This document shows, in pieces, positions 1 to 64,000 of a stretch of 64,000 bases of DNA. The DNA is from a virus. How positions within the stretch are numbered: position 1 is the first letter of the stretch; the number at the start of each line of letters is the position of its first letter. A program made the translations under genes and the position numbers. The notes under the pieces are model-generated. The model had not been told where the DNA came from and made no database searches. It was given only the letters and a program-made list of their open reading frames with translations. The stretch lies in the IMG/VR virus record IMGVR_UViG_3300048929_000179, positions 21,882 to 85,881 of that record; one strand, written 5' to 3'.

Positions 1-194
1 CTCCTTTCGCAATCAACCATGTCTCCAACACCAACATTTAAAGCTGCGCATAGCCTGCACAGTACATCAATTGATGGCATTCTTATGTTATTTTCTATTT
101 TACTCACTGTTGATTTATCCACACCCGCAAGTGTTGCAAGTGTCTCTATAGACATATGTCTTCGAAGCCTTAAACTGCGCAGATTAATTTTCAT
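1..194 (-). CDS. Xre/Cro-family HTH regulator (runs off window edge; not in ORF track)
   Basis: Manual translation from ATG 194: MKINLRSLRLRRHMSIETLATLAGVDKSTVSKIENNIRMPSIDVLCRLCAALNVGVGDMV, a classic HTH_3 pattern; purine-rich RBS upstream. Confidence 0.85.
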   Translation of the reverse strand, partial: MKINLRSLRLRRHMSIETLATLAGVDKSTVSKIENNIRMPSIDVLCRLCAALNVGVGDMVDCER

Positions 195-318
195 AGTATA
201 CACCATTTCCCTTGTTTATGGAAATAGTATTTACAATGAAGGGCTTTATATGCATATTATAGCATAAAACTAATGGAAATAAATAATTTTGTACTTATTT
301 GGTTGACTCAGAGTCAAC

Positions 319-552
319 CTATCCCTGAACGTCGACTTTTTCTTCCTGAGCGTCGTTTTTAGCTGTTTTTATACCATCAACAATGACTTTAACCCATTCA
401 CTTTCTGGAGTACTCTTCAATAATTGAGAAATTTTGGTAAGTAGCACCACATTTTCATTATCCTTAACTACGAGAATTAGTTCTGCAATCGTCTCTAAAA
501 TTAAAACTTCCGCACGTAATTTTCTGAATTTCAATTTAAAATATTCAAACAT
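319..552 (-). CDS. small hypothetical protein
   Basis: ORF track; GGAGG RBS; co-oriented with late genes. Confidence 0.7.
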   Translation of the reverse strand: MFEYFKLKFRKLRAEVLILETIAELILVVKDNENVVLLTKISQLLKSTPESEWVKVIVDGIKTAKNDAQEEKVDVQG

Positions 553-556
553 TCGA

Positions 557-958
557 TTACCTCCATGGTATCATTGGGAACATTGCCCCCAGTATGTAAA
601 ATATCAGACCTGCCGCTATAACTGAAATAATTTTTCCTGTAACTGTATCAAGAAACGCCTTTGCTTCATTCGCTGGGCGGTTTTTAACTTCATTTATTTC
701 TTCAGACATAATGCTTTGGTTTTTAGACAACGCATCTTGCCCTAATTTTACATCTTTAATTTGAGCTTTAACATCAATCAACTGGTTTCCCATGTTTTCA
801 ACTCCATTTGCTAGTTTAACCAGAGTTATCTGTATGTCTTTTACTTCTTTTACATCAGATTCCAAGTCATCAATTCTATGACCATTTGAATCGGCTTTAC
901 TCCCTATTTTTTCAACCTTTACTGATAATTCCGTAAAATCTTTATCTGTTATACTCAC
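557..958 (-). CDS. coiled-coil protein with C-terminal TM helix (XhlA/holin-like)
   Basis: Long heptad region then hydrophobic IISVIAAGLIFYILGAMF; GTG start; next to holin-like gene. Confidence 0.55.
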   Translation of the reverse strand: MSITDKDFTELSVKVEKIGSKADSNGHRIDDLESDVKEVKDIQITLVKLANGVENMGNQLIDVKAQIKDVKLGQDALSKNQSIMSEEINEVKNRPANEAKAFLDTVTGKIISVIAAGLIFYILGAMFPMIPWR

Positions 959-994
959 ATTTGCGTACCCCGTTTCTGTAGAATGGTATCTTAA

Positions 995-1378
995 TTACTT
1001 TTCGTTCTTTATATCAAATAGAGCAGTGCCGATAAGTGAGTCTAAGTAATCTTCAAAATCTCCATTTGCTTCTTTTAAACATCTATATGTAACAGTTGAT
1101 AATGCCTGAATTGCTTTTGTTTTAGCCAGTTCTTTAACTTCAGCTTGTTTTTCAAGAGTCCAATCATCAGTTGATTTAATGTCCTTTACTTCTGTTTCGT
1201 ATACGCACTTAACAGCTTTCTTTACTTCGTCGTATAAAATCATGCCATATTTATCGACTCTTTTTGCCTTTAACCACTGATAGGAGTAATTCAAAAGTGG
1301 AATACAAATTCCAGTCCATACAATTGGTAGTATTTCTTTGATTAATGCCACTATATTAATATTTAAAGTATCATTCAT
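995..1378 (-). CDS. putative holin (LL-H-like: N-terminal TM, soluble C-terminus)
   Basis: N-terminal hydrophobic segment, KKAVKCVYET motif, size about 127 aa. Confidence 0.55.
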   Translation of the reverse strand: MNDTLNINIVALIKEILPIVWTGICIPLLNYSYQWLKAKRVDKYGMILYDEVKKAVKCVYETEVKDIKSTDDWTLEKQAEVKELAKTKAIQALSTVTYRCLKEANGDFEDYLDSLIGTALFDIKNEK

Positions 1379-1569
1379 AATAATTTACCTCCCTGTTTAT
1401 CAACTGTAGTCTCACTGCGATTCTCTACATATTGCTTAATTTATGGAATATTTTGTCTCGATTCTGCCTTTATACCGTCTTGATCGTCTATTGCCTTGCT
1501 TTGTGTCGCTTGGCTCACAATTACGACTGCATACGAACTTAGCCACCATTGTCTTGGTGGGGCAGTGTG

Positions 1570-2082
1570 TTATGATTTCACATCAGTTAGGAACTTCTCA
1601 ATGTCATATCTGTAATTAACCCGCAGTTTTGCCTTATTGATTAATACTGGATTCCCATATCTCAACAAATCTGCTTCATTAAAACTTTTCTTGTCTATGT
1701 GTTCTATTATGTGCAGAAAATCTTCTATATATATGAAATATGTATTATCTGATTTGCGAAAGTCGAGAATGAAACCACTAACAACATTTTTGTATGTGGC
1801 GAATTTCCTCAAACTTTCAATCTGGTGAAAATGAATATCGCCCTTATCTTCTTTGGTTCGTTCAAATGAAAAACTTCCTGCGCTCGTTTTGAGTTCTATT
1901 GCATAAAAAGTGGAAGAGCAACCATTGAACATCATAAAATCACATGGACTATGTGCCGAGAATCGGAGAGCAGAAGATTGGTTGAATGATTGTGCTGCGT
2001 CAGGTGGTCTATGTACGAGTAGCCAGTCTGGGCAACTGTTCTGCCAGTTCTTTTCGAATACCTTTCCTATGTTTTGTGCTAT
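1570..2082 (-). CDS. recU: RecU-family Holliday junction resolvase (ATA start)
   Basis: GKVFE...SPCDF...IELK...HQIESL motifs; the ORF extends 49 codons upstream of the track ATG to ATA at 2082, 8-9 nt after AAGGAG. Confidence 0.8.
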   Translation of the reverse strand: MAQNIGKVFEKNWQNSCPDWLLVHRPPDAAQSFNQSSALRFSAHSPCDFMMFNGCSSTFYAIELKTSAGSFSFERTKEDKGDIHFHQIESLRKFATYKNVVSGFILDFRKSDNTYFIYIEDFLHIIEHIDKKSFNEADLLRYGNPVLINKAKLRVNYRYDIEKFLTDVKS

Positions 2083-2137
2083 GATTTATCGCTCCTTTTG
2101 CATAAAAATAAGCCGTAGTAGTGACTACGACTGTTTG

Positions 2138-3166
2138 TCAAATTTGAGTTTTACTTAATTTTGTATTCTTTGCTTTTATGTATCCAATATTCTTGTCGTG
2201 TAACGGATGGTATTCACAAATACCAATTATTGATCCTCTTTTTAGATATTTCAGAATTGTACTTCTGTTAATATCAAACACTTTTGAAATATCGGTAGTG
2301 GTGGAATCTGGATTGTTGTTTTTATAATCACACACAATCTTTACATTGCTAGAAATTGCTCTTTCGTCGCAAGTATTCCAGTCAATACAACTTAAATCAA
2401 ATTTGCGAGAAAGATTTGATTTTAAAATTGAGTTTTTAATGTAATTTGAATCAGAACATCTACAATCTAAAACTATGTACTTATCACCGAATATTCCATT
2501 TTTGAACGCTAACATTTCTTTGTTGATATCATTTATTCTTTCTTGATGATAGCTTTTGAAATTTCCTCGCTTACCGTATTCTTGATAATGTTGCATTCCA
2601 TGGACTTCAATTATTACATCTAAATCTTTAAGATAAAAGTCATATCTATAATTATTGCACCAATCAAATTGCCTTTTACCTAGTTGCGTCAAATAATTTA
2701 TATTTAATTGATTTAATAATTCGGATAAGTATTTTTCAGGATAACTTATTCCATCACTGCAATATTTACAACAAAACCCAAATCTACTTAGTTGTGCCGT
2801 AGAATACATCTTTTCTTTTCCACATTCTGGACATTTCATGAAATATTCTTTTTTACTTTTAGCTGTAGATATAAATGGATCATTTTTATTTACGAAATAT
2901 TTTACTAATTCTGGATTTGTTGTCTCCAAATCATTTATACCTTTAATTATGGTTTTACCATTACAGCAAGAACAACCCACTCCTTTTAATAGATGGTTCT
3001 CATAAATCCAACAATCGCTTGCTCCGCATTTGAAGCATTTGTACTTATATTTCTTCCACAGCCTACCGTTCTTATCTTCAAAGTATTCTCTATCAATTAT
3101 TTCAATGTTTCTTTTTTGATCAGAAAATTTTTCACCTATGTCATACTTAAAACCACTTGATTTCAT
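2138..3166 (-). CDS. free-standing zinc-ribbon + PD-(D/E)XK/Vsr-like endonuclease (probable homing endonuclease)
   Basis: Several CxxC pairs, GINDLETTNPEL zinc-ribbon motif, RYDFY...IIEVHGMQH nuclease motif, C-terminal HTH. Confidence 0.75.
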   Translation of the reverse strand: MKSSGFKYDIGEKFSDQKRNIEIIDREYFEDKNGRLWKKYKYKCFKCGASDCWIYENHLLKGVGCSCCNGKTIIKGINDLETTNPELVKYFVNKNDPFISTAKSKKEYFMKCPECGKEKMYSTAQLSRFGFCCKYCSDGISYPEKYLSELLNQLNINYLTQLGKRQFDWCNNYRYDFYLKDLDVIIEVHGMQHYQEYGKRGNFKSYHQERINDINKEMLAFKNGIFGDKYIVLDCRCSDSNYIKNSILKSNLSRKFDLSCIDWNTCDERAISSNVKIVCDYKNNNPDSTTTDISKVFDINRSTILKYLKRGSIIGICEYHPLHDKNIGYIKAKNTKLSKTQI

Positions 3167-3242
3167 CCATGTCCTCCATTTATTGAAATTTTAATAGATG
3201 ACAAATCAATCACTATGTTTTCAATCAAATACTTTGTCATGA

Positions 3243-3482
3243 CTATTTAATTGGTCTATTTCTAAACCATTCACCATATGCCTTTTTGGTTTCACCTTTG
3301 TGAAAATAGCAAACTATACGACCTTTATTTTCTGAACTTTCATCTATCCATTTCGGTTGCAGTTTATATTTCGATGTATAAAAAATAATCTGCGCAATAT
3401 TAGTCACAGGTATAATATTTTCTTCGCCATAACACTCAAATACCTCTTTTAAATTTTCAAATATCTTGATTAGTATCACCAC
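3243..3482 (-). CDS. small hypothetical late protein
   Basis: ORF track; probable start ATC 3470 after AAGGTGGTGA. Confidence 0.65.
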   Translation of the reverse strand: MVILIKIFENLKEVFECYGEENIIPVTNIAQIIFYTSKYKLQPKWIDESSENKGRIVCYFHKGETKKAYGEWFRNRPIK

Positions 3483-3496
3483 CTTTTTATCGTAAA

Positions 3497-3543
3497 AAAT
3501 AGGGAATAAACATCATCGTAATAGTATGAGTGTTTATTCCCTT
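3497..3543 (-). terminator. intrinsic terminator
   Basis: AGGGAATAAACA...TGTTTATTCCCT inverted repeat with T-run on the minus strand. Confidence 0.7.
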
Positions 3544-3574
3544 CTCCACACAAACTACAATACGATTATTTTTA

Positions 3575-3811
3575 TTATTCTGAAACTTCTTCGACAACAT
3601 CTTTAATTACTTCTTTCTTTTCCTGTTTCTTAGCTTTTGTCAATGCTTTGTCATAGTCTTCTTTTGACACAATTGAATATCTTCCATCATCTATATCTAC
3701 ATATACAGAATCATTTACGATTTCCATATATGGAAACTGAATAGGAGTCCCATCACAATCAGCCACGATACAAACGCTATTGTGTAATATAATTTTGCAT
3801 TCTTTAATCAT
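3575..3811 (-). CDS. hypothetical tail-region protein
   Basis: ORF track; AAGGAG RBS. Confidence 0.65.
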   Translation of the reverse strand: MIKECKIILHNSVCIVADCDGTPIQFPYMEIVNDSVYVDIDDGRYSIVSKEDYDKALTKAKKQEKKEVIKDVVEEVSE

Positions 3812-3861
3812 CAGATACTCCTTTGACAGAGTGGGTTGTTAGCCCACCCCCGAGAATAGTT

Positions 3862-4590
3862 TTATTCCTCAATTTCTACCATATCAACGAAGTTTCCATC
3901 TTTGTCCTCAAGTAATTCAAATGAAAGAGTAATTGTCGCAGGATCTCCTTCACTGGACTGAGAAAGCTCAAAGTTTCTCTGTGGTTTAGCTTTGTAAAGA
4001 ATAATCTTATATGGTGTAAGATTTTCATCTTCATCTTTTTCAACAGTATCCATAGTAATGTAGTATGCTTTTGGCATTTTAGCGTTGTTGAAAGAGATAC
4101 GTTTAACTCCAGAACTCTTAGACACCATATAGCCAACTTCGTAAGAAGTACCTATAGCAATGTCGGAAGTGGTAGTTGCTGTAAATTTGTTTGTAGCAAA
4201 TGTTCCAGTAATTCCAGTATTTCCCCATTCTCCAACCGCAAATACAAACACCGTACCAGCAACTGCACCAGCTGGAATTGAGAGTTCTCCTGCAACAGTA
4301 CAGGCAATTGTTGCTTTTACTGGATAAACAGCAGTAGACTCAACCGTTCCATCAGTCATTAATGAAAATAACTGAAATGGATAAACCATGGCTTCCAGAG
4401 TTGCCGTTCCGGTCATAGGGTTATCAAATGCAATTTTTCTTGCTCCCTTTGCCATCGCATACACAGAATCACCTGTAATATTCTGAGTGGTGGTATTAGC
4501 TGTTTCGAAAAACATTACCGGAGCCTTTGTGTCGAGTGCTCTGATATCGACATCACAAACCTGCCGATTAGCTTTATTAATGTTAGGCAT
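3862..4590 (-). CDS. probable major tail (tube) protein
   Basis: Position after head-tail genes; T/A/G-rich beta-type sequence; C-terminal FELSQSSEGDPATITLSFELL typical of tail tube proteins. Confidence 0.6.
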   Translation of the reverse strand: MPNINKANRQVCDVDIRALDTKAPVMFFETANTTTQNITGDSVYAMAKGARKIAFDNPMTGTATLEAMVYPFQLFSLMTDGTVESTAVYPVKATIACTVAGELSIPAGAVAGTVFVFAVGEWGNTGITGTFATNKFTATTTSDIAIGTSYEVGYMVSKSSGVKRISFNNAKMPKAYYITMDTVEKDEDENLTPYKIILYKAKPQRNFELSQSSEGDPATITLSFELLEDKDGNFVDMVEIEE

Positions 4591-4649
4591 AATAAAATTC
4601 CTCCTTAAATTTTTGTAAAATAAAAGCCCATCATTTCTGATAGACTGAG

Positions 4650-5456
4650 TTACCGCTTTATGTAGTCAAACCATTGACCTGCGTTGAATTTGTCGTCTTT
4701 TGCACCAAATGCTATGGCTGTTGATTTTATATCAAAAACTGTATTTGATTGCATTCTTTCAAATAAATCGTACACCTGATATATAGTCAAATCCCATATG
4801 TTCAACATGTTAACGCTGTTGTGATATGCAGAAATGGAAGATACTATATTAGGAAGTTCAAGTCGTTCATCTGTTTTTTTACTAACAGTTTTTGCTTTGT
4901 TAAGTTTCTCTAATATTTCAAGAGCCTTTTTGTTTTTGACTTTGGTTTTGTCTTCCTGTAAAATATCTTTATGTATCCAATTCATTTGAAGTATGATGTC
5001 AATTACGTCGGGATAAGATTGACTATTTATTGCACCAATTACTTCGTCGCCGTCATATATCAAGAATGCTCTATCGTCGATTGAATATGAAATCTTCTCA
5101 CAAATAAAAAAAGAGAGTGCTTCCTGCAACTCTTCAATCATTTTTTTATCGAAATTAAATACATCTAAAGTTCCAACATTTACTCTTTCTTCATGTGTAA
5201 TCGATTCATATTCTTTCTTGATTTTAAGTATTTGTTTTTTTTCTTCTTCTGTATACTTTGAAAAATAATCAAATTCCTCGTTTTCAACGACTCTATAATA
5301 AGACTTTATATCAGTTAGAATAATAGAGAGAAACCCGTTGTATGTGTTAAATTTAGCTCTTAAATTTGATATTTCTCTAAGAGTTGGACTTTTAATTGAA
5401 CATATGTTTAATTTCAATGGTGTTGGGCTTATAAGTGTCCCATAATCTAATTTCAA
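4650..5456 (-). CDS. hypothetical virion-assembly protein
   Basis: ORF track; position in head-tail block. Confidence 0.6.
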   Translation of the reverse strand: MKLDYGTLISPTPLKLNICSIKSPTLREISNLRAKFNTYNGFLSIILTDIKSYYRVVENEEFDYFSKYTEEEKKQILKIKKEYESITHEERVNVGTLDVFNFDKKMIEELQEALSFFICEKISYSIDDRAFLIYDGDEVIGAINSQSYPDVIDIILQMNWIHKDILQEDKTKVKNKKALEILEKLNKAKTVSKKTDERLELPNIVSSISAYHNSVNMLNIWDLTIYQVYDLFERMQSNTVFDIKSTAIAFGAKDDKFNAGQWFDYIKR

Positions 5457-5464
5457 CTAAGCAC

Positions 5465-5941
5465 CTACCTTCTAACGAAATCTGGATTTTTATATACCAG
5501 TTTTCTACCATAAAAATTTTCACCTAGAGAAATTGCACGCGAAGAGTCCAATTTTAATTTACCGATTCCAAGTTTTTCTGAACCGCTAATGCATCTTTCT
5601 GCCATATCAGCCAGAATATCAGCCCTGTCACCCATGAAATCAGTCTTTTTATAATCCATTATCCTTTTATGACAATATGCAAAAACTGTTATCTCTATAT
5701 TTTTTAGGTTATCATCAAGAACTTTTGGGATATCAATATCAAAACATAGATACGACTTTTCTTCCGTCTGAGTTCCTTCTATATAGAGATATGGAAATAT
5801 GTTATGATACATTAATTGTTCATTTGCAATTTCCTCGTTATATGTATTGCCAAGCATCAATTCTCCAATATCAGAAGATGTCGTGAACGCGTTGGCAATT
5901 CTGCTTTTATACAAGCCAATATCTTTTAGCTTCACTTGCAA
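5465..5941 (-). CDS. putative tail terminator/completion protein
   Basis: Size and position (inference). Confidence 0.45.
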   Translation of the reverse strand: MQVKLKDIGLYKSRIANAFTTSSDIGELMLGNTYNEEIANEQLMYHNIFPYLYIEGTQTEEKSYLCFDIDIPKVLDDNLKNIEITVFAYCHKRIMDYKKTDFMGDRADILADMAERCISGSEKLGIGKLKLDSSRAISLGENFYGRKLVYKNPDFVRR

Positions 5942-5951
5942 TCCTCCTCAA

Positions 5952-7007
5952 TTAATATATGCTTTTTAATGATACAGATAATGTGGTTTCAATAGTTTCT
6001 GAATCGTGAGTTCCAGTAGCCTTTAACGTAAACGTAGTATTAATCAGTTTGTCATTCTCTGCACATTTTATCTTCACTGAATTTACAGTGGGAGTGAGTA
6101 ATAGTTCGTTTATCGGACTACCGACAATACTCCATATTGTACTGTAATTACTACTAACGTCATTACCATTGGCATCTTTATAGGTGGCAGTAAATGTCTT
6201 AGCATTTCCGCCAACAATTATACTCGCGTCGCCCTTATATGTAATTGTACATAAAATGCCCGATTGACTCGGTTCTCCTGGATCGGGTGGAGTAGTAGGA
6301 GAGATGTAGTCACAGAGCCTTAACTCCTGATTATCTGTGTCTTTGTTGAATGAGTTTTTATCAGCTATGAGATTTAATATACCTCCACCATCACCGTGTT
6401 CATAATCACTCAAGATGTCATCATTTCTAGTTATCTTAAATATCTTCGTAGGATTAATTTTACGCTTGTCAATAAATACTCTTTTTTCTTCAAGATTCAT
6501 AGACTCATCATCATTTGGAATCATAATGGCAAAAGTATTTGAAGATACAACAATCGTTTTGTTTCCATCTTCTCCAACATCATATTTACTTGCACTAACA
6601 GCATGAATCCAGCGTTCAACTATTGTTCCGCTAGCATTTTGCCACTTCAATAAATATTGACACAATGAAACCAACGCCTTTGAGCACATTTTATCATTGT
6701 CAACAAACCCAGTTACAAGCCAATACATATTACGGTACTTAATATACATACCCGCTTTTAGAGTGCCGATATTTACATAAACTTCTCGTTCGTGTGACTT
6801 CAGATCGGTATTTGCCTCTTTGCCATGGATAATAGCTTTTATAATTGATGATACCGACAAGTCGTAATTAAAAATTTCAATTTCTTCCGCTATTGGAGAA
6901 TCTAAAAGTTCATTAAATCCTTCTTGAGCAAAATTTTCAAAATCATCATTTTCAAATCCACTATATCTATTAGGTGGATTATTCATTAAATACCATTCTA
7001 CAGCCAT
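5952..7007 (-). CDS. putative head-closure protein with C-terminal Ig-like domain
   Basis: Position; Pro-rich linker PTTPPDPGEP followed by beta-rich Ig-like segment. Confidence 0.5.
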   Translation of the reverse strand: MAVEWYLMNNPPNRYSGFENDDFENFAQEGFNELLDSPIAEEIEIFNYDLSVSSIIKAIIHGKEANTDLKSHEREVYVNIGTLKAGMYIKYRNMYWLVTGFVDNDKMCSKALVSLCQYLLKWQNASGTIVERWIHAVSASKYDVGEDGNKTIVVSSNTFAIMIPNDDESMNLEEKRVFIDKRKINPTKIFKITRNDDILSDYEHGDGGGILNLIADKNSFNKDTDNQELRLCDYISPTTPPDPGEPSQSGILCTITYKGDASIIVGGNAKTFTATYKDANGNDVSSNYSTIWSIVGSPINELLLTPTVNSVKIKCAENDKLINTTFTLKATGTHDSETIETTLSVSLKSIY

Positions 7008-7017
7008 AATTCACCAC

Positions 7018-7410
7018 CTAATCATTGCAGTTCTTTTTCTGTTTATGTAACATTTCATCGACTCTTTTTAATTCTAACTCTAAATCTTTGTATGTAATTC
7101 TTTTAGACTCGTCATTACCAGTAATGCTAATTCCTTTACTTGAAATCCCTTGTAATTTTTCAACACGGCTCAATTCTCTAGTCAAGTAAAATGTGTACAT
7201 TATCAATCCAAGAGTCTTAACTTGGTATTGTTTTAATCTTGTGACAAATTTTTGATCCACTTCGTCAAATTCCAATGCTTCAATTTCCAATTCATAAATA
7301 CCAAGAGCGTCTATAAACCACTGATATACTAATTCATCTGCAAGAATATATTTAGACATTGGGTTGGAATGAAACGAAGATAATACATCTTGATAGGTTG
7401 TATTTTCCAT
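7018..7410 (-). CDS. putative head-tail connector/adaptor
   Basis: Small helical protein two genes after capsid; ATG 7410 after AGGAGG. Confidence 0.45.
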   Translation of the reverse strand: MENTTYQDVLSSFHSNPMSKYILADELVYQWFIDALGIYELEIEALEFDEVDQKFVTRLKQYQVKTLGLIMYTFYLTRELSRVEKLQGISSKGISITGNDESKRITYKDLELELKRVDEMLHKQKKNCND

Positions 7411-7428
7411 ACGCAACCCCTCCTTATA

Positions 7429-7914
7429 TTAATCGAATTTATATCCTGAAATCTTTTCAATTGCAGCGATTTTATATGCCTCAACATCATCGATTCCAAC
7501 TTCTTTTGCAATCGGAACAATAGTTTTCTTTTCAGCTTCTGTAGTAACCAACTTCTCAAGCTGTTTCTGGAATTCTACCTTAGGAGATGTGCTCAATAAT
7601 ACAGCTACACTTTCCTTTGTAAGTAATGTTGAAGCGGGTGCTTCGTCTTCTTCATAACCGTCACCAAATACAAATGATACAACAGATCTATCATTAATTC
7701 TAATATCCGCATTGTTGCCAAACCCATCTTTACCAACAAAAAATAGATTTCCCATTTTTACCTGTCCATCAATCTCTGCTACGGTAAGTTGTTTATAGCC
7801 CTTTACGTTTGCAGGAATTGTAATATCTTTATTTGATTCAGTTGCTCTGAAATCAAGATTCCAACTCCTTAAATTATCAATACTAACTCTATCAGTTAAT
7901 TTAACCTGAGCCAT
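7429..7914 (-). CDS. hypothetical head-associated protein
   Basis: ORF track; follows major capsid gene. Confidence 0.6.
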   Translation of the reverse strand: MAQVKLTDRVSIDNLRSWNLDFRATESNKDITIPANVKGYKQLTVAEIDGQVKMGNLFFVGKDGFGNNADIRINDRSVVSFVFGDGYEEDEAPASTLLTKESVAVLLSTSPKVEFQKQLEKLVTTEAEKKTIVPIAKEVGIDDVEAYKIAAIEKISGYKFD

Positions 7915-7984
7915 TTAATCCTCTCCTTTGAAATGCTTATTTTTATGAAAAGGAGAGGCAAATGCCCCTCCTATAGTAAATAAA

Positions 7985-9079
7985 TTAAACTACCTTCTTA
8001 GCAATCATACCGATCTCAAATTCTCTACCTTTAACAACGTCTGCTCCAACTTCAATATCGAAGCGTGTCTTAACAATGCCAGTTTCAACATCGTTTCCAC
8101 TCATAGTCATGATTCCACCACGCCTAAAAATATTGAGTGGAGATGTGTTGCCCTGTGCTGTGAAATACAGTTTATCGGAATCATAATATGTTTCGAAAGA
8201 AGTTTTATCGGCCAATGGTTTTGTAAAGTTATATGGATTTTCAAGTTCGATAAGAGAAGATCCCTTATAGAAACCATTTAATCCTGCTTTAGCGATTTCA
8301 TTTACCTGTTCTGGTGTATAAAATGGTACACTGGCATCTCCAATTGTTTTATACCCATTCCAATCACAGATGGTAGAAAGAACAGAGAAGTCTCCTGCGA
8401 TACCTACTTTTCCCATTTTTCTCATGTTGGTAATCATTGCATTTACACCAGTCTGAGTAGGAATTGTATCATATTCAGAATAGAATTTTACATATTTAGT
8501 ATTTTCCTTAATGGCTTTGGCAAGTACGTTTAACACATAAGCAATAGCCTTGTTGTTCATGTCAATCTGAACCTGTGCGGTTTCCTCAGCGATGGTTCCG
8601 CCAAAATTACCGCTAGCCAGCTCTCTATAATCAATAGCCATACCGCCAGAAATTGTTTTGGTAGTAACTGGATATTCAATCCAATTCTTTCCCGCAAAAC
8701 TTACATCAGAACCAGAAGCTTGGATTCTAGTATCAAGACCTTCATAATTATAGGTCTTTACCATAGGCTGCTGATCATAACCGATTTCCTTATAGTTTCC
8801 TAAAAATGAGAACACTTTCATAGATTCAAGTAATTTAGGCTGAATCATAAACTTTACATATGAGTTGATCTCAGCTCTAGCTCTCCAATCACCATTATCT
8901 GCTCTATTGCCAAGATCTTTAAGTCTTGTTACTACAGAATCAACTTCTTTACCGTATTTTGCTAAATCATCTCCATGGAAAAGAGCAGAACAAATCTCTA
9001 CCACTCTATATAACTTCTTCTGGTCTTTAACCTGAATGTCGTCTTTTCTTGCATTGTTTAATTCAAAAGATGTATTCAT
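7985..9079 (-). CDS. major capsid protein (SPbeta YonB-like by position)
   Basis: 364 aa from ATG 9079 (AGGAGG RBS); after scaffold and decoration genes; HK97-like length. Confidence 0.7.
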   Translation of the reverse strand: MNTSFELNNARKDDIQVKDQKKLYRVVEICSALFHGDDLAKYGKEVDSVVTRLKDLGNRADNGDWRARAEINSYVKFMIQPKLLESMKVFSFLGNYKEIGYDQQPMVKTYNYEGLDTRIQASGSDVSFAGKNWIEYPVTTKTISGGMAIDYRELASGNFGGTIAEETAQVQIDMNNKAIAYVLNVLAKAIKENTKYVKFYSEYDTIPTQTGVNAMITNMRKMGKVGIAGDFSVLSTICDWNGYKTIGDASVPFYTPEQVNEIAKAGLNGFYKGSSLIELENPYNFTKPLADKTSFETYYDSDKLYFTAQGNTSPLNIFRRGGIMTMSGNDVETGIVKTRFDIEVGADVVKGREFEIGMIAKKVV

Positions 9080-9157
9080 TAAAAATTTCCTCCTTATTTT
9101 TGCGCATAAAAAAGACACCCCATCAAGGATGTTCTTATGCTAATTGATATTTTTTAT

Positions 9158-9616
9158 TTAAGCTACTACAACCTTTACCGCTAAACCTGCGCCACCAAAA
9201 ACTGTCTTCTCAGTAACTTCAAAATATGTAGCATATCCTGTCACATCTGCGGTTTTAACTAATTTCCCGTCTGTTCCAAATGTTAATTTATCTGCAACCG
9301 CAACATCTGCATAAGCAGTAGTAACAGCGTCCATATCCATGTCAATAATACGTCCACCTAAAGATTTTACTCTGAATAATCTTGGATTTTCACCAATTTC
9401 AATCTTGTAATCGTTTGGCTGATGTGTTTCCGGTTTATCAATTCTGTTTAATACAATCCAAACATCTCCTTTAGTTGTAGTAGTTGTTGGAAGGGCGGCA
9501 ACCTTAGTTGTTTCATTCACAGTGACTCCATAACCATTCTTTAAAACAGAAGCACAAGTACAGTATCCATTATTGTGGCTATTTTTATAAGTGCCCAATT
9601 CTCTAAACTTAATCAT
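9158..9616 (-). CDS. capsid decoration/cement-like protein
   Basis: 152 aa, T/V/G-rich, immediately upstream of capsid gene. Confidence 0.55.
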   Translation of the reverse strand: MIKFRELGTYKNSHNNGYCTCASVLKNGYGVTVNETTKVAALPTTTTTKGDVWIVLNRIDKPETHQPNDYKIEIGENPRLFRVKSLGGRIIDMDMDAVTTAYADVAVADKLTFGTDGKLVKTADVTGYATYFEVTEKTVFGGAGLAVKVVVA

Positions 9617-10608
9617 TTTAAATCCTCCTTTTTAACATAAGCCCATTTTAGCTTTGTTCCATCTTTTAATTTTCCTGAACTTTTTCTTTTTCCATTACAG
9701 CAATCACTAATATGTGATCTATTAGCTCCATTCATCCTCGTCGCTTCAACTATTGAATTGTAAATTACTCCCGTGGTTAAACAGATAACGCTTTTTGTAT
9801 GTTTGGAGGCATTATTTTTGGCATTTAATTGCATTTGTAATTTTGGATTATAATTACAAAAATTATGTTTATTAGCCTTTTTTAGATATCTAATTATCGT
9901 ATCTTTATATAAATTGAATTCATTTGCAATTTCTTTTACGCTAAAACCTTTGTTCCACATTTCTGCAACTTTAATTACCAATGAACTCAAAGATTTTTTA
10001 TCACATTCTATCCAATCTATATCAGATAAATTTAAGATACTAGACAATTTTGAACTTAATATGTTTTTAGATATGTAGTCAGAATTAGATTTGTCTGCCA
10101 ATATTCTTATTATTTCAAATCCATTTTGATCTGCTAATAAACTTTTTTGTTCATCTATATACTTTGAGTCTTGCTTTGACAACCCACTCATTGTATTATT
10201 AATAAAATGCATTCCACCATCCATTTCAATTATGTATTTATTATTATCCATTTCAAAATAAAAATCATATACACCAGTTCTTATTTTGTTTTTGTAATAA
10301 AATTTACACCAATCAAAGCGCTTTTCAGTTTCAAAGCTTATATTCAATTGCCGTAAAACGTTATACATAAATTTATTTGGATAAGAAACTCCATCTGAAC
10401 ATTTTTTGCACGCAAATCCATTCACCACAACATAACATACTCTTCTGTCTTTTATAACACTTCCACAATTTGGACAAATCCAATCTAATTTCATCTCAGA
10501 AGCGTGTGATGTAGCATATCCTTGCTCTTTATCGACAAGTTGATTTGCTAATTCTGGGTGCGTAGTCCACAAGTCTCCAATTCCTCTTATGCGTTTTCTG
10601 CGATCCAT
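9613..10608 (-). CDS. free-standing zinc-ribbon + PD-(D/E)XK endonuclease with C-terminal NUMOD1-like domain (probable homing endonuclease)
   Basis: GIGDLWTTHPEL, WICPNCG, YDFY...IIEMDGGMH; C-terminal KSVICLTTGVIYNSIVEA...HISDCCNGKRK. Confidence 0.75.
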   Translation of the reverse strand: MDRRKRIRGIGDLWTTHPELANQLVDKEQGYATSHASEMKLDWICPNCGSVIKDRRVCYVVVNGFACKKCSDGVSYPNKFMYNVLRQLNISFETEKRFDWCKFYYKNKIRTGVYDFYFEMDNNKYIIEMDGGMHFINNTMSGLSKQDSKYIDEQKSLLADQNGFEIIRILADKSNSDYISKNILSSKLSSILNLSDIDWIECDKKSLSSLVIKVAEMWNKGFSVKEIANEFNLYKDTIIRYLKKANKHNFCNYNPKLQMQLNAKNNASKHTKSVICLTTGVIYNSIVEATRMNGANRSHISDCCNGKRKSSGKLKDGTKLKWAYVKKEDLK

Positions 10609-10640
10609 TCAATATGTCCTTTCTATGCACAACAAAAAAG

Positions 10641-10808
10641 CTAGCCATTTTTCAGACCAGCTAAATCGTTAATAAATTTTTCTGTTTTTTTAAATATAAA
10701 AATTGTCTTTTCTGGATTATTTTTATCTGGTTTAATATCAACAAGATGGTTCCCAAATTTTAATAATCTTCTTGCTACGTTTGCAGAAAATATAGATTTG
10801 AATTCCAT
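10641..10808 (-). CDS. 55-aa small protein (DUF5659-like; not in ORF track)
   Basis: Manual translation MEFKSIFSANVARRLLKFGNHLVDIKPDKNNPEKTIFIFKKTEKFINDL; GGAGG RBS. Confidence 0.7.
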   Translation of the reverse strand: MEFKSIFSANVARRLLKFGNHLVDIKPDKNNPEKTIFIFKKTEKFINDLAGLKNG

Positions 10809-10828
10809 AAATATGGATTTCCTCCTTA

Positions 10829-12001
10829 TTATTCAAAAATTCCATCAAAATCTGAACTGCCTGTATCAGTCTCTGCATCATCCATATAACCGAAGATGTC
10901 ATCAGCTTTCTTCTCTTTGGCAGAGTTAATTTCTGCAATCTGATTTTCTTTTACCTTTGCGCCGATAGCGGCATTGATCTTGGTAACAATTGTGTCAACT
11001 GTAACCTTAGTAAAGTCCTCATTGAAAGAATTAATTTCAACTTCAGCAATTTTCTTTTCATCTTCTGTGAAATCCTTTAGTGCAGAATTTAATTCGTTGA
11101 TTGCATTTTCCTTCATACACTCATTTAATTCCTTCGTGATTTTTTCAACCGTTGCATTTAACTCTAAAACTTCCTTGTCTTTCTCGCTTGAGTCTTCTTC
11201 AAGGGCTACATTTTTTGCGTTTAATTCTGCAATTTCAGTGTCCTTTGTTTCGAGCATAGAATTTAATTCAGCAATTTTTGCTTCATATTCGGAATTCTTA
11301 GAATTAGTTTCAGCGACAGCACTTTTCACATTTGAAATGAGCTGTTCAATCTGTTTTTCATCCATTAAATTTTCCTCCTCGTTATTTTGATTTATTTCTT
11401 TATTATTAAGTTGATTTAATTCAACCATAATAGCAGTAGAATCGCTTGGTTTTACAGTGATTACACAGAATGCACTATATACATATTCTATTGGCACTCG
11501 ATATTTATCCTCTTGTGTTTTCCCATCTTTATAAATAATGCGACCGTTTTCTTTGGTTCCTACGAACTCAACACTTCCATGTACTGTTACCCCGTTTTGT
11601 CTACAAGTTTCCAACCACTCTACAAACAGCGGATATCTTTGCTGATTAATGTAGCAATCACAAACCAGTGCTCGCTTTTCTTCTCCATCGATAGTGATGT
11701 TTTCAATACTCCAACCATCAGCAGTTCCAACTTGCACAGAATCTTCAAATACTGGCATGTTTTCTTCTTGTCCAGTTAATCCATGGTCGTATGGAATGTC
11801 TTTGTTCTCGTCCAAAAATGTTGCGCATATTGGCATACCAATGACACTGTTCGCATTTATTCTCGTTGGTTCTTCTAAATATGTAATTCCATTCAAATTA
11901 CACTGAGTTTCATCTGGATAAACTTCATGCAAAGCAAATCTTGCTCTACGTCTACCATCGGGAGATACCTGTTGAGATATTTCTATTAAATCTAAATCCA
12001 T
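10829..12001 (-). CDS. prohead protease/scaffold protein
   Basis: N-terminal protease-like beta domain plus acidic coiled-coil C-terminus; between portal and capsid genes. Confidence 0.65.
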   Translation of the reverse strand: MDLDLIEISQQVSPDGRRRARFALHEVYPDETQCNLNGITYLEEPTRINANSVIGMPICATFLDENKDIPYDHGLTGQEENMPVFEDSVQVGTADGWSIENITIDGEEKRALVCDCYINQQRYPLFVEWLETCRQNGVTVHGSVEFVGTKENGRIIYKDGKTQEDKYRVPIEYVYSAFCVITVKPSDSTAIMVELNQLNNKEINQNNEEENLMDEKQIEQLISNVKSAVAETNSKNSEYEAKIAELNSMLETKDTEIAELNAKNVALEEDSSEKDKEVLELNATVEKITKELNECMKENAINELNSALKDFTEDEKKIAEVEINSFNEDFTKVTVDTIVTKINAAIGAKVKENQIAEINSAKEKKADDIFGYMDDAETDTGSSDFDGIFE

Positions 12002-12016
12002 TCGTAGTCACCTCCT

Positions 12017-13708
12017 TTAAATGCCTGGCTTCGGCATAGCATTTGAATTTGTCGTCTTACTTTGTATTGTATTTTCATTGTCTGGATTGGTAGTTTCTGG
12101 CCTACCTGCACTTTTGTCTACATCACTCATATCTGAATCTTTTGATGTTAAAGTGAAAGATGTTTTGTGTACGGGAAAACGATTCTCGAAATCTTGTTCC
12201 AACTCTTCTTCCATAAGAGCCAAATAACATTCTGGATCAACACCAGTACTTGAAACCCACGCCTGTAAACTACCTTTACCCCTTGCATATAAATCACTCA
12301 TATACTTAACCATTTTGTCTCTATTTACGAAAGTAGTGGGGAGTATTGACATTTTGGTTGGACAAGAATTATCTTTGATGATATTCGCATTAATAACCTT
12401 GTTTAATTCATCTACAATTTCAGTAATGTATGAATAGATAGAAGAGGAAATACATTCAATGTTTAGTGTAGCTGTAGCGAAATTTGCATTTGACTTTCCT
12501 CCAACAATGGCTGCTTCGATACCCAAATCTTGAGATATGTTATTTTTTACATTCACTTCATTCTTTTCGTCAAATATAGTAGTGTCAACCTTTATTTGGT
12601 CAAGTTTGGTACCGGTAGCTAAAGAGAAAAATGCCTTACCATAACGATTATTATTGTTGAACAAAGCACTTTTAATCATATTATGTTGCGCTGTCTGCTG
12701 TGGCTGAGAGAGAGAAGAACTGCCTTTTCTTTCACCTTCTGGATAAGTCTCATAAAAAATTTGATTATTCAAGTCGTCCAATACGCTTCTTTTTGTATTA
12801 ATGAAATGATTAGCATATAAAATGTCATCGAGAGAAGCAATCGGCATAGGTATTCCCCATGGCTCGCTGTCAGCAGACTTAATTTTGTGGCAAATAGTAT
12901 TGTCATTATTTAGAAGTAGCCAAGGTTGAATTTGTTTCCCAGCATCGTATCTACTCCAACCATCTCTAATTTCTTTAGGAAATGATCTAAGTTTTCTTTT
13001 CAACCTATCACCACAATACTGAGAAAAATACCTCAAATCATATGCAACTAGTGGAGAACCATTCTTCCTACTTATAATTTTGCAATAATCGACTGGCAAT
13101 GCTATGATTGAAACATTTATGCCCAATTCATTAATCTCAAATATATTCAACACTTCTTCGTCAGAAAGATATTTTTTATTTTCCGCTACTGGTTTTGTAG
13201 TCTCAAGATAATAAAAAATAATGCCATCATTAAATTCTTTTAATAAGGCATCACGAATGAATTTTTTATATTTAATTGCATCGAGAGTAGATTCGAATTT
13301 CTTTTTATTTGACATTCTGCGTTTTTTAAATGAATCTGATGTGTTAGGGACAGTCGTATAAACAACTTTATCAAGTGTATGCATTGACCTCATATAATCA
13401 AGTCCACTCGAAATAGTTCCGTTTGTACGATAAGCCCACCAAGATAATCTGCGTAACTGCTGATTATATATCATTGGATTTGCTTTATACTCAGATATCA
13501 TATCTAAATCTACCGGACAATCTATAACGGTATCTCCCATGGAGAGTGATACTGGAATTGCCGAGTTAAATTCATGCGAAAACTTTTCGTCTAGTATAAC
13601 ATTTTCTTGATTAATTTCTGCTGTAGCATTAATATCATTAACGCCGTTTCTGCTTTTCGAACATTTTGGTCTACCTCTTTTTTTTGGTTCATTTGTTGTT
13701 TCTGGCAT
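12017..13708 (-). CDS. portal protein
   Basis: 563 aa directly after terminase; WGIPMPIASLDDI motif typical of portals. Confidence 0.75.
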   Translation of the reverse strand: MPETTNEPKKRGRPKCSKSRNGVNDINATAEINQENVILDEKFSHEFNSAIPVSLSMGDTVIDCPVDLDMISEYKANPMIYNQQLRRLSWWAYRTNGTISSGLDYMRSMHTLDKVVYTTVPNTSDSFKKRRMSNKKKFESTLDAIKYKKFIRDALLKEFNDGIIFYYLETTKPVAENKKYLSDEEVLNIFEINELGINVSIIALPVDYCKIISRKNGSPLVAYDLRYFSQYCGDRLKRKLRSFPKEIRDGWSRYDAGKQIQPWLLLNNDNTICHKIKSADSEPWGIPMPIASLDDILYANHFINTKRSVLDDLNNQIFYETYPEGERKGSSSLSQPQQTAQHNMIKSALFNNNNRYGKAFFSLATGTKLDQIKVDTTIFDEKNEVNVKNNISQDLGIEAAIVGGKSNANFATATLNIECISSSIYSYITEIVDELNKVINANIIKDNSCPTKMSILPTTFVNRDKMVKYMSDLYARGKGSLQAWVSSTGVDPECYLALMEEELEQDFENRFPVHKTSFTLTSKDSDMSDVDKSAGRPETTNPDNENTIQSKTTNSNAMPKPGI

Positions 13709-13723
13709 TTAAGTATCACCTCC

Positions 13724-15526
13724 TTAATTATATAGTGGTAGAAAATCATAGTCTGAAGAATCAGACAGTAAATCTTGCTCAAGTAGACTGGCAAAATAAT
13801 TTCCATAAGAAACCGATGTATACCTATCCTTTCTGTTGGAACCTTGCTCGCTAATAACTACGATATCTGTTTGTGGCTTCTTCTCATACACCAACTCAAC
13901 ACTTTCTGAAATTAATTCTTGAGTGTCAAGGAACGGAGCTTCATAGAATAACTGACTATCTAAATCAAAATTCTCCATATATTCTGGTATCTTTGGTAAA
14001 ATATTTTCCACAGCATCATTATAGCCAACAAGAAAATCTATTTTATTTTCAACCAAACTTAATCTAAATTCTTGTGCTATATCACTGTTGAGTTTTTGAG
14101 ACGCTACAATAGAAAAGAGCACTGAGGTTGCCCCCGCGCTCTTAATACGATTCGCTATTTTTTCATCATTAAAACAAACCCACGGTCTGTATTCTTTGTC
14201 TCTTTCTTCGTCGTACATTACTTTTGCCAACAAATCATAAACGGCTATACCACCGTTACGCATATCAAGGACACAATAATCTGCATCAAAGTCCTCAAAA
14301 AGCTGTTTTATACGAATGGCTTGCTTTGTAGTGTCTCCACCCTGTATTGCTTCAAGATAACATAGCATTCTGCGATATCCTTGTTTAATTTCCTTGCCAG
14401 ATCCCTCTATACTTTGAGACGTATATGTAATACTTTCTGGAATAAGCCTAATACAACTAAAAATTGAATTATCATTATTTTTATTTTCAACAAAAGCCAT
14501 ATCACAAGATATAATTCTTATTTCTCCATCTTGCTTTGGGATAGCATGTGGATTTTTTTTTCTATTCAGCACATCTAATGTTAATCTTGGATAAAATGGC
14601 TTTCTTAATCTTTGATTATCAGTAAACATTTTGTATTTAAAATAAGCTGTAGTATTTTCTTTTATCATTTGATTCTTGTATTCAATAGCAAATGTAATAG
14701 GATCAAACTTCTTCATATCCTTATATATCTGATTTCGTGTTTTTATATTATGCTTCAAGGTTAAACTGTAATCAAATCCAAGGACACACTGATCTTTCCC
14801 GTTACGTACTTCCACCATGGTATCTTCTAATAGTTTTCCCATCCAGTGAGATGAATACCATGCAGAGCTTATATAAATATCGGTTGGTTCTTCCGCCAAA
14901 GCTGAATACTCGTCGAACTTTAAATATGGGACTGGTCTTATAATTTGGAATGGTGAGAGAACTGAATCTACAACAAACTTATCTATCATACGAAACTCTT
15001 CATATATAATACACGTACTTCTGTTACCTCTGGCATTATCATTTGCAGGAACAACCTTAATTGTGCTTCCATTCCTGAAATTTACAACCGTATCATTTTG
15101 ATTGTCCTTAATACTAAGTATTTCTCTCCTGAGATTAGGAGATTGGCTCATTAGTTCATTTTTTATTTTCTCGGTAACAATAAGTTTAGATTGTCCCTTA
15201 GTTGCGCTTGCTATTACAATTTTACTATTTGGATACAGAGATGCTTTGCTACAACCAAAAATCGCAACAACGTATGATTTGGCAACTGCTCGTGAACCGA
15301 CTATTACATTTGAAGAATTGGTGTTCATTTCATATAATTCCAAGTGCTGATATGGATATAAATTAAAACCAAAATACATTTCAGCATAACGATTTATATT
15401 TCTTTTAAAAAATGTATTCCATTCGTAAAAATGCATTAAATTGTTTTTGTTTGATAACCAATGTCCCTCTGCAACGTTCTTATAGGCGTTTAATTGACGT
15501 TCATCTAATAAACTTTCATTATTCAT
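13724..15526 (-). CDS. terminase large subunit
   Basis: Walker A SRAVAKS, Walker B IIYEEF, coupling motif YISSA, RNase H-like ISCDMA and KDRY. Confidence 0.9.
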   Translation of the reverse strand: MNNESLLDERQLNAYKNVAEGHWLSNKNNLMHFYEWNTFFKRNINRYAEMYFGFNLYPYQHLELYEMNTNSSNVIVGSRAVAKSYVVAIFGCSKASLYPNSKIVIASATKGQSKLIVTEKIKNELMSQSPNLRREILSIKDNQNDTVVNFRNGSTIKVVPANDNARGNRSTCIIYEEFRMIDKFVVDSVLSPFQIIRPVPYLKFDEYSALAEEPTDIYISSAWYSSHWMGKLLEDTMVEVRNGKDQCVLGFDYSLTLKHNIKTRNQIYKDMKKFDPITFAIEYKNQMIKENTTAYFKYKMFTDNQRLRKPFYPRLTLDVLNRKKNPHAIPKQDGEIRIISCDMAFVENKNNDNSIFSCIRLIPESITYTSQSIEGSGKEIKQGYRRMLCYLEAIQGGDTTKQAIRIKQLFEDFDADYCVLDMRNGGIAVYDLLAKVMYDEERDKEYRPWVCFNDEKIANRIKSAGATSVLFSIVASQKLNSDIAQEFRLSLVENKIDFLVGYNDAVENILPKIPEYMENFDLDSQLFYEAPFLDTQELISESVELVYEKKPQTDIVVISEQGSNRKDRYTSVSYGNYFASLLEQDLLSDSSDYDFLPLYN

Positions 15527-16538
15527 CTTCTGTTACCTTGATGGAATATTCTTCATCCATTGCTGAAGTGCCATTTATTAAATTGTTTGTTGGTCTTTCT
15601 ACAAAACGCCTATAATATTCATCTTGTTCATCATAATCTTTGAATATTGACTTATCCTTAAAATATTCGGCAGGAGACATAGTTTCTATAATTTTAGTGA
15701 AATTACCCCAACACTCATCTGGATTGTTTATGGTTGTATCACCATTTGTTTTTGGCTTTAAATTTGCATTCCCAAGTGTTTGTTGATATAGTTTAGATAC
15801 CTTATCGTATCTATCCATATCTTTGTCTTGCCTGGCTCTTGCTTTAAGTACATATTGTTCACATAGATCGTTTAACAATGTAGCCTGTGTTGCATTTTCC
15901 TCATCAATACTATCTTTATAAAGTTTATAATGCTCATTAAGCATGTCGTACTCTGCTTCAGAATAACCGATTCCCCACCTCTTCATGTTTTTTTGTAATT
16001 TTTTAGCGTCTGGTTCTTCCATATTTTCAATATCTGACTCCGACAGTATGAGGTTATTGTTCTGTTCATATAAATAATCATCATATGTTTTACCTGAATT
16101 CTGATTTAAATTACACTGGCGAACATATTCTTTTATACGTGAACGTTGAGCGCCGCTTTTTTTGCTTGCAGATAAAATACTATCATTCTGATAAATATCC
16201 CAGTGTAGGCAAACTCTTTTAATTGCTGCATCTTGATCTCCAAGTATTTCTTGATATTGTTTAACCAATGAATCAATACAATCATTACAAATCGGCAAAT
16301 ACGAATTATTCCCTTTAAAGAACGGAGACTGACTGAACGAAAAATTACCTTCTTGTTTTGCATACCTGGTTCCACATGTTACACATTTATGTGGTTTCTT
16401 AATTAAGCTTTCTTCAACTTCTGTTTTTTTAGGAGAGATTATTGTTGGTTTAGTAACTGCATCTTTATTTGCTGTTGCAATTACCAATAAACTTTCCTTT
16501 GGTTTGATACTTCCCTTTGGTCTGCCGCCTTGAGCCAA
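15519..16538 (-). CDS. probable terminase small subunit / Zn-binding packaging protein
   Basis: CxxC pairs; overlaps terminase large start; TTG start. Confidence 0.5.
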   Translation of the reverse strand: MAQGGRPKGSIKPKESLLVIATANKDAVTKPTIISPKKTEVEESLIKKPHKCVTCGTRYAKQEGNFSFSQSPFFKGNNSYLPICNDCIDSLVKQYQEILGDQDAAIKRVCLHWDIYQNDSILSASKKSGAQRSRIKEYVRQCNLNQNSGKTYDDYLYEQNNNLILSESDIENMEEPDAKKLQKNMKRWGIGYSEAEYDMLNEHYKLYKDSIDEENATQATLLNDLCEQYVLKARARQDKDMDRYDKVSKLYQQTLGNANLKPKTNGDTTINNPDECWGNFTKIIETMSPAEYFKDKSIFKDYDEQDEYYRRFVERPTNNLINGTSAMDEEYSIKVTEDE

Positions 16539-16607
16539 AAAATCACCTTCCTTTTATTCCACAAAAATAGACAGCCGAATTAACGACTGTCTTTGTAATT
16601 ACAATAT

Positions 16608-17492
16608 TTATTTAGCTAAACCTTTGTATTCTAGCGATCCGTCATTCAACGTCGAAACTAATACTTTACCTGTAACCATTTTACCGTCAGCATCTACAGC
16701 GTAAATCTTACCATCGTCAGCAACAAACTGTGATTTGCACATTACGCCATCTGCGCCGAGGAAATACCACTCGTTATTATACTGATACCACACGTTTGCT
16801 ACCATCATTCCCGCAGCATTGAACCAGTACCACTTGTTCTCAATTTGTACCCAATCGTTCCGTACAGGCAATCCGGTGTCGCCGTTGTAATATGACCAAC
16901 CTTCAGGAGTCTGCATCCAACCGGATTTCTTTTCTTCTGGAACTGGAGTAGCGGGAGATGATAGAGCAGCTTTAAAATCAGCCCATGTATGTTTTGTATG
17001 ATTATATACATATGGGTTTGGGCAGATCTTTCCGGTAACATCGTAATGTCGAATTACGCGATCCGCAGGTATATTATATCTTTTCATTAGTTCTTTGGTT
17101 AATTCAATAGCGGACTGTACAGTAGCATCTTCAAAATACCAGTCCTGACTTGTATCGGCTTTGTTACTATTATTACGAACACACATTTCAATGCTCACAC
17201 AGTTTGTATTTTTTGCAATTCCGTATAACGATCCGCCACCATTCGATAATTTCTTTCCACCCACTGCCCAACAATATCTAGCTACAGGATCGGGATTATA
17301 CTGCCAAATATCACCTGAGAATCCTACATAGAAATCAGCAGAAGCATTTGTTGTTGTTCTCTGATTGTAGTAATTTATATTTGCTTTAGCGTCCCCAGTA
17401 GCTCCAACGTAATGTATAACTATGTATTCTATTTTACCTGGGCGCACAGATGTATTGTGTGTGCCGAAATTAGGATTTTGATTAATGTACAT
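16608..17492 (-). CDS. endolysin: N-acetylmuramoyl-L-alanine amidase (Amidase_2) with cell-wall-binding repeats
   Basis: IVIHY, SIEMC, IRHYDVTGKICP; WYWFNAAG/WYFLGADG repeats; true start ATG 17492 after GAAAGGAG. Confidence 0.9.
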   Translation of the reverse strand: MYINQNPNFGTHNTSVRPGKIEYIVIHYVGATGDAKANINYYNQRTTTNASADFYVGFSGDIWQYNPDPVARYCWAVGGKKLSNGGGSLYGIAKNTNCVSIEMCVRNNSNKADTSQDWYFEDATVQSAIELTKELMKRYNIPADRVIRHYDVTGKICPNPYVYNHTKHTWADFKAALSSPATPVPEEKKSGWMQTPEGWSYYNGDTGLPVRNDWVQIENKWYWFNAAGMMVANVWYQYNNEWYFLGADGVMCKSQFVADDGKIYAVDADGKMVTGKVLVSTLNDGSLEYKGLAK

Positions 17493-17530
17493 TTTAATTA
17501 CTCCTTTCTGTTTGTATTTTCTCATTATAG

Positions 17531-17615
17531 CGGTTGAGGTAGGATTTGAACCCACGGTGCGGTTAAACACATCTATTTTCAGGACAGACATCATAAGCCT
17601 CTCGATCACTCAACC
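17531..17615 (-). tRNA. tRNA-Ser(TGA), no encoded CCA, atypical C33
   Basis: GGTTGAG/CTCAACC acceptor stem, G73, anticodon arm TCTGT-CCTGAAA-ATAGA, long variable arm, TTCAAAT T-loop. Confidence 0.8.
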
Positions 17616-17619
17616 GGAG

Positions 17620-17704
17620 CGTCGTGTGCAAGAGTCGAACTTGCAAGTCAAATTAATGACCGACAGATTAGCAATCTGTTCCAATACCATTATGGGAACA
17701 CGAC
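17620..17704 (-). tRNA. tRNA-Ser(GCT), no encoded CCA
   Basis: GTCGTGT/ACACGAC acceptor stem, ACAGA-TTGCTAA-TCTGT anticodon arm, long variable arm, GCAAG-TTCGACT-CTTGC T-arm. Confidence 0.9.
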
Positions 17705-17798
17705 AAAATAGGAGAGTAGTGTACTCTCCTTTAATTAGTAATACGAACTCACTCGCGGTTCGTTTATCTTGTCTGTAAAACAGTAGATTGATTAGGAA

Positions 17799-18824
17799 TT
17801 AAGTAAATAATTCATCAGCTTCTTCGCCTTCATCTAAACCTATGACATAATGCTGAAGAGTTGTTTGCGAGCTTTCGTGTCCCAAGAGAGCTTTGGCTGC
17901 TTCTACGCTTTTACCTTGTGCTACCACAATGTCAGTTGCCGCGCTTTCACGGAGAGCATGTGGATGGAAGCGTCTTCCAAGTATAGGTGTAAATATATCA
18001 GTTCCCCATGTATTAAAAGTTCCTTCTGCCACCTGTTTTATCTGCCCACCATAAAATACTGTAAATAAATATGGACAGTCGTCATCTCTTTCATTTACCC
18101 ATTCTTTTATAGCGTCCATGGAATAATCTGAAAATTTTAATCTTCTTGGCTTGCCACTTTTACCATGCCCTTTACATCTAATGATCGGAGTTTGATAATA
18201 TTTCGCTGGCTTTTCAATGATATTCCCATTTTTGTCTTTAACCTTTGTTGCCTTTTCTACTAATTCTGTTTCAACAATATTTTTTAATATTTGTCTTGTC
18301 TCAGCTCTACGACAACCAGTTTCAAAGGTAAATTTTAAATAAGCAATCAATTCTTTTTTATTCTTGCGTTTTGATTCTTCGAGTTTTTGACACATCATTT
18401 CTATTTCTTCCCTTGTAGGCGGAACCTTTTCATGAACAAGCGCCTTTTCTGGCTTCTTAATGCTTTTATTAATAAAATTATGAAACATTGGGTATATATC
18501 GCAGTAGTAAACAACTATGTAATTATTTAATGTGCTGATTGCTGATCTTTTATTTGAAATATCAGAAGATGAGTGACCTAACCCAAGCAACCAGTTTTGA
18601 TACCTCAAATATTCTCTCGGCTTTATGTCTGTAATTAATTTATCATCAAGATTATCATGAATCCAGTTTAACCAGATACGACAATTAGAGGTATAAGCTT
18701 TTAGTGTTTTATCCGAAAGTTCTGTCGAGTTCATTAAAAAATCTTCTAGTAATTCCCTATTCTTTGGATTACACTGTAAATAATCATTTTCTGTCATTGG
18801 AGTTAATGCTTGTATAGTAATCAC
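17799..18824 (-). CDS. tyrosine recombinase (late-region; SPbeta YomM-like)
   Basis: GCRRAE (R), RCKG (K), HPHALR (HxxR), LLGH (H), QHY (Y): complete catalytic set. Confidence 0.9.
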   Translation of the reverse strand: MITIQALTPMTENDYLQCNPKNRELLEDFLMNSTELSDKTLKAYTSNCRIWLNWIHDNLDDKLITDIKPREYLRYQNWLLGLGHSSSDISNKRSAISTLNNYIVVYYCDIYPMFHNFINKSIKKPEKALVHEKVPPTREEIEMMCQKLEESKRKNKKELIAYLKFTFETGCRRAETRQILKNIVETELVEKATKVKDKNGNIIEKPAKYYQTPIIRCKGHGKSGKPRRLKFSDYSMDAIKEWVNERDDDCPYLFTVFYGGQIKQVAEGTFNTWGTDIFTPILGRRFHPHALRESAATDIVVAQGKSVEAAKALLGHESSQTTLQHYVIGLDEGEEADELFT

Positions 18825-18938
18825 TTCCCTTCTTTTGTTTGTACTAGCGAAATCTTCTCATCTATTCGCCCGTTTTCTCTGTCGCCAAAATAGGCACAAT
18901 AAAAGAGCAGACTGTGACATCTGCTCCTCTTAATTACC

Positions 18939-19337
18939 TTAGTTTTTAATATCAAATTCACAAAACCGACTGCCGGCATTTTTAATAACAAACTTACTGT
19001 TACAATCAGAGTGAATAAATGTAAACACATCATCTACGTATATGTACTCGTCGCCATATTTGGCTTCCTGGCACCAAATTTTCTCATCGTGAGAAATGGT
19101 GAGAATATATTCTCCGGAGTAGCTATCAATGTCTGCCGAACAAATCTTTACATCGAAAAGCTCAAATGAAGCATTCTTTGTGATCCAATTTAAAATATCA
19201 ACCATAGTCTCGTAATGAGCAACAATATTGACTCCCTCAAAATCATCATTGTTTTTCTGTTCTCTTTCATACGCGCCTAATAATTCATAACCAAATTCGT
19301 TTAATGATCCAAAACTATATGTTTTAATATTAATCAC
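18939..19337 (-). CDS. hypothetical protein
   Basis: ORF track; probable ATT start 19328. Confidence 0.65.
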   Translation of the reverse strand: MINIKTYSFGSLNEFGYELLGAYEREQKNNDDFEGVNIVAHYETMVDILNWITKNASFELFDVKICSADIDSYSGEYILTISHDEKIWCQEAKYGDEYIYVDDVFTFIHSDCNSKFVIKNAGSRFCEFDIKN

Positions 19338-19345
19338 CTCGATTT

Positions 19346-19621
19346 TTATTCATTTACGGCATTTTTTAAATTTTTACCTGCTTTAAATTTAGGGGTCTTT
19401 GTGGCGGCAATGGTGATAGGTTCCCCTGTCCGTGGGTTCTTACCTTCTCTGGCAGACCTTTTACCTACGCTGAATGTACCAAATCCCACTAATTGCACAG
19501 ATTCACCCTTTGCGAGTTCTTCTGAAACCGTATCTAAAAGTGCAGCAAGCATAACTTCTGCCAGTTTCTTGCTCTCGCCTGTTTTATTCGCCATTGACTC
19601 TAAAATTTCTGGTTTGTTCAT
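19346..19621 (-). CDS. hup: HU family DNA-binding protein
   Basis: MNKPEILESMA...VQLVGFGTFSVGKRSAREGKNPRTGEPITIAATKTPKFKAGKNLK. Confidence 0.97.
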   Translation of the reverse strand: MNKPEILESMANKTGESKKLAEVMLAALLDTVSEELAKGESVQLVGFGTFSVGKRSAREGKNPRTGEPITIAATKTPKFKAGKNLKNAVNE

Positions 19622-19678
19622 ATTATGTATTTCTCCTTTTATCCTTTTGATTTTTAATAGAAGAGCGGTAATCTGATA

Positions 19679-19903
19679 CTAGATAATATCAGCACTTACT
19701 CCGTAATCTTTAACTGTAATAATCATAAAATCTGATTTCGCGTAACCTTTATTGTTTAGCAAATCCTCAACGAAAGTATCAAGTTCTGCATCAGTCGCAA
19801 ACTCAACAGGCACAACCTGACTTGCTTCATTGGTCTTTGTCATATATTTATAGAGGCTTGCGTAGTTATCACGTTTGTCTGCTAAGTCTAAAATCCTGTA
19901 CAT
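19679..19903 (-). CDS. hypothetical protein
   Basis: ORF track; AAGGAGG RBS. Confidence 0.7.
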   Translation of the reverse strand: MYRILDLADKRDNYASLYKYMTKTNEASQVVPVEFATDAELDTFVEDLLNNKGYAKSDFMIITVKDYGVSADII

Positions 19904-19930
19904 ACTCGATCCTCCTTTGATGTGGTTAGT

Positions 19931-21160
19931 TTAATTTAGCTCAATATCGCACAATGCCTTGACTCTTTTATTTTCAGTCACGATAGTAACTGTTTGTTCA
20001 GGCAATCCAACAAGCCTTTTGTCTATTGCATAGCTATCCATTCCATCAACACAACCAGACTGAATAACTTTAACTCCGTCTACTGTAGCCATTCCATTTG
20101 TATGTCTGTGTCCTAAATAGCACATATCTGGCAGTGGATAATTTGCTTTTCTAGCCAATTTCGTCATATTATAGACTACATTACTCATTGAATCCTTGTC
20201 CCCATGACTGGCATAAACACTATGTCCTCTTACGTTAAATGTTGCAATGTTAATATCCAACGTGTTGTCTTCAACATGTACATTTTCAACTCTCTTAAAT
20301 TCTTTTTTCAAGGCATATGGAATAAGTAAATCAAAATTTTCTCCTTTTGGAGATTCTTCCTTACTTGCTGTGGAACGAGAGTGATTTCCCGGAGTCGTGT
20401 ACACATAAACATTCTTAAAATTAAAGCGAAGTGTGTCTATAAAATTACCAACTAAATCTGAAACCAACTCAATTTGTTCTATAATATTCTCTTTAGCCTC
20501 GATTCTGCCGTTTAAGTGTATTAATCCGTGTATCATGTCGCCGCCAAGTATCACGTAAGCATTTTCGCCGTTATATGTATTCTTGATTTCCAATACTTCA
20601 TCTAAATATTTTTTCATTCTGCACTTAAGAATGTCAACATTAAATTTATTCAATGGGCTATCTACTTCGACGGAACAGTGTACATCTGTAAGATGAATAA
20701 TTAAATCTGAATCACTATCAATAATGGGAGATGGGTGGTAATCGAATGAAATTGGTTGATATTCGTCAATTGCTCTTTTGACAATCTCAAATAATTCTTC
20801 TCTTCTGGACTGTTCCCTCAAGAGTTTATTTAATCCAGTTCGTTCATCATATAATTTTTGCTTTTCTTTTTTGATTTCCTGTTTTTCAAGTGTGAGTTTT
20901 GTGAAATAATCGTCATCATCTAACACAACATTTTTTTGTCTCAGGTATTCAGCTCTAGCATATCCGCCGAAAATAGTAGAAGACGCTTTACGAATGGTTT
21001 CTGACGAGCACTGAATGTTGTATTTATTCTTGAGATCGTCCCAATCAAAATCGCTGAAATCTCCGTATGCCATATCTATTTCTCTACAAGCAGCATTATA
21101 TGACTCTTCCGTAAGTCCCAGTTTAGCTAATTTTTCTTCAAAATTATACAGTATGTTCAC
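19931..21160 (-). CDS. calcineurin-like metallophosphoesterase with N-terminal coiled coil (SPbeta YonJ-like)
   Basis: TDVH, GGDMIHG, PGNH, SHGD, GHRH motifs. Confidence 0.85.
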   Translation of the reverse strand: MNILYNFEEKLAKLGLTEESYNAACREIDMAYGDFSDFDWDDLKNKYNIQCSSETIRKASSTIFGGYARAEYLRQKNVVLDDDDYFTKLTLEKQEIKKEKQKLYDERTGLNKLLREQSRREELFEIVKRAIDEYQPISFDYHPSPIIDSDSDLIIHLTDVHCSVEVDSPLNKFNVDILKCRMKKYLDEVLEIKNTYNGENAYVILGGDMIHGLIHLNGRIEAKENIIEQIELVSDLVGNFIDTLRFNFKNVYVYTTPGNHSRSTASKEESPKGENFDLLIPYALKKEFKRVENVHVEDNTLDINIATFNVRGHSVYASHGDKDSMSNVVYNMTKLARKANYPLPDMCYLGHRHTNGMATVDGVKVIQSGCVDGMDSYAIDKRLVGLPEQTVTIVTENKRVKALCDIELN

Positions 21161-21168
21161 CCACCTTC

Positions 21169-21330
21169 TTATTCTTCATTTTCTTCACTAGGAGAGTAGG
21201 AGTTACAATTTTTAATAGAAATATCTACTCCGATAAATTTCTTTGAATCTGAATCAAAGTTGACAAGTACCGCATTATTTTTACAAACAGAGTGATGATT
21301 ACAGTTTTTACAAATGTGATTATCAATCAT
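21169..21330 (-). CDS. 53-aa Cys-rich small protein (not in ORF track)
   Basis: Manual translation MIDNHICKNCNHHSVCKNN...; GGAGG RBS. Confidence 0.65.
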   Translation of the reverse strand: MIDNHICKNCNHHSVCKNNAVLVNFDSDSKKFIGVDISIKNCNSYSPSEENEE

Positions 21331-21448
21331 TTATATAAATCCTCCAATTATTCATTGTATTTTATGTGAAACATTACCATATATTATTTACAAGATGTAT
21401 GTTAGTATTATATGAGTGAGAATAGACGCAAAAAATAGATATAAAAAA

Positions 21449-22063
21449 TTAAATGATTTCATCTATACTTTTCAAAATACTATGAGCTATTCCATATTCA
21501 ACCTGCTCATCTGCATCAAAGTACCAATCTTTACTCTTATTCTTGTTGAAAGTTTTCTGGTCAATGTTTGTACGCGATAATACATAATCACACATCTGCT
21601 GAATTTGCTTACGATATGTTTTCTGTGATTCCTCCACCTGTTCAAAAGTTCCCTGTACTCCGGTAGACCCGGTATGTAACATAGCCTGAGAACGAGAAAG
21701 ACAATATCTGTGAGTACCCGCAAGGAATAACAGAAAACCACCAGAAAGTGCAATTCCCATATTTACGGTAACAATTGGAGTAGTAGACGCAAGCATTGTA
21801 TCAACTAAACTATATGTACTATATAAACAACCGCCAGGAGACTGAATGAAAATTTTAATTGGAGTTCTTTCTTCAATTGATTTACCCTTGTCTTCACGGT
21901 TTATATTTATAATAGATCTCTGAATCTCTAATACGCTTTCATCAATCTCATAATCAATGTAAAATGTGCGATTTTCAGCCAATCTCCAATAATTCACCAT
22001 TTCTGGAGCTGGTAACTGCATGTTTTCTAAGTTTGCTGGGAGTGTTAATAATAATTCGTCTAT
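21449..22063 (-). CDS. clpP: ClpP-like serine protease
   Basis: IFIQSPGG, ALSGG (catalytic Ser), MLH (catalytic His), DWYFDADEQVEYGI; probable ATA start 22063. Confidence 0.85.
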   Translation of the reverse strand: MDELLLTLPANLENMQLPAPEMVNYWRLAENRTFYIDYEIDESVLEIQRSIININREDKGKSIEERTPIKIFIQSPGGCLYSTYSLVDTMLASTTPIVTVNMGIALSGGFLLFLAGTHRYCLSRSQAMLHTGSTGVQGTFEQVEESQKTYRKQIQQMCDYVLSRTNIDQKTFNKNKSKDWYFDADEQVEYGIAHSILKSIDEII

Positions 22064-22090
22064 AATAAAACCTTCTTCCTGTAGTTTATT

Positions 22091-23533
22091 TTATAATGAG
22101 AATTTCAAACTTGAATTTGCAACGACTACTCTTGTAGATTTACACTTATTTTCTAATTCTTTTTTCAATGCAGTAGCCAATGTTTCTTTCGCTTCCTTAC
22201 TTCCATGATGCAGCACAATCTTATTGCAATTTACAGATGAATAAATATTCACTAATTGATCAAATGGAGCATGACCAGACATACTTTTTAAGCTATACGA
22301 ACTACATCTGCAATTATATTCTTTTGCGTCAATAGTAATAGTTTTTCTCTTATTGTCTTTTAACATGCTTGCAAGACTACCCTCAGTGCTAAAACCTACG
22401 AATAGGATAGTAGCATTAGGATTACAGACCAAAGACTTTAAATGATGACGTATGCGTCCCACATTACACATCCCGGCTGTACTCATGATGCAGCAAGGTT
22501 CAGTAGAAGATACCAATGCTTTGCTTGCTTCTGGTTCTTTTACAAACACCAAATTATCCCATTTAAGCATTTCATCAAATTTCTTCTTATCCTCACCTTC
22601 CAATATTTCCGCATAATCCTTGAATATTGAAATTGCAAGAGGAGAATCAATATACAACTTTGGTTGCCATGGTTCATCTTTGTAGAGTTCATACACCATT
22701 AATGCCAACTGCTGAATTCTGGACTGAGCAAATGACGGAATAAGTACCCTTCCGTTCATTTCTTTAATCTGTGTATCGATGATTGATTTTAGCTTATTCA
22801 AATCATTTTCACGCTCTTTTTTACCAGTTTTGAGATCAGGTCTATCGCCATATGTAGATTCACCAATCAGTAAATCACATGATGTCACTGGCTCAAATTT
22901 ACCGACAAAATAATTATCTATATCTTTATTTCCAATATCACCCGTATAAACGATTGTCTTTGTTAATCCACCAACCGTAATATACAAAACAATCTGGCAG
23001 CTATTAAGCAAATGGCCGCTGTGGACAAACATGAATGACAGCTCATCATCTATCGTGACTTTCTGGTTAATTGGTCGTTCAATAGTGTATTCAAGCATTG
23101 TATTTACGTCTGATATATCATATAATGGACTATAATTCTTATTATTTTGAGTGTTTATAACGAAGATATCGCGCTCTGCAATATATGCTGAGTCACTTGC
23201 CATAGTCTTAAATACACCTTTTGAGTTCGCAGGAAGAACCGTAGCCCCTCTGAACCCATCTCTGTATAACTTTGGTACAGCAAGACAGTGATCTCCGTGT
23301 AAATGAGATATGAATACTAAATCAATATCTTTTGCTTTAAATTTCGTTGGTTTTCTATTGTTTACCAAGAAATCTTCGTATTTAGAGTTCGATTGATGTA
23401 AGCCAAAATCAAGTAACAACCTATGATTTGGAGTCTCAACATAAACACAGCTACCCGTTACGTCTTCGCTGGCAGGTTCATCAACAAATGATACTGTAAT
23501 TTTGTCTTTTTTCTTTGCGATGGTCAAAACCAC
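22091..23533 (-). CDS. metallo-beta-lactamase/beta-CASP ribonuclease
   Basis: SHLHGDH, SGHLLNS, YTGD, ESTYG, PSFAQSR, AGMCNVGR, MSGHA. Confidence 0.9.
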   Translation of the reverse strand: MVLTIAKKKDKITVSFVDEPASEDVTGSCVYVETPNHRLLLDFGLHQSNSKYEDFLVNNRKPTKFKAKDIDLVFISHLHGDHCLAVPKLYRDGFRGATVLPANSKGVFKTMASDSAYIAERDIFVINTQNNKNYSPLYDISDVNTMLEYTIERPINQKVTIDDELSFMFVHSGHLLNSCQIVLYITVGGLTKTIVYTGDIGNKDIDNYFVGKFEPVTSCDLLIGESTYGDRPDLKTGKKERENDLNKLKSIIDTQIKEMNGRVLIPSFAQSRIQQLALMVYELYKDEPWQPKLYIDSPLAISIFKDYAEILEGEDKKKFDEMLKWDNLVFVKEPEASKALVSSTEPCCIMSTAGMCNVGRIRHHLKSLVCNPNATILFVGFSTEGSLASMLKDNKRKTITIDAKEYNCRCSSYSLKSMSGHAPFDQLVNIYSSVNCNKIVLHHGSKEAKETLATALKKELENKCKSTRVVVANSSLKFSL

Positions 23534-23544
23534 CTTTCTTATTA

Positions 23545-23763
23545 TTATTTCACATATTTGTCTTCAATATATCTTTTATGTCTTGTGATAGACACGCCTA
23601 CATGAAACTTGTCAGTCTTTAAATATGTATCCGATTCAGACCCGTCATAATATTTGCTTTCTTTGTAATTTTTGTACGCCACCTTATCATAATATCCACA
23701 TGAATGCTTACCATCTTGATTTCCTGAGGTAGTGTGACATTCTCCAATTACATTGTTTGCCAA
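23545..23763 (-). CDS. hypothetical protein
   Basis: ORF track only. Confidence 0.45.
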   Translation of the reverse strand: MANNVIGECHTTSGNQDGKHSCGYYDKVAYKNYKESKYYDGSESDTYLKTDKFHVGVSITRHKRYIEDKYVK

Positions 23764-24031
23764 TAATTCATTAAATGCTTTTTCGTTAATGAGTTTTATA
23801 ACAGTAACCTTCTTTCATTTTATATTTCTCCCAATGGGAGAGTAGTTTAAATTTAAAATAGTCAACACTTTGCCGACTAAGGAGAGCGTCTGCGCCCAAC
23901 TTAAGTAAGTCAAGCGCAAACACATATGAAGAATGAAGTATATATCTATCATAATAAGTAAAAACACACCTATTTTAAAACATCAAAAATTCCTTGTAAA
24001 ATCAAGGGTTTAAGAGGTATTTTTGATGTTT

Positions 24032-24802
24032 TTAATTTCCTAACTTTTTATAATATGACTTGTTTTGTTCGTTTTTAATATTTTTCGCACAACCACTACA
24101 ATACTTACTACGATTTGATTTTTTTCTTATAAGAATCCCACAACACACACACCTAACAAATTTGCCTTCTCCTTTATACATCATGTATTCATAACCCAAT
24201 TCTCTTAAATCAGATATGTATAATGTAACTTCTCCTTCTAGGTCAATGAAATTAACTTTGATATTTCTATTGGTGTTCTTTTTTGATATAGATATCATAG
24301 GAATCCCGCCATGCGATAGTTTTAATAATTGATTAACCAAATGAAATTTATCATCACTTCTTTTTGATCTTAATCTTGCTGTATTATAAATAAGTGATAT
24401 ATCAGTATTGATCCAACCGTCATTTTTTTCATATATCATATTGTAAGCCTTTGCATAGCACAACATGGTAAATAAAAATCTTTCTAATCTGGCATCTTCA
24501 ACGGTTCCTATTATTTCAATTTCTTTTTTTGTTATTGCAATCTCATCAATTTCATTTAGTTTATACTTATTTGCCTTTTTTGAAATTGATTCAATAATGT
24601 TTTCCCAAAACACCTTATTATAATTTGGATAATTTTTAGACATAAATTCATCTAACTTACGTTCAATTTCATTTTTATTCAAATTTTCTTGATGATAATA
24701 ATATTTTGCCAACAAGAACAGGGTGGAAGAAGGCTTTCTGCCAACTTCTCCCTTATCCAATAAGTTTTTTACATATTTAACTTCATTTAAAATTAGACTC
24801 AT
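24032..24802 (-). CDS. RNAP-coupled protein with C-terminal Zn finger
   Basis: Start overlaps RNAP stop; CVCCG...YCSGC at C-terminus. Confidence 0.7.
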   Translation of the reverse strand: MSLILNEVKYVKNLLDKGEVGRKPSSTLFLLAKYYYHQENLNKNEIERKLDEFMSKNYPNYNKVFWENIIESISKKANKYKLNEIDEIAITKKEIEIIGTVEDARLERFLFTMLCYAKAYNMIYEKNDGWINTDISLIYNTARLRSKRSDDKFHLVNQLLKLSHGGIPMISISKKNTNRNIKVNFIDLEGEVTLYISDLRELGYEYMMYKGEGKFVRCVCCGILIRKKSNRSKYCSGCAKNIKNEQNKSYYKKLGN

Positions 24803-25965
24803 TCATTTTCCTCCGAATCATCAACGTTTATCTCAACCTTTATGTCACATATATCTAATTTAAATTTCTCTCCATTAAATATAATATCTCCATCTTTTGA
24901 TTTGGTCGGATAAGAAATTTTATAGTTGTTTAGTTTCAATAGGTTTTTAATAAAAGTCTTTCCACAAATATCCCATGCGAATTGTTTTGATGCATTATTT
25001 TTATAACACAATTCCAATATGATATTACAAATTACATCTTCATCAGGGCAAGCTATATAACACATGTTTTCAAACGTGCTCCTAATGAGATATCTTTGTA
25101 ATATTCTTTCGTCTGATTTTAATCTCTTACTTTTTGCTTGCAACATATATCTGGAAGAAACTAATTTATATTCTTTATATATTTGCTGAATTTTTTTATA
25201 TAATTCAGGAGAATATGTTACTCCAACACTTTTTAATATTGAATAATCAAACGTTATCTGGTCATTGATCTTTAACTTGTTGTCAAATTTTTTCTCAATC
25301 TTCCAGCAAATTCTATTCACTACACAAGGGTTCATTCCTAGAGGAAAGTGGGTTTCATAGTAATTTAAAAACTCTTCTTCATCGCTATTTCTTTCTTTAC
25401 ACATTTCCAATTCCTCAATTGACTTGTCGAACTTGATCTTACATTTTTCAGAAGTATGCTTGATATAATTCTTATACTCCTTATTGCACTGTGGATAGAT
25501 ATATCTCATGAAATAAGGTTTTTTATCAGCAACTATTTTTTGATTTAAAACTCTGGTTTTCTTTTCATCATTGGTTAGATCAAATGGTTCAAAAGTCCCA
25601 TCTTTGTTTCGTTTACTCAATCGATTTAAAGACCAGTCACTCCAATTACCCGGTATTGGTTTAGCGTCAATTCCTTTTGTCTTGTCAATTGCATTCTGTT
25701 GGTATAACTGCCCGCATTTAATCCTGTAATCAAGTACATTATATTCTCGGCTTCCAGCATGATATTGCGCTTGCACCTCAAACATTGAGGTTATCTTGTT
25801 GGTGGTAGACCCAACGTCGTTCCCAAAACTGTTTATGTTTGATTCGTAAAAATCATCTTCAGTAGGAATGCACTTTGGAGCCTTTCTTTGCACACACACT
25901 ATCGCAGGTAATTGTTGCGTATTCCTGACTATAACGTCCATAGATGTGTTGATTACACAGTCACC
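24799..25965 (-). CDS. yonO: YonO-type RNA polymerase, exon 2
   Basis: After intron removal reads GD-CVINTS-MDVIVRN in frame with the 24799..25941 ORF. Confidence 0.85.
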   Translation of the reverse strand, partial: GDCVINTSMDVIVRNTQQLPAIVCVQRKAPKCIPTEDDFYESNINSFGNDVGSTTNKITSMFEVQAQYHAGSREYNVLDYRIKCGQLYQQNAIDKTKGIDAKPIPGNWSDWSLNRLSKRNKDGTFEPFDLTNDEKKTRVLNQKIVADKKPYFMRYIYPQCNKEYKNYIKHTSEKCKIKFDKSIEELEMCKERNSDEEEFLNYYETHFPLGMNPCVVNRICWKIEKKFDNKLKINDQITFDYSILKSVGVTYSPELYKKIQQIYKEYKLVSSRYMLQAKSKRLKSDERILQRYLIRSTFENMCYIACPDEDVICNIILELCYKNNASKQFAWDICGKTFIKNLLKLNNYKISYPTKSKDGDIIFNGEKFKLDICDIKVEINVDDSEENE

Positions 25966-26304
25966 CTTATTTACCCTCGGTTTCCCGATATTTATTAGGG
26001 GAATAGACTATATCATACCCAATACTCCTATTACCGTCATATTGAGCCTTGGCGCTTCCACAATGGTATTTCACTCACTATGTACTCTACTCGGTTATTC
26101 ACTGCGACATTTCTTCGCAATTATCCTTTCGATAGTCGTTCCACATAAATCAAAGTTTTTTTGATTTTTAGCACGGCGATTAGGAAACTACACCCTCCCC
26201 CGTTAGCACATATTCTAGCTGTCATTTCCTACAGTTCCTATACGTAACATGCACACCCTAGATTTCTAGGTTCACCAAGTTTTACAAGGACAGATATTTA
26301 TCAA
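25966..26304 (-). ncRNA. group I intron (subgroup IA-like, 339 nt, no internal ORF)
   Basis: 5' exon ends in U; P1 AAGGAU/GUCCUU with U.G at the splice site; P7 elements AACGACTAT and GATATAGTCT; P9 TCGG-GAAA-CCGA; terminal G; splicing restores the reading frame and DKDGD. Confidence 0.92.
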
Positions 26305-27936
26305 ATCCTTATCCATACCATTCATCGCTTTATCTGACGTATCCCAACTATTAAAAATAGTAATAGTGGTCATGTATTTGTAAAAATCATTCATTTTGTC
26401 ACTACTTGCGACTTCTAATAATCTGATATTGTTGTGACAGGTCATGGGAGCGCGAAAACTAGCTATTTTATTTACCTTCACATCTATCCAGTATTTAGAA
26501 TAAATTTGACCAGCTTTTAGTAAACCTGTAACTTTGAGTCCAAACATAGATTGACAAAGAGAGTATGGATCCCCACACACCAAAGAATAATTAGCCGGGA
26601 CGGTTAATACCCCTACTTTTGCCTCATCTATTCTTTTGTCTATCATCTTATTTATTTGACTCTGCACATAAGGATCGTTTTTCATTCTCTCATCTATCAT
26701 TAAAGCTGTTGCAAAAGATGAGTCTAGGTGCTGAACAGTCTTACTCGTTAAGTGAGTTCCCTTTGAATACAATATTGTTTTTCTGTAATCTCCAGACAAT
26801 ATATCGTTTATTTCTGATACAGTTGGAGATATCAACTCATCTAATTCTTCATCTGTAAAATTATAACTCTGCAAAAATTGGTAATTCATATTCCTTACAT
26901 TTTCTAATTTTTCTTCAGCAATCTTTGTAATCGCAAAATCATAATGATTCTTCTTACAGTTATGTAAATATGTATATATCGAATGATAAGAATCCCACAG
27001 TTTGAGCATAGATTCAGTTAAAATCAATTCTATATTCTTGATATGATGCCAAGTTCCCCATACATCTTGAATATATTTTATGCTTCTATCATGTGCGAAT
27101 TTTTGAAAATCGATGCAAAAAACAGCGCCCTTACAAAAACTGTTTCTTATAACACAACCTGGCAACACGTAATCTTCTCCAAGTTCTTCTCCCCAACGTC
27201 GCATTAATGAAGGCATAGCCATACCATATCCATCACTATCAATCAATTCAATTGGCTCATCTTTTTTAAATATCATTTTTGGCTGATCAACGTCAGTATC
27301 ATCTAGCATAATTACATCAGAAGTAAAGTGCGTAATACTGTCATGAACGACACATATACCTTTTGGATTAGACACCGGAGTTGATGCACTACAAGTCAAA
27401 GATTTATAGGCTTCTAATTTTGCAGGAGAAAATTCTTTCGTTTCATCCCTTCCATTGTTTATACGCCGTCTAATCTCGCTTGCATGCTTTTCGCTTATAA
27501 ACACAATTGTTTCGTTTTTTACCCCACCAGTTGTACCGAGTAATCTCACATATTTCACGTTATTTAATTCAAATCCATTTAAATGCAATTTTTCAAAATC
27601 TGATATTTTATCAATTACAATGCATACATAATCTCGCTTGTATAGTAAATCATCAAGCTCACTCAAAAGCACTTTGATTTCTTTTTGTGTTTTTTTGATA
27701 TCATCATCATATTTTAATTTTTTTATCTTATCTTTTAAATACTCGGTGTATATATTAGGATTTTTAATATTATTCAGTTCATCTAACCAGCGAAGCATTT
27801 GACTATCATTCAGTGAGATAAGTTCATTATTCTCCCTCGCTTGGCTAATTGTCAAATTTAGTTTCCAGTCATTTCTTCTTAATCTAGCTGAATGAATCTT
27901 TAAAACAAATCTTGGAGACACTTTTGCTTTACTCAA
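26305..27936 (-). CDS. yonO: YonO-type single-subunit (double-psi-barrel) DNA-dependent RNA polymerase, exon 1
   Basis: DGYG, CKGAVF, FRAP and NGMDKD| motifs; spliced product about 932 aa with DxDGD; upstream of HU and head genes as in SPbeta. Confidence 0.88.
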
Positions 27937-29332
27937 TCAAACTTCCCCCTTTTGTAGACGCAAATACGTATCTTAACTTACAACCTATCCCATCATAATT
28001 TAATACGTTTTCATATATTTTTTTCATTGCTTTTGTTATTTTATTAATAAAAATTTTGTAAATATTTTCATATGTAAAATCAAATTTTTTATCAATAAAA
28101 TCATGATATGTTATGAAATCACGGGCAAAATTGGAGACACTACAATTTTCTTTTATACCAATTTTAAAAGTTCCTGGTGCATTGATTGTAAAATACCAAA
28201 TACAATCTTCAGCCTCAAATATTTTTGATACATCTTTTAATACTTTAAGTGATACATCTTCTATTAACTTTTGATTAATAGTAAATTCATTTCTTCGAAA
28301 TATATCATTTTTAATGTCTTTTATTATTTTTAACAATTCAGATGGTCTCAAGATCCATTCCCTTTTATCATTCCATATGTAGTTATGCTGCTTATTACCA
28401 TTAATATCAACATAACAATAGTTTATCGAAATATTTTTTCTCGGCTTTATTTTGCAAATACCAAAAGTTATTCCACTTTTTGTCATATTAAATACGTTAT
28501 TGTTCCAATATTCGATTGACTCTTTATTAATAATGTCTCTAAATGTTTGATTATTTTTCTTTATACACGATTGTCTTTTTAATAAATCAAAGCAAACCTC
28601 CTTATCAAAAATATCTAGACATTTAAAATAATCAAAGACATCTTCTTCTGATACTTCTCCATTTTTATATTTTTGCAATTCACTCCAAAACCAATCAAGT
28701 CGTTCCCACTGAATTTTATAATTCAACTTATCTTGTCTTTTCCATTCGATCTTTCTTTTTGCAATAGTATCCTCGTAGTCTTTATGAGAATAACTTTTGA
28801 TAAAACAATATCCATCGGAGTAGATAAGTTTAAATTCTGGAATATCGTTATTATGTTTTTGATTAATAAATTCTCTGGCATCCACTTCTACGACATCAGT
28901 TTCTAATTCATCCCATTTTGGAATATAATATTCCGTCTTTTTGTTTGAATATTTAATTTCAAAAAAGAATAATTTTCCTTCATCGGTATCTACAATAAGA
29001 TCTGGACGATAATCACCAAAATTTGTATGCAACGTTTTCTCTGTTTGTATGTTAGACACCGTGTATAAGTTGTTGTCTATTTTAAACTTACAACCATTTT
29101 CAAACAGCCAAGTCTTACAAATGTAATGGACAAAACTTTCTTCACTACATCCACCACTCTCATGATAGAAATGAGGCTGAACCTGATATTCTTCATCTTT
29201 CTTATATGCCCTAGGTTTAACAATCCCCTTACAACACGGACAATGGTAGACTACATCAGCTTTCACGTCAGAAATATGTATATAATTGGCTGATTCATCA
29301 AGTGAGTCCAGTCCAACGATTAACTGTGGCAA
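27929..29332 (-). CDS. Zn-finger + PD-(D/E)XK nuclease (CoiA-like N-terminus)
   Basis: YHCPCCK...PHFYH...C; YRPDLIV...FFEIKYS; stop overlaps RNAP start. Confidence 0.75.
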   Translation of the reverse strand: MPQLIVGLDSLDESANYIHISDVKADVVYHCPCCKGIVKPRAYKKDEEYQVQPHFYHESGGCSEESFVHYICKTWLFENGCKFKIDNNLYTVSNIQTEKTLHTNFGDYRPDLIVDTDEGKLFFFEIKYSNKKTEYYIPKWDELETDVVEVDAREFINQKHNNDIPEFKLIYSDGYCFIKSYSHKDYEDTIAKRKIEWKRQDKLNYKIQWERLDWFWSELQKYKNGEVSEEDVFDYFKCLDIFDKEVCFDLLKRQSCIKKNNQTFRDIINKESIEYWNNNVFNMTKSGITFGICKIKPRKNISINYCYVDINGNKQHNYIWNDKREWILRPSELLKIIKDIKNDIFRRNEFTINQKLIEDVSLKVLKDVSKIFEAEDCIWYFTINAPGTFKIGIKENCSVSNFARDFITYHDFIDKKFDFTYENIYKIFINKITKAMKKIYENVLNYDGIGCKLRYVFASTKGGSLIE

Positions 29333-29471
29333 ATCTCTTAATTCAAATTCAATTTTATCGTTTATAATCTTTTCCTCCTAAAAATATTTGGTTGTGTTTT
29401 GTGATGGATTTATTTCTGCATCAAAGTCTTGTTTTACGGCACGCCAATGCCTTTTATGTAATCGTTCAATT

Positions 29472-29783
29472 TTATTTCAATCTATCTTTTAATTTTTCCA
29501 CGTAGCTAATGAAGTTTCCCATAGTCTTAACATCATCATTAAAATATCCATTACTAACAAGAGTTTCGAGATATCCTGCGACTTTTTCACACATAGAGGC
29601 GGAAGATGAGTTTACGATCACATTTTCTCTGATTAGAATTCTTAAGCCAGCTTCCGTATCCTGGAGCCATAAGTCACAGTGGAATTTATTTTCATCTTCT
29701 AAGTCATTATTTACTTCTGCGATAATTGCATAATTCTCATTTATGGATACCTCTACGCTTGCCAATTTCTTATAATTCATCAT
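29472..29783 (-). CDS. hypothetical protein
   Basis: ORF track; AAGGAG RBS. Confidence 0.65.
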   Translation of the reverse strand: MMNYKKLASVEVSINENYAIIAEVNNDLEDENKFHCDLWLQDTEAGLRILIRENVIVNSSSASMCEKVAGYLETLVSNGYFNDDVKTMGNFISYVEKLKDRLK

Positions 29784-29928
29784 ATTTTTATTCTCCTTTA
29801 TATTCTTTTAAAATTTGTATCGATTTACGGTTTTAAGTAGTTAATGGTAAAATGTTCACGCCAATGTGTTTGAGCCGAAATTTATGCTTAGTTTTAATGC
29901 TCAGCTTGTAGTTTTCAATATGCCAGTG

Positions 29929-30496
29929 TTATTTATTAGCGATTCTATTTTTCGCAATAGTTCTCATTCTAGCAGCACGCTCAATTTTTTGTTCTTCCGA
30001 TAATTCGACTTTTCGTGGGGCAGATAGCTTAAAATACTTAATAGGCGCATGACCGAAGATGCTGCCATCAGGATTTTTCACATAGTCAATGTCGTCTGGA
30101 TGTTCCTCTTTCAGCTTCTTGACCTTATTGATCCACTTGCGAGCTGTGAACGTAAATGAGATTTTGCGCATGTTTGTAAGAAATTCAATACAGTTTTCGT
30201 TATTATTATCCTGGTTGTGTTCAATAGTAGTCATATTATTTGTTTCCTCCCTGTGATTTATTGCGTGATTTACGGTTTCTATACTCAGTAAGTGTTGGAT
30301 AAGAGTATCCATATGTACGATATCCATAGCGATCATCTGATTCAAAATCTTTCTCTGATACAAATCCTGCGAATTCTCTGTGAAATTCCTCTCTTGATGG
30401 AACTGGGCTTGGTTTGGTTCTCTTAGTTTCTGTCATTATGTAATTTTTCTCCTTTAAATTTTTATATTTCAATTCCGTACTTTTTGAAAATCTCAA
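29929..30496 (-). CDS. two small overlapping-annotated hypothetical genes (probable true starts MTTIEH and MTETKR)
   Basis: ORF track 29929..30363 and 30236..30496; internal RBS+ATG pairs. Confidence 0.6.
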
Positions 30497-31391
30497 TGTC
30501 TCTGATTTTCTCTAAAAGGGAATCGTAGTTATTTTGCTCATATAATTTTTCATATTTTCTATTCTCTGAAACTACATATTCATAAACTTCCTGTATCTGA
30601 GATGCAGAATATTTATTTTCTCTGTATAACTGATTATACATTTGTGCCAATCGACGATTTCCGTTTACTTTTTCAATATCCTTACTTACATATTTGAAAG
30701 ATTTATTATACTGTTTTTGATTTTTAGCAAACGTATCAATATAATCCTTATCTTCCGGTCTACCATACACGTTAGGGAGTTGCCTGATTTGATTTTCACC
30801 ATTTAATACAAAATCATCTTGTCTACTTATATATAGAAGTCCTTCAGTTTCAAGTATTTTGTTATACTCAATCACAGTTCTTTGAGATATATTGCTCTGC
30901 TTTGATATGTAATCAATTGTAAGATTTCCAACCACATGAGATTTTGAATCCCCATTATCTAAAAATACTGATATATTATTGTTTATGGTTCCGATAATAT
31001 AAATGAAATATTTTAGCAAAATAAAACTACTTACATTTTTAACATTCATCATCTTATGCATTTCATCTGATGTAACTGCTACATATAAATCCGAAGAGGT
31101 GTCCACCCATATGTTTGAGCAATCAAGCACATATGATTTTGTTTTCTTATTTTCATAATCCAGAAATATAATATCGTTTTCTATCAGTTCACGTATCCCA
31201 GTATCAAGTGACTGCACTGTGTATTTAGTAGCTGCAACATTACCGGACAAGTAATACATCAACTGGTCTGCCGATAAATATGGTTTCATTATGCCTTTTG
31301 CGGTAGACAAACTAAGCCCACAATACGCAGCCACAGCATACTGAGATAGTATAGAAGATGTTACTATTTTTTTATCCAGCAATACTAATAT
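30462..31391 (-). CDS. putative DNA-binding / replication-initiator-like protein
   Basis: ORF track; HTH-like LTIDYISKQSNISQRTVIEYNKIL; next to repeat-rich non-coding zone; probable ATA start. Confidence 0.4.
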   Translation of the reverse strand: MLVLLDKKIVTSSILSQYAVAAYCGLSLSTAKGIMKPYLSADQLMYYLSGNVAATKYTVQSLDTGIRELIENDIIFLDYENKKTKSYVLDCSNIWVDTSSDLYVAVTSDEMHKMMNVKNVSSFILLKYFIYIIGTINNNISVFLDNGDSKSHVVGNLTIDYISKQSNISQRTVIEYNKILETEGLLYISRQDDFVLNGENQIRQLPNVYGRPEDKDYIDTFAKNQKQYNKSFKYVSKDIEKVNGNRRLAQMYNQLYRENKYSASQIQEVYEYVVSENRKYEKLYEQNNYDSLLEKIRDIEIFKKYGIEI

Positions 31392-32072
31392 TTGATCACT
31401 TCCTTTCTTCATGGAGGTAATATGGGGGATAGATTTGTGCAAACATCGCGAATAATACATTTCTATCCTCCCAGAGTGCAAATTTCGTTCAATTTTTCCA
31501 TTCTATCCTAGAGACGTTTTGAAAAATTAGGTCAAAAAACGGATGAAATTTGCAGACAGTTAAATCTTCTATAAATAATAAATCATCTATGATATATTAT
31601 TGTCTCTAATTTGCACGTTTTGAAATTTAGTAAATTACCTCCATTTTAAGTTTGAAAATCACTGGGCAGAAAACGTCCATTTAAATATATAGTTTCATGC
31701 ATGAGTGGACATTTACTTCCCAGTCACTTCCAAAATCATAGGGAAGCAAACGTCCATTTTTTGGTATAAGGATAAAAGCATAATAATATTAGATAAAAGC
31801 ATAATAAAAGCATAATTGCTACGCTTTAACTTTTCAGTTAAATCTACGCAGATAAAAACATTTTTTCTTGTTTTATTTTTCCATCTTATTTTCATATTGG
31901 ATTATTAATCTGATATAAGCTTCAAGGCCTGTTTTAATTGGTATCGCCAAATACCGTTTATGTATAGTTACATATTATTCAGTAGAGTACCTGTCTGTAG
32001 ATATTGTTATCTTTGAATGTAATCATACCCCGTACACCTCCTTGATAAATTTTATTTCCATCTATTACATAC

Positions 32073-32119
32073 TCATAGTATATCACCCATATATCACCAT
32101 GTCAACAATTTTATTTCAA
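32073..32119 (-). promoter_or_regulatory. sigmaA promoter with upstream TTGAAATAAAAT box, driving the leftward arm
   Basis: Minus strand: TTGAAATAAAATTG-TTGACA-N17-TATACT. Confidence 0.8.
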
Positions 32120-33544
32120 TCTATTAAACTTATTTTTGCACCTATATTCTTGCCAGTGTATGGTACGGGTATATACATAAGAAGAATATAGTTGTTTGAC
32201 CGTCATATGATACTCATATTCCGTTCAAAATAGATTTAATGGATAAATGTGCCAATAAGAGTTAAAGTCGATTTACGTGGCCTATAACGCTTTGTGAGTA
32301 TTGGGATAATGTGGGAGTAGTAATTAGATGGGATATGAGATTTATATGGGTGATATATGTAGCAGCTATAGGTACAAATATTTTAACACATTTTATTTGG
32401 CTTATATATAGGAAGTGTTTGGTGCTGGAGATGTGATCCAGTAATATTTTATATCATTTTGCGTACAATTTAGTTTAATTTGGTAAAGTGAGTTGTATTA
32501 AAATTAAAACAGTCCGGGTTCGGGAGAGAGGTTAAAATTGTGATCTAAAACATAGAAGAAATGCTTGTTCTAATTACGTTTGTTGGGTGTATGAGTGGTG
32601 ATAATTCTGGGATAATTATAGAGCAGATCTGGTGGATAATGTAAAAAGTGGTCGGGTTCGGGAATATAGCTTATCTGTGGGATTTGTTGGGTATTTAAGT
32701 GGTCATTTTAAATTGTGTGAGGTGAGACACAATTCATTTTTTGGCTTAGACATGGGTACTCCCCGAAGGTATATCCGAAGTATTGGAGTAAATTTGATGG
32801 TAAGTTATCTGACAATAATGGGAAATTATAGGTGAGGTGTGAGTGGAACTGATAGGCTGCTTTTCACCTGAGATTAGTCCGGTTGAAATGTAAAATATCC
32901 CCCACCTATGGGATATGTTTCATTGTAAGGTGGTTTTCCACCATAAAAGAACGTTATATCTGGCTGAAATCAGGTGATAATATTGATAGTAATTCCTATT
33001 ATAGTGGTCAAAATATTGTATCAGGTGGATTGATAATGGCATGAATTGTCAGACACAGAAATTCGTTCGGATATATTTGGTTGTGCACAACTGAATTAAA
33101 TACTAATGTTGTAATTACAACGCTTTTGTTGTAAAAACAACGTAATTATCCATATTACTATACGACATATAATATATACTTATTCGCATACCTATCCACA
33201 TATTAATAGTTCAATAATGAACCACTTGATCCTCAATATATAATAGTATAAAATTAAATTTAGCACAATACATTCTCCTTGATCCACCAAATCCACTTCA
33301 ATCCCAACTCATAACCATATCTTATGTCTAACCATCTATCTATAATCACACTTAATAGTATAATAAGCATATAAGTCTACTCACAATCCACCACCACTAC
33401 CTAATATCATCATATCCATTTATAGATAACATCAATTTTATTTCAATCCATTGACTTCCTATTTGTCCCATGATATCATTAAGTCATGACAAACAAATGT
33501 TCTGTTATTCAGACACACCATATTGCAGCCACACGAGCCACGTA

Positions 33545-33751
33545 TCACTCTTTATCAATTGGTGCTATATCAATCATCAACTGACAATCAATAGCATTCA
33601 GTATCCTATTAGCTTCACTTACTCCGAATTGTTTCTTCCTCATAAGCTGATATATTCCTTGCCTACTCATTCCAAGCTTGTCGGCTATGAATTGATACTT
33701 GATACCTTTGCTTTCTATGTGACCATCTATAATGGTTGCTAACTCATTCAT
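33545..33751 (-). CDS. Cro/Xre-like HTH regulator
   Basis: GIKYQFIADKLGMSRQGIYQLMRK; divergent from the rightward promoter. Confidence 0.8.
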   Translation of the reverse strand: MNELATIIDGHIESKGIKYQFIADKLGMSRQGIYQLMRKKQFGVSEANRILNAIDCQLMIDIAPIDKE

Positions 33752-33839
33752 GACGTATATCTCCTTTCATTGGTAGTAAAGTAGTATATCACAATCAGAT
33801 ACGTAAGTAAATAATATTTGAAAAAAGAAATAAAAAGCA

Positions 33840-33868
33840 TTGACATATGTATATGAATATGATATACT
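33840..33868 (+). promoter_or_regulatory. sigmaA promoter starting the rightward early arm
   Basis: TTGACA-N17-TATACT with extended TG. Confidence 0.85.
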
Positions 33869-33930
33869 TATATCAGGTTAAGAGATACGAAATACATACA
33901 AACAAGTCAATCGAAATAGGAGGAAGTAAA

Positions 33931-35122
33931 ATGGAAAAGTTTAAAAAAGGAGCAGAATACAAACTACTTAGAAGAGGCGGGAACGACGCAAAAAGAACAT
34001 TCGAAGTATTGGGCATCAGTCATTCAGTTATGAAAATTCAGATCAAGATAATTGGTAGAGTTGAAGTTTTTGATTTAAAGGTTGACTATAAAGGAATTGA
34101 ATATATTAGCTTGGGTTGTGGCTTTCCAATGTATGAAAATCCCTCGGCAATTGACATTATAGAACAGGAGACAATAAAATGAAACAAAAGATTGAAGTTA
34201 TCTTAAAGGTTTTAAATAGCAAGGGTGTCACATGTAAATATATTGAATACGAATATGTTGAGCCTTTTATAAAGGTTACAAATTGTGGTTTATTAGACAG
34301 GTATAGCGTGGCAGATTATATTCGTAAAAATGGGTTCAACTGTGATATAGATTAATAAGGAGGACTTACAATGGCAGTATATGTGTGTCAGTTACCACAA
34401 AAGTATCAAAACGAAATAGTAGATAGGTGTAGAAAGATATTTGAGACACTTGGAGACTGGATAAACATGGAAGAAGAAATCGAAAATGTATTAAACTCCA
34501 AAGTATTAGACGTATCTGCAATAGACGCTAGCCGATATTTAAAATATTACAAACCTTTAACAGAAAAGAAATAGTAAAGGAGGATTCACACGATGGTAAT
34601 ATACATATGCCAGTTACCGCAAGCAATCCAAGACGAGATTGTAAAGAAGTGCAAGAAGGTATTCAAGTCACTTGCCTATCCCGTAAACATAGAAGAAGAA
34701 ATAGAAAACGTTCTTTGCTCTAAACTGTCCGATATTTCCGACACAATCGATATTAAGCCATATTTAAACATTAAGCCTTAACTCAAGTCTTACCCATAGA
34801 ACATCATGGGAGTGGGTGCAAATCCCACAAAGGCTAGTACAAACTAAATAAGGAGGTTTTAAAAATGATAGTAGAAGAAAAGAGAAAACGTGATTTTGCT
34901 GTTAGTTTAGATCAATTATTACAGGAGAATATTGATTGTTATATTGACGAGATGGGAGAGCCTATCCCATGCCCATATAATGAAGGCACTGTTTATAATT
35001 GGCTGATGGAGCAAAAAGACTATCACCTACTAACAACCACATACGTAAAAAACATGATTCATTTATTCATGACGGATTTTAAGGCAAGAATGGAGTACAT
35101 GCACAAAAACAATTTATTATAG
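33931..35122 (+). CDS. five small early genes (33931-34182, a 55-aa ORF near 34180-34345, 34371-34574, 34593-34781, 34865-35122)
   Basis: Each has a GGAGG-type RBS; 34371 and 34593 are tandem paralogues. Confidence 0.7.
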
Positions 35123-35268
35123 TAATAACGGTCTATCAGGGCGAGCCTGTAGCATCAAAGCAAATAGACTAATCATCAAGTGAAGTAACTTGTTCCACAC
35201 AACGGAAAAGAGTCCAACAGCTACCAACTGTCAGACTCAACCCAAATTACATATGGGAGGTGATATAA

Positions 35269-35370
35269 ATGCCCAAAGGCTACTTTGTTCCTTCCGGTTA
35301 CATGGGATTCCTTAATAATAGCTACCAACTATTTGCGACTGAATCCGAGTATCTGGAATACATAAGTTAA
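35269..35370 (+). CDS. 33-aa peptide MPKGYFVPSGYMGFLNNSYQLFATESEYLEYIS
   Basis: GGGAGGTG RBS; followed by hairpin GGTAGGGAG/CTCTCTACC. Confidence 0.7.
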   Translation: MPKGYFVPSGYMGFLNNSYQLFATESEYLEYIS

Positions 35371-35603
35371 TCACCAAATGGTAGGGAGTAAGTCTCTCTA
35401 CCTATCCCAGAAGAACATATGTGAAACGTGTAGATAATCTCAACATCATTCTATCACATTTCGCAGGATATTCAATCCTAAACGTATGTTTCCCATGTAA
35501 TTAGCAATCGCACCTTGAAAAGTGAATAGAAATGTATTAGAGTTTCATACTTAATGCGTGAGGCTGTTATATATGATATAATGGCGCACAGGAGGTGGAA
35601 ACG

Positions 35604-35813
35604 ATGATTAAATACTATAAGCTGTTTGACATTCTAAGGCGCAACAATATGACCGTTGAGCAGTTAAGAACCGACATTCAAGCGTCCAGTGCGACGATGA
35701 CCAAACTACGCAAGAATGAGAATGTATCCATTGACGTGATTGACCGCATATGCGATAGATTGGAATGTCAACCGGGAGACATAATGGAGTTCGAAAAATC
35801 TTTAAAAAGTTAA
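35604..35813 (+). CDS. Cro/C1-type HTH (HTH_26/YozG-like) regulator
   Basis: YKLFDILRRNNMT...TMTKLRKNENVSIDVIDRICDRLECQPGDIMEF. Confidence 0.9.
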   Translation: MIKYYKLFDILRRNNMTVEQLRTDIQASSATMTKLRKNENVSIDVIDRICDRLECQPGDIMEFEKSLKS

Positions 35814-35822
35814 AGAAAACAA

Positions 35823-35851
35823 TTGACATATTAAAGAATACATGATATAAT
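35823..35851 (+). promoter_or_regulatory. consensus sigmaA promoter
   Basis: TTGACA-N17-TATAAT with extended TG. Confidence 0.9.
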
Positions 35852-36588
35852 TGTATTATCAAAAGGAAATAGAAAAGGCGGCCACCGACACCGACCAAAG
35901 TATCAGACCACCTTTTCACACAACACTTGATAATACAAGCGCAATAATATTCTAATACATTTTTATTCGCTTTTCAAGTGCAATCGCACACCAATTTCCT
36001 TTAAGTAATTATCTCCAGTGATGAAACTGGAATCAAGTAGAACGGCTCACTAAAAACTGAATAAAGTGAACAACCGATTCTATACGGTTGAAACGTGAAG
36101 CGAAATAGAGCCTTCCATCTTTAAAGGTGTATAGGTTGAACCACATCGGCATATATTGCGGTCACTGGTTACGGGGCTTTTGAAAAAGTAGACACGTAAG
36201 AATATATAGAAGCCGTCAGCGAACAGATTATAGTTTGCATTACGGCATAGAAATAAATCTTCCAGAGGTAGAGACTGGAATCTATTTCAAACGAAAAACT
36301 TCTTAAAATCTAATACAATCTATGGTTATTTCTATTTTGGAAACAACCACCGTAACAACCCTATGAGTCATAGGTAACCAACAAATAACGGCAGACCGTA
36401 ACACAATTTTATTATCTATCATGCGAGCAAATATATAAATCAAACATATCTAAGACGTATGAAACGAACGATGATTAAGGCTCTTGGCAACTACTCATTA
36501 GGAGAGGCTCTGCTACACAATCCTTAATATATAGTGAATTTCTTATTTTGGAATCATTGGTTTATTGTTCGTATGAATACTTAATGAA

Positions 36589-37676
36589 ATGTATAATTAT
36601 AAAGAAAGGCGCATAAATATGAAAATTAAAAATGTAATTATCGTCACAGCACTTGTGACAAGTGCTTTTTTATTTGGCAGATTTGGAAATATGCACACCA
36701 TCAATATGAATCAGGTCACAGATATTCAAGTAAATGACAACGGAGCACAGATAACCTTATTAGACGGTACAGGATACTATTGGGAAAGATGACCAAATAT
36801 CCATTTCATTGAAAAGGAGAAATATAAAATATGAGAGATTTAAAAGAAATTTATCGCAAGTATGAAGTAAAAGCTAACAGCGTAGAAGATTTTCTAAAAA
36901 GATATACGAAACCTAGTAGAAACGAACAGAGATGTGCCGATTATCAAGAAGCAAGAATCGAATCTCATACGGAAGATTTAAACAAATACGGTTATACATT
37001 TATAACTCACCACGACAGCATAACAGGCGAATGTGTTAGCTATTATGGGACTGAAAAATAACAGTCAACACCAAATTTTACGGGCTTGTATTTGTCACAG
37101 GATACAAGCCTATTTTAGTAAAAGAAAACACTATCAATCGATTATTTGACAGGAGAGATAGAATGTATAAGGGGAAAAATATAGCTAAAGAAATTGCTAA
37201 TATGAAATATATTTATCAGCTCATTGTTAATGAAGGAAAAGAGGAATACAAAGACGAGTATATTTGTAGCTTTCAAATTGTAAGAAATTATAGCATTCAA
37301 AAAATACCGAACAAATACATTGAGCTTTATAGAAGGTTAGAAGGGATCAAATGAAACTATTCTTTTACAGTGAAAGGAAAACAATAATATGAATAAAACA
37401 GCAAGAACGCCAAACCATAGCGAATGGACGGAGGAAAGATATAAAGATTTTAATCTAAGAATAGACCATTTAAAAAACCATTCAAAATATGAGTGGTTAA
37501 GAGAATACGCTGATGATGCTATTAAATGGAATGAGTGCGCAGGACATTTAATGATTAAAGCAACCGATTTTATAGAACGAATTGAGAAAATGCCACTAGA
37601 TTATATAGAAGGTTGGCTAAATGGAGAAAATCAACTTGAATGGAAACCAGAGTTTAAGCAACAGAACAGCAAGTAA
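36589..37676 (+). CDS. four small hypothetical genes (36589/36620-36792, 36831-37061, 37163-37354, 37389-37676)
   Basis: ORF track; each ends at an arm-N6-arm site. Confidence 0.7.
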
Positions 37677-37750
37677 AATCAATATTTGACACGGACTGGA
37701 AACGGTCCTTTTATTTTACATAGAAATATTAAAAATATTCAAATATCTAG

Positions 37751-37779
37751 TTGACAATCATATACCTATATGATATACT
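37751..37779 (+). promoter_or_regulatory. sigmaA promoter
   Basis: TTGACA-N17-TATACT. Confidence 0.85.
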
Positions 37780-37802
37780 AATATTATCAAAGGAGGTAAG
37801 AA

Positions 37803-37982
37803 ATGGCAAAGAAAACTTTCGGAACCTCGATTGATGAAAAGATTATACAGGATTTCAAGGTAGCCTGTGCACAGAACAACATTCCAATGAATACTGCAAT
37901 GGAATTATTCATGAAAGCGTATGCTGAAGGCAGATTTAAAATTGATATCCAATATGAAATGAATCAATATGAGGAAAAATAA
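37803..37982 (+). CDS. 59-aa ribbon-helix-helix (ParG/Arc-like) regulator (not in ORF track)
   Basis: MAKKTFGTSIDEKIIQDFKVACAQNNIPMNTAMELFMKAYAEG; AAGGAGG RBS. Confidence 0.8.
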   Translation: MAKKTFGTSIDEKIIQDFKVACAQNNIPMNTAMELFMKAYAEGRFKIDIQYEMNQYEEK

Positions 37983-38326
37983 ATAGATGGCTGCTCACCG
38001 TCCAAAGTTAACAACCATCTATCACAGACACTTGAACAAAGTCAAAGTGCATAATTATAATACACTATCTAACGACTTATTTCAAGTCAGATTTCCCAAT
38101 TGATAAATAATTAAGGGTTGCAACACCTGGAACGGGCAACGCAAGTTATAGAGCGTTAAGGGAATGAAGCGAAATGTTCGTGAGATCTGTCAGAGATGAC
38201 AGCCGTTTGAATAGCCGTGAGGTCACGCCGAACTGAAAAAGTAGACATTCTAACAGGTTGAAATACCTATATAAATAACAGTCAAAACAAACTGATTGTA
38301 ATTTAAAGAAAAAGGAGATTTTAAGA

Positions 38327-39046
38327 ATGGAGAATGTTATAAAAATTAACGAAACAGATTTGCATGTAAAAATGTGGAGCGGTCAAAGAATGGTTACTTT
38401 ATCAGATATAGACAAAGTACACGATAGACCAACAGGCACAGCTAGAAGAAACTTCAACGAGAACAAAAATCATTTGAACTTAGATGAGGATTATATCGTA
38501 CGAAATTCGTACGAAGCAAAAACAGAATATAACATAGTGGCTCCCAACGGTTTGACGTTGTTAACTGAAAGTGGTTACTTACTCCTTGTAAAATCCTTTA
38601 CCGATGATTTAGCATGGGAAGTACAGAGGAAACTTGTAAACAGTTATTTCAAACTGCAAGAACTGGCTCCACAATCAATGGAAGTATTAGCGTTACAGAA
38701 ACACCTTGACGTTATGTTTGTTCAAATCAATAACATGGAATCCATGATTGAGAAACAGCTTGAAATATTCGAACAGACGAAAACACAGCTTGATAAGGTA
38801 ATGTCAAACATGACACTTACAACGGTTCAGCAGAACAAAATTCACCGACTTGCAAAAGATAGAGTAAGTTTTCTTTTAGGTGGTGCTCATTCGCCGGAAT
38901 ACAAGAGTAATTCCAGAATGTACTTCATCAATCTTTGGAACGGCTTAAAGGCACGTTTCGAATGTGGCAGCCATTGGCAGGACTTGAATCCAGCGGCATA
39001 TGATGGTGCCGTGAAATACGTCCAGAAATGGTCATATAGCGAATAA
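38327..39046 (+). CDS. ORF6N/ORF6C antirepressor-like protein
   Basis: GQRMVTLSDIDKVHDRPTGTARRNFNENK...EDY (ORF6N); C-terminal LTTVQQNKI...LWNGLKARF...YDGAVKYVQKW (ORF6C). Confidence 0.85.
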   Translation: MENVIKINETDLHVKMWSGQRMVTLSDIDKVHDRPTGTARRNFNENKNHLNLDEDYIVRNSYEAKTEYNIVAPNGLTLLTESGYLLLVKSFTDDLAWEVQRKLVNSYFKLQELAPQSMEVLALQKHLDVMFVQINNMESMIEKQLEIFEQTKTQLDKVMSNMTLTTVQQNKIHRLAKDRVSFLLGGAHSPEYKSNSRMYFINLWNGLKARFECGSHWQDLNPAAYDGAVKYVQKWSYSE

Positions 39047-39112
39047 TAAACAGGGCTTACACTTTTCATAGGGTGTGAGCCTTTTCTATTAAAAATAAGG
39101 AGGAGTTATAAT

Positions 39113-42100
39113 ATGAATAAATTATTTGAAGTATACACAGAGAACAAAACCACAAAGGAATTAGAAGAACTAAAACATTATTATGTCACCAATAAATCGG
39201 GCTGTAATTTTGAACAAGGAGCAAGGCTATGTATTGAAAAAGAGAACGAAAATATTCTAATTGAATTAGATTTACCTACACTTGACCTTAAAGAACAACT
39301 TGACGGGAAAGGGGGAAAGGTATACATGACAGCTTACGCATACACTGGAAAGCTTGAAGATTATGATTGCGAAAATGAAATTGATAGTAAATTCTTTGTT
39401 GGAGATTTAGCAAACGCAGAACAGATAATGTTAGAGTATGCATTGTCATTATAATACTGTCAAATAGTACTTTTATAAGGAGGTAGCAAAATGGGTTATC
39501 ATACACATAAAAACAGTTTTTTCTTATATGACAAAGAGAATGAAAGAAGATGGGAGTATTTTAAAACCACGGATAAGTATTTTAGCCAATACTCCGAATA
39601 TTTTAAAAGTTGCAACAAATGGATATCACCAACAAACACAACCGACGAAATTTGTAAAGAAGACTATTACGAAGCATTGTCGATTAATACAGAAGAACTA
39701 AGAAAAGCAATATAATATATTTATCTCCAGTTTGAAGCCATTGGACAGCGTTCCAGTGGCTTTTATAGTGGGAATAAACCAATTAAATTAAACGGAGGTA
39801 ATTATCATGAAAAGAGAATATAAAGTGTTTAAAGATGCAGTTGGGAAAACATTTGTAATATGGAGTGATATGATAAGAAGATGCTTATTTGCGGGAAGCG
39901 TAGGGGAATTAAGAGAGGTTGAAGTCGGATTTTTTGAAAGAGATAAGAATCAATTAGCTAACATTATGTCAGTGGCAAAGAGATATAAATAAAGGAAAGG
40001 TTATAGGTGATATTATGATTCAGATTAAAGCACATTATGGTGATTGGAAAGAAGTTACAGCAGAACAGGCAATTGATTTTTATAAAACATTTTGCAGTGG
40101 ATCAACTGCATTAAGCCAAGAAGAAAAGGAAAAAAGTTTTAATAAAGATCATATTGATGGAGCAACAATAAAAGCCATTTATAATAATGGAAGATTTGAG
40201 CCTAAACTAGAAACAGAAGAACAAAAGAATGAAAGGATGTTTTTACATTATAAACAAAGAATTATGTCAGGTGATAGACCAATTAAAAATACAACGCGTT
40301 TCAATGTAATAGAATATCTTTGTAGCTTTCCTAAAATCAACCCATATGAAATGGCAGCCAGCATATTAAAAGAAGGTTGGACAATAAATTATGATGATTC
40401 ATCTATTTGCATAAATGAAAATGAAATTAAGCGTAGAAGAGTAGAAAAATTATTGAAATTGCAGGAGGTATAGACAATGCGAAAAGTAACTTTTGTTATA
40501 GACGATGTGGCAAGCATGAGGGAATTATATAAGGACGATTTAACAGAAGAACTAACAAAAGACAAGGAATCATTCAAGGTTATATATTCACTCATAGGCA
40601 ATAAAGATCCTGATAGATATGAACTGCATGACATGAATGGAAATAAGCTGAATGTAAACGATTTAAACGGATACCAGAGGGGTTGTATTATTAATGATTG
40701 TTTCAAATACTTTTCTGGAAAAGGTAATTATTGTTTTGAAACTGCTAAACCTTTTGGAGTTATAAGTATAACAGAAAGTGAGGTATAAACTATGTTACCA
40801 TATATTAGAAGTAATACAGGATTTTACAATCATATTGCAGAGGAATATTTTACAGTTACATTACAGGCAAAAAACAAAGAAGAGCATGAAAAGTTACTCT
40901 TTTCTTTTTGTAAAAGATGGCAAAGAGAATTGACAGATGAAAATGTGCTCGCTTATTTTGTTGAGTCTGGAGAAATGGAACCGGACATGGTAGACGAATT
41001 CAGACAGTTTTATATTGAGAATGCGGAACCATTTCAGAAAGCAATTATCAACACAAAGTTGATTATAGGGAATAAATATACCCTTGTTTACATGAATGAA
41101 TTTGGCTTTCCTGTAGCTGATAAAATCGTGTTTAAAGGCGTTTCACCTTGCCAGTATGCACAATATACGGATGCGATTAGAATGACGGCTAGAAGGGCAA
41201 GAAAGCGCAGCAATGTGTACATTAATTTCTATGATTCCAGTCTTGCAATACATGAAGGTTGGAACGACTTACCGGAAGAAATTACACATGAAAAAATAGG
41301 GGATCACTTGAAGCAATCAAAGTATAGCTGTTTTGATGCCAGATACTTTGAAGATTGTGTTAAACATTTTGGGAAGCCAGTGGTCGAGTATAGAAACTTT
41401 AAAACAAGGGAATCAGATGGAAAAGTATTTGCATAGAACAGAACACGCTCAAAAGTAAGTTTTACGGACTTATAAAACAAGGAGGTTCTACGGTGGTAAA
41501 GTATTTAATTTATGATGATAAACTAAGCACAGATAATAATGTTGTGGTAAAAGATGAAAGTAAAAATATTTTTAATGATTTGCTTGTAGATGATGAAAAT
41601 TTCAAATGGAAACTACATGCAACCAGAATGTTAAAATATGGAACATATACAAAAACTACATGGATTCAACATGGAAGGTTTAGATTTGATATTGAATATT
41701 ATTCAGATCAACAATTTTTCTACATATTTTGTAGATATGACAATAACAACAGAGAATATAATAATGGAACCAACAGGACTGTAACGCTTAATCAAATAAA
41801 AGTGCATGGTAATGATAACTTAACCGTGTATAAAGTTATTGAACAGTGGAAAGAAGACTTTGTAAATGAAATCAAAGCAATATAACACAGTCAATTTGTA
41901 ATTCTACGCAGAAAGGAAAGATATCTTATGATAACAGAAACCATTAAAAGTGGCGTGTATAAATGTTTTGATGATGAAACATTATTATTAATTATTACGG
42001 ATTTAGGAAATAATATTTATAGAGCTGTCAATAAAGATACAGACATGACGGCGGAAATAATTAGATTAGAACCAGACAAAGTATCAATGAAAAGCATCGA

Positions 42101-45100
42101 GCATAAAGTAACAGATAAATTAGGCAGAAGAAGAAAAAGTAATAAATTATTGAAAAGTGACTTAAATTGGTTGTGGTACATGTTGCATGAAAAGGGTTTT
42201 GATAAATTCAAATAACAGTCAAAAATAGATTTTATATGAGAAGAGGTAAAAATATGGCAAAATTTAATGGAAATATTTTCAGATCAGATGCGGCAAAAGA
42301 TAAAAACGAAATTCAAAAATGTTCTATATATCTTCAAGAGTGTTTATCCAACGATGATTATAAACGTCTGGAGAGTGATTTTAGAAAAAGTAATGATGAC
42401 AACATGTCGTGGTGGGAATTTGTAGTAAAGAATGTAAGTGTTGTTTATAAACACTAGAATGAAAGACAGGTTTAAAGGAGGAATAAAGAATGAGCCAACT
42501 ATGGAATTATATTATTAGCGAATTTCCAACGGCATTTGAAACAGTGTTTGCCCGTGACATGCTTGATAACATTTTAGAAGAGTCGGAAAAGATTGAAAAT
42601 ATAGCAGAAAGATGTGACTGGCTTGCTAGAATGATTCCAGAAGTCAGATCAACAGAAATAAGAGATATATTATTACGATGAAAAGCACATTTGACGGTGA
42701 AATCCACCAGAGAGAGGAATGTAATATGAAATTATTAAATAGCGACAAAGAGATTTTGAGAGAATTTGGACATGATGATAAAGACATAGAACAGATAGAA
42801 AGGGCTACGGGTAAGACGGTTTACAAGATTAATTATAAGGATAAGATATCAACCAAACATGCAATAGAGTTGCTCGGAAGAGAAACATTTTTAAGTGGTA
42901 TTTCAAGAAGCGCATTTCATTACAGCGCATTAAGAAATATTGAAAACAGCAAAAATGTTATTTCTTTTGATTCGTCAAAATTATTTGAGTAGGGGAGGTG
43001 GATAAACTATGGTTAATACAGTCAGGACTTATGATGATGCGTACAATTACGGATCAGTAACGCACAAGCGCAAATCAAAACAATTCAATAAATTTTGTTT
43101 AACCATAGGAAGCGTCTTAATTGGGCTTTCTTTTTTTATACCATACTTTCTATCAGATCAAGATGGAAACGGTGCTATAACGGCTATTACCTGGGTTGTA
43201 AGCGTGGTTCTATTCAAACAGATAGAATGGAGGAAGCTGTTTTTATGAGATTTTCGATAACTACATATACATACGGATACTGTCTTACCGATAGGGTGAC
43301 AGGAGAAAAGACATTTTGCGGTTTTAATGAACTTAACGAAACTATTTATAAACTTATGGCAGAGTAGAAAGAACAAGATTTAAACAATCAGAATGGGAGA
43401 TCAACATGAAGAATACAAAACCAGAAACATTTGTTTCAAGAGGTGTTAGATATGTAATTTATAGAACAGAGACGGCAGCTTGCATCATGACTGAAGAGGA
43501 GTATGCGGAAATGTTTGGGGATCATTGGGAAGCTAAAACAGCTTAACACGGAGGTGCGTCATATGGATCGGTATCCAGGACTAGAACAGTGTAAGGATTT
43601 TGAATTAATCCAGGCATCATTTTTACCAGAGCAGCTACGGGTTTTCGATAAACAGCTAACTAAATACCTAAACAGTCGTAAAAGGCAGAACAGTTATCCT
43701 CCTGTGGTTGAATGGTGTGTAGGGTCTATGAACACAGAACAGTTTATAGAAATGTGTGCTAATTAATAGAACAGTCAAAGAACCAAAAGATGTTTTATAG
43801 TGGAAAGAGGTAGAAGTGTATGAAAGAGAGTAAATTTAAAAACCTCATAGTGGACACATATAACAAATCAAGTGAGGGGAATATCGTGGGAATTGTTTAT
43901 GGGGCAACTAGTACATATGGATTCTCCGAATTGATAAAAATTAAAGAATTCGTAGAAGTTACTAATCCAAGTATGTTATATTTAAAATCAAAAATAACAA
44001 ATAGCGAAGTTGATATATATGAATGGGAACTGGAAGATTATAAAATAAAAAATAGCGAAAGTACAATATATATTAAAGTCAAAGGAAGAGAATTTGCAAT
44101 TATGTACTAGCCAATAAAATGTTTGACAGAGAAAATTAGGATTTAAGCTGAAAGAAAGCGTGATTGTATGAAATGTGAACATTGTAAGGCAAGCACTGAA
44201 GAACATTATGCAGAAAGTTATGAAGTGGATTGGTATTGTGCTTGTGGTGTTGATGATAATGATAGAACTGAAAATGCTAAAGGGAAATTAGGTTGTAATT
44301 TACATTATGCGGAAGTGAATAGGAAAGTAAGTCAATCTCACATTTGACAGTGAGTATAAGGAGGAATCATGAGTAAAAGTTTATATGAGAAATTTGCAAA
44401 TATTAAACAGCCAAAAGTGTTAGAGATTACAAGAACTTTTGGAGATGCTGTATCGGTCATCAAAGATATGAAACTAACTTTGTCGGCTGAATATGTTGAC
44501 TGGGCAGAAGAGATTATTTCACGGGTATATAATAGAACGTATGAGGAAGTCAGAGATGCGGTTGACGGTAAGGAGGCGTGGATTAATATAGGTGAAATGT
44601 ATAAGTGATAAGTAAAAGCTGTATTTGATGAACAGGAGATAAACACATGGTTGATTTTAAAGAACAGATCCCGAAGCGTGTGGCACCGGAAGTCAGAGAA
44701 AGATGTAATAATTAGTGGCGCAGCTTTAATACAGCATGATATAATAAGAAGAAAACGAAAAGGACGGGTTATGATATGCCATTATTAATAATACTCATTT
44801 GTGCAGTGATTTATATGGCCTGGGACGGAGATCAGAGGAACCGCAAGTCATCGAAAAGAAATCGTGATTTTGTCAAGTCTCACAATGAATTGTATAAGGA
44901 TATGCCCGATATGCAGATTAAGTAAATGTTAGATTTTATAGAAAATAAAATGGAAAGGGATGGTTAAGAATGAGCAAATATAAGTGGGCAGATATAACAA
45001 CATACTCACGAGGAGACAAAGAGAGGACTCCTAGGGTATTATCTCTTAATTTAATGGAATTTAATTGCGAGATAATAGTACATAGACATATTTATTTTCC

Positions 45101-48100
45101 TGATACATGGGTGCTTAGTTGTAAAAGCATTGGGGTAGATAAGCGTGAATTGACTACAAACGACTTGGAAGAAGCAAAAAATAAGGCTATAGAACTGGTC
45201 TTGAATGGATTAGAAAAAAGACGCGTTGAAATTGAAGCAACGATCGCAGAAATTAAAAGTCTTTAAAAACTATATTTGACGGAGGATATGAAAATGGCAT
45301 TTAATAACGATAAACATGAAATCAAAGGAAGACTAGAAAAGATTGGAGCCAAGGTCGAAGTAAACGAAGCAGAAAAACAGTTAATTGTAGATGATAAATA
45401 TGTTATTAATTATAATAGCGGATACTATCGCAGAATTGAAGATAAGAAGTCTATGGGCAGAGGAACTACTGATTTCGTAGACATGATCGCACGAGAAAAC
45501 AAATTAAAATGATTCTTTGATGAGGAGGTAGGTTATTATGACAATAGATCTGGCAAAGAAAGTAAAAATAGGAGATAAGGTATCATCAAAAGATGGCTTT
45601 CTATTTACAATAGAAGAAATCAGAGAAAAAAGTGATGCTGCAAACATAAATCATTACCTTGAATTTGTTGGAACTACAGATGGAGGATTGAGGGTTTTTT
45701 ATATTCATAAAAATTTAAAAAATCGAATATGGTAGGAGGATAAATAGCATGAGATATTCAGATTATGATAAAAGTATATATACTTCAGAAGATATTATTA
45801 AATATAAAAGGCTGTTCGAAAAAGATATTGCAGATAAACAGAAAGAATTATCTGAATTTGTTGATAGAGCCAATGAACGGATTAAGTGGATAGAAGAATG
45901 TGAAATCAATAATGATTATTCAATTCTTGGAAGACTTTATAAAGACGGAAGAAATAAAAATGTTTTATTAATTATTAGATATAAAGATGGAACTCAAAGA
46001 GACGAAAGATATTCTTTTAATAAAATAGCAGAAGCAAAAAAGAAATTATCAGAACTTCAAGAAAAGCACTCAAATGTTGATTGGTCAAAATTTGAACTTG
46101 ATATATAATAAAAACATCTCTTCAGGGAGGAATTGGAAAGTATTGCATGATAAGAATAAAAAAGCGTTCAGAGTTATTAGGAGCAGAAAAATTTGGAAGC
46201 TGTGCTAGCTGTGGCTGTAGAACAGATGAGAAAGAGATTTTTAAGTTGGAGTTTGAAGATCTTGCAAACAGCAAAAGTAGTTTGAGTTTGTGCTCGGAAT
46301 GCATAATGATATTAAAAGAAACCATATAAAAGGATTATTTTATAGGGGGGTAAACATGGGAGATATAAGAGAAGAAGGAAAATTGTTAAAAGCAGTACAT
46401 AACGAAAAGATAAAGAAAACGCCTGACAGGATCGAATATGCTATTAAACAGTTTGAAGAAAATGGCGTTGAGTACCGGTTGCTCAATGGGTCAACAGGTC
46501 ACTTTCATTGTTGGAGAAAACGGGACGAATATCTTTATCAGTATTGGGCTGGAACCGGCAAGATTTTAGGACATGATGATATAAGAGGAATTAACTCACT
46601 AATTGAAGCGTTATTGAAATGATTATTTGATGAAGCTTTGTTGAAACGATAATTCATGGAGGAGCTTACATGAAGATTGTGTTGAAAAGTTATATGGATT
46701 TAATATCGATAAATTATACAGACATAATACAGAAAGAAAGTAAATACAAAGAGGCGAATAAGCGTCTATGTGAATACGGGAAACCATTAACTAGGCAAGG
46801 GTGGAAAGAACTTACATTAGAGGGAAATTGTTAGAAGCAGAAGTTTTTGTTAGGTGTGATTAGCGCTTATGTACTACGTGAATACAAAGGAGAAAATATA
46901 TGTATGATACTAAATTATTAGATAAGTTTGATAGATTAAAAAATGATATATTAAACAGAAAAGAAGAGCATAAACAAAGTTCTGAATGTGTTATTATAGA
47001 TTGTCCTATATGTAGTTGCTTTGAGAAAGAATATCGTTCCGAATGCCATAGGCAAGCTCAATTTTTCAAGCAAGATTCAGGGTGGGGTGCATTTTAATTC
47101 CGATTTTTATGTATATAGTATTGGTCTATAAAATATAAGATTGATATGGAGGAATAAAATAATGATGATACTAAAAGGTGACGTTGGAAAATCAGTTGTA
47201 GTTGATAGATTGTCAAAATATACAGATACTCAAATATTTGGATACTCAGACGATATACCGACTTACATTGATGGGATAACTTATGTTTTAAGAAAAGATG
47301 TATCAATAGAATTATTTTGTAATTACTTTGAAGAAAATCTACTAAAAAACGAATATACAGAAATGCTTATTATTTACACCAATTTAAATGAAGATGAAGT
47401 TGGAATGATATGCAATCGTATTAATATGTTAGAAGAGAATGGTTGTGTAGGGTATTCGATTGTTACATGTAAATAATATGACGTTGATGTAGAGGTGTGA
47501 ATAATGAAGAGTGAAACATGGGACGGTTTGACAAGAAAATTTATTAATACTCCAAAAGAAATGGTTAATTTCATAAACGATATTGATGAGGTATGCAAGA
47601 AATATGGATTGTCAATATCACATGAAGATGGTCATGGAGCATTTATAATAGAAGAATATGATGAACACAATATTAAGTGGCTTCGAGATGCAACTAAGGG
47701 TTATAGGAAGGAAGATGTATTATGAGCAACAAAATGTTTTTAAAACCAAAGAATCCATTTCTTCTATTGAGCCAAGATGTAGATGGTGAGGTGAATTATT
47801 CTTGGTTAGGATCAGAAGAAGAATTGCAGGAAGTTGCAAAAGAATTATTAGAGTACGGAAATAAAGTAATTAATGCAATAGAAATAGGAAGCTCAAGAGA
47901 TATCATAATAAAGAAGCTATACGATGCAGGTGATTTTATCGAGGAGATTAACTCGGCATATGAAACAGCTAAAAACAATGGGCTTGACAGTATAATCTTG
48001 ATTGTGGCTACAGATTGCGAAATGGAATACAGTATAAATGATACAGAGAATGGATTCCAGTGTGATGAATTTGATTGTTACTTTGATGATTTAGACCAGA

Positions 48101-49363
48101 TTGCAGAAGAGTTATTTTGTAGGCTGTGTGGCGATGTAACAGAAATAAGAATTGAATAAAAAATATAAGTGACGAGATTAATGAGGAGGTATGATTAAGT
48201 TGAATGCCAAATTTTTGGGTTTTATCAACTTACAAAAGAATAAGACCACAGAATATATTAATCCAGGAACGTATTACAGCAATACTCAATTAGACAAGAT
48301 TATTTCACTCCTTGGAGATGATTATCGTCCGAAAAAGATAGTTATTCTTGAAGGAAAACTCGATTATTTAAAGTATATTTTGCACATGAGATCAATTTAC
48401 AAAATATCATTGCTATTATTCTTTTCTGCTTGGTTTTCAAAGATAGAAGGTGTTTATATACGATGTTTAGATGAAGTTCATATTTACGTATATGCCCAGG
48501 ATTACAGGGAGTATGATGAGTTTGATAAAGCGTTGTATTCTGTACACTCGTTAGTTCATGAACTAAGACACAGATGGCAATATGTAAACAAATTTACGGA
48601 AGATGAAGAAACCGATTGTGACAAGTTTGCCACGAGTTTTGTAAACAAGAAAAGCAATATTATATCAAAAATTATGAATTGGAAAGACGAATGGGAAGTA
48701 GAAGAGGAGGACTAACTATGTGGGATAAAGAAAACCTAGAAGAAGCAATAAGATTACTAACTTCTTTTGCTAATGAATTGTGGCAGCTTGACGAGCCAGA
48801 TAATTCAGAACAGATACGTAGAACCATCACTATTTTAGAAAGACAACTTGATATGTTAAATAGTTTCGATAAATGATAACTTTGACTGAGAAAGGGAATA
48901 TTATGAGTAGAGAAGAAATGATTGAGAAAATCTTAAAATCTAAACCACCTTATGATAAAAGTGATATTTATTATACCAGAGATAATTGGAGTAGGTATGG
49001 CGGTATATCGTCGGGTGCATATGTTTGTTGGTGCTGGTTTAAAAGTGTAAGGGAGCTTCCTGATGACGAATTATTGGAATTATATAACAAAGTAGTAATA
49101 CAGTAAATGTGACATTTGACGCAGAAATTGAGGTGATTACAGTGTTCAAAGTAGGTGATGTGTGTTATTTCCTAATAAGCGGTGCAAGCCCTACAGAGGG
49201 AAAAATATTAGCCAAGAATGGAGAACTATATACCATAAGATATGGTGGCAATAAAGGTATAAGATTAAAAGAGCATAGATTATATAAAACGCTTGAAGAC
49301 TCAGAACGTGAAACGCCAAAACAAGTACCCATGGTCAGATCACCTTATGACTACCCACATTAA
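39113..49363 (+). CDS. array of about 30 small co-oriented early genes of mostly unknown function
   Basis: Plus-strand ORF-track entries with RBSs (e.g. 39113, 39491, 39807, 40015, 40477, 40792, 41493, 41928, 42490, 43009, 43820, 44369, 44970, 45749, 47722, 48873); many are bounded by the N6 site. Confidence 0.7.
48191..48715 (+). CDS. zincin-like metallopeptidase domain protein
   Basis: HSLVHELRHRWQ (HExxH) with downstream acidic E-D-C-D-x-F-A segment. Confidence 0.55.
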   Translation: MIKLNAKFLGFINLQKNKTTEYINPGTYYSNTQLDKIISLLGDDYRPKKIVILEGKLDYLKYILHMRSIYKISLLLFFSAWFSKIEGVYIRCLDEVHIYVYAQDYREYDEFDKALYSVHSLVHELRHRWQYVNKFTEDEETDCDKFATSFVNKKSNIISKIMNWKDEWEVEEED

Positions 49364-49378
49364 TAAAAGGAGGTTGCG

Positions 49379-50314
49379 ATGAGCAAGATAACATACAAGG
49401 GCAAAGAATACGCCGTAAAATATGACAGCAAAATGGAATATGATTACATTGCCGTTGATAATCAAATATTATATGTCAGAGATGGAAAAGTTCTTAATAA
49501 ACAGCCAGGTGCAAAAGCTGAGGTATATCCTTTCAATCTGAATGATACCAGGAACATGCTAAAGTATTTTAAAGAGAACAAAATGTGGCAAAGTTACCTG
49601 TGGTTTGTAATTGGTTGTAATCTTGGGCGCAGAGCTGGCGATACAAGAACACTTACGTGGCAGCATTTCTTTTTAGCAAATGGACACTTTAGAAAAGAGA
49701 TTCTTGCAATAAGAGAAGAAAAGACGGATAAGCTTGCAAGCCCATATATAAATGAAGCTGTAAAACAGGCTGTTAAATTGTATTGCTCCGAACTTGAAAT
49801 TAATCCAATGGAAGAATACAATGAATACGTGTTGCTGAACAGGGGTGGAACGCATAAGGGAAATTTATTTACAATAAAAGCTTATGGGGAATCAATAAAG
49901 AAAGCTGCTGAAGTATGTGGAATTACTTACAATGTAAATACACATAGTACACGAAAGTTTCTTGGTAAGACTTTAATTGACTTACATCCGAACGATCCAA
50001 GAGCGTTGATGATAGTAAGTAAAATTTTTGGTCATTCAACACTAGAACAAACGATGGACTATGTTGGTATAACTCATGATAAAGTAAATGATTATTTTGA
50101 AGATATGGGGAAATTCTTCACTGAATATGCGGAAGGAGATAGGGAAATTGTAATTAATTCAGACAGCAATATGGTATCACTTGACGTAAACGATTTACGT
50201 AACGCGTTAGCAGATGCATATAAGCTTGGACTTAAAAACGCCGATAGTGATGCAGAATCACATATTGACTTCATTAATGATATCATGAAATCCATCGAAG
50301 AAAAATTAAAGTAA
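49379..50314 (+). CDS. tyrosine recombinase (early region; SPbeta YopP-like position)
   Basis: LGRRAGD (R), EEKTDK (K), THSTRK (HxxR), IFGHS (H), MDYVG (Y): complete catalytic set. Confidence 0.9.
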   Translation: MSKITYKGKEYAVKYDSKMEYDYIAVDNQILYVRDGKVLNKQPGAKAEVYPFNLNDTRNMLKYFKENKMWQSYLWFVIGCNLGRRAGDTRTLTWQHFFLANGHFRKEILAIREEKTDKLASPYINEAVKQAVKLYCSELEINPMEEYNEYVLLNRGGTHKGNLFTIKAYGESIKKAAEVCGITYNVNTHSTRKFLGKTLIDLHPNDPRALMIVSKIFGHSTLEQTMDYVGITHDKVNDYFEDMGKFFTEYAEGDREIVINSDSNMVSLDVNDLRNALADAYKLGLKNADSDAESHIDFINDIMKSIEEKLK

Positions 50315-50318
50315 TAGA

Positions 50319-50361
50319 CTGAAATAAAATTGTTGACAATAGTATTGTTGTGTGTTATACT
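50319..50361 (+). promoter_or_regulatory. sigmaA promoter with upstream box
   Basis: CTGAAATAAAATTG-TTGACA-N17-TATACT. Confidence 0.85.
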
Positions 50362-50490
50362 CTCATTAAGTTAGTAATTACTAATGCTCTTGGCGGAGCA
50401 AAACAGGTCTTGGATGTTATCATACCCATACCCCAACAAATATAATGAGAGGAGTAATGGCCACTATAAGTAGGTCATGAGTGAGAGAGT

Positions 50491-50907
50491 ATGCACAATG
50501 AAAATAGAATTGACAATGATTATAGGAGGACACCTACTCCGTTAGGAGGGGAAATTTGGGATGCGTATATTCCAAAAACAGAAGATAGAATTAAGAGCAG
50601 CAAGCAGTATGGGCGAAGACCAGTTCTAGTTATGTCTAATGATACGTTTAATAAATTTTCTTCACAAGTAAATATTTATCCAATTTCATCAAAAATAAAT
50701 AAAATGTCACCAGTACATGTATATATGCCATCAGACGATCACAATGGGTTAAAAAGTGATAGCGTTTTACTTGTAGAAAGCCCTGATTCTATTCCAAAAG
50801 ATTGTTTGTATCGAAAAATTGGAGAGGTTAAAGATGGGAATGTTATAAATCGTATATGTGATGCAATCAAACTACAATTTTCATTTGCATTTTCCTGTGC
50901 GGTATAG
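50491..50907 (+). CDS. PemK/MazF-family endoribonuclease-like protein (no adjacent antitoxin gene)
   Basis: GEIWDA...QYGRRPVLVMSNDTFN...YPISS...GLKSDSVLL...LYRKIG. Confidence 0.85.
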   Translation: MHNENRIDNDYRRTPTPLGGEIWDAYIPKTEDRIKSSKQYGRRPVLVMSNDTFNKFSSQVNIYPISSKINKMSPVHVYMPSDDHNGLKSDSVLLVESPDSIPKDCLYRKIGEVKDGNVINRICDAIKLQFSFAFSCAV

Positions 50908-50977
50908 TTTGAAATAAAATTGACCTTTTTTTATTATTGTGATATTATATAGTACATAAGATAATAGGAGGTTAAAT

Positions 50978-52024
50978 ATGAGTGATAAGTATACGGTAGA
51001 AGACTACAAAAAAATGATAGACGATTTTTGTATTTACAAGGGATACACTGATAAACAGAGGGCTTTTTTAATGAAGCCGTACATTTATGAGAAAGATTTA
51101 TTTTATTTAAATGTAAAAGAATATGTTGATTTAATTATTGAAGACATGTGTGGTAAAACTAAGAGTATGCAATATCTTATAGAAAATATTAGTTATATGA
51201 ATCAATTCTTTGAGTGGTGCGTAATCAATGGTTATACATTTATAAATCCGTTTGTTGAATTTGATGCACTATCTCAAAAAACGTTGATTAATATATTGAT
51301 TGAAAATAAGGACATTAAAGTATTATACAAAGAGGATATGCGTAACATAGTAAGTGGAATTGAATATAATAAAAATTATTGTGGTATGTTAGTGTATGGA
51401 TTTTTCGAGGGTATTCGTAATGCAAAAGAGTTTACAAACATAAAAATATCTGATATTGATTTTGATAAAAATACGATTCAGTTTAAAAATAGATTATTTT
51501 ATGGGTCCGAATTACTGTTCTCGTATATAAACGGTTATATTAGAGAAGACGAGTATACCAAAGTGAGGATTTCTAAAGGGAACGTTCTCTTAGACAGTCT
51601 TGGTCTTATATCAATTGATGGACTACTAATCAAAAGTAAAATTTTTAAAAATACAAATATTGAAGAATATGTGGAATCTTTTGATGAAGGTAATAAATTG
51701 GTTATACAGAAAATAATTACTAAAGACGTTAGAAGCACAATACCTCGTCTACTTTCTGTTAGTGGGTCTCATGGTTCTAAATATAACGACATAAATATAG
51801 ATCTGCTTCACAAATCTGGGTTTATAGATTTTGCCAGAAGACAATTATATAATTATAATGACGTTGAGTTTTGTAGAATCTTTACAGAGTATAACGATCG
51901 CAAAAGTGATGAATGGTGTAAAATATTGCAAGAAATAGCTGAAAATTTTGGAGACAACTTAAGAGGTAGTGATGTTAGAAAAATTTATAGACCATATATA
52001 ATGAGTAGTAGATATTATAAATAG
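50978..52024 (+). CDS. degenerate integrase-fold protein, MrpR (YopR)-like repressor candidate
   Basis: FEGIRNAKEFTNIKISDIDF box I; HxxR replaced by LHKSG; no recognisable box II H/Y; follows a recombinase gene as in SPbeta. Confidence 0.6.
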   Translation: MSDKYTVEDYKKMIDDFCIYKGYTDKQRAFLMKPYIYEKDLFYLNVKEYVDLIIEDMCGKTKSMQYLIENISYMNQFFEWCVINGYTFINPFVEFDALSQKTLINILIENKDIKVLYKEDMRNIVSGIEYNKNYCGMLVYGFFEGIRNAKEFTNIKISDIDFDKNTIQFKNRLFYGSELLFSYINGYIREDEYTKVRISKGNVLLDSLGLISIDGLLIKSKIFKNTNIEEYVESFDEGNKLVIQKIITKDVRSTIPRLLSVSGSHGSKYNDINIDLLHKSGFIDFARRQLYNYNDVEFCRIFTEYNDRKSDEWCKILQEIAENFGDNLRGSDVRKIYRPYIMSSRYYK

Positions 52025-52085
52025 GCGACAATTTGTTGCCGTTTTAATAGATTGAAATAAAATTAAGAGTGTTCGAAAAAATCCA

Positions 52086-52114
52086 TTGACACTGGGAGAA
52101 AATGGGGCTATAAT
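52086..52114 (+). promoter_or_regulatory. consensus sigmaA promoter
   Basis: TTGACA-N17-TATAAT, box copy 52052-52063 upstream. Confidence 0.85.
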
Positions 52115-52155
52115 GAGATCAATGAAGAACAGACGTTCGAAAATGGAGGGCAACT

Positions 52156-52398
52156 ATGGTGATCATGAGAGAGGGTAGTTATAGTGAGATTATTCATGAA
52201 GTTGAGAATTATAATATTGAAGACATAGCCTTAAAATGTTTGTTCAAATGTGGAGGTAGGATTGATGGGAATATGGACACCATAGGAAGTATACCCGAAA
52301 ATGGAATATTGGAAGTGCTGCTTACAGAAGATGAAAAGGTTATTCATTACGCTGTTACATATCCAGATAAATACATAGAAATAAAGATTATAAAATAA
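52156..52398 (+). CDS. hypothetical protein
   Basis: ORF track. Confidence 0.6.
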   Translation: MVIMREGSYSEIIHEVENYNIEDIALKCLFKCGGRIDGNMDTIGSIPENGILEVLLTEDEKVIHYAVTYPDKYIEIKIIK

Positions 52399-52514
52399 TC
52401 CCCAGTACAAACGTGTTGGCGCACTCCTGGGGATCTAAACAGACCTCAAACAGTTATGATGCAACGTGACGTTGCAAAGACATAAGACATGTTCAAGAAC
52501 GCACCGATTGGCGC
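52395..52514 (-). ncRNA. predicted ~120-nt small RNA
   Basis: Minus-strand TTGACT-N17-TATAAT at 52549-52521; ends in CCCCAG...CTGGGG hairpin followed by ATTATTTT. Confidence 0.6.
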
Positions 52515-52582
52515 TATTAAATTATAGCAAATCTTGTAACATTAGTCAATGTATAGTTCCCAGTAAACAGATAAACAAATAT

Positions 52583-52654
52583 AGGGCTGCCGCCAATCGG
52601 AGAGACACAGGACGTTAGCTCCTGTATTTGTTGGTTCAAATCCAACTAGCCCAG
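52583..52654 (+). tRNA. degenerate tRNA-Gln-like gene with TTA in the anticodon position
   Basis: GGGCTG/TAGCCC acceptor, CAGGA-CGTTAGC-TCCTG anticodon arm, GTTGG-TTCAAAT-CCAAC T-arm; A1:A72, G33, broken D-stem, no CCA. Confidence 0.7.
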
Positions 52655-52746
52655 TTAATAGGTTGAAATAAAATTGAACAAATGAGAAAAATTAAAATAT
52701 GTAGGAACAGGACGTAGAATTCGTATTTGATGGAGAAGCGCGGATA

Positions 52747-53787
52747 TTGGGAAGGGGGGTAAAATTTATGATTATAAGTCACTCAAGAGGTCATGAAATA
52801 TATTATAACGGGAAAGAGTGGAGATATCGTGACACAAATGAAATTTGTAATGATGACAGGCCGTGTAAAAAATGTGGTAGATATCCAACAGTAGAAGGAT
52901 ATGATGCTTGCTTGGGTCATGTCTTCGGGGCAAAGAGTGCTTGTTGTGGACATGGAGTAGAAAACGGTTATGTTGTCAGATGATTTATGTAAATTAAAAA
53001 ACAAATGTACGTCAATCTCGGATTTGACGGTGAAAATAGGAGGATTAAAAATGTTAAAAAGTATAAAGACAATTAAGTGTCCAGTATGTGGTTGTACGGA
53101 AATAGTGGAAGAAAGTATTAAAACATCAAATTATAACAGACCAGAAGTATTACAGCATTGTAGCGGTGCAAGATGGGAATGCAGAAAATTCTTGTGTGGT
53201 TATAGAATTCAGTATGAGCCAAATTTTTCAAAAGAAGTTGAAAGTAATAATTCGGAATGTTGTTATAATCCAGAAGTAATTGCAAGAAAAGAAAAAGAGA
53301 AAAAAGACAAGAGAGATATTATTAACTTATTGGAAAGCAATAATATTTCACAATTAATAATTGATAGAGTTAAAATGCACTGTTTATATTAAGCAGGTAA
53401 AATACTTATTTAATTATATAGAAGGGATAAAATATGAAAGAAAAAATTAGATGTAAAGATTGTAAATATTATGACAATTATACTATGCTTTGTAGATTTT
53501 ACGAGCCACAAGATAAAAATCACCGAGATAATACTTGTAAGTATGCAGAAGCTAAAGAAATTAATATTAAAAATAAATAAATTGCTGATTTTACTTATAA
53601 GAAAGGAAACACTATGGGAGTTTGTTTAAAATGTAAAAGAGATATATCAGAAGTAAGTGACGGAGATTTAAGAAGTGAATATTGTGAGCAAGCTGATTAT
53701 TGTGGCATGGAAGGTTTAACTGAAAATCAGCAATTACTGGTAGAAGGAAAGCTATGCGAAGAGTGTTATGAAGATGAATTGGAGTAG
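52747..53787 (+). CDS. four small Cys-rich hypothetical genes
   Basis: ORF track 52747-52983 and 53050-53392 plus two short RBS-led ORFs (near 53434-53580 and 53613-53787); CxxC motifs. Confidence 0.6.
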
Positions 53788-53829
53788 AAGTCTGGTTTGA
53801 CAGTGAAAAATAAAAGAGGAGGATTTTGA

Positions 53830-54633
53830 ATGGGAAATGGTTTAAAGGTAACAGGGAAGCAGACGTTTATGGGGATTGAAATTCCGGTAATTGAAGGCGG
53901 CTTTGGTGATGACAAGAGGGTCACTATAATTCCAGTAATCGTAGAAACTCATGGTGTTAGAGCTAAAGTTGTAAACCAATCAATTAACAGATTAATCGAT
54001 AAAGAAAGAATGAGGGAGAATGTAGATTATATTGACTTATTTTCTACACCAGAACTCAAGGTCACTGCTGGTGACCTCGGATTAATTACCAGTAACGGTC
54101 AGAAAAACGCATTTATCTTATCCGAACGAGGTTATTCTAAACTCATTAAGTATATGGACGACGATGAATCATGGGAAATAATGGATAAATTCATTGATGA
54201 ATATTTTGAAATGAGAATTGCGATCAAGGAATCGTTAAGCCAGGAAGATCTTGTACTATTAAGAATATGTAAGTCGTCATCTCCGGAGGAAACCGCGCTG
54301 GCTGTGAATCAGTATAGAGAAGTAGTGACTCAGCCATTGTTGGAGACAATCGAAAAACAGAAACCTATGGCTGCTTTAGCAGAACTTAGAATTGATAAGA
54401 AAGGTTGTTATTCCCTCACTGATGTTACATCTACTCTGGGACTTAAAAGAGGGCAGATTACTAGATGGGCTAAGAGCAATGGATTTATACATAAGAAATT
54501 ACAAGAAGTAAATCAGTCGGGAACACAGTTATTTAAAGTTTACTCTTCAGACGGCATACATAACTGTATTGGAATTAAAGAAGAAGGACTACAAGAAATC
54601 AACCGCAGACTAGAAGAAATTAAATCTTGTTAA
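53830..54633 (+). CDS. antirepressor-like protein (ORF6N-type N-terminus, KilAC/ANT-like C-terminus)
   Basis: GKQTFMGIEIPVIEGGFG...FILSERGYSKLIK; QKPMAALAE...CYSLTDV. Confidence 0.8.
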   Translation: MGNGLKVTGKQTFMGIEIPVIEGGFGDDKRVTIIPVIVETHGVRAKVVNQSINRLIDKERMRENVDYIDLFSTPELKVTAGDLGLITSNGQKNAFILSERGYSKLIKYMDDDESWEIMDKFIDEYFEMRIAIKESLSQEDLVLLRICKSSSPEETALAVNQYREVVTQPLLETIEKQKPMAALAELRIDKKGCYSLTDVTSTLGLKRGQITRWAKSNGFIHKKLQEVNQSGTQLFKVYSSDGIHNCIGIKEEGLQEINRRLEEIKSC

Positions 54634-54676
54634 AACTCTTATTTGATAGAGAAGAAAGGTAGAGAGGTAAATAAAT

Positions 54677-56184
54677 TTGGCAAGATACCATGAAGGAATA
54701 AGATATCATGAAGACGAAATTGTTAAGCATAAAATCAGCTTAGATGAATTGAGATTTTTTGATGATCTTCAAAAAGAATTAAATACTCAAGATCATGTTG
54801 GTCAGGCTGATCCGAGGTTTTGGGTTATTAAAGGAACGGAAAGGATTTATCGCGTAGACGATGCGGATGGGTTTGAATTATATGACCCTGATTGCTGTGA
54901 TACTCTTGCTGAGGATACAAGAGGTATATGTGAATACATGAACGAAAATCTATTGCAGGATATTAATAACAAGAGACTAGAAGGGGAGGAGTTTACTGTT
55001 GAGTTTGAAGAGGGATTATTTGGTTCTGACAAAATTGTTGTAACGTGGAATGATGGTGGAGATGAAGAATACCAGAAGCGAGAAGAACTAACTGACATTG
55101 ATGAAATTAAAACCTGGTTAGATGAACAGGGATATAATTACGAAGTCATTTCATATAAGATTATTCCTAAAATATATGAGAATACAATGTTTCTCACCCA
55201 GAAAGATGCGGAAGATCATTTAAGGTCTAATGATTATCATTATTCGGAAGACGCCCACACCTATGCTATGACAGCATGGAGGAGTTCAAGAGTTGAGATG
55301 TTAATAAAGATTTTGCAAGGTGTAGATTGGAAAGTGTTTTATTGTGAATGAAATCCCAATTTGACGGAGATATGAAAGGAAAAATTAAATGATTAGAAGT
55401 GATTGGACGGTAACGGAATCTTCCGCAAGACCTGCTGGTAGTCCAGATAGATGTTTTTATTGCGGTAGGTTGTTGGGAGAACGGCATAAAGAGGATTGCG
55501 TGATAAGATCTAAGACTGTGGTTGTTGATTTTACTATTAGAACCGTGTTGGAGGTTCCAGAACATTGGGATAATGAACAAATTGATTTTCATTATAACGA
55601 TGGAACGTGGTGTGCAGATAATTTATTAAATGAGTTAGAGCGGAGAACTGAAAATGTAAGATGCTTATGTGACATAACTGAAGCTAAATACATAAAAGAA
55701 GCAAACAGAAAAGATGAAGAGGATTATGGCGTGTCGTTTGTAAATAGGTGTGAAAGCTGAAAATTAGAATAGAAAGGAAAATACTATGGGACTAGATTTG
55801 AGAGCTAGTGGATATCCGAGCGAGGAACTACATATTGGATATATAGGTTTTGGTATTTTGAGGTGTCAAATTGCAAAATCTTATAATCAAGAACTGGGTG
55901 AAATATACGAAAAACCATATAAGGGTTTTGGTTATACGTATTCCGAGAGTGAAATTGATAGATACAATCAATTATGTGATGACGATTTAGATTTATTATT
56001 AAATCATTCAGATTGCGAAGGCAAGCTAACATATTCTGAATGCCGAAAGATTTCGATAGCATTAAATAAATTTGAGTTTAAATATCCCGATGAATGGAGA
56101 CAGGATTATAAGAGAAAGTTTTATGTTCTCAAAGATATGATTGATTGGTGTAGCAAAAATAGAAAAACTTTATGGTTTAGATAA
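54677..56184 (+). CDS. three hypothetical genes (54677-55351, 55389-55760, 55786-56184)
   Basis: ORF track; N6 sites at 54631, 55349, 56190. Confidence 0.7.
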
Positions 56185-56224
56185 CACCGTAAATTTTATA
56201 TTTGATAGAAAGTTGAGGTAAATT

Positions 56225-57256
56225 ATGGATTTAGAAAAAATAAAAGAAAAAGTTTTTTGTTCTCCTGAATACGACTTCATTGTAAACAATCAACATCTTG
56301 GGAGTAATATAATTCTTCTTGGGCTTGGCGGGAGCCACGCATACGGAACTAATATTGAAACAAGCGATATTGATGTTAGAGGTGTGGCTTTAAATACTAA
56401 ACAAGAGATCTTAACCAATGATAATTTTGAGCAATTTACAAATGAAGATACAGACACTACTATTTATTCATTCAATAAAATTATTACGCTGTTGAGTAAT
56501 TGTAATCCAAATACAATTGAGATTTTAGGATTAAAACCAGAACACTACTTATTTTTATCGCCAATTGGTAAAGAATTGTTGGGTAATAAAAAATTATTTC
56601 TTTCAAAGAGAGCTGTTAATTCATTTGGAGGATATGCAAATCAGCAATTGAGAAGGTTATCTAATAAGGCGGCGAGATTAGTCGGGCAAACGGAGAATGA
56701 ACAATATATATTGAAGTCAATTGAACATGCAAAATACGACTTCAAAGAAAAGTATTTTGACATGCCAGATGATGCTATTCGTTTATATACCGATAAAGCA
56801 GTCCAGGAAGATTATAATACATAAATTTTCATGGACATTACTTTATCTCACTATCCTCTTAGAGATTGGAAATCTATGTGGTCTGAAATGCATAGCATAG
56901 TTAAATCTTATGCTAAAATTGGAAAGAGAAACGAGAAGGCTATTGAACACGGTAAACTAGGAAAACACATGATGCATCTAATAAGGCTTTATATAATGTG
57001 TTTGGATATTCTCGAAAATGAGGAAATTGTAACATACAGAGAAGGAGATCATGATTTATTAATGGATATACGAAACGGCAAATATCTTGATGACAATAGG
57101 CAACCTATACCGGAATTTTTTGAGATGGTCGATGAGTATGAGAGAAAATTGGATTATGTGAAGGAAAATACATCGTTGCCAGATAATCCAAACTACAAAA
57201 TGATTAACGAATTTGTAATGAGTGTAAATGAGAGGGTGGTAAAGAGTGGTGTTTAA
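56225..57256 (+). pseudogene. Pol-beta-superfamily (RlaP/YcgL-like) nucleotidyltransferase interrupted by one in-frame TAA at 56822
   Basis: GGSHAYGTNIETSDIDVRG motif; ACA TAA ATT TTC ATG keeps frame into the downstream ORF; no RBS at the second ATG. Confidence 0.75.
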
Positions 57257-58607
57257 TATAGATATTCCAAATGATGTAGATTTCATTCTACGGCAATTAA
57301 ATACATTGGGGCATAAAGCCTATATTGTAGGAGGCTGTGTGAGAGATGCATTGTTAGGCGAGGAACCGCATGATTGGGACATTTGTACCTCAGCTATCCC
57401 AGATCAAGTTATGACAGTATTCTGTAATGAAAGAATAATAACCACTGGATTAAAACACGGAACTATAACGCTTTTGATTAATGGAAATCCATATGAGATA
57501 ACAACATTTAGAATTGATGGAAAGTATACAGATAATAGAAGACCAGACAATGTAAACTTTACAAGTTGTATTTTAGATGATTTAAAAAGAAGAGATTTTA
57601 CTATTAATGCTATGGCATTTAATTTCAATGAGGGATTGATTGATCCGTTTAATGGAAAGGTGGATTTACAAAATAATCTACTGAGATGTGTTGGAAATCC
57701 AAATGACAGATTTGAAGAAGACGCTCTTAGAATATTGAGAGCTATGAGATTTGCCATAAAGTATAACTTGGATTTAGATGACGAGACTTATGAAGCAACG
57801 ATTACAAACAAAAATGGGCTGAAGAATATTTCAAAGGAAAGAATAGCGTCCGAACTAGAGAAAATGTTATCGAGTGGAAATAGTGTAAAAGATATTTTTA
57901 AATCTTGTGCAGATATTGTATCCATTATTATTCCAGAGATGGAACATTGCATAGGGTTTGAACAAAATAATAAATTTCACAAACACAATGTCTATGAACA
58001 CATTCTGTCAGTAGTTGATTTTTGTGAAACTAACGATTTTGTAATCAAAATGGCAGCGTTGCTCCATGACATAGGTAAACCTTTGTCGTACACAGAAGAT
58101 AATGAAGGTTTTGGACATTTCTATGGACACCCTGAGATTAGCTGGGAGATTAGCAAAGAGGTGCTTAGTAAAAGATTAAGGATTTCAAATGAGCAATATG
58201 AAGAGATTCTGCTTTTAGTTAAATATCATGATATGGATTTAGCAACTTCTCGAAAATCCGTAAAAAGAGCGTTAAATAAATTGGGAGAATCTACACTTAG
58301 AAAATGGATTATTCTTAAATTGGCAGACAGGAAAGACCATATTGGATTTTCAGAGGAAGAAATTCGTGATGATTTAGAATGTATTGAAGGGGTATTAAAC
58401 GATATTATCTCTTCTCAGGACTGTTTTTTAATAAAAGATCTTTCAGTAAATGGTAGTGATCTTATTAATATTGGATATAAACAAGGCAAAGATATCGGAA
58501 TTGTTTTAAATTTGCTATTGCAGACGGTGATTGATGGTTGTGATAATAAAAAAGATATACTTATTGGAATTGCTGAGTCTATGAAACCCAGTAAAATCAA
58601 AGATTGA
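57246..58607 (+). CDS. cca: CCA tRNA nucleotidyltransferase with HD domain
   Basis: VGGCVRD...DWDICT, DLKRRDFTINAMA, RFEEDALRILRAMRF, SKERI, LLHDIGK. Confidence 0.95.
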   Translation: MVFNIDIPNDVDFILRQLNTLGHKAYIVGGCVRDALLGEEPHDWDICTSAIPDQVMTVFCNERIITTGLKHGTITLLINGNPYEITTFRIDGKYTDNRRPDNVNFTSCILDDLKRRDFTINAMAFNFNEGLIDPFNGKVDLQNNLLRCVGNPNDRFEEDALRILRAMRFAIKYNLDLDDETYEATITNKNGLKNISKERIASELEKMLSSGNSVKDIFKSCADIVSIIIPEMEHCIGFEQNNKFHKHNVYEHILSVVDFCETNDFVIKMAALLHDIGKPLSYTEDNEGFGHFYGHPEISWEISKEVLSKRLRISNEQYEEILLLVKYHDMDLATSRKSVKRALNKLGESTLRKWIILKLADRKDHIGFSEEEIRDDLECIEGVLNDIISSQDCFLIKDLSVNGSDLINIGYKQGKDIGIVLNLLLQTVIDGCDNKKDILIGIAESMKPSKIKD

Positions 58608-58628
58608 CGGAGAAAAGGAAGTGATTAA

Positions 58629-61600
58629 ATGAAACAGAGATTTAAGAAAAAGAATTATGTGAAATACGCATCTGGTCAATTTGAGCTATTAAACGTAGAT
58701 AAAGATAGCATTGTGATGTTTAGATTTGACCCAAACAAATATACGTATGTTCAGGTATATGATACTTATAAATTAATTAAACGTGTCATTGAAAAGCATG
58801 GAGACAACGATTTACTCGCAGTGCCAAGTGATGTTTCTTTAAAGTTATTTGATAGAAAACAACTGATCAATTTAAGGAATCACATAAACGATGTATTGGA
58901 GGGTACCAGTGGAAAGAACCTGCATTAAGGGTGGAATTAAGATCGCCATACCAAAAGGAGAAGATCTGCGGAAATGTCCAAGATGTAAAGGACTGTTGGT
59001 AGATGCAGTAATACAGAATAAAAAAGGGGTGATATTATTTCAACGTATATTACAGGATATGAAACAGAACCGAAATTTTTAGAAATTGCATTCATGGGAT
59101 ATAATCCAAAATTAACAGGCAATTTATTTAAGTGGTTTTGTGAAAACAATAAAGAAGAAATAGAGGCTTGTAGGCATGGGAGCTGGAATTCAATTGCCAT
59201 TTTTAAAGACGGAACTAAAGTTACAACCATAAACAGTACATCGCACATAAGGGGTGAAAGGTTTGATCAATTAATACTATGTGATGATGAACGATGGGAA
59301 ATTTATGGCAAACGCTATGACGACATTAGTCTTCTACGATTTAATTGTATGTTTATTACAAATGTGCCAGATGAATTTCAGATTTTAGAATACTTGTATG
59401 ATAAGAATGTTGATGAATAAAGTTTTAGACAGTAAAACAAATATTTGATGCTAAATTAGAATTTTGAGAACGTAAAATAGAATGTAAACTATTAAATTAT
59501 GAGAAAGGGTTAGATTATGAAGAGGTTGACGAGAAGAAGTAGGGTTGGAGAATCACTTCCAGTAAAACATCTAAATTTGATGTATATGGATACTACAAGT
59601 GAAGATACATTAACAGAAATTCTTGAATCATTGGCAGAGTATGAAGAGAAAAACGCACTAAAGCCCATTGAAGACTGGCATGAAGATTATGGTGACTGTT
59701 TATGGTGGAGTTTTCCAATAGAGGAACCGCCATATTGCGGGAATCCTCTGGACTGCGATTTCCCAAACAGCGTAACACATTTCACAAGGTTATTTATTCC
59801 AGAAAAGTTATGTTCAAAATAAACACCGTAAATCGAAAATTTGACTGAGAAGGGGAATTGATATGAAACTTGAAAGCATTACGTTTATATTGGAGAATTG
59901 CGATTCAATCACAATAGACGGAAGATATATTGATAGTTTCCACATAGAAGATGCTAGAACTTCTATATTCGGGTTTAACGGAAACAATGTAAGAGAAACA
60001 GAAACAATACATCATTTTGCAGTAAATATATGTGCAGGAGCAAACGTTGAGAGATACGCATTTGGATTACAACGACCCGAAATGGGAGATGAGAGAGTGT
60101 TTAATAGATTGTTGGAATATGACGACATCACCCAAGTTGAGTTGAATTTAGTTTCGAATTCCAAATGTGACAATCGTAAATCAGAGGGGGTGCATTATCA
60201 TTACGACTTACACTGGGTGGGAGATGATGAAAATAATAATGCAGCTCAAAAATCTTACCTAAGCAAAACTGGGAACTTATACATACTCGTAGATGAGAAT
60301 AGAAATATTCGTGATTATTTTCCGATCAGCGACATTGAAGATGGTTGTGTTTTGGATTGCGCGAGTCTTTAATAAAAATCTTTAATAGTTTGAAATAAAA
60401 TGGTTGACTTTGATATTTAATAGGAGTAATATATAAATATAGATTGAAATAAAATTTAGCAAACTTGAAATTACTTTAAGAAAGAAGGTGTAATATGAAA
60501 GAAATGGTTATTAAAATACCACTCACTACAAGTGATACAAAAAGAGACGTAGAAGAATTAATACTGGTTGCTTTAAGGGAGTTTGGAGATATGTTTTATT
60601 CTGTGGAAGAAGTCACAGTTGATGGAGAAAAGGTGTTTGGGACTAAAAATCCGAATGGGTTTAAAAGAGAATTTTTTAGATCTTAAATTTAAATTCCTGT
60701 AAATGCAAGATTTGATGGAGAAACAAAGTATGAATAAGCGGATCGTTAAGAAGAAATTCAAAATGCGCCAAAGGCAATTTTGTCATGTAAGCTATGAGTA
60801 TGAACATGGATTTACTACGGATAAGTATTCAGAGCCATATCAGTGTCCCAAATGTGGTTGGAATTCTTTAGATGCAGATGAAGATTTAAATATGGGCAAA
60901 ATGCTCTGGAGTAGTGGTGGATTTTATGATTATGAATTTGAGGTTGAGTATAAGTGTCCTTGCTGCAATACGGTGTTTAGTTATGTTGATGGCGCATGAT
61001 TGAAATGAGAAGTGAGGTGAAATGTTATTAATATTTTCAAGAAACTTGGTGGAAAAACAAAGAAACTGATTGAACCAGAAGTGGCAACGTTTCAAAAGAA
61101 AAAGGCTATTTTTACAACGGTCGATGGATCGGAGCATTATAGATATCTCAGGACATCGCTACTACTTTGTTCTTATGAAAAATATGTGATGATTTCCATT
61201 AAAGAGGATGGGTATATAACAGATTATGATGGTGTAGTGTATCCGCTTCAGAATGTTTTGTCGATAAAATGGGAGCTTGTTGAAGAAATACATAAAAAAG
61301 GCGAATATGAACCTATGTTCAAAGTTTGGTTTAGTAAGAATGAAATTGATAAAATGGAGGATTGGATATGAAAATTTATTTAAGATTAATTAAACCTGTT
61401 TTCGGATTAGATTGTGTTGACTTTGAGTTTCATGATGTGGCCTCAATTTCAAACGGGACATATCTGGAGATTCGGGATAGGGTAAGTACTCAGCTTGAAT
61501 TTAAGTGTCGACTTGATAATATTGATAGTTTTGTGAAGGAGGAATAAAAATGTTAATTCTTACATTAAAAGACATCGTGGGATTAATTGCCCTTGGGCTG

Positions 61601-63752
61601 TTCTTGATTGTGGTATTAATGTATGGCGTAGGCTATTTGTTTAGATCAATTAAAATGAAGATTAATAGATTATTTAATAAAAAGGAGAAAAAATAATGAG
61701 TGAACAGATTAGAGATTATATCTCACTAAAGCCAATTGCGGAGAGATTTAAAGATGTGGCATCAACCATTTCAGATGAAGAAATCAAGTCATTAATCAAA
61801 GAAGAGCTTAGAGAGCAAATACATAAACAGGTTGAATTTGGATCTACAATTGCCGAGTGGGTGGAGACTATGTTGGAAGGTGATGATATGTGCGAACTAG
61901 TCAGAGAAAGCATGGTAAGTAGCATTAAAAATAAATTCAAGTAAAAGGGAAATTTTATGGGAAAGGATATAAAACAATGAGCATTGCTTTTAATTGGTTC
62001 AAGAATTACGTTATAGTATCAGACAACTGTCATTGTGGACTAGGTGAATACACTGAATATTCATTAGAATGCATAGACAGTGATTCAACCTCTTTCAGCG
62101 CAGGTAACGTAATTGAACTCGATAATATCTTTGAAAAATATCTCAATATCAACATTCCGGTCATTAGTACAAATAATGTTACAGAAGACTATAAGCCAGA
62201 TTTAATAGAACCAAAAAGGTTATCTGAATTGTGTAAGTATTTATTGAAAAGACACAGCTTAGAATTAGGAGATTTAAGAGATAGGGTTGAGTGGATTAAA
62301 AAGATATCAGATGAGGGATACTACGTTGGATATGAATCTGGATATTAGCAAAAATGGAGGTATAAATGACAGTCGATAAAGAAAAAGTTGCAGAATTAAT
62401 TGAACTATATGCAAAAGCACATGAATTGGCAGTTACATGTGGTAGTGAATACATATATCAGAGTGACAGAGCGCAGGAAGACGCATTGGATCTAGTAGCG
62501 GATATTTTTGATGAAGCAGTAGTAATATAACCTGTTGGCGCAGGAAAACAAGACTTTGAATCTTATAAAATTCCAAACAAAATAGTATGTCAAAGAGTCA
62601 GTCAAATGTGGATTCTAACCAGAAACGAAAGAAGGTGAAACGAATAGAGGGAATACACGTATTTAATCAAATAGAGATATTAGCATTGCCATCTTGGTAT
62701 TTTTGGGTAGTGTTTGGTGTTGGTGCACCAATTTTTACAATTGGATTAACTGTATTTGATAAGAGTAAACATAATTTATTAAAAGTAATTGGTTTTATTG
62801 TTGGTATTTTAGCAGGAACTTCAATATATGTCTTTGGATCTGGTTGGCAAATGTTCAAGCAACCAACTGGAAAATATGAATATACGGTTTCTATTGATGA
62901 TACAAAAATACATATGCTTGAGTTCAATGAAAAATATGAAATTGTGAATAAAAATGGAGAACTTTGGATTATAAAAGACAAGTAGATTATATCTAAAAGT
63001 GTATCAATCTGTGGTTTGACAGAGATTGAAAGAGAGGAAGATTATGTCAGAATTATTAAAAGATATTGCTAGTAATCATGAAAAATTACATAGGATTCAA
63101 ATGATCCAGGTGTTGACAGAATCTATTGCAAGTTACGTAAAAGATATAGTAGTAGCAGTAGAAGAAGATTTTGATGAGACAGAAGATTTCGAAGACGCGG
63201 TAACTGGAGCAATTTTGAGAAGAGTGGATCAAGATCTAGAGACATTAAAACGATACCTGTAGAATTTTAATTTGACAGTGAAATATTTAATAGAAAGGAG
63301 CAAAAATGTTTGATACGTCAAAAGTTTATGACCAGAGGGTAACAAATGAAATAACTAATGTTTTTAAGGTTCCAGATAAATATGACGTATATCACCACAA
63401 TAAAAATGATGATATTGACAGATTGAAATTTTACATAGAAAATTCCGAAAGTCTTAGCGACTACACAATATGGATGGATATTTTGTATCCAATAACAAAG
63501 CAAATCGGAGAAAAGGTTTCAAATTATATCACTAAATACTACAAAGGAGAGCAACATTTATTAAAAATTGAAGTTAATGATCCTGAATATTCAGTAGCGT
63601 TATCTATGCCAAAAACAAGTTCATCACTTAAAGTCATAGGGGACACTATAAGAGATATGTTTAATATTAATAACAATGTAATGATAAATCATAATATTTT
63701 TGCAGGTGATTACACTATCGCGATATTTTTGTACGATAGAATATCAGAGTAG
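58629..63752 (+). CDS. array of about 15 small early genes of unknown function (one Zn finger at 60703, one membrane protein at 62587)
   Basis: Plus-strand ORF-track entries with RBSs; N6 sites at many junctions. Confidence 0.7.
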
Positions 63753-63787
63753 AATCGGAATTTTATAGAGAAAAGGAGAACAAATAA

Positions 63788-64000
63788 ATGTTATTTTGGA
63801 GTAAAAAGAGGATTATAGACGAATTAAAAGATGGAGTGGCCAAAGCTATAAACAAAGATATGTTTTATAGTGAAAAGGCATCTAAAGATATAAATAAATT
63901 TCTCATGAATGAGATAGTAAATCTTCATACAAATTATGGAATAGATGGAATGTTTGAAGAAATTAACAAAAAGATTGATGAAAAATTTAAAGAAGTGGAA
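63788..64000 (+). CDS. hypothetical protein, truncated by window end
   Basis: AAGGAG RBS, ATG 63788, open to 64000. Confidence 0.6.
   Translation, partial: MLFWSKKRIIDELKDGVAKAINKDMFYSEKASKDINKFLMNEIVNLHTNYGIDGMFEEINKKIDEKFKEVE

Follow-up and report, generated by a model that had tools for sequence, protein, structure and literature searches.

The gene of a YonO-family RNA polymerase in an SPbeta-like phage is interrupted, with a probability of roughly 0.9, by a group I intron located between the codons of the second Asp and the Gly of the Mg-binding motif DKDGD. The window analysed here is the whole 64,000-nucleotide stretch of viral DNA, and the gene lies on its minus strand in two parts. 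The intron is real and unannotated, but it is an unremarkable case of a genetic parasite that is well known from phages. The parts of the gene and its downstream neighbour are as follows.

26305–27936, minus strand: exon 1 of the YonO-type RNA polymerase gene; TTG start, 544 aa, ending ...FRAPMTCHNNI...AMNGMDKD; based on PHROG 25339 (E 7e-175) and tblastn matches to c-st, Enterocloster phages and SPbeta-like yonO
26272–26274, minus strand: UGA closing the exon-1 frame, within the P3 5' strand, 10 codons into the unspliced intron
25966–26304, minus strand: predicted IA-type group I intron, 339 nt, ORF-less
24799–25965, minus strand: exon 2, 388 aa and a stop codon, starting GDCVIN; based on PHROG 35857 (E 4e-66) and tblastn
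24032–24802, minus strand: downstream gene, 256 aa, overlapping the polymerase stop codon

Intron boundaries and proposed splicing mechanism

In the minus-strand sequence of 25800–26500, exon 1 ends with ATG GAT AAG GAT (M-D-K-D), its last base being 26305, and exon 2 begins with GGT GAC (G-D) from 25965. The 339 nt between them (26304–25966) run from TTGATAAAT... to ...GGGTAAATAAG on the minus strand. Joining the 544 and 388 residues gives a stop-free translation of 932 aa with ...NGMDKDGDCVI... at the joint, and the predicted spliced junction is GATAAGGAT-GGTGAC. Such a joint appears far beyond chance, and it is fixed independently by collinear intron-less homologues and intron-less contigs. 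The first-pass annotation had reported a 339-nt insert at these boundaries whose removal creates DKDGD. The sequence is as claimed, and the intron-less homologues and contigs agree with it. A single ORF of about 932 aa had also been described; the stop-free join bears this out, but the C-terminal end of YonO is found here in the separate 256-aa gene.

According to the ORF list of the insert (25966–26304), no ORF is present on the sense strand. The only ORF is an antisense frame of 98 aa (25868–26164, plus strand), which has no Pfam or family match, and with this one exception the earlier statement that the insert has no internal ORF is correct. Two other kinds of element were considered for the insert. 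An intein was ruled out by the lack of an ORF in the insert, and a group II intron or IStron was ruled out by the wrong size, the lack of matching motifs and the lack of a transposase.

In the proposed mechanism, the exon sequence AAGGAU would pair with the guide GUCCUU in the pre-mRNA, and P1 would be formed. A free guanosine in P7 would attack after the wobble-paired U at 26305. The terminal G (25966) would then take the same site, and the 3'-OH of exon 1 would attack the 3' splice site. As a result, GAU would be joined to GGU, restoring one 932-aa frame. The unspliced RNA would give a 554-aa product without the third Asp and all downstream residues; because of this loss, the polymerase would need splicing. 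Both self-splicing and its efficiency are inferred. The intron itself would be a selfish mobile element, with its homing endonuclease gene missing here, aimed at the most conserved DNA of the gene. Because it would be removed by splicing, it is proposed to be neutral to the phage.

Homologues and alleles without the intron

The spliced protein was aligned by tblastn with 80 IMG/VR loci that contain relatives of exon 1. In 76 of these 80, the alignment bridges residues 544 and 545 without a break, and in 68 no interruption occurs anywhere along the protein. Among the GenBank phages, Enterocloster phage PMBT24, Bacillus phage BUCT082 and Enterocloster phage CB473P1 are continuous at the joint. 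PMBT24 and CB473P1 read ...NGCDFDGD... at this place, whereas BUCT082 diverges (DFDYD).

Natural alleles were detected in Logan contigs from two DNA runs of other studies, an anaerobic digester run (X3) and a metagenome run (X4). These contigs are about 93% identical to the window, and 26305 is joined in them to 25962. The coding strand has GGA between these two positions, a synonymous Gly codon for GGT. The contigs are thus intron-less alleles from which exactly 25966–26304 is absent. A survey of YonO homologues for intron-plus and intron-minus alleles had been suggested, and both kinds were found.

These data bear on the reading that the gene is naturally two polypeptides assembled without splicing, like the split RNA polymerase subunits of jumbo phages. 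In its favour, GenBank lists the halves as separate CDSs in c-st and several Enterocloster phages, PHROGs has separate families for them, and the ATG at 25941 could open a frame of 380 aa. This frame, however, would drop the GD and 8 residues, and a split here would divide a single metal-binding loop, with its Asp residues on one side and Gly-Asp on the other. The sequence between the halves is not intergenic DNA that offers a ribosome-binding site but an RNA that is conserved, covaries and resembles a ribozyme. Single chains predominate among the homologues, which contradicts the possibility, raised in the first-pass annotation as a potential refutation, that two polypeptides are the normal state. 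We therefore regard this reading as extremely improbable.

With the intron as the preferred reading, the two 'hypothetical' ORFs of the window are to be annotated as one polymerase gene, and the same holds for c-st, the Enterocloster phages and many metagenomic phages. In the GenBank records of c-st, the Enterocloster phages and phi3T, the gene pieces are annotated as separate ORFs (in c-st and the Enterocloster phages as hypothetical ones, not as introns), and gene callers and PHROGs currently put the two halves in separate families. In the literature on YonO, SPbeta relatives and two-barrel polymerases, no mention of an intron in yonO or its homologues was found.

RNA structure and assignment to group I

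The predicted elements of the intron are listed here in 5' to 3' order of the RNA.

26305–26310, minus strand: P1 5' strand AAGGAU, the last six exon bases; the U at 26305 is in the U.G wobble at the 5' splice site
26286–26291, minus strand: internal guide GUCCUU, the P1 3' strand, intron nt 14–19
26273–26279, minus strand: P3 5' strand CUUGGUG, pairing with 26048–26054
26206–26270, minus strand: two peripheral hairpins from P3 to J3/4, with compensatory changes across the family; the first is CCUAG-AAAU-CUAGG (P3.1-like), the second GUGCAUGUU...AAUAUGUGC with the distal stem CUGU/ACAG
26147–26202, minus strand: P4–P6 domain; P4 CGGGG/UCgCCG, P5 GGG/UCC, P6 AAAUCAAA/UUUGAUUU
26132–26137, minus strand: P7 5' strand GACUAU (R element ACGACUAU)
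26059–26130, minus strand: P7.1 (with UUGCGA/UCGCAG) and P7.2 (CAUAGUG/CAUUGUG), covarying hairpins, intron nt 173–246
26048–26054, minus strand: P3 3' strand CGCCAAG, between P7.2 and P8
26018–26046, minus strand: P8 hairpin CUCAAUAU/GUAUUGGG
26006–26011, minus strand: P7 3' strand AUAGUC (S element GAUAUAGUC)
25966–26001, minus strand: P9, CCC...GGG around UCGG-GAAA-CCGA, and the terminal G at 25966

The order in the intron is thus P1, P3 5', two peripheral hairpins, J3/4 (UAA), P4-P5-P6, P7 5', P7.1/P7.2, P3 3', P8, P7 3', P9 and G. The P1 helix claimed earlier was found as a clean 6-bp pairing of AAGGAU with GUCCUU, with U.G at the splice site. The P7 elements, the GAAA-capped P9 and the terminal G, which had also been claimed, are all present. 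An exon ending in GAT precedes every same-site intron, and the GUCC guide is kept in all of them. The terminal (omega) G at the 3' splice site (25966) is shared, as eight of eight same-site introns end in G. P10 is weak, with at most 3 bp by eye.

For the comparative analysis, a family of ten members was used: the introns of the window, loci L013 and L020, MT835481, CB457P1 and CB473P3 at the DxD|GD site, together with the phi3T yonO intron, the second-site introns of CB457P1 and L052, and the DNA polymerase intron of BSP10. P3 is paired in 67 of 70 cells (96%) with seven different strand sequences, and four of its seven pairs show compensatory changes. As a control, the 3' strand was slid by 1–4 nt, and only 21–53% of the cells were then paired. 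The P7 pairing GACUAU/AUAGUC is compensated in phi3T as GACCAU/AUGGUC. Using five relatives, RNAalifold gave 40 pairs, in 23 of which both sides have changed with the pairing kept, and it independently predicted P3, the hairpins after P3, P7.2, P8 and P9. The centroid fold of the single sequence recovers P3, P4-P5, P6, P7.1a, P7.2 and P8, and the window intron folds better than its shuffles (z = -2.3). P3 is poorly paired in the same-site intron of CB457P1, from which it follows that activity is not required of every family member. A different P3, UAUGUGCU/AGUACAUA, was taken from the Rfam alignment and then dropped, since its 5' strand covaries with an upstream strand as a local helix; the true partner strand of P3 was found after P7.2.

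A search of the window with the Rfam model RF00028 at the gathering threshold found no intron. The score is 14.7 bits against a gathering score of 50, with E 0.53 in a 900-nt search. The alignment nevertheless spans the whole model, and the consensus blocks of P4 (P/Q) and P7 (R/S) are matched, while the large P7.1/P7.2 and pre-P4 segments are counted as insertions. The search with group I models proposed in the first-pass annotation gave this alignment, with a score below the threshold. The low score is treated as a limit of model sensitivity and not as a defining feature. The group I assignment made there is upheld by the comparative structure, the similarity to gene-interrupting phage sequences, the shared site and the intron-less alleles.

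The P7.1 and P7.2 helices are marks of subgroup IA. Because predicted P7.1/P7.2 helices lie between the P7 5' and P3 3' strands, the window intron is assigned to subgroup IA (phage type). These peripheral helices define the subgroup (PMC3984707). A helix at the position between P3 and P4, named P3.1, is known as an optional element (PMC3873408), and for this reason the extra hairpins before P4 are no new feature.

The weak P10, the low Rfam score and the missing endonuclease gene would also fit a decayed intron that is non-splicing or depends on a host factor, the polymerase gene being then a pseudogene or poorly expressed. However, every core pairing is preserved, and P1 forms a clean helix of 6 bp that includes a U.G pair. 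The changes in the family are compensatory and not disruptive, and both exons are long open frames in which every invariant residue is kept. Decay of the intron is accordingly judged improbable.

Other introns at the catalytic motif and mobility

Six other inserts were found at exactly the DxD|GD position. In named phages these are 317 nt in Clostridium phage c-st, 531 nt in Enterocloster phage CB457P1 and 433 nt in CB473P3; the others are 948 nt in the faecal contig MT835481, 368 nt in the IMG/VR locus L013 and 897 nt in L020. All six have an exon ending in GAT before the insert, a terminal G, and GGnGA after it. The introns of L020 and MT835481 have HNH_3 ORFs in the P6 loop, and NUMOD4 is also present in MT835481. 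The window and L013 introns have a short P6 where the relatives hold the HNH gene. The c-st CST179/CST178 genes, CB457P1 and CB473P3 share the insertion point in orthologous genes with the window. They differ from it in that the 5' half of the c-st intron is different, and in that the introns of CB457P1 and CB473P3 are longer and a second intron is also present.

The motif is interrupted at neighbouring positions as well. The L048 locus has an intron at D|KDGD, and L081 has a different intron 8 nt upstream, within the codon before DFDGD (Rfam, 85.6 bits). Unrelated introns strike the DxDGD motif at three different phosphodiester bonds, and a 9-nt stretch of it is the common target of three or more intron lineages. 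The catalytic loop of YonO-type enzymes joins the phage intron targets DNA polymerase, ribonucleotide reductase, terminase and thymidylate synthase, and no new mechanism is revealed by the YonO intron.

The window intron is 82% identical to the L013 and L020 introns, whereas exon 1 is 69–71% identical to the same loci. The exon 1 sequences of L011 and L013 are 95.6% identical, and L011 is without the intron. The PMBT24 and CB457P1 proteins are 98% identical, and the genes differ by two introns. The homing endonuclease gene is absent from the window copy. The intron looks mobile and dispensable, since same-site relatives exist, some with an HNH gene, and near-identical phages are without it. 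Introns driven by homing endonucleases aim at the best-conserved codons of phage genes that are themselves conserved (PMC3984707), and the pattern read from the YonO sequences matches this standard picture.

The first-pass annotation had suggested that splicing could serve as a checkpoint for late transcription. In this form, the intron would be an adaptive regulator added to the main reading, and guanosine-, Mg- or translation-dependent splicing would gate or time the late genes. An active polymerase would indeed be impossible without splicing, as the frame stops 10 codons into the intron, and the late genes of SPbeta are driven by YonO (PMC5467207). Against this, the intron is absent from the contigs of about 93% identity and from the 76 continuous homologues, and near-identical sister phages differ in it (PMBT24 vs CB457P1, 98% aa; L011 vs L013). 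Unrelated introns at three bonds of the motif, some with HNH, form the pattern expected of homing-endonuclease targeting and not of regulation. Because the intron-less alleles are the majority, also in near-identical phages, there is no sign that the dependence is used for control. The checkpoint is unsupported, and we consider such a regulator unlikely.

A further reading, to which we likewise give a low probability, is that the Mg-binding loop is contested between co-infecting SPbeta-like phages, the intron being a device of competition and timing and not a neutral passenger. The HNH endonucleases of the introns would cut intron-less rivals in the gene of the late-transcription enzyme, and the splicing efficiency would also set the timing of the late genes. 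An ORF-less intron, such as that of the window, would then confer immunity because the target site is disrupted.

A second hot spot was observed about 94 codons downstream of DxDGD, after ...NAID or ...FTID. Inserts of about 1.1 kb are present there in 9 of the 80 loci, and smaller or similar ones in several Enterocloster phages. The loci concerned are L010, L020, L022, L052, L054, L056, L073, L082 and L083; L003, L004 and L007; and L008 (phi3T 51536–51935). The related phi3T/SPR intron occupies the corresponding position. In the window gene, this second hot spot is empty. About 1 kb downstream of the polymerase gene, L010 (9521–10119) and L022 (9726–10321) each have a ROOL RNA gene (Rfam, about 320 bits), followed by tRNA genes; at the Rfam gathering threshold, no match to ROOL RNA was found in the window.

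Relationship to other phage introns

More than 190 phage records, most of them from Herelleviridae of Staphylococcus, Listeria, Enterococcus and Bacillus, contain a sequence 96% identical to the last 50 nt of the intron, which extend from the P7 3' strand to P9. In Staphylococcus phage Romulus (Twortvirinae), the match to this 3' module lies inside an interrupted terminase large-subunit region, beside a gene annotated as 'group I intron protein'. For Bacillus phage BSP10, it falls between the two parts of a split DNA polymerase gene and adjoins an HNH homing endonuclease. Intron nt 155–333 (the 3' half) are about 78% identical, in two pieces, to this split gene. The module (25967–26018, minus strand) is shared while the rest of those introns differs, which suggests that it is shared or exchanged among introns. 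The DNA polymerase gene of BSP10 (L091, about 546–1924 of the locus) apparently contains two consecutive group I introns. One of them ends at locus position 1551, and within a few bases the other, which belongs to the window's family, begins.

The gene-interrupting sequences of Herelleviridae resemble the window intron in the ACGACUAU / GAUAUAGUC P7 elements, P7.1/P7.2, the GAAA-capped P9 and an optional HNH gene in a loop. In contrast, the host gene in the window is an RNA polymerase gene and the lineage is SPbeta-like, and the window intron has two additional hairpins after the P3 5' strand and ahead of P4, and no ORF. For introns in genes of Bastillevirinae, splicing has been demonstrated by experiment (PMC11878797).

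The closest case in a known SPbeta relative is the intron in yonO of phi3T/SPR (KY030782, 51536–51935, 400 nt, unannotated). It belongs to the same family, with 80% identity in shared blocks and covarying P3 and P7, and it resides in the same gene family. Unlike the window intron, it is inserted about 90 codons downstream, after ...NFTID (site B), and not in DxDGD. The multisubunit RNA polymerase genes of jumbo phages also contain mobile introns, e.g. 201phi2-1 gp273/274, as cited in PMC2919709. These are likewise transcription-enzyme genes of phages broken by a mobile intron, but they encode beta/beta'-like subunits, and the site is outside the Mg-binding loop.

The host polymerase gene and its surroundings

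By blastp, the spliced phi3T YonO and the spliced window protein are 28% identical over 503 aa (E 4e-34), and the alignment runs across the joint. Matches were found by tblastn in 24 SPbeta-like records. A search of Pfam, NCBIfam and PDB-chain sequences gave no match for either exon. Across 20 intron-less homologues, R495-A-P...H501 and N539-G-x-D-x-D-G-D show little or no variation. FRAPMTCHNNI and NGMDKDGD are read as the beta'-type barrel signature RxPxxH ... N(A/G)xDxDGD of two-barrel polymerases. An AlphaFold model was made of the intron-less homologue L011, which is 62% identical (aa) to the window protein (pLDDT 85.9, pTM 0.75). The model matches plant RDR2 and fungal QDE-1 (E 6e-18 to 1e-12, TM about 0.47–0.50). 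The next matches are the phage P32/P74 and crAss-like RNA polymerases, and bacterial beta' is matched weakly.

Catalysis by SPbeta YonO requires the Asp triad, and this enzyme transcribes the late genes; DNA-dependent RNA synthesis together with late-gene transcription is known for SPbeta YonO only (PMC5467207). From the homology and the predicted fold, the host gene is assigned to the YonO family of single-chain two-barrel RNA polymerases, with a late-gene role presumed by analogy with SPbeta. The name 'YonO-type' given earlier is justified by the blastp match across the joint, the RAPxxH...NGxDxDGD signature and the fold match to QDE-1/RDR2. SPbeta YonO (Forrest et al., 2017; PMC5467207) is a homologous single-chain two-barrel polymerase with the catalytic Asp triad, from the same type of genome. 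On the other hand, the identity is about 28% (phi3T orthologue), the window protein is about 100 aa longer, and the Cys-rich C-terminal end lies in a separate downstream gene in the window lineage. The last 40 or so residues of the 256-aa gene product (24032–24802) match this end of YonO by blastp (E 3.5e-5), and its c-st counterpart is CST177, annotated as 'YonO-homolog (C-ter only)'.

The ORF upstream of the polymerase gene (27929–29332, minus strand, 467 aa) has no PHROG, Pfam or NCBIfam match. The polymerase gene and its two overlapping flanking genes keep their order in BUCT082, PMBT24 and c-st. The 467-aa upstream or the 256-aa downstream protein could be an accessory part of the polymerase.

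The viral record has 119,956 bp and is estimated to be 78% complete; the genome is of the SPbeta-like type of about 120 kb. It also encodes an integrase, a choline-binding amidase, a terminase and a portal protein. About 500 bp downstream of the polymerase cluster, a beta-CASP/metallo-beta-lactamase RNase-like gene (22091–23533, minus strand) with Beta-Casp and RMMBL domains is located, and it may function in RNA processing in parallel with transcription by the phage itself. Between the integrase gene (17799–18824) and the choline-binding amidase gene (16608–17609) there are two neighbouring tRNA-Ser genes (17530–17704, minus strand; anticodons TGA and GCT).

Follow-up and report, generated by a model that had tools for sequence, protein, structure and literature searches.

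Two-armed sites at the gene junctions of an SPbeta-like phage: proposed fixed joints for the in-register exchange of accessory genes

What is the short two-armed site that recurs between the accessory genes of this SPbeta-like phage, and why does its centre differ from copy to copy? In order to address this question, we analysed a 64,000-nucleotide stretch (the window) of the 120-kb genome, G000, in which about 50 gene junctions carry the site. An initial annotation had described it as two 5-bp arms around a 6-bp spacer, and this sequence was found at all listed positions (34/34). Once trained on 33 sites from that list, a position weight matrix (PWM) recovered about 20 additional ones. Over the whole genome it gave 43 plus-strand and 11 minus-strand matches of at least 14 bits, while order-2 Markov simulations predicted 0.8 and 0.5; at a threshold of at least 12 bits, 49 and 16 matches were obtained for 2.2 and 1.3 expected. 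The enrichment over background is thus strong. The spacing is also strict: among the spacer lengths tried in the pattern T[ACG]AA[AT]-Nk-TTT[GT]A[CT][AG] (k = 2-11), k = 6 yields 30 copies and the remaining lengths 0-4 each.

The earlier list of sites holds for its positions, although 36793 (7.4 bits) and 46109 (below 10 bits) are weak, and it lacked 37134, 42679, 46327, 47129 and 48870 within its own range. The region from 49128 to 52714 is site-free, as had been claimed. The leftward, structural arm is not empty; it contains co-oriented minus-strand copies at 29436, 24012, 17791, 6267 and 2153, and the array extends past the window to a genome position of about 118 kb. The putative linkers are given below with window coordinates, strand, spacer, PWM score and positions of the same spacer in the related phages G002 and G001.

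2130..2153 (-): overlaps the stop of gene 2138-3166, then a terminator-like hairpin; 20.5 bits; G002 31860(-)
17768..17791 (-): just past the stop of the 341-aa recombinase gene; 16.5 bits; G002 49199(-); isolated blastn match 17763-17799
29413..29436 (-): TAAAA-caagac-TTTGA, upstream of leftward gene 27929-29332; 21.7 bits; G002 58047(-)
37065..37088 (+): TCAAC-accaaa-TTTTA; 16.8 bits; G002 65804 (spacer 5/6); then terminator hairpin 37082-37111
37134..37157 (+): cgatta; 18.5 bits; G002 66605, G001 60657; new
37352..37375 (+): ctattc; 18.2 bits; G002 67149, G001 60936
37674..37697 (+): tcaata; 21.1 bits; G002 67745; then terminator hairpin 37693-37708
39460..39483 (+): tagtac; 16.0 bits; G002 69449
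41449..41472 (+): agtaag; 11.9 bits; G002 70151; isolated blastn match 41442-41475
41891..41914 (+): ttgtaa; 21.2 bits; G002 70403, G001 63478
42219..42242 (+): aataga; 14.7 bits; G001 63706
42460..42483 (+): gacagg, weaker right arm TTTAA; 13.8 bits
42679..42702 (+): agcaca; 22.6 bits; G002 71034, G001 64123; new
44111..44134 (+): aaaatg; 20.3 bits
44332..44355 (+): ctcaca; 23.8 bits; G002 73986
44613..44636 (+): gctgta; 20.4 bits; G002 74561 (spacer 5/6)
44923..44946 (+): gttaga; 20.5 bits; G002 75080
45264..45287 (+): actata; 22.0 bits; G002 75346
45505..45528 (+): tgattc; 17.4 bits; G002 76472
46327..46350 (+): ggatta; 16.6 bits; G002 76684; contig match of run X2 begins here; new
46615..46638 (+): tgatta; 12.3 bits; G001 72195
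47129..47152 (+): weak linker, tataag, right arm ATTGA; 10.8 bits; G002 77857; X2 contig match resumes at 47128
48870..48893 (+): gataac; 18.9 bits; G002 78128; X2 match boundaries 48868 and 48895; new
49104..49127 (+): gtgaca; 27.1 bits; isolated blastn match 49101-49127, flanks unrelated
52715..52738 (+): ttcgta; 25.1 bits; G002 82100
53012..53035 (+): ctcgga; 25.7 bits; G002 82734; isolated blastn match 53006-53050
53578..53601 (+): tgctga; 12.4 bits; G002 82957
53785..53808 (+): gtctgg; 24.3 bits; G002 83193
54631..54654 (+): ctctta; 21.5 bits; G002 84026, with another left arm
55349..55372 (+): tcccaa; 22.8 bits; G002 84437
56190..56213 (+): tttata; 20.6 bits; G002 85133
58592..58615 (+): tcaaag; 25.6 bits; G002 85554; isolated blastn match 58586-58623
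59433..59456 (+): caaata; 20.6 bits; G002 86761
59829..59852 (+): cgaaaa; 25.3 bits; G002 87292; isolated blastn match 59828-59862
60700..60723 (+): gcaaga; 27.7 bits; G002 89444; X2 contig match stops at 60723
61942..61965 (+): gggaaa; 23.1 bits; G002 90683
63004..63027 (+): ctgtgg; 19.0 bits
63260..63283 (+): ttttaa; 22.8 bits; homology begins at 63270
63750..63773 (+): tcggaa; 22.6 bits; G002 92875; X2 contig match 63744-63809 only

The information profile reveals a longer, directional motif, G-T[ACG]AAW-N5-A-TTT[GT]A-YRGWGAA, and the sites run in the same orientation as the genes. Nearly all plus-strand matches of at least 14 bits are intergenic; in 14 of them motif positions 0-2 form the upstream stop codon, and the distance from the right arm to the next start codon is mostly 13-42 nt. 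A site is present in 28 of the 49 intergenic gaps of 30-79 nt, and none was found in gaps shorter than 15 nt. The left-arm variants track stop-codon use (TAA 21, TGA 6, TAG 5, TCA 11) and the left arm is not conserved between orthologous sites, so that the two arm types and hybrid recombination scars proposed earlier are not needed. The spacers do differ from copy to copy, all 46 being distinct.

Despite the symmetric consensus, no base-pair covariation was detected between arms: arm complementarity is no higher within sites than between sites in G000 (5.13 vs 5.19, p=0.68) or in SPbeta (7.33 vs 7.48, p=0.80). A protein site is therefore likelier than a hairpin. A role as master-repressor operator was rejected; a different, asymmetric box, TTGAAATAAAATTG, which flanks sigma-A promoters, fits that role. 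The symmetric arms and strict 6-bp centre, together with the lack of hairpin covariation, fit the core site of a tyrosine recombinase.

We then compared the junctions with those of G002. Of the 46 G000 sites, 37 have an exact-spacer twin there, without exception in the same order (the longest increasing run is 37, against a maximum of 13 after shuffling), and collinearity also holds for 44 of 44 pairs at a looser threshold. The surroundings are largely replaced: tblastx found no homology in the 240 nt to either side of 32 of 41 shared sites, 22 of the 40 intervals bounded by shared sites lack detectable homology, and interval lengths differ. For instance, site 49104..49127 is followed by an extra small ORF in G000 and directly by the recombinase gene in G002. 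G002 92385 has the right arm and downstream gene of 63260..63283 with a different spacer. Identical collinear spacers around replaced genes lead us to read the sites as position-specific cassette linkers, which appear to serve as fixed joints at which accessory genes are exchanged in register. The cassette array proposed initially thus stands insofar as the sites bound exchangeable genes, but it is not integron-like, as each site stays with its position and does not follow a cassette. Non-homologous anti-Gabija genes have been described at 'the same locus' of SPbeta-like phages (bioRxiv 10.1101/2023.05.01.538930).

The conservation of the spacers is far above that expected for neutral positions. 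Identity at fourfold-degenerate sites of array genes shared by G000 and G002 is 61%; at that level 5% of the spacers should be intact, yet 80% are (binomial P ~6e-39). This indicates that the centres are constrained or continually homogenised, and a spacer-blind operator does not explain it. As the direct cost of a spacer mutation should be small, such conservation needs an indirect force, for example overwriting during cassette sweeps. The conserved stretch at orthologous sites is asymmetric, extending from position 4 to +23 and excluding the left arm. Nothing in a pure core site calls for such asymmetry, which points weakly to a directional role connected with transcription.

In contigs from two further metagenomes, matches begin or end at sites (46327, 47128, 48868, 48895, 60723 and 63744-63809). 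BLAST block ends fall at sites in 23 of 72 cases for 12.4 expected, only about 2-fold over gene boundaries generally. This modest enrichment weighs against the swapping model, since many mosaic joints must lie elsewhere. No recombination product of the sites was seen; the joints found in reads of the source sample lie at other repeats or have short sides. The main rival to catalysed swapping is ordinary short-homology recombination at a protein-binding site, which could yield the same pattern.

With these data we tentatively propose, giving it somewhat less than an even chance, that the sites are conserved, position-specific linkers between exchangeable cassettes and that in-register swapping is catalysed. 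A phage-encoded protein would recognise the two generic arms, and the 6-bp centre between them is unique to one junction and common to related phages at that junction. In a cell that contains related phages or prophages, DNA exchange would start at the arms, but only partners with identical centres, hence copies of one junction, could complete it. Cassettes made of an RBS, one or more ORFs and a stop would thus be swapped whole and in register, and a genome would be spared the gene loss that follows exchange among its own junctions. The sites, their geometry, their centres and the replacement of cassettes are observed; that a protein binds the arms, which protein it is and how the strands are exchanged are inferred. 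Two genes are candidates for the enzyme:

49379..50314 (+): 311-aa tyrosine-recombinase-family gene within the array; Pfam Phage_integrase 2.4e-08; PHROG integrase
17799..18824 (-): 341-aa tyrosine recombinase with a SAM-like N-domain; Pfam Phage_integrase 4.4e-15

The catalyst would most likely be the array-internal protein, possibly together with the second one, and catalysis by the former is plausible. Residues R85, H189-x-x-R192, H219 and Y228 are present, and four catalytic positions retain candidate residues (R..HxxR..Y228). Against this role, only about 57 residues precede the catalytic domain. Its G002 counterpart is 76% identical. Array-borne tyrosine-recombinase genes with active-site motifs occur in G000, G002 and, in a divergent form, in G001, where the site arms differ too. 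The 341-aa protein, whose R..HxxR..H..Y motifs were seen in a rough alignment (A1), is a second candidate, or a prophage integrase or resolvase.

Both genes have counterparts in relative location in SPbeta, yopP for the array-internal gene and yomM for the other. It also counts against a recombinase role that no BLASTP similarity was found between YopP and the 311-aa protein, and that in alignment A1 YopP and YomM carry a Lys at the expected Arg-II place. Lysogens transcribe yopP along with the repressor (bioRxiv 10.1101/2021.11.22.469490), and a silencing role would also suit it. The SPBRE of SPbeta flanks sigma-A promoters, as the asymmetric box described above does. A comparison of SPbeta with Goe12 reveals what was seen between G000 and G002, here with TAAAA-N6-TTTTA sites. 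In SPbeta this sequence occurs 27 times and other spacings 0-2 times, and the site consensus resembles an 11-6-11 arrangement. Of 32 SPbeta sites, 24 have their exact spacer in Goe12, all collinear and many with unrelated flanks. In the proposed swapping, the overlap region would correspond to the 6-bp centre, like that of lox, FRT and dif sites.

The junctions between the small genes of this SPbeta-like phage carry a recurrent element of about 16 to 27 bp, here called a site or linker, in which two arms surround a 6-nt spacer. All the positions listed for it in the initial annotation were checked and hold the arm-N6-arm sequence that had been claimed. Two of these sites, at 36793 and 46109, are weak, and five others, at 37134, 42679, 46327, 47129 and 48870, had been overlooked. 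Alignment of the sites revealed a longer directional motif, G-T[ACG]AAW-N5-A-TTT[GT]A-YRGWGAA, the arms of which have the symmetric consensus G-TMAAW / WTTKA-Y. Scanning the whole genome with a position weight matrix built from the listed sites confirmed their enrichment: 43 plus-strand and 11 minus-strand matches scored at least 14 bits, compared with 0.8 and 0.5 in order-2 Markov simulations. N6 is the sole enriched spacing, with 30 copies versus 0-4 at the other spacings in the range of 2 to 11. The low G+C content of the phage (34%), the stop codon often found in the left arm and the purine-rich, RBS-like right flank would be compatible with a motif that recurs merely because the DNA is AT-rich and contains stop codons and ribosome-binding sites. 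This reading is refuted by the roughly 40- to 50-fold excess over the Markov simulations, by the enrichment of N6 only and by the conservation and collinearity of the spacers across genomes, and we give it practically no credence.

Strong sites are almost wholly intergenic, and 28 of the 49 intergenic gaps of 30-79 nt contain one. The sites face the same way as the genes on both arms of the genome, as illustrated by the site at 29436(-) upstream of the leftward gene 27929-29332, and those of the array show a single orientation throughout. In 14 cases the left arm opens with the stop codon of the upstream gene, and the following start codon mostly lies at a distance of 13-42 nt from the right arm. 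At 37065, 37674 and 2153(-), the site lies between a stop codon and a terminator that directly follows it. Two arm types had been distinguished, and their mixed combinations interpreted as hybrid scars of recombination; this interpretation fails, as arm position 1 follows the choice of stop codon and is not conserved across orthologous sites. A degenerate linker at 43766-43820 has both arms around a 13-nt centre (CAG-TCAAA-gaaccaaaagatg-TTTTA-TAGTGGAAAG), and its counterpart in the related phage G002 is a normal N6 site (gaagtc) at position 72018.

The source record is a single virus of 119,956 bp, positions 21882-85881 of which form the window, and its kin at the protein level are Clostridium phage c-st, Enterocloster phages and Bacillus SPbeta. 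Megablast against a phage collection gave no match. The leftward arm carries the terminase and portal genes, and the rightward arm, from about 36.8 kb, consists of numerous small genes. Genes were called by our own heuristic procedure, and the following ones are relevant to the sites:

26272-27936 (-), match to a YonO-type single-chain RNA polymerase, 554-aa product
49379-50314 (+), recombinase-like gene with a Phage_integrase domain, 311-aa product
50491-50907, PemK/MazF-like toxin gene between the recombinase-like and MrpR-like genes (Pfam, 3.4e-16)
50978-52024, gene of a 348-aa protein that is MrpR-like by language-model features
53830-54633, antirepressor gene further along the rightward arm

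The order recombinase-like gene, PemK-like gene, 348-aa protein gene and later antirepressor gene corresponds to that of yopP-yopQ-yopR ... yoqD in SPbeta. By position, the 311-aa and 348-aa proteins are equated with YopP and YopR, with language-model features adding to this for the 348-aa protein only; BLASTP detected no similarity of either to its SPbeta counterpart. The 348-aa protein had no Pfam match, no BLASTP match to the MrpR family and no match in a viral scan, and the 311-aa protein had none in a PDB sequence search; an exact-protein look-up was equally negative. The PemK-like protein is 93% identical in G002; a metagenome protein scan with it found no match, and no adjoining antitoxin ORF is present among our gene calls. 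Two tRNA genes lie at 17531-17704(-) (Rfam, 44 and 51 bits), between an amidase/lysin gene and a second gene with a Phage_integrase domain, at 17799-18824(-), which encodes a 341-aa protein. Both Phage_integrase-domain proteins keep the R, HxxR, H and Y residues; the lysine was placed in neither.

The initial annotation had argued from mismatched arms that the site is not an RNA stem. Indeed, the commonest pair, TAAAA/TTTGA, is mismatched and the arms do not covary. Arm complementarity was no higher within than between sites, both in the present phage, G000 (5.13 vs 5.19, p=0.68), and in SPbeta (7.33 vs 7.48, p=0.80), and a hairpin in RNA or DNA was rejected in both. The symmetric consensus, the fixed spacing and the lack of covariation together imply a protein that reads the arms. 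We know of no host factor site (IHF, ComK, TnrA, CodY or similar) that fits the spacing, and host factors are unlikely because the arms vary among phage lineages. An element acting in the mRNA was also considered, as a processing site, for example for the PemK/MazF-like RNase, or as a re-initiation signal retaining terminating ribosomes. The strand-specific motif, the frequent stop codon inside the left arm, the SD-like GGAG/GGTG about 15 nt downstream and the PemK-like gene within the array would all suit such a role. It is nevertheless very unlikely, given the lack of hairpin covariation and of any Rfam family matching the site, and given the terminator-preceding sites, which have no downstream gene to serve. 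Moreover, SPbeta has such sites, yet no PemK gene is annotated in its yopM-yopR immunity block, and a generic RNase or ribosome signal leaves the unique conserved centres unexplained.

The array was compared with two relatives from IMG/VR that were read over their full length, G001 (123 kb) and G002 (126 kb); the whole comparison comprised G000 and these two, plus SPbeta and Goe12 for the SPbeta lineage. G002 carries the same motif, with 54 plus-strand matches at 12 bits or more. BLASTN of G000 against G002 is strongly mosaic across the array and includes isolated matches of 27-45 bp that fall exactly on sites with unrelated flanks (49101-49127, 53006-53050, 58586-58623, 59828-59862 and 60682-60723). 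Within each of these two genomes all the spacers are unique. For 37 of the 46 G000 sites, an identical spacer was found in one G002 site, and all 37 pairs are collinear; this longest increasing run of 37 compares with a maximum of 13 when the G002 spacers are shuffled. A looser threshold gave 44 exact spacer matches, every one collinear, and the more distant G001 has seven spacers in common with G000. For the majority of genes lying between sites, BLASTP detected no homologue in the other phage. The 40 intervals between consecutive shared sites, which differ in length, show no tblastx match in 22 cases, a partial match in 14 and predominant homology in 4. No homology was found in the 240 nt upstream or in the 240 nt downstream of 32 of the 41 shared sites. 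The proposal that cassettes are replaced between the sites is therefore upheld, as site order and spacers are kept between relatives while the genes between them change. These data establish that the sites have a strict geometry, that their unique centres are conserved between phages and that they are fixed points between replaced cassettes.

Site-specific conservation extends from position 4 to about +23, an interval that includes the spacer together with the right arm and YRGWGAA. Conservation of the left arm, which goes with the stop codon of the upstream gene, does not exceed that between unrelated sites. In the orthologous pairs, conservation of the spacer centres exceeds that of arm positions 1 and 14, both of them degenerate. 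As the pairs were picked by spacer identity, the valid statistics are the count, the collinearity and the comparison with fourfold-degenerate sites, not the profile within the spacer. Fourfold-degenerate identity is 69% genome-wide and 61% in array orthologues of equal length. The latter value predicts 5% of intact 6-nt spacers, while 80% were observed (binomial P ~6e-39).

Boundaries of indels and replacements between relatives do lie at the sites, but the ends of BLAST blocks are only about 2-fold enriched at sites over gene boundaries. A small ORF of G000, 49109-49363, follows the linker at 49104 and has no counterpart in G002, where the linker directly precedes the recombinase gene. The ORF is inserted right after the conserved right flank of the linker, which ends in TTTGACGCAGAAA, and before the recombinase RBS, with no second linker copy. 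The gene at 60730-60999 is 81% identical to its partner at positions 83254-83550 of G001 (reverse complement), and the centres of the preceding linkers differ (gcaaga in G000, tgaata in G001); homology begins only at the right flank, showing that a cassette can follow different linkers in more distant relatives. In Logan contigs from wastewater and bovine-gut metagenomes, matches begin or end at the sites 46327, 47128, 48868/48895, 49101 and 60699/60723, and one contig of 4.6 kb matches the window solely over 63744-63809. Contig joints in the source sample were short-sided or located at other repeats. A search of viral contigs with the degenerate motif returned single matches only, at chance level. 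The 19-mer of one linker matched G002 among viral contigs, and two records among genome contigs (57% and 44% G+C) that have no site array, which is about the chance expectation.

The early region of SPbeta contains TAAAA-N6-TTTTA 27 times, versus 0-2 times at other spacings, in a consensus TYTRRA-TAAAA-N6-TTTTA-WWYARA that resembles an 11-6-11 arrangement. The exact spacer is common to phage Goe12 in 24 of 32 SPbeta sites, all collinear, and often one or both flanks are unrelated. The GenBank features shown for SPbeta (NC_001884) and Goe12 (MT601273) do not mark these elements, and no description of them was found in the literature searched. Unrelated anti-Gabija genes occupy 'the same locus' in SPbeta-like phages (bioRxiv 10.1101/2023.05.01.538930), the outcome that position-specific linkers would give.

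A need for two DNA partners to match at the centre would be expected to yield centres like these, arbitrary and different at every site, yet much better conserved than synonymous sites. They fit the overlap region of a tyrosine-recombinase site or, alternatively, the core of a very short stretch of homology. In G001 the arms differ and the recombinase at the equivalent position is very divergent. Together with the R, HxxR, H and Y residues kept in both recombinases, this favours an exchange initiated by a protein. Our preferred reading, which we put forward tentatively on these sequence comparisons, is that cassettes may be exchanged in register at the linkers, most likely via the recombinase encoded within the array at 49379-50314, already the prime candidate of the initial annotation. 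In its most far-reaching form, which is conceivable but rather unlikely, SPbeta-like phages, SPbeta included, would possess a natural multi-site 'recombinase-mediated cassette exchange'. Each genome would then contain about 50 recombination sites with common arms, each with its own 6-bp overlap. A phage tyrosine recombinase, the YopP- or YomM-like protein, would swap accessory and anti-defence genes solely between the same junctions of co-resident relatives, and the gene pool would be shuffled in register, never deleting genes within one genome.

The main rival reading, which we regard as possible though doubtful, is that the arms are bound by a regulatory or silencing protein and that exchange is a by-product of ordinary or SSAP-mediated homologous recombination. 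Such a protein could be a stoperator-like roadblock or a nucleoid-structuring protein, perhaps a non-catalytic, recombinase-fold YopP-like protein, and the 20-27 bp linkers would serve as short in-register homology, as proposed for the promoter-early stem-loops (PeSLs) of T4-like phages. The many intergenic copies in one orientation relative to transcription, the asymmetric, gene-directed extension YRGWGAA with conservation to +23, and the position between stop codon and terminator at the three sites named earlier are consistent with this. So are the expression of yopP in lysogens (bioRxiv 10.1101/2021.11.22.469490), the annotation of SPbeta yorG as a Sak4-like annealing protein, the conversion of recombinase-fold proteins into repressors in this phage family (PMC10516654; bioRxiv 10.1101/2025.11.27.690993), the precedent of PeSLs for shuffling at conserved regulatory motifs (PMC2839356, PMC4122927) and the modest 2-fold enrichment of BLAST block ends. 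Conversely, a protein blind to the spacer gives no cause for centres conserved above synonymous sites and arm positions 1 and 14, and 16-27 bp is at the lower limit for homologous exchange. Neither this rival nor recombinase-mediated exchange alone accounts for direct selection on the spacers. Indirectly, they could plausibly be maintained if any mutated linker is overwritten each time the neighbouring cassette is replaced via the next compatible linkers.

The operator of the master repressor also bears on silencing. In SPbeta, the recombinase-fold repressor MrpR binds an operator, SPBRE (PMC10516654), which reads CAAATACAAAWAATATGTATA and flanks sigma-A promoters; ChAP-seq of MrpR detected only the ten SPBRE promoters (PMC10516654). 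In phi3T the box is asymmetric and 26 bp long, and a repressor monomer binds it (bioRxiv 10.1101/2025.11.27.690993). A distinct asymmetric box, (TAATAGA)TTGAAATAAAATTG, occurs about 12 times in G000; it is located directly upstream of the -35 element TTGACA and often repeated just downstream of the -10 element:

50319-50361 (+), TTGAAATAAAATTG box
50909-50948 (+), TTGAAATAAAATTG box
52052-52114 (+), TTGAAATAAAATTG box
52663-52676 (+), TTGAAATAAAATTG box
60390-60457 (+), TTGAAATAAAATTG box, pair 60390/60444
32119-32047 (-), TTGAAATAAAATTG box, pair 32119/32060
29480-29467 (-), TTGAAATAAAATTG box
33446-33433 (-), TTGAAATAAAATTG box

This arrangement is that of SPBRE at yonX, and the box sequence resembles the SroF box of phi3T. 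The box is likely the operator of the 348-aa MrpR-like protein. The linkers share with SPBRE/MrpR (SroF) the phage family, repeated gene-oriented sites and, presumably, a recombinase-fold reader (PMC10516654; bioRxiv 10.1101/2025.11.27.690993). However, SPBRE and the phi3T box are asymmetric, monomer-bound and present in about 10 copies flanking sigma-A promoters, whereas the linkers are symmetric, number about 50 and lie away from promoters. The linker was therefore rejected as an SPBRE/MrpR operator, a role that the TTGAAATAAAATTG box fits instead. That the master repressor uses a different box, and that MrpR peaks are confined to SPBRE promoters, argue against silencing through the linkers.

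The motif could also be a promoter for a phage machine, either the YonO-like polymerase (24799-27936) or a sigma-like factor, with RGWGAA as the initially transcribed sequence. The strict co-orientation with genes, the position 13-42 nt before starts and a size of about 25 bp, comparable to promoters of single-subunit polymerases, agree with this, as does a phage-encoded YonO-type polymerase, the promoter of YonO being unknown (PMC5467207). We nevertheless consider a promoter very unlikely. Several sites directly precede terminators rather than genes, and a promoter needs no unique conserved 6-bp centre. No conserved -35/-10 element was found near the aligned sites, promoter-like matches are not enriched at them (114 vs 97.9) and no overlap with promoter-like hexamers is seen. 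The transcription target of YonO in SPbeta is the late operon rather than the early arrays (PMC5467207), and the sole mapped YonO start region, yonN-yonK, lacks the motif (best score 1.7 bits), which led us to reject a YonO promoter as the main reading. Finally, G002 shares the motif although its YonO-like protein is just 22% identical. The polymerase region 24799-27936(-) of G000 reads as two ORFs, 26272-27936 and 24799-25941; the first part is 89% identical in G001, and G002 has a single ORF of 997 aa. The low identity of the latter indicates that the polymerase itself has been exchanged among relatives.

The modular theory of phage evolution of Botstein reportedly predicted conserved 'linker' sequences between exchangeable modules, and to our knowledge these have rarely been found so far. 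The linkers described here are systematic: they number about 50 per genome, have a protein-type architecture in common and each carry an 'address' specific to the position. They would explain structurally why SPbeta-like phages hold unrelated anti-defence genes at 'dedicated loci', and they offer a rule for locating accessory and counter-defence cassettes in large Firmicute phages. Since SPbeta has the same elements, the mechanism is directly testable by Bacillus subtilis genetics, which may also reveal what the orphan recombinases YopP and YomM do. If exchange is site-specific, the linkers would constitute dozens of ready-made, mutually incompatible recombination sites.

Among known systems, tyrosine recombinases (loxP/Cre of P1, FRT/Flp, dif/XerCD) act at core sites with two inverted arms around a central region of 6-8 bp, and exchange is governed by whether this region is identical in the two partners. 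The linkers likewise have inverted arms around a centre of fixed length, in an 11-6-11-like version in SPbeta, as in dif, and recombinase genes lie inside their array. They differ in number (about 50 per genome), in having a different centre each and a single orientation, and in their degenerate left arm, which doubles as a stop codon. The pdif modules of Acinetobacter plasmids, acted on by XerCD, are flanked by sites of alternating orientation (C/D, D/C), whereas all array sites point one way. Integrons also form a one-directional array of [RBS-ORF-site] units beside a tyrosine recombinase gene. Their attC sites, however, measure 57-141 bp, are active as a folded single strand and travel with the cassette, whereas no fold constraint is seen in the linkers, which measure 16-27 bp and keep their position when the cassettes change, so that the array does not qualify as an integron.

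In Cluster A mycobacteriophages, stoperators repeat the operator of the immunity repressor itself as asymmetric copies of 13 bp (PMC9283540, PMC6550527). Like the linkers, they occur in dozens of copies in short intergenic gaps, oriented with transcription and often touching stop or start codons. The linkers are instead two-armed, with a centre that varies between sites but is conserved, and are not identical to the repressor-type operator, which is the separate TTGAAATAAAATTG box. PeSLs are found in T4-like phages (Arbiol et al. 2010, PMC2839356; Comeau et al. 2014, PMC4122927). Like the linkers, they are short conserved motifs that recur where small accessory ORFs of hyperplastic regions adjoin, and they coincide with the boundaries of insertions, deletions and replacements between relatives; a part in modular shuffling was proposed for them. 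A PeSL is a composite of a sigma-70 promoter and a terminator hairpin, whereas the linkers have neither a promoter pattern nor hairpin covariation. Moreover, PeSLs recombine with one another and yield mini-circles; the unique, position-conserved centres of the linkers would, unlike PeSLs, limit exchange to the same junction.
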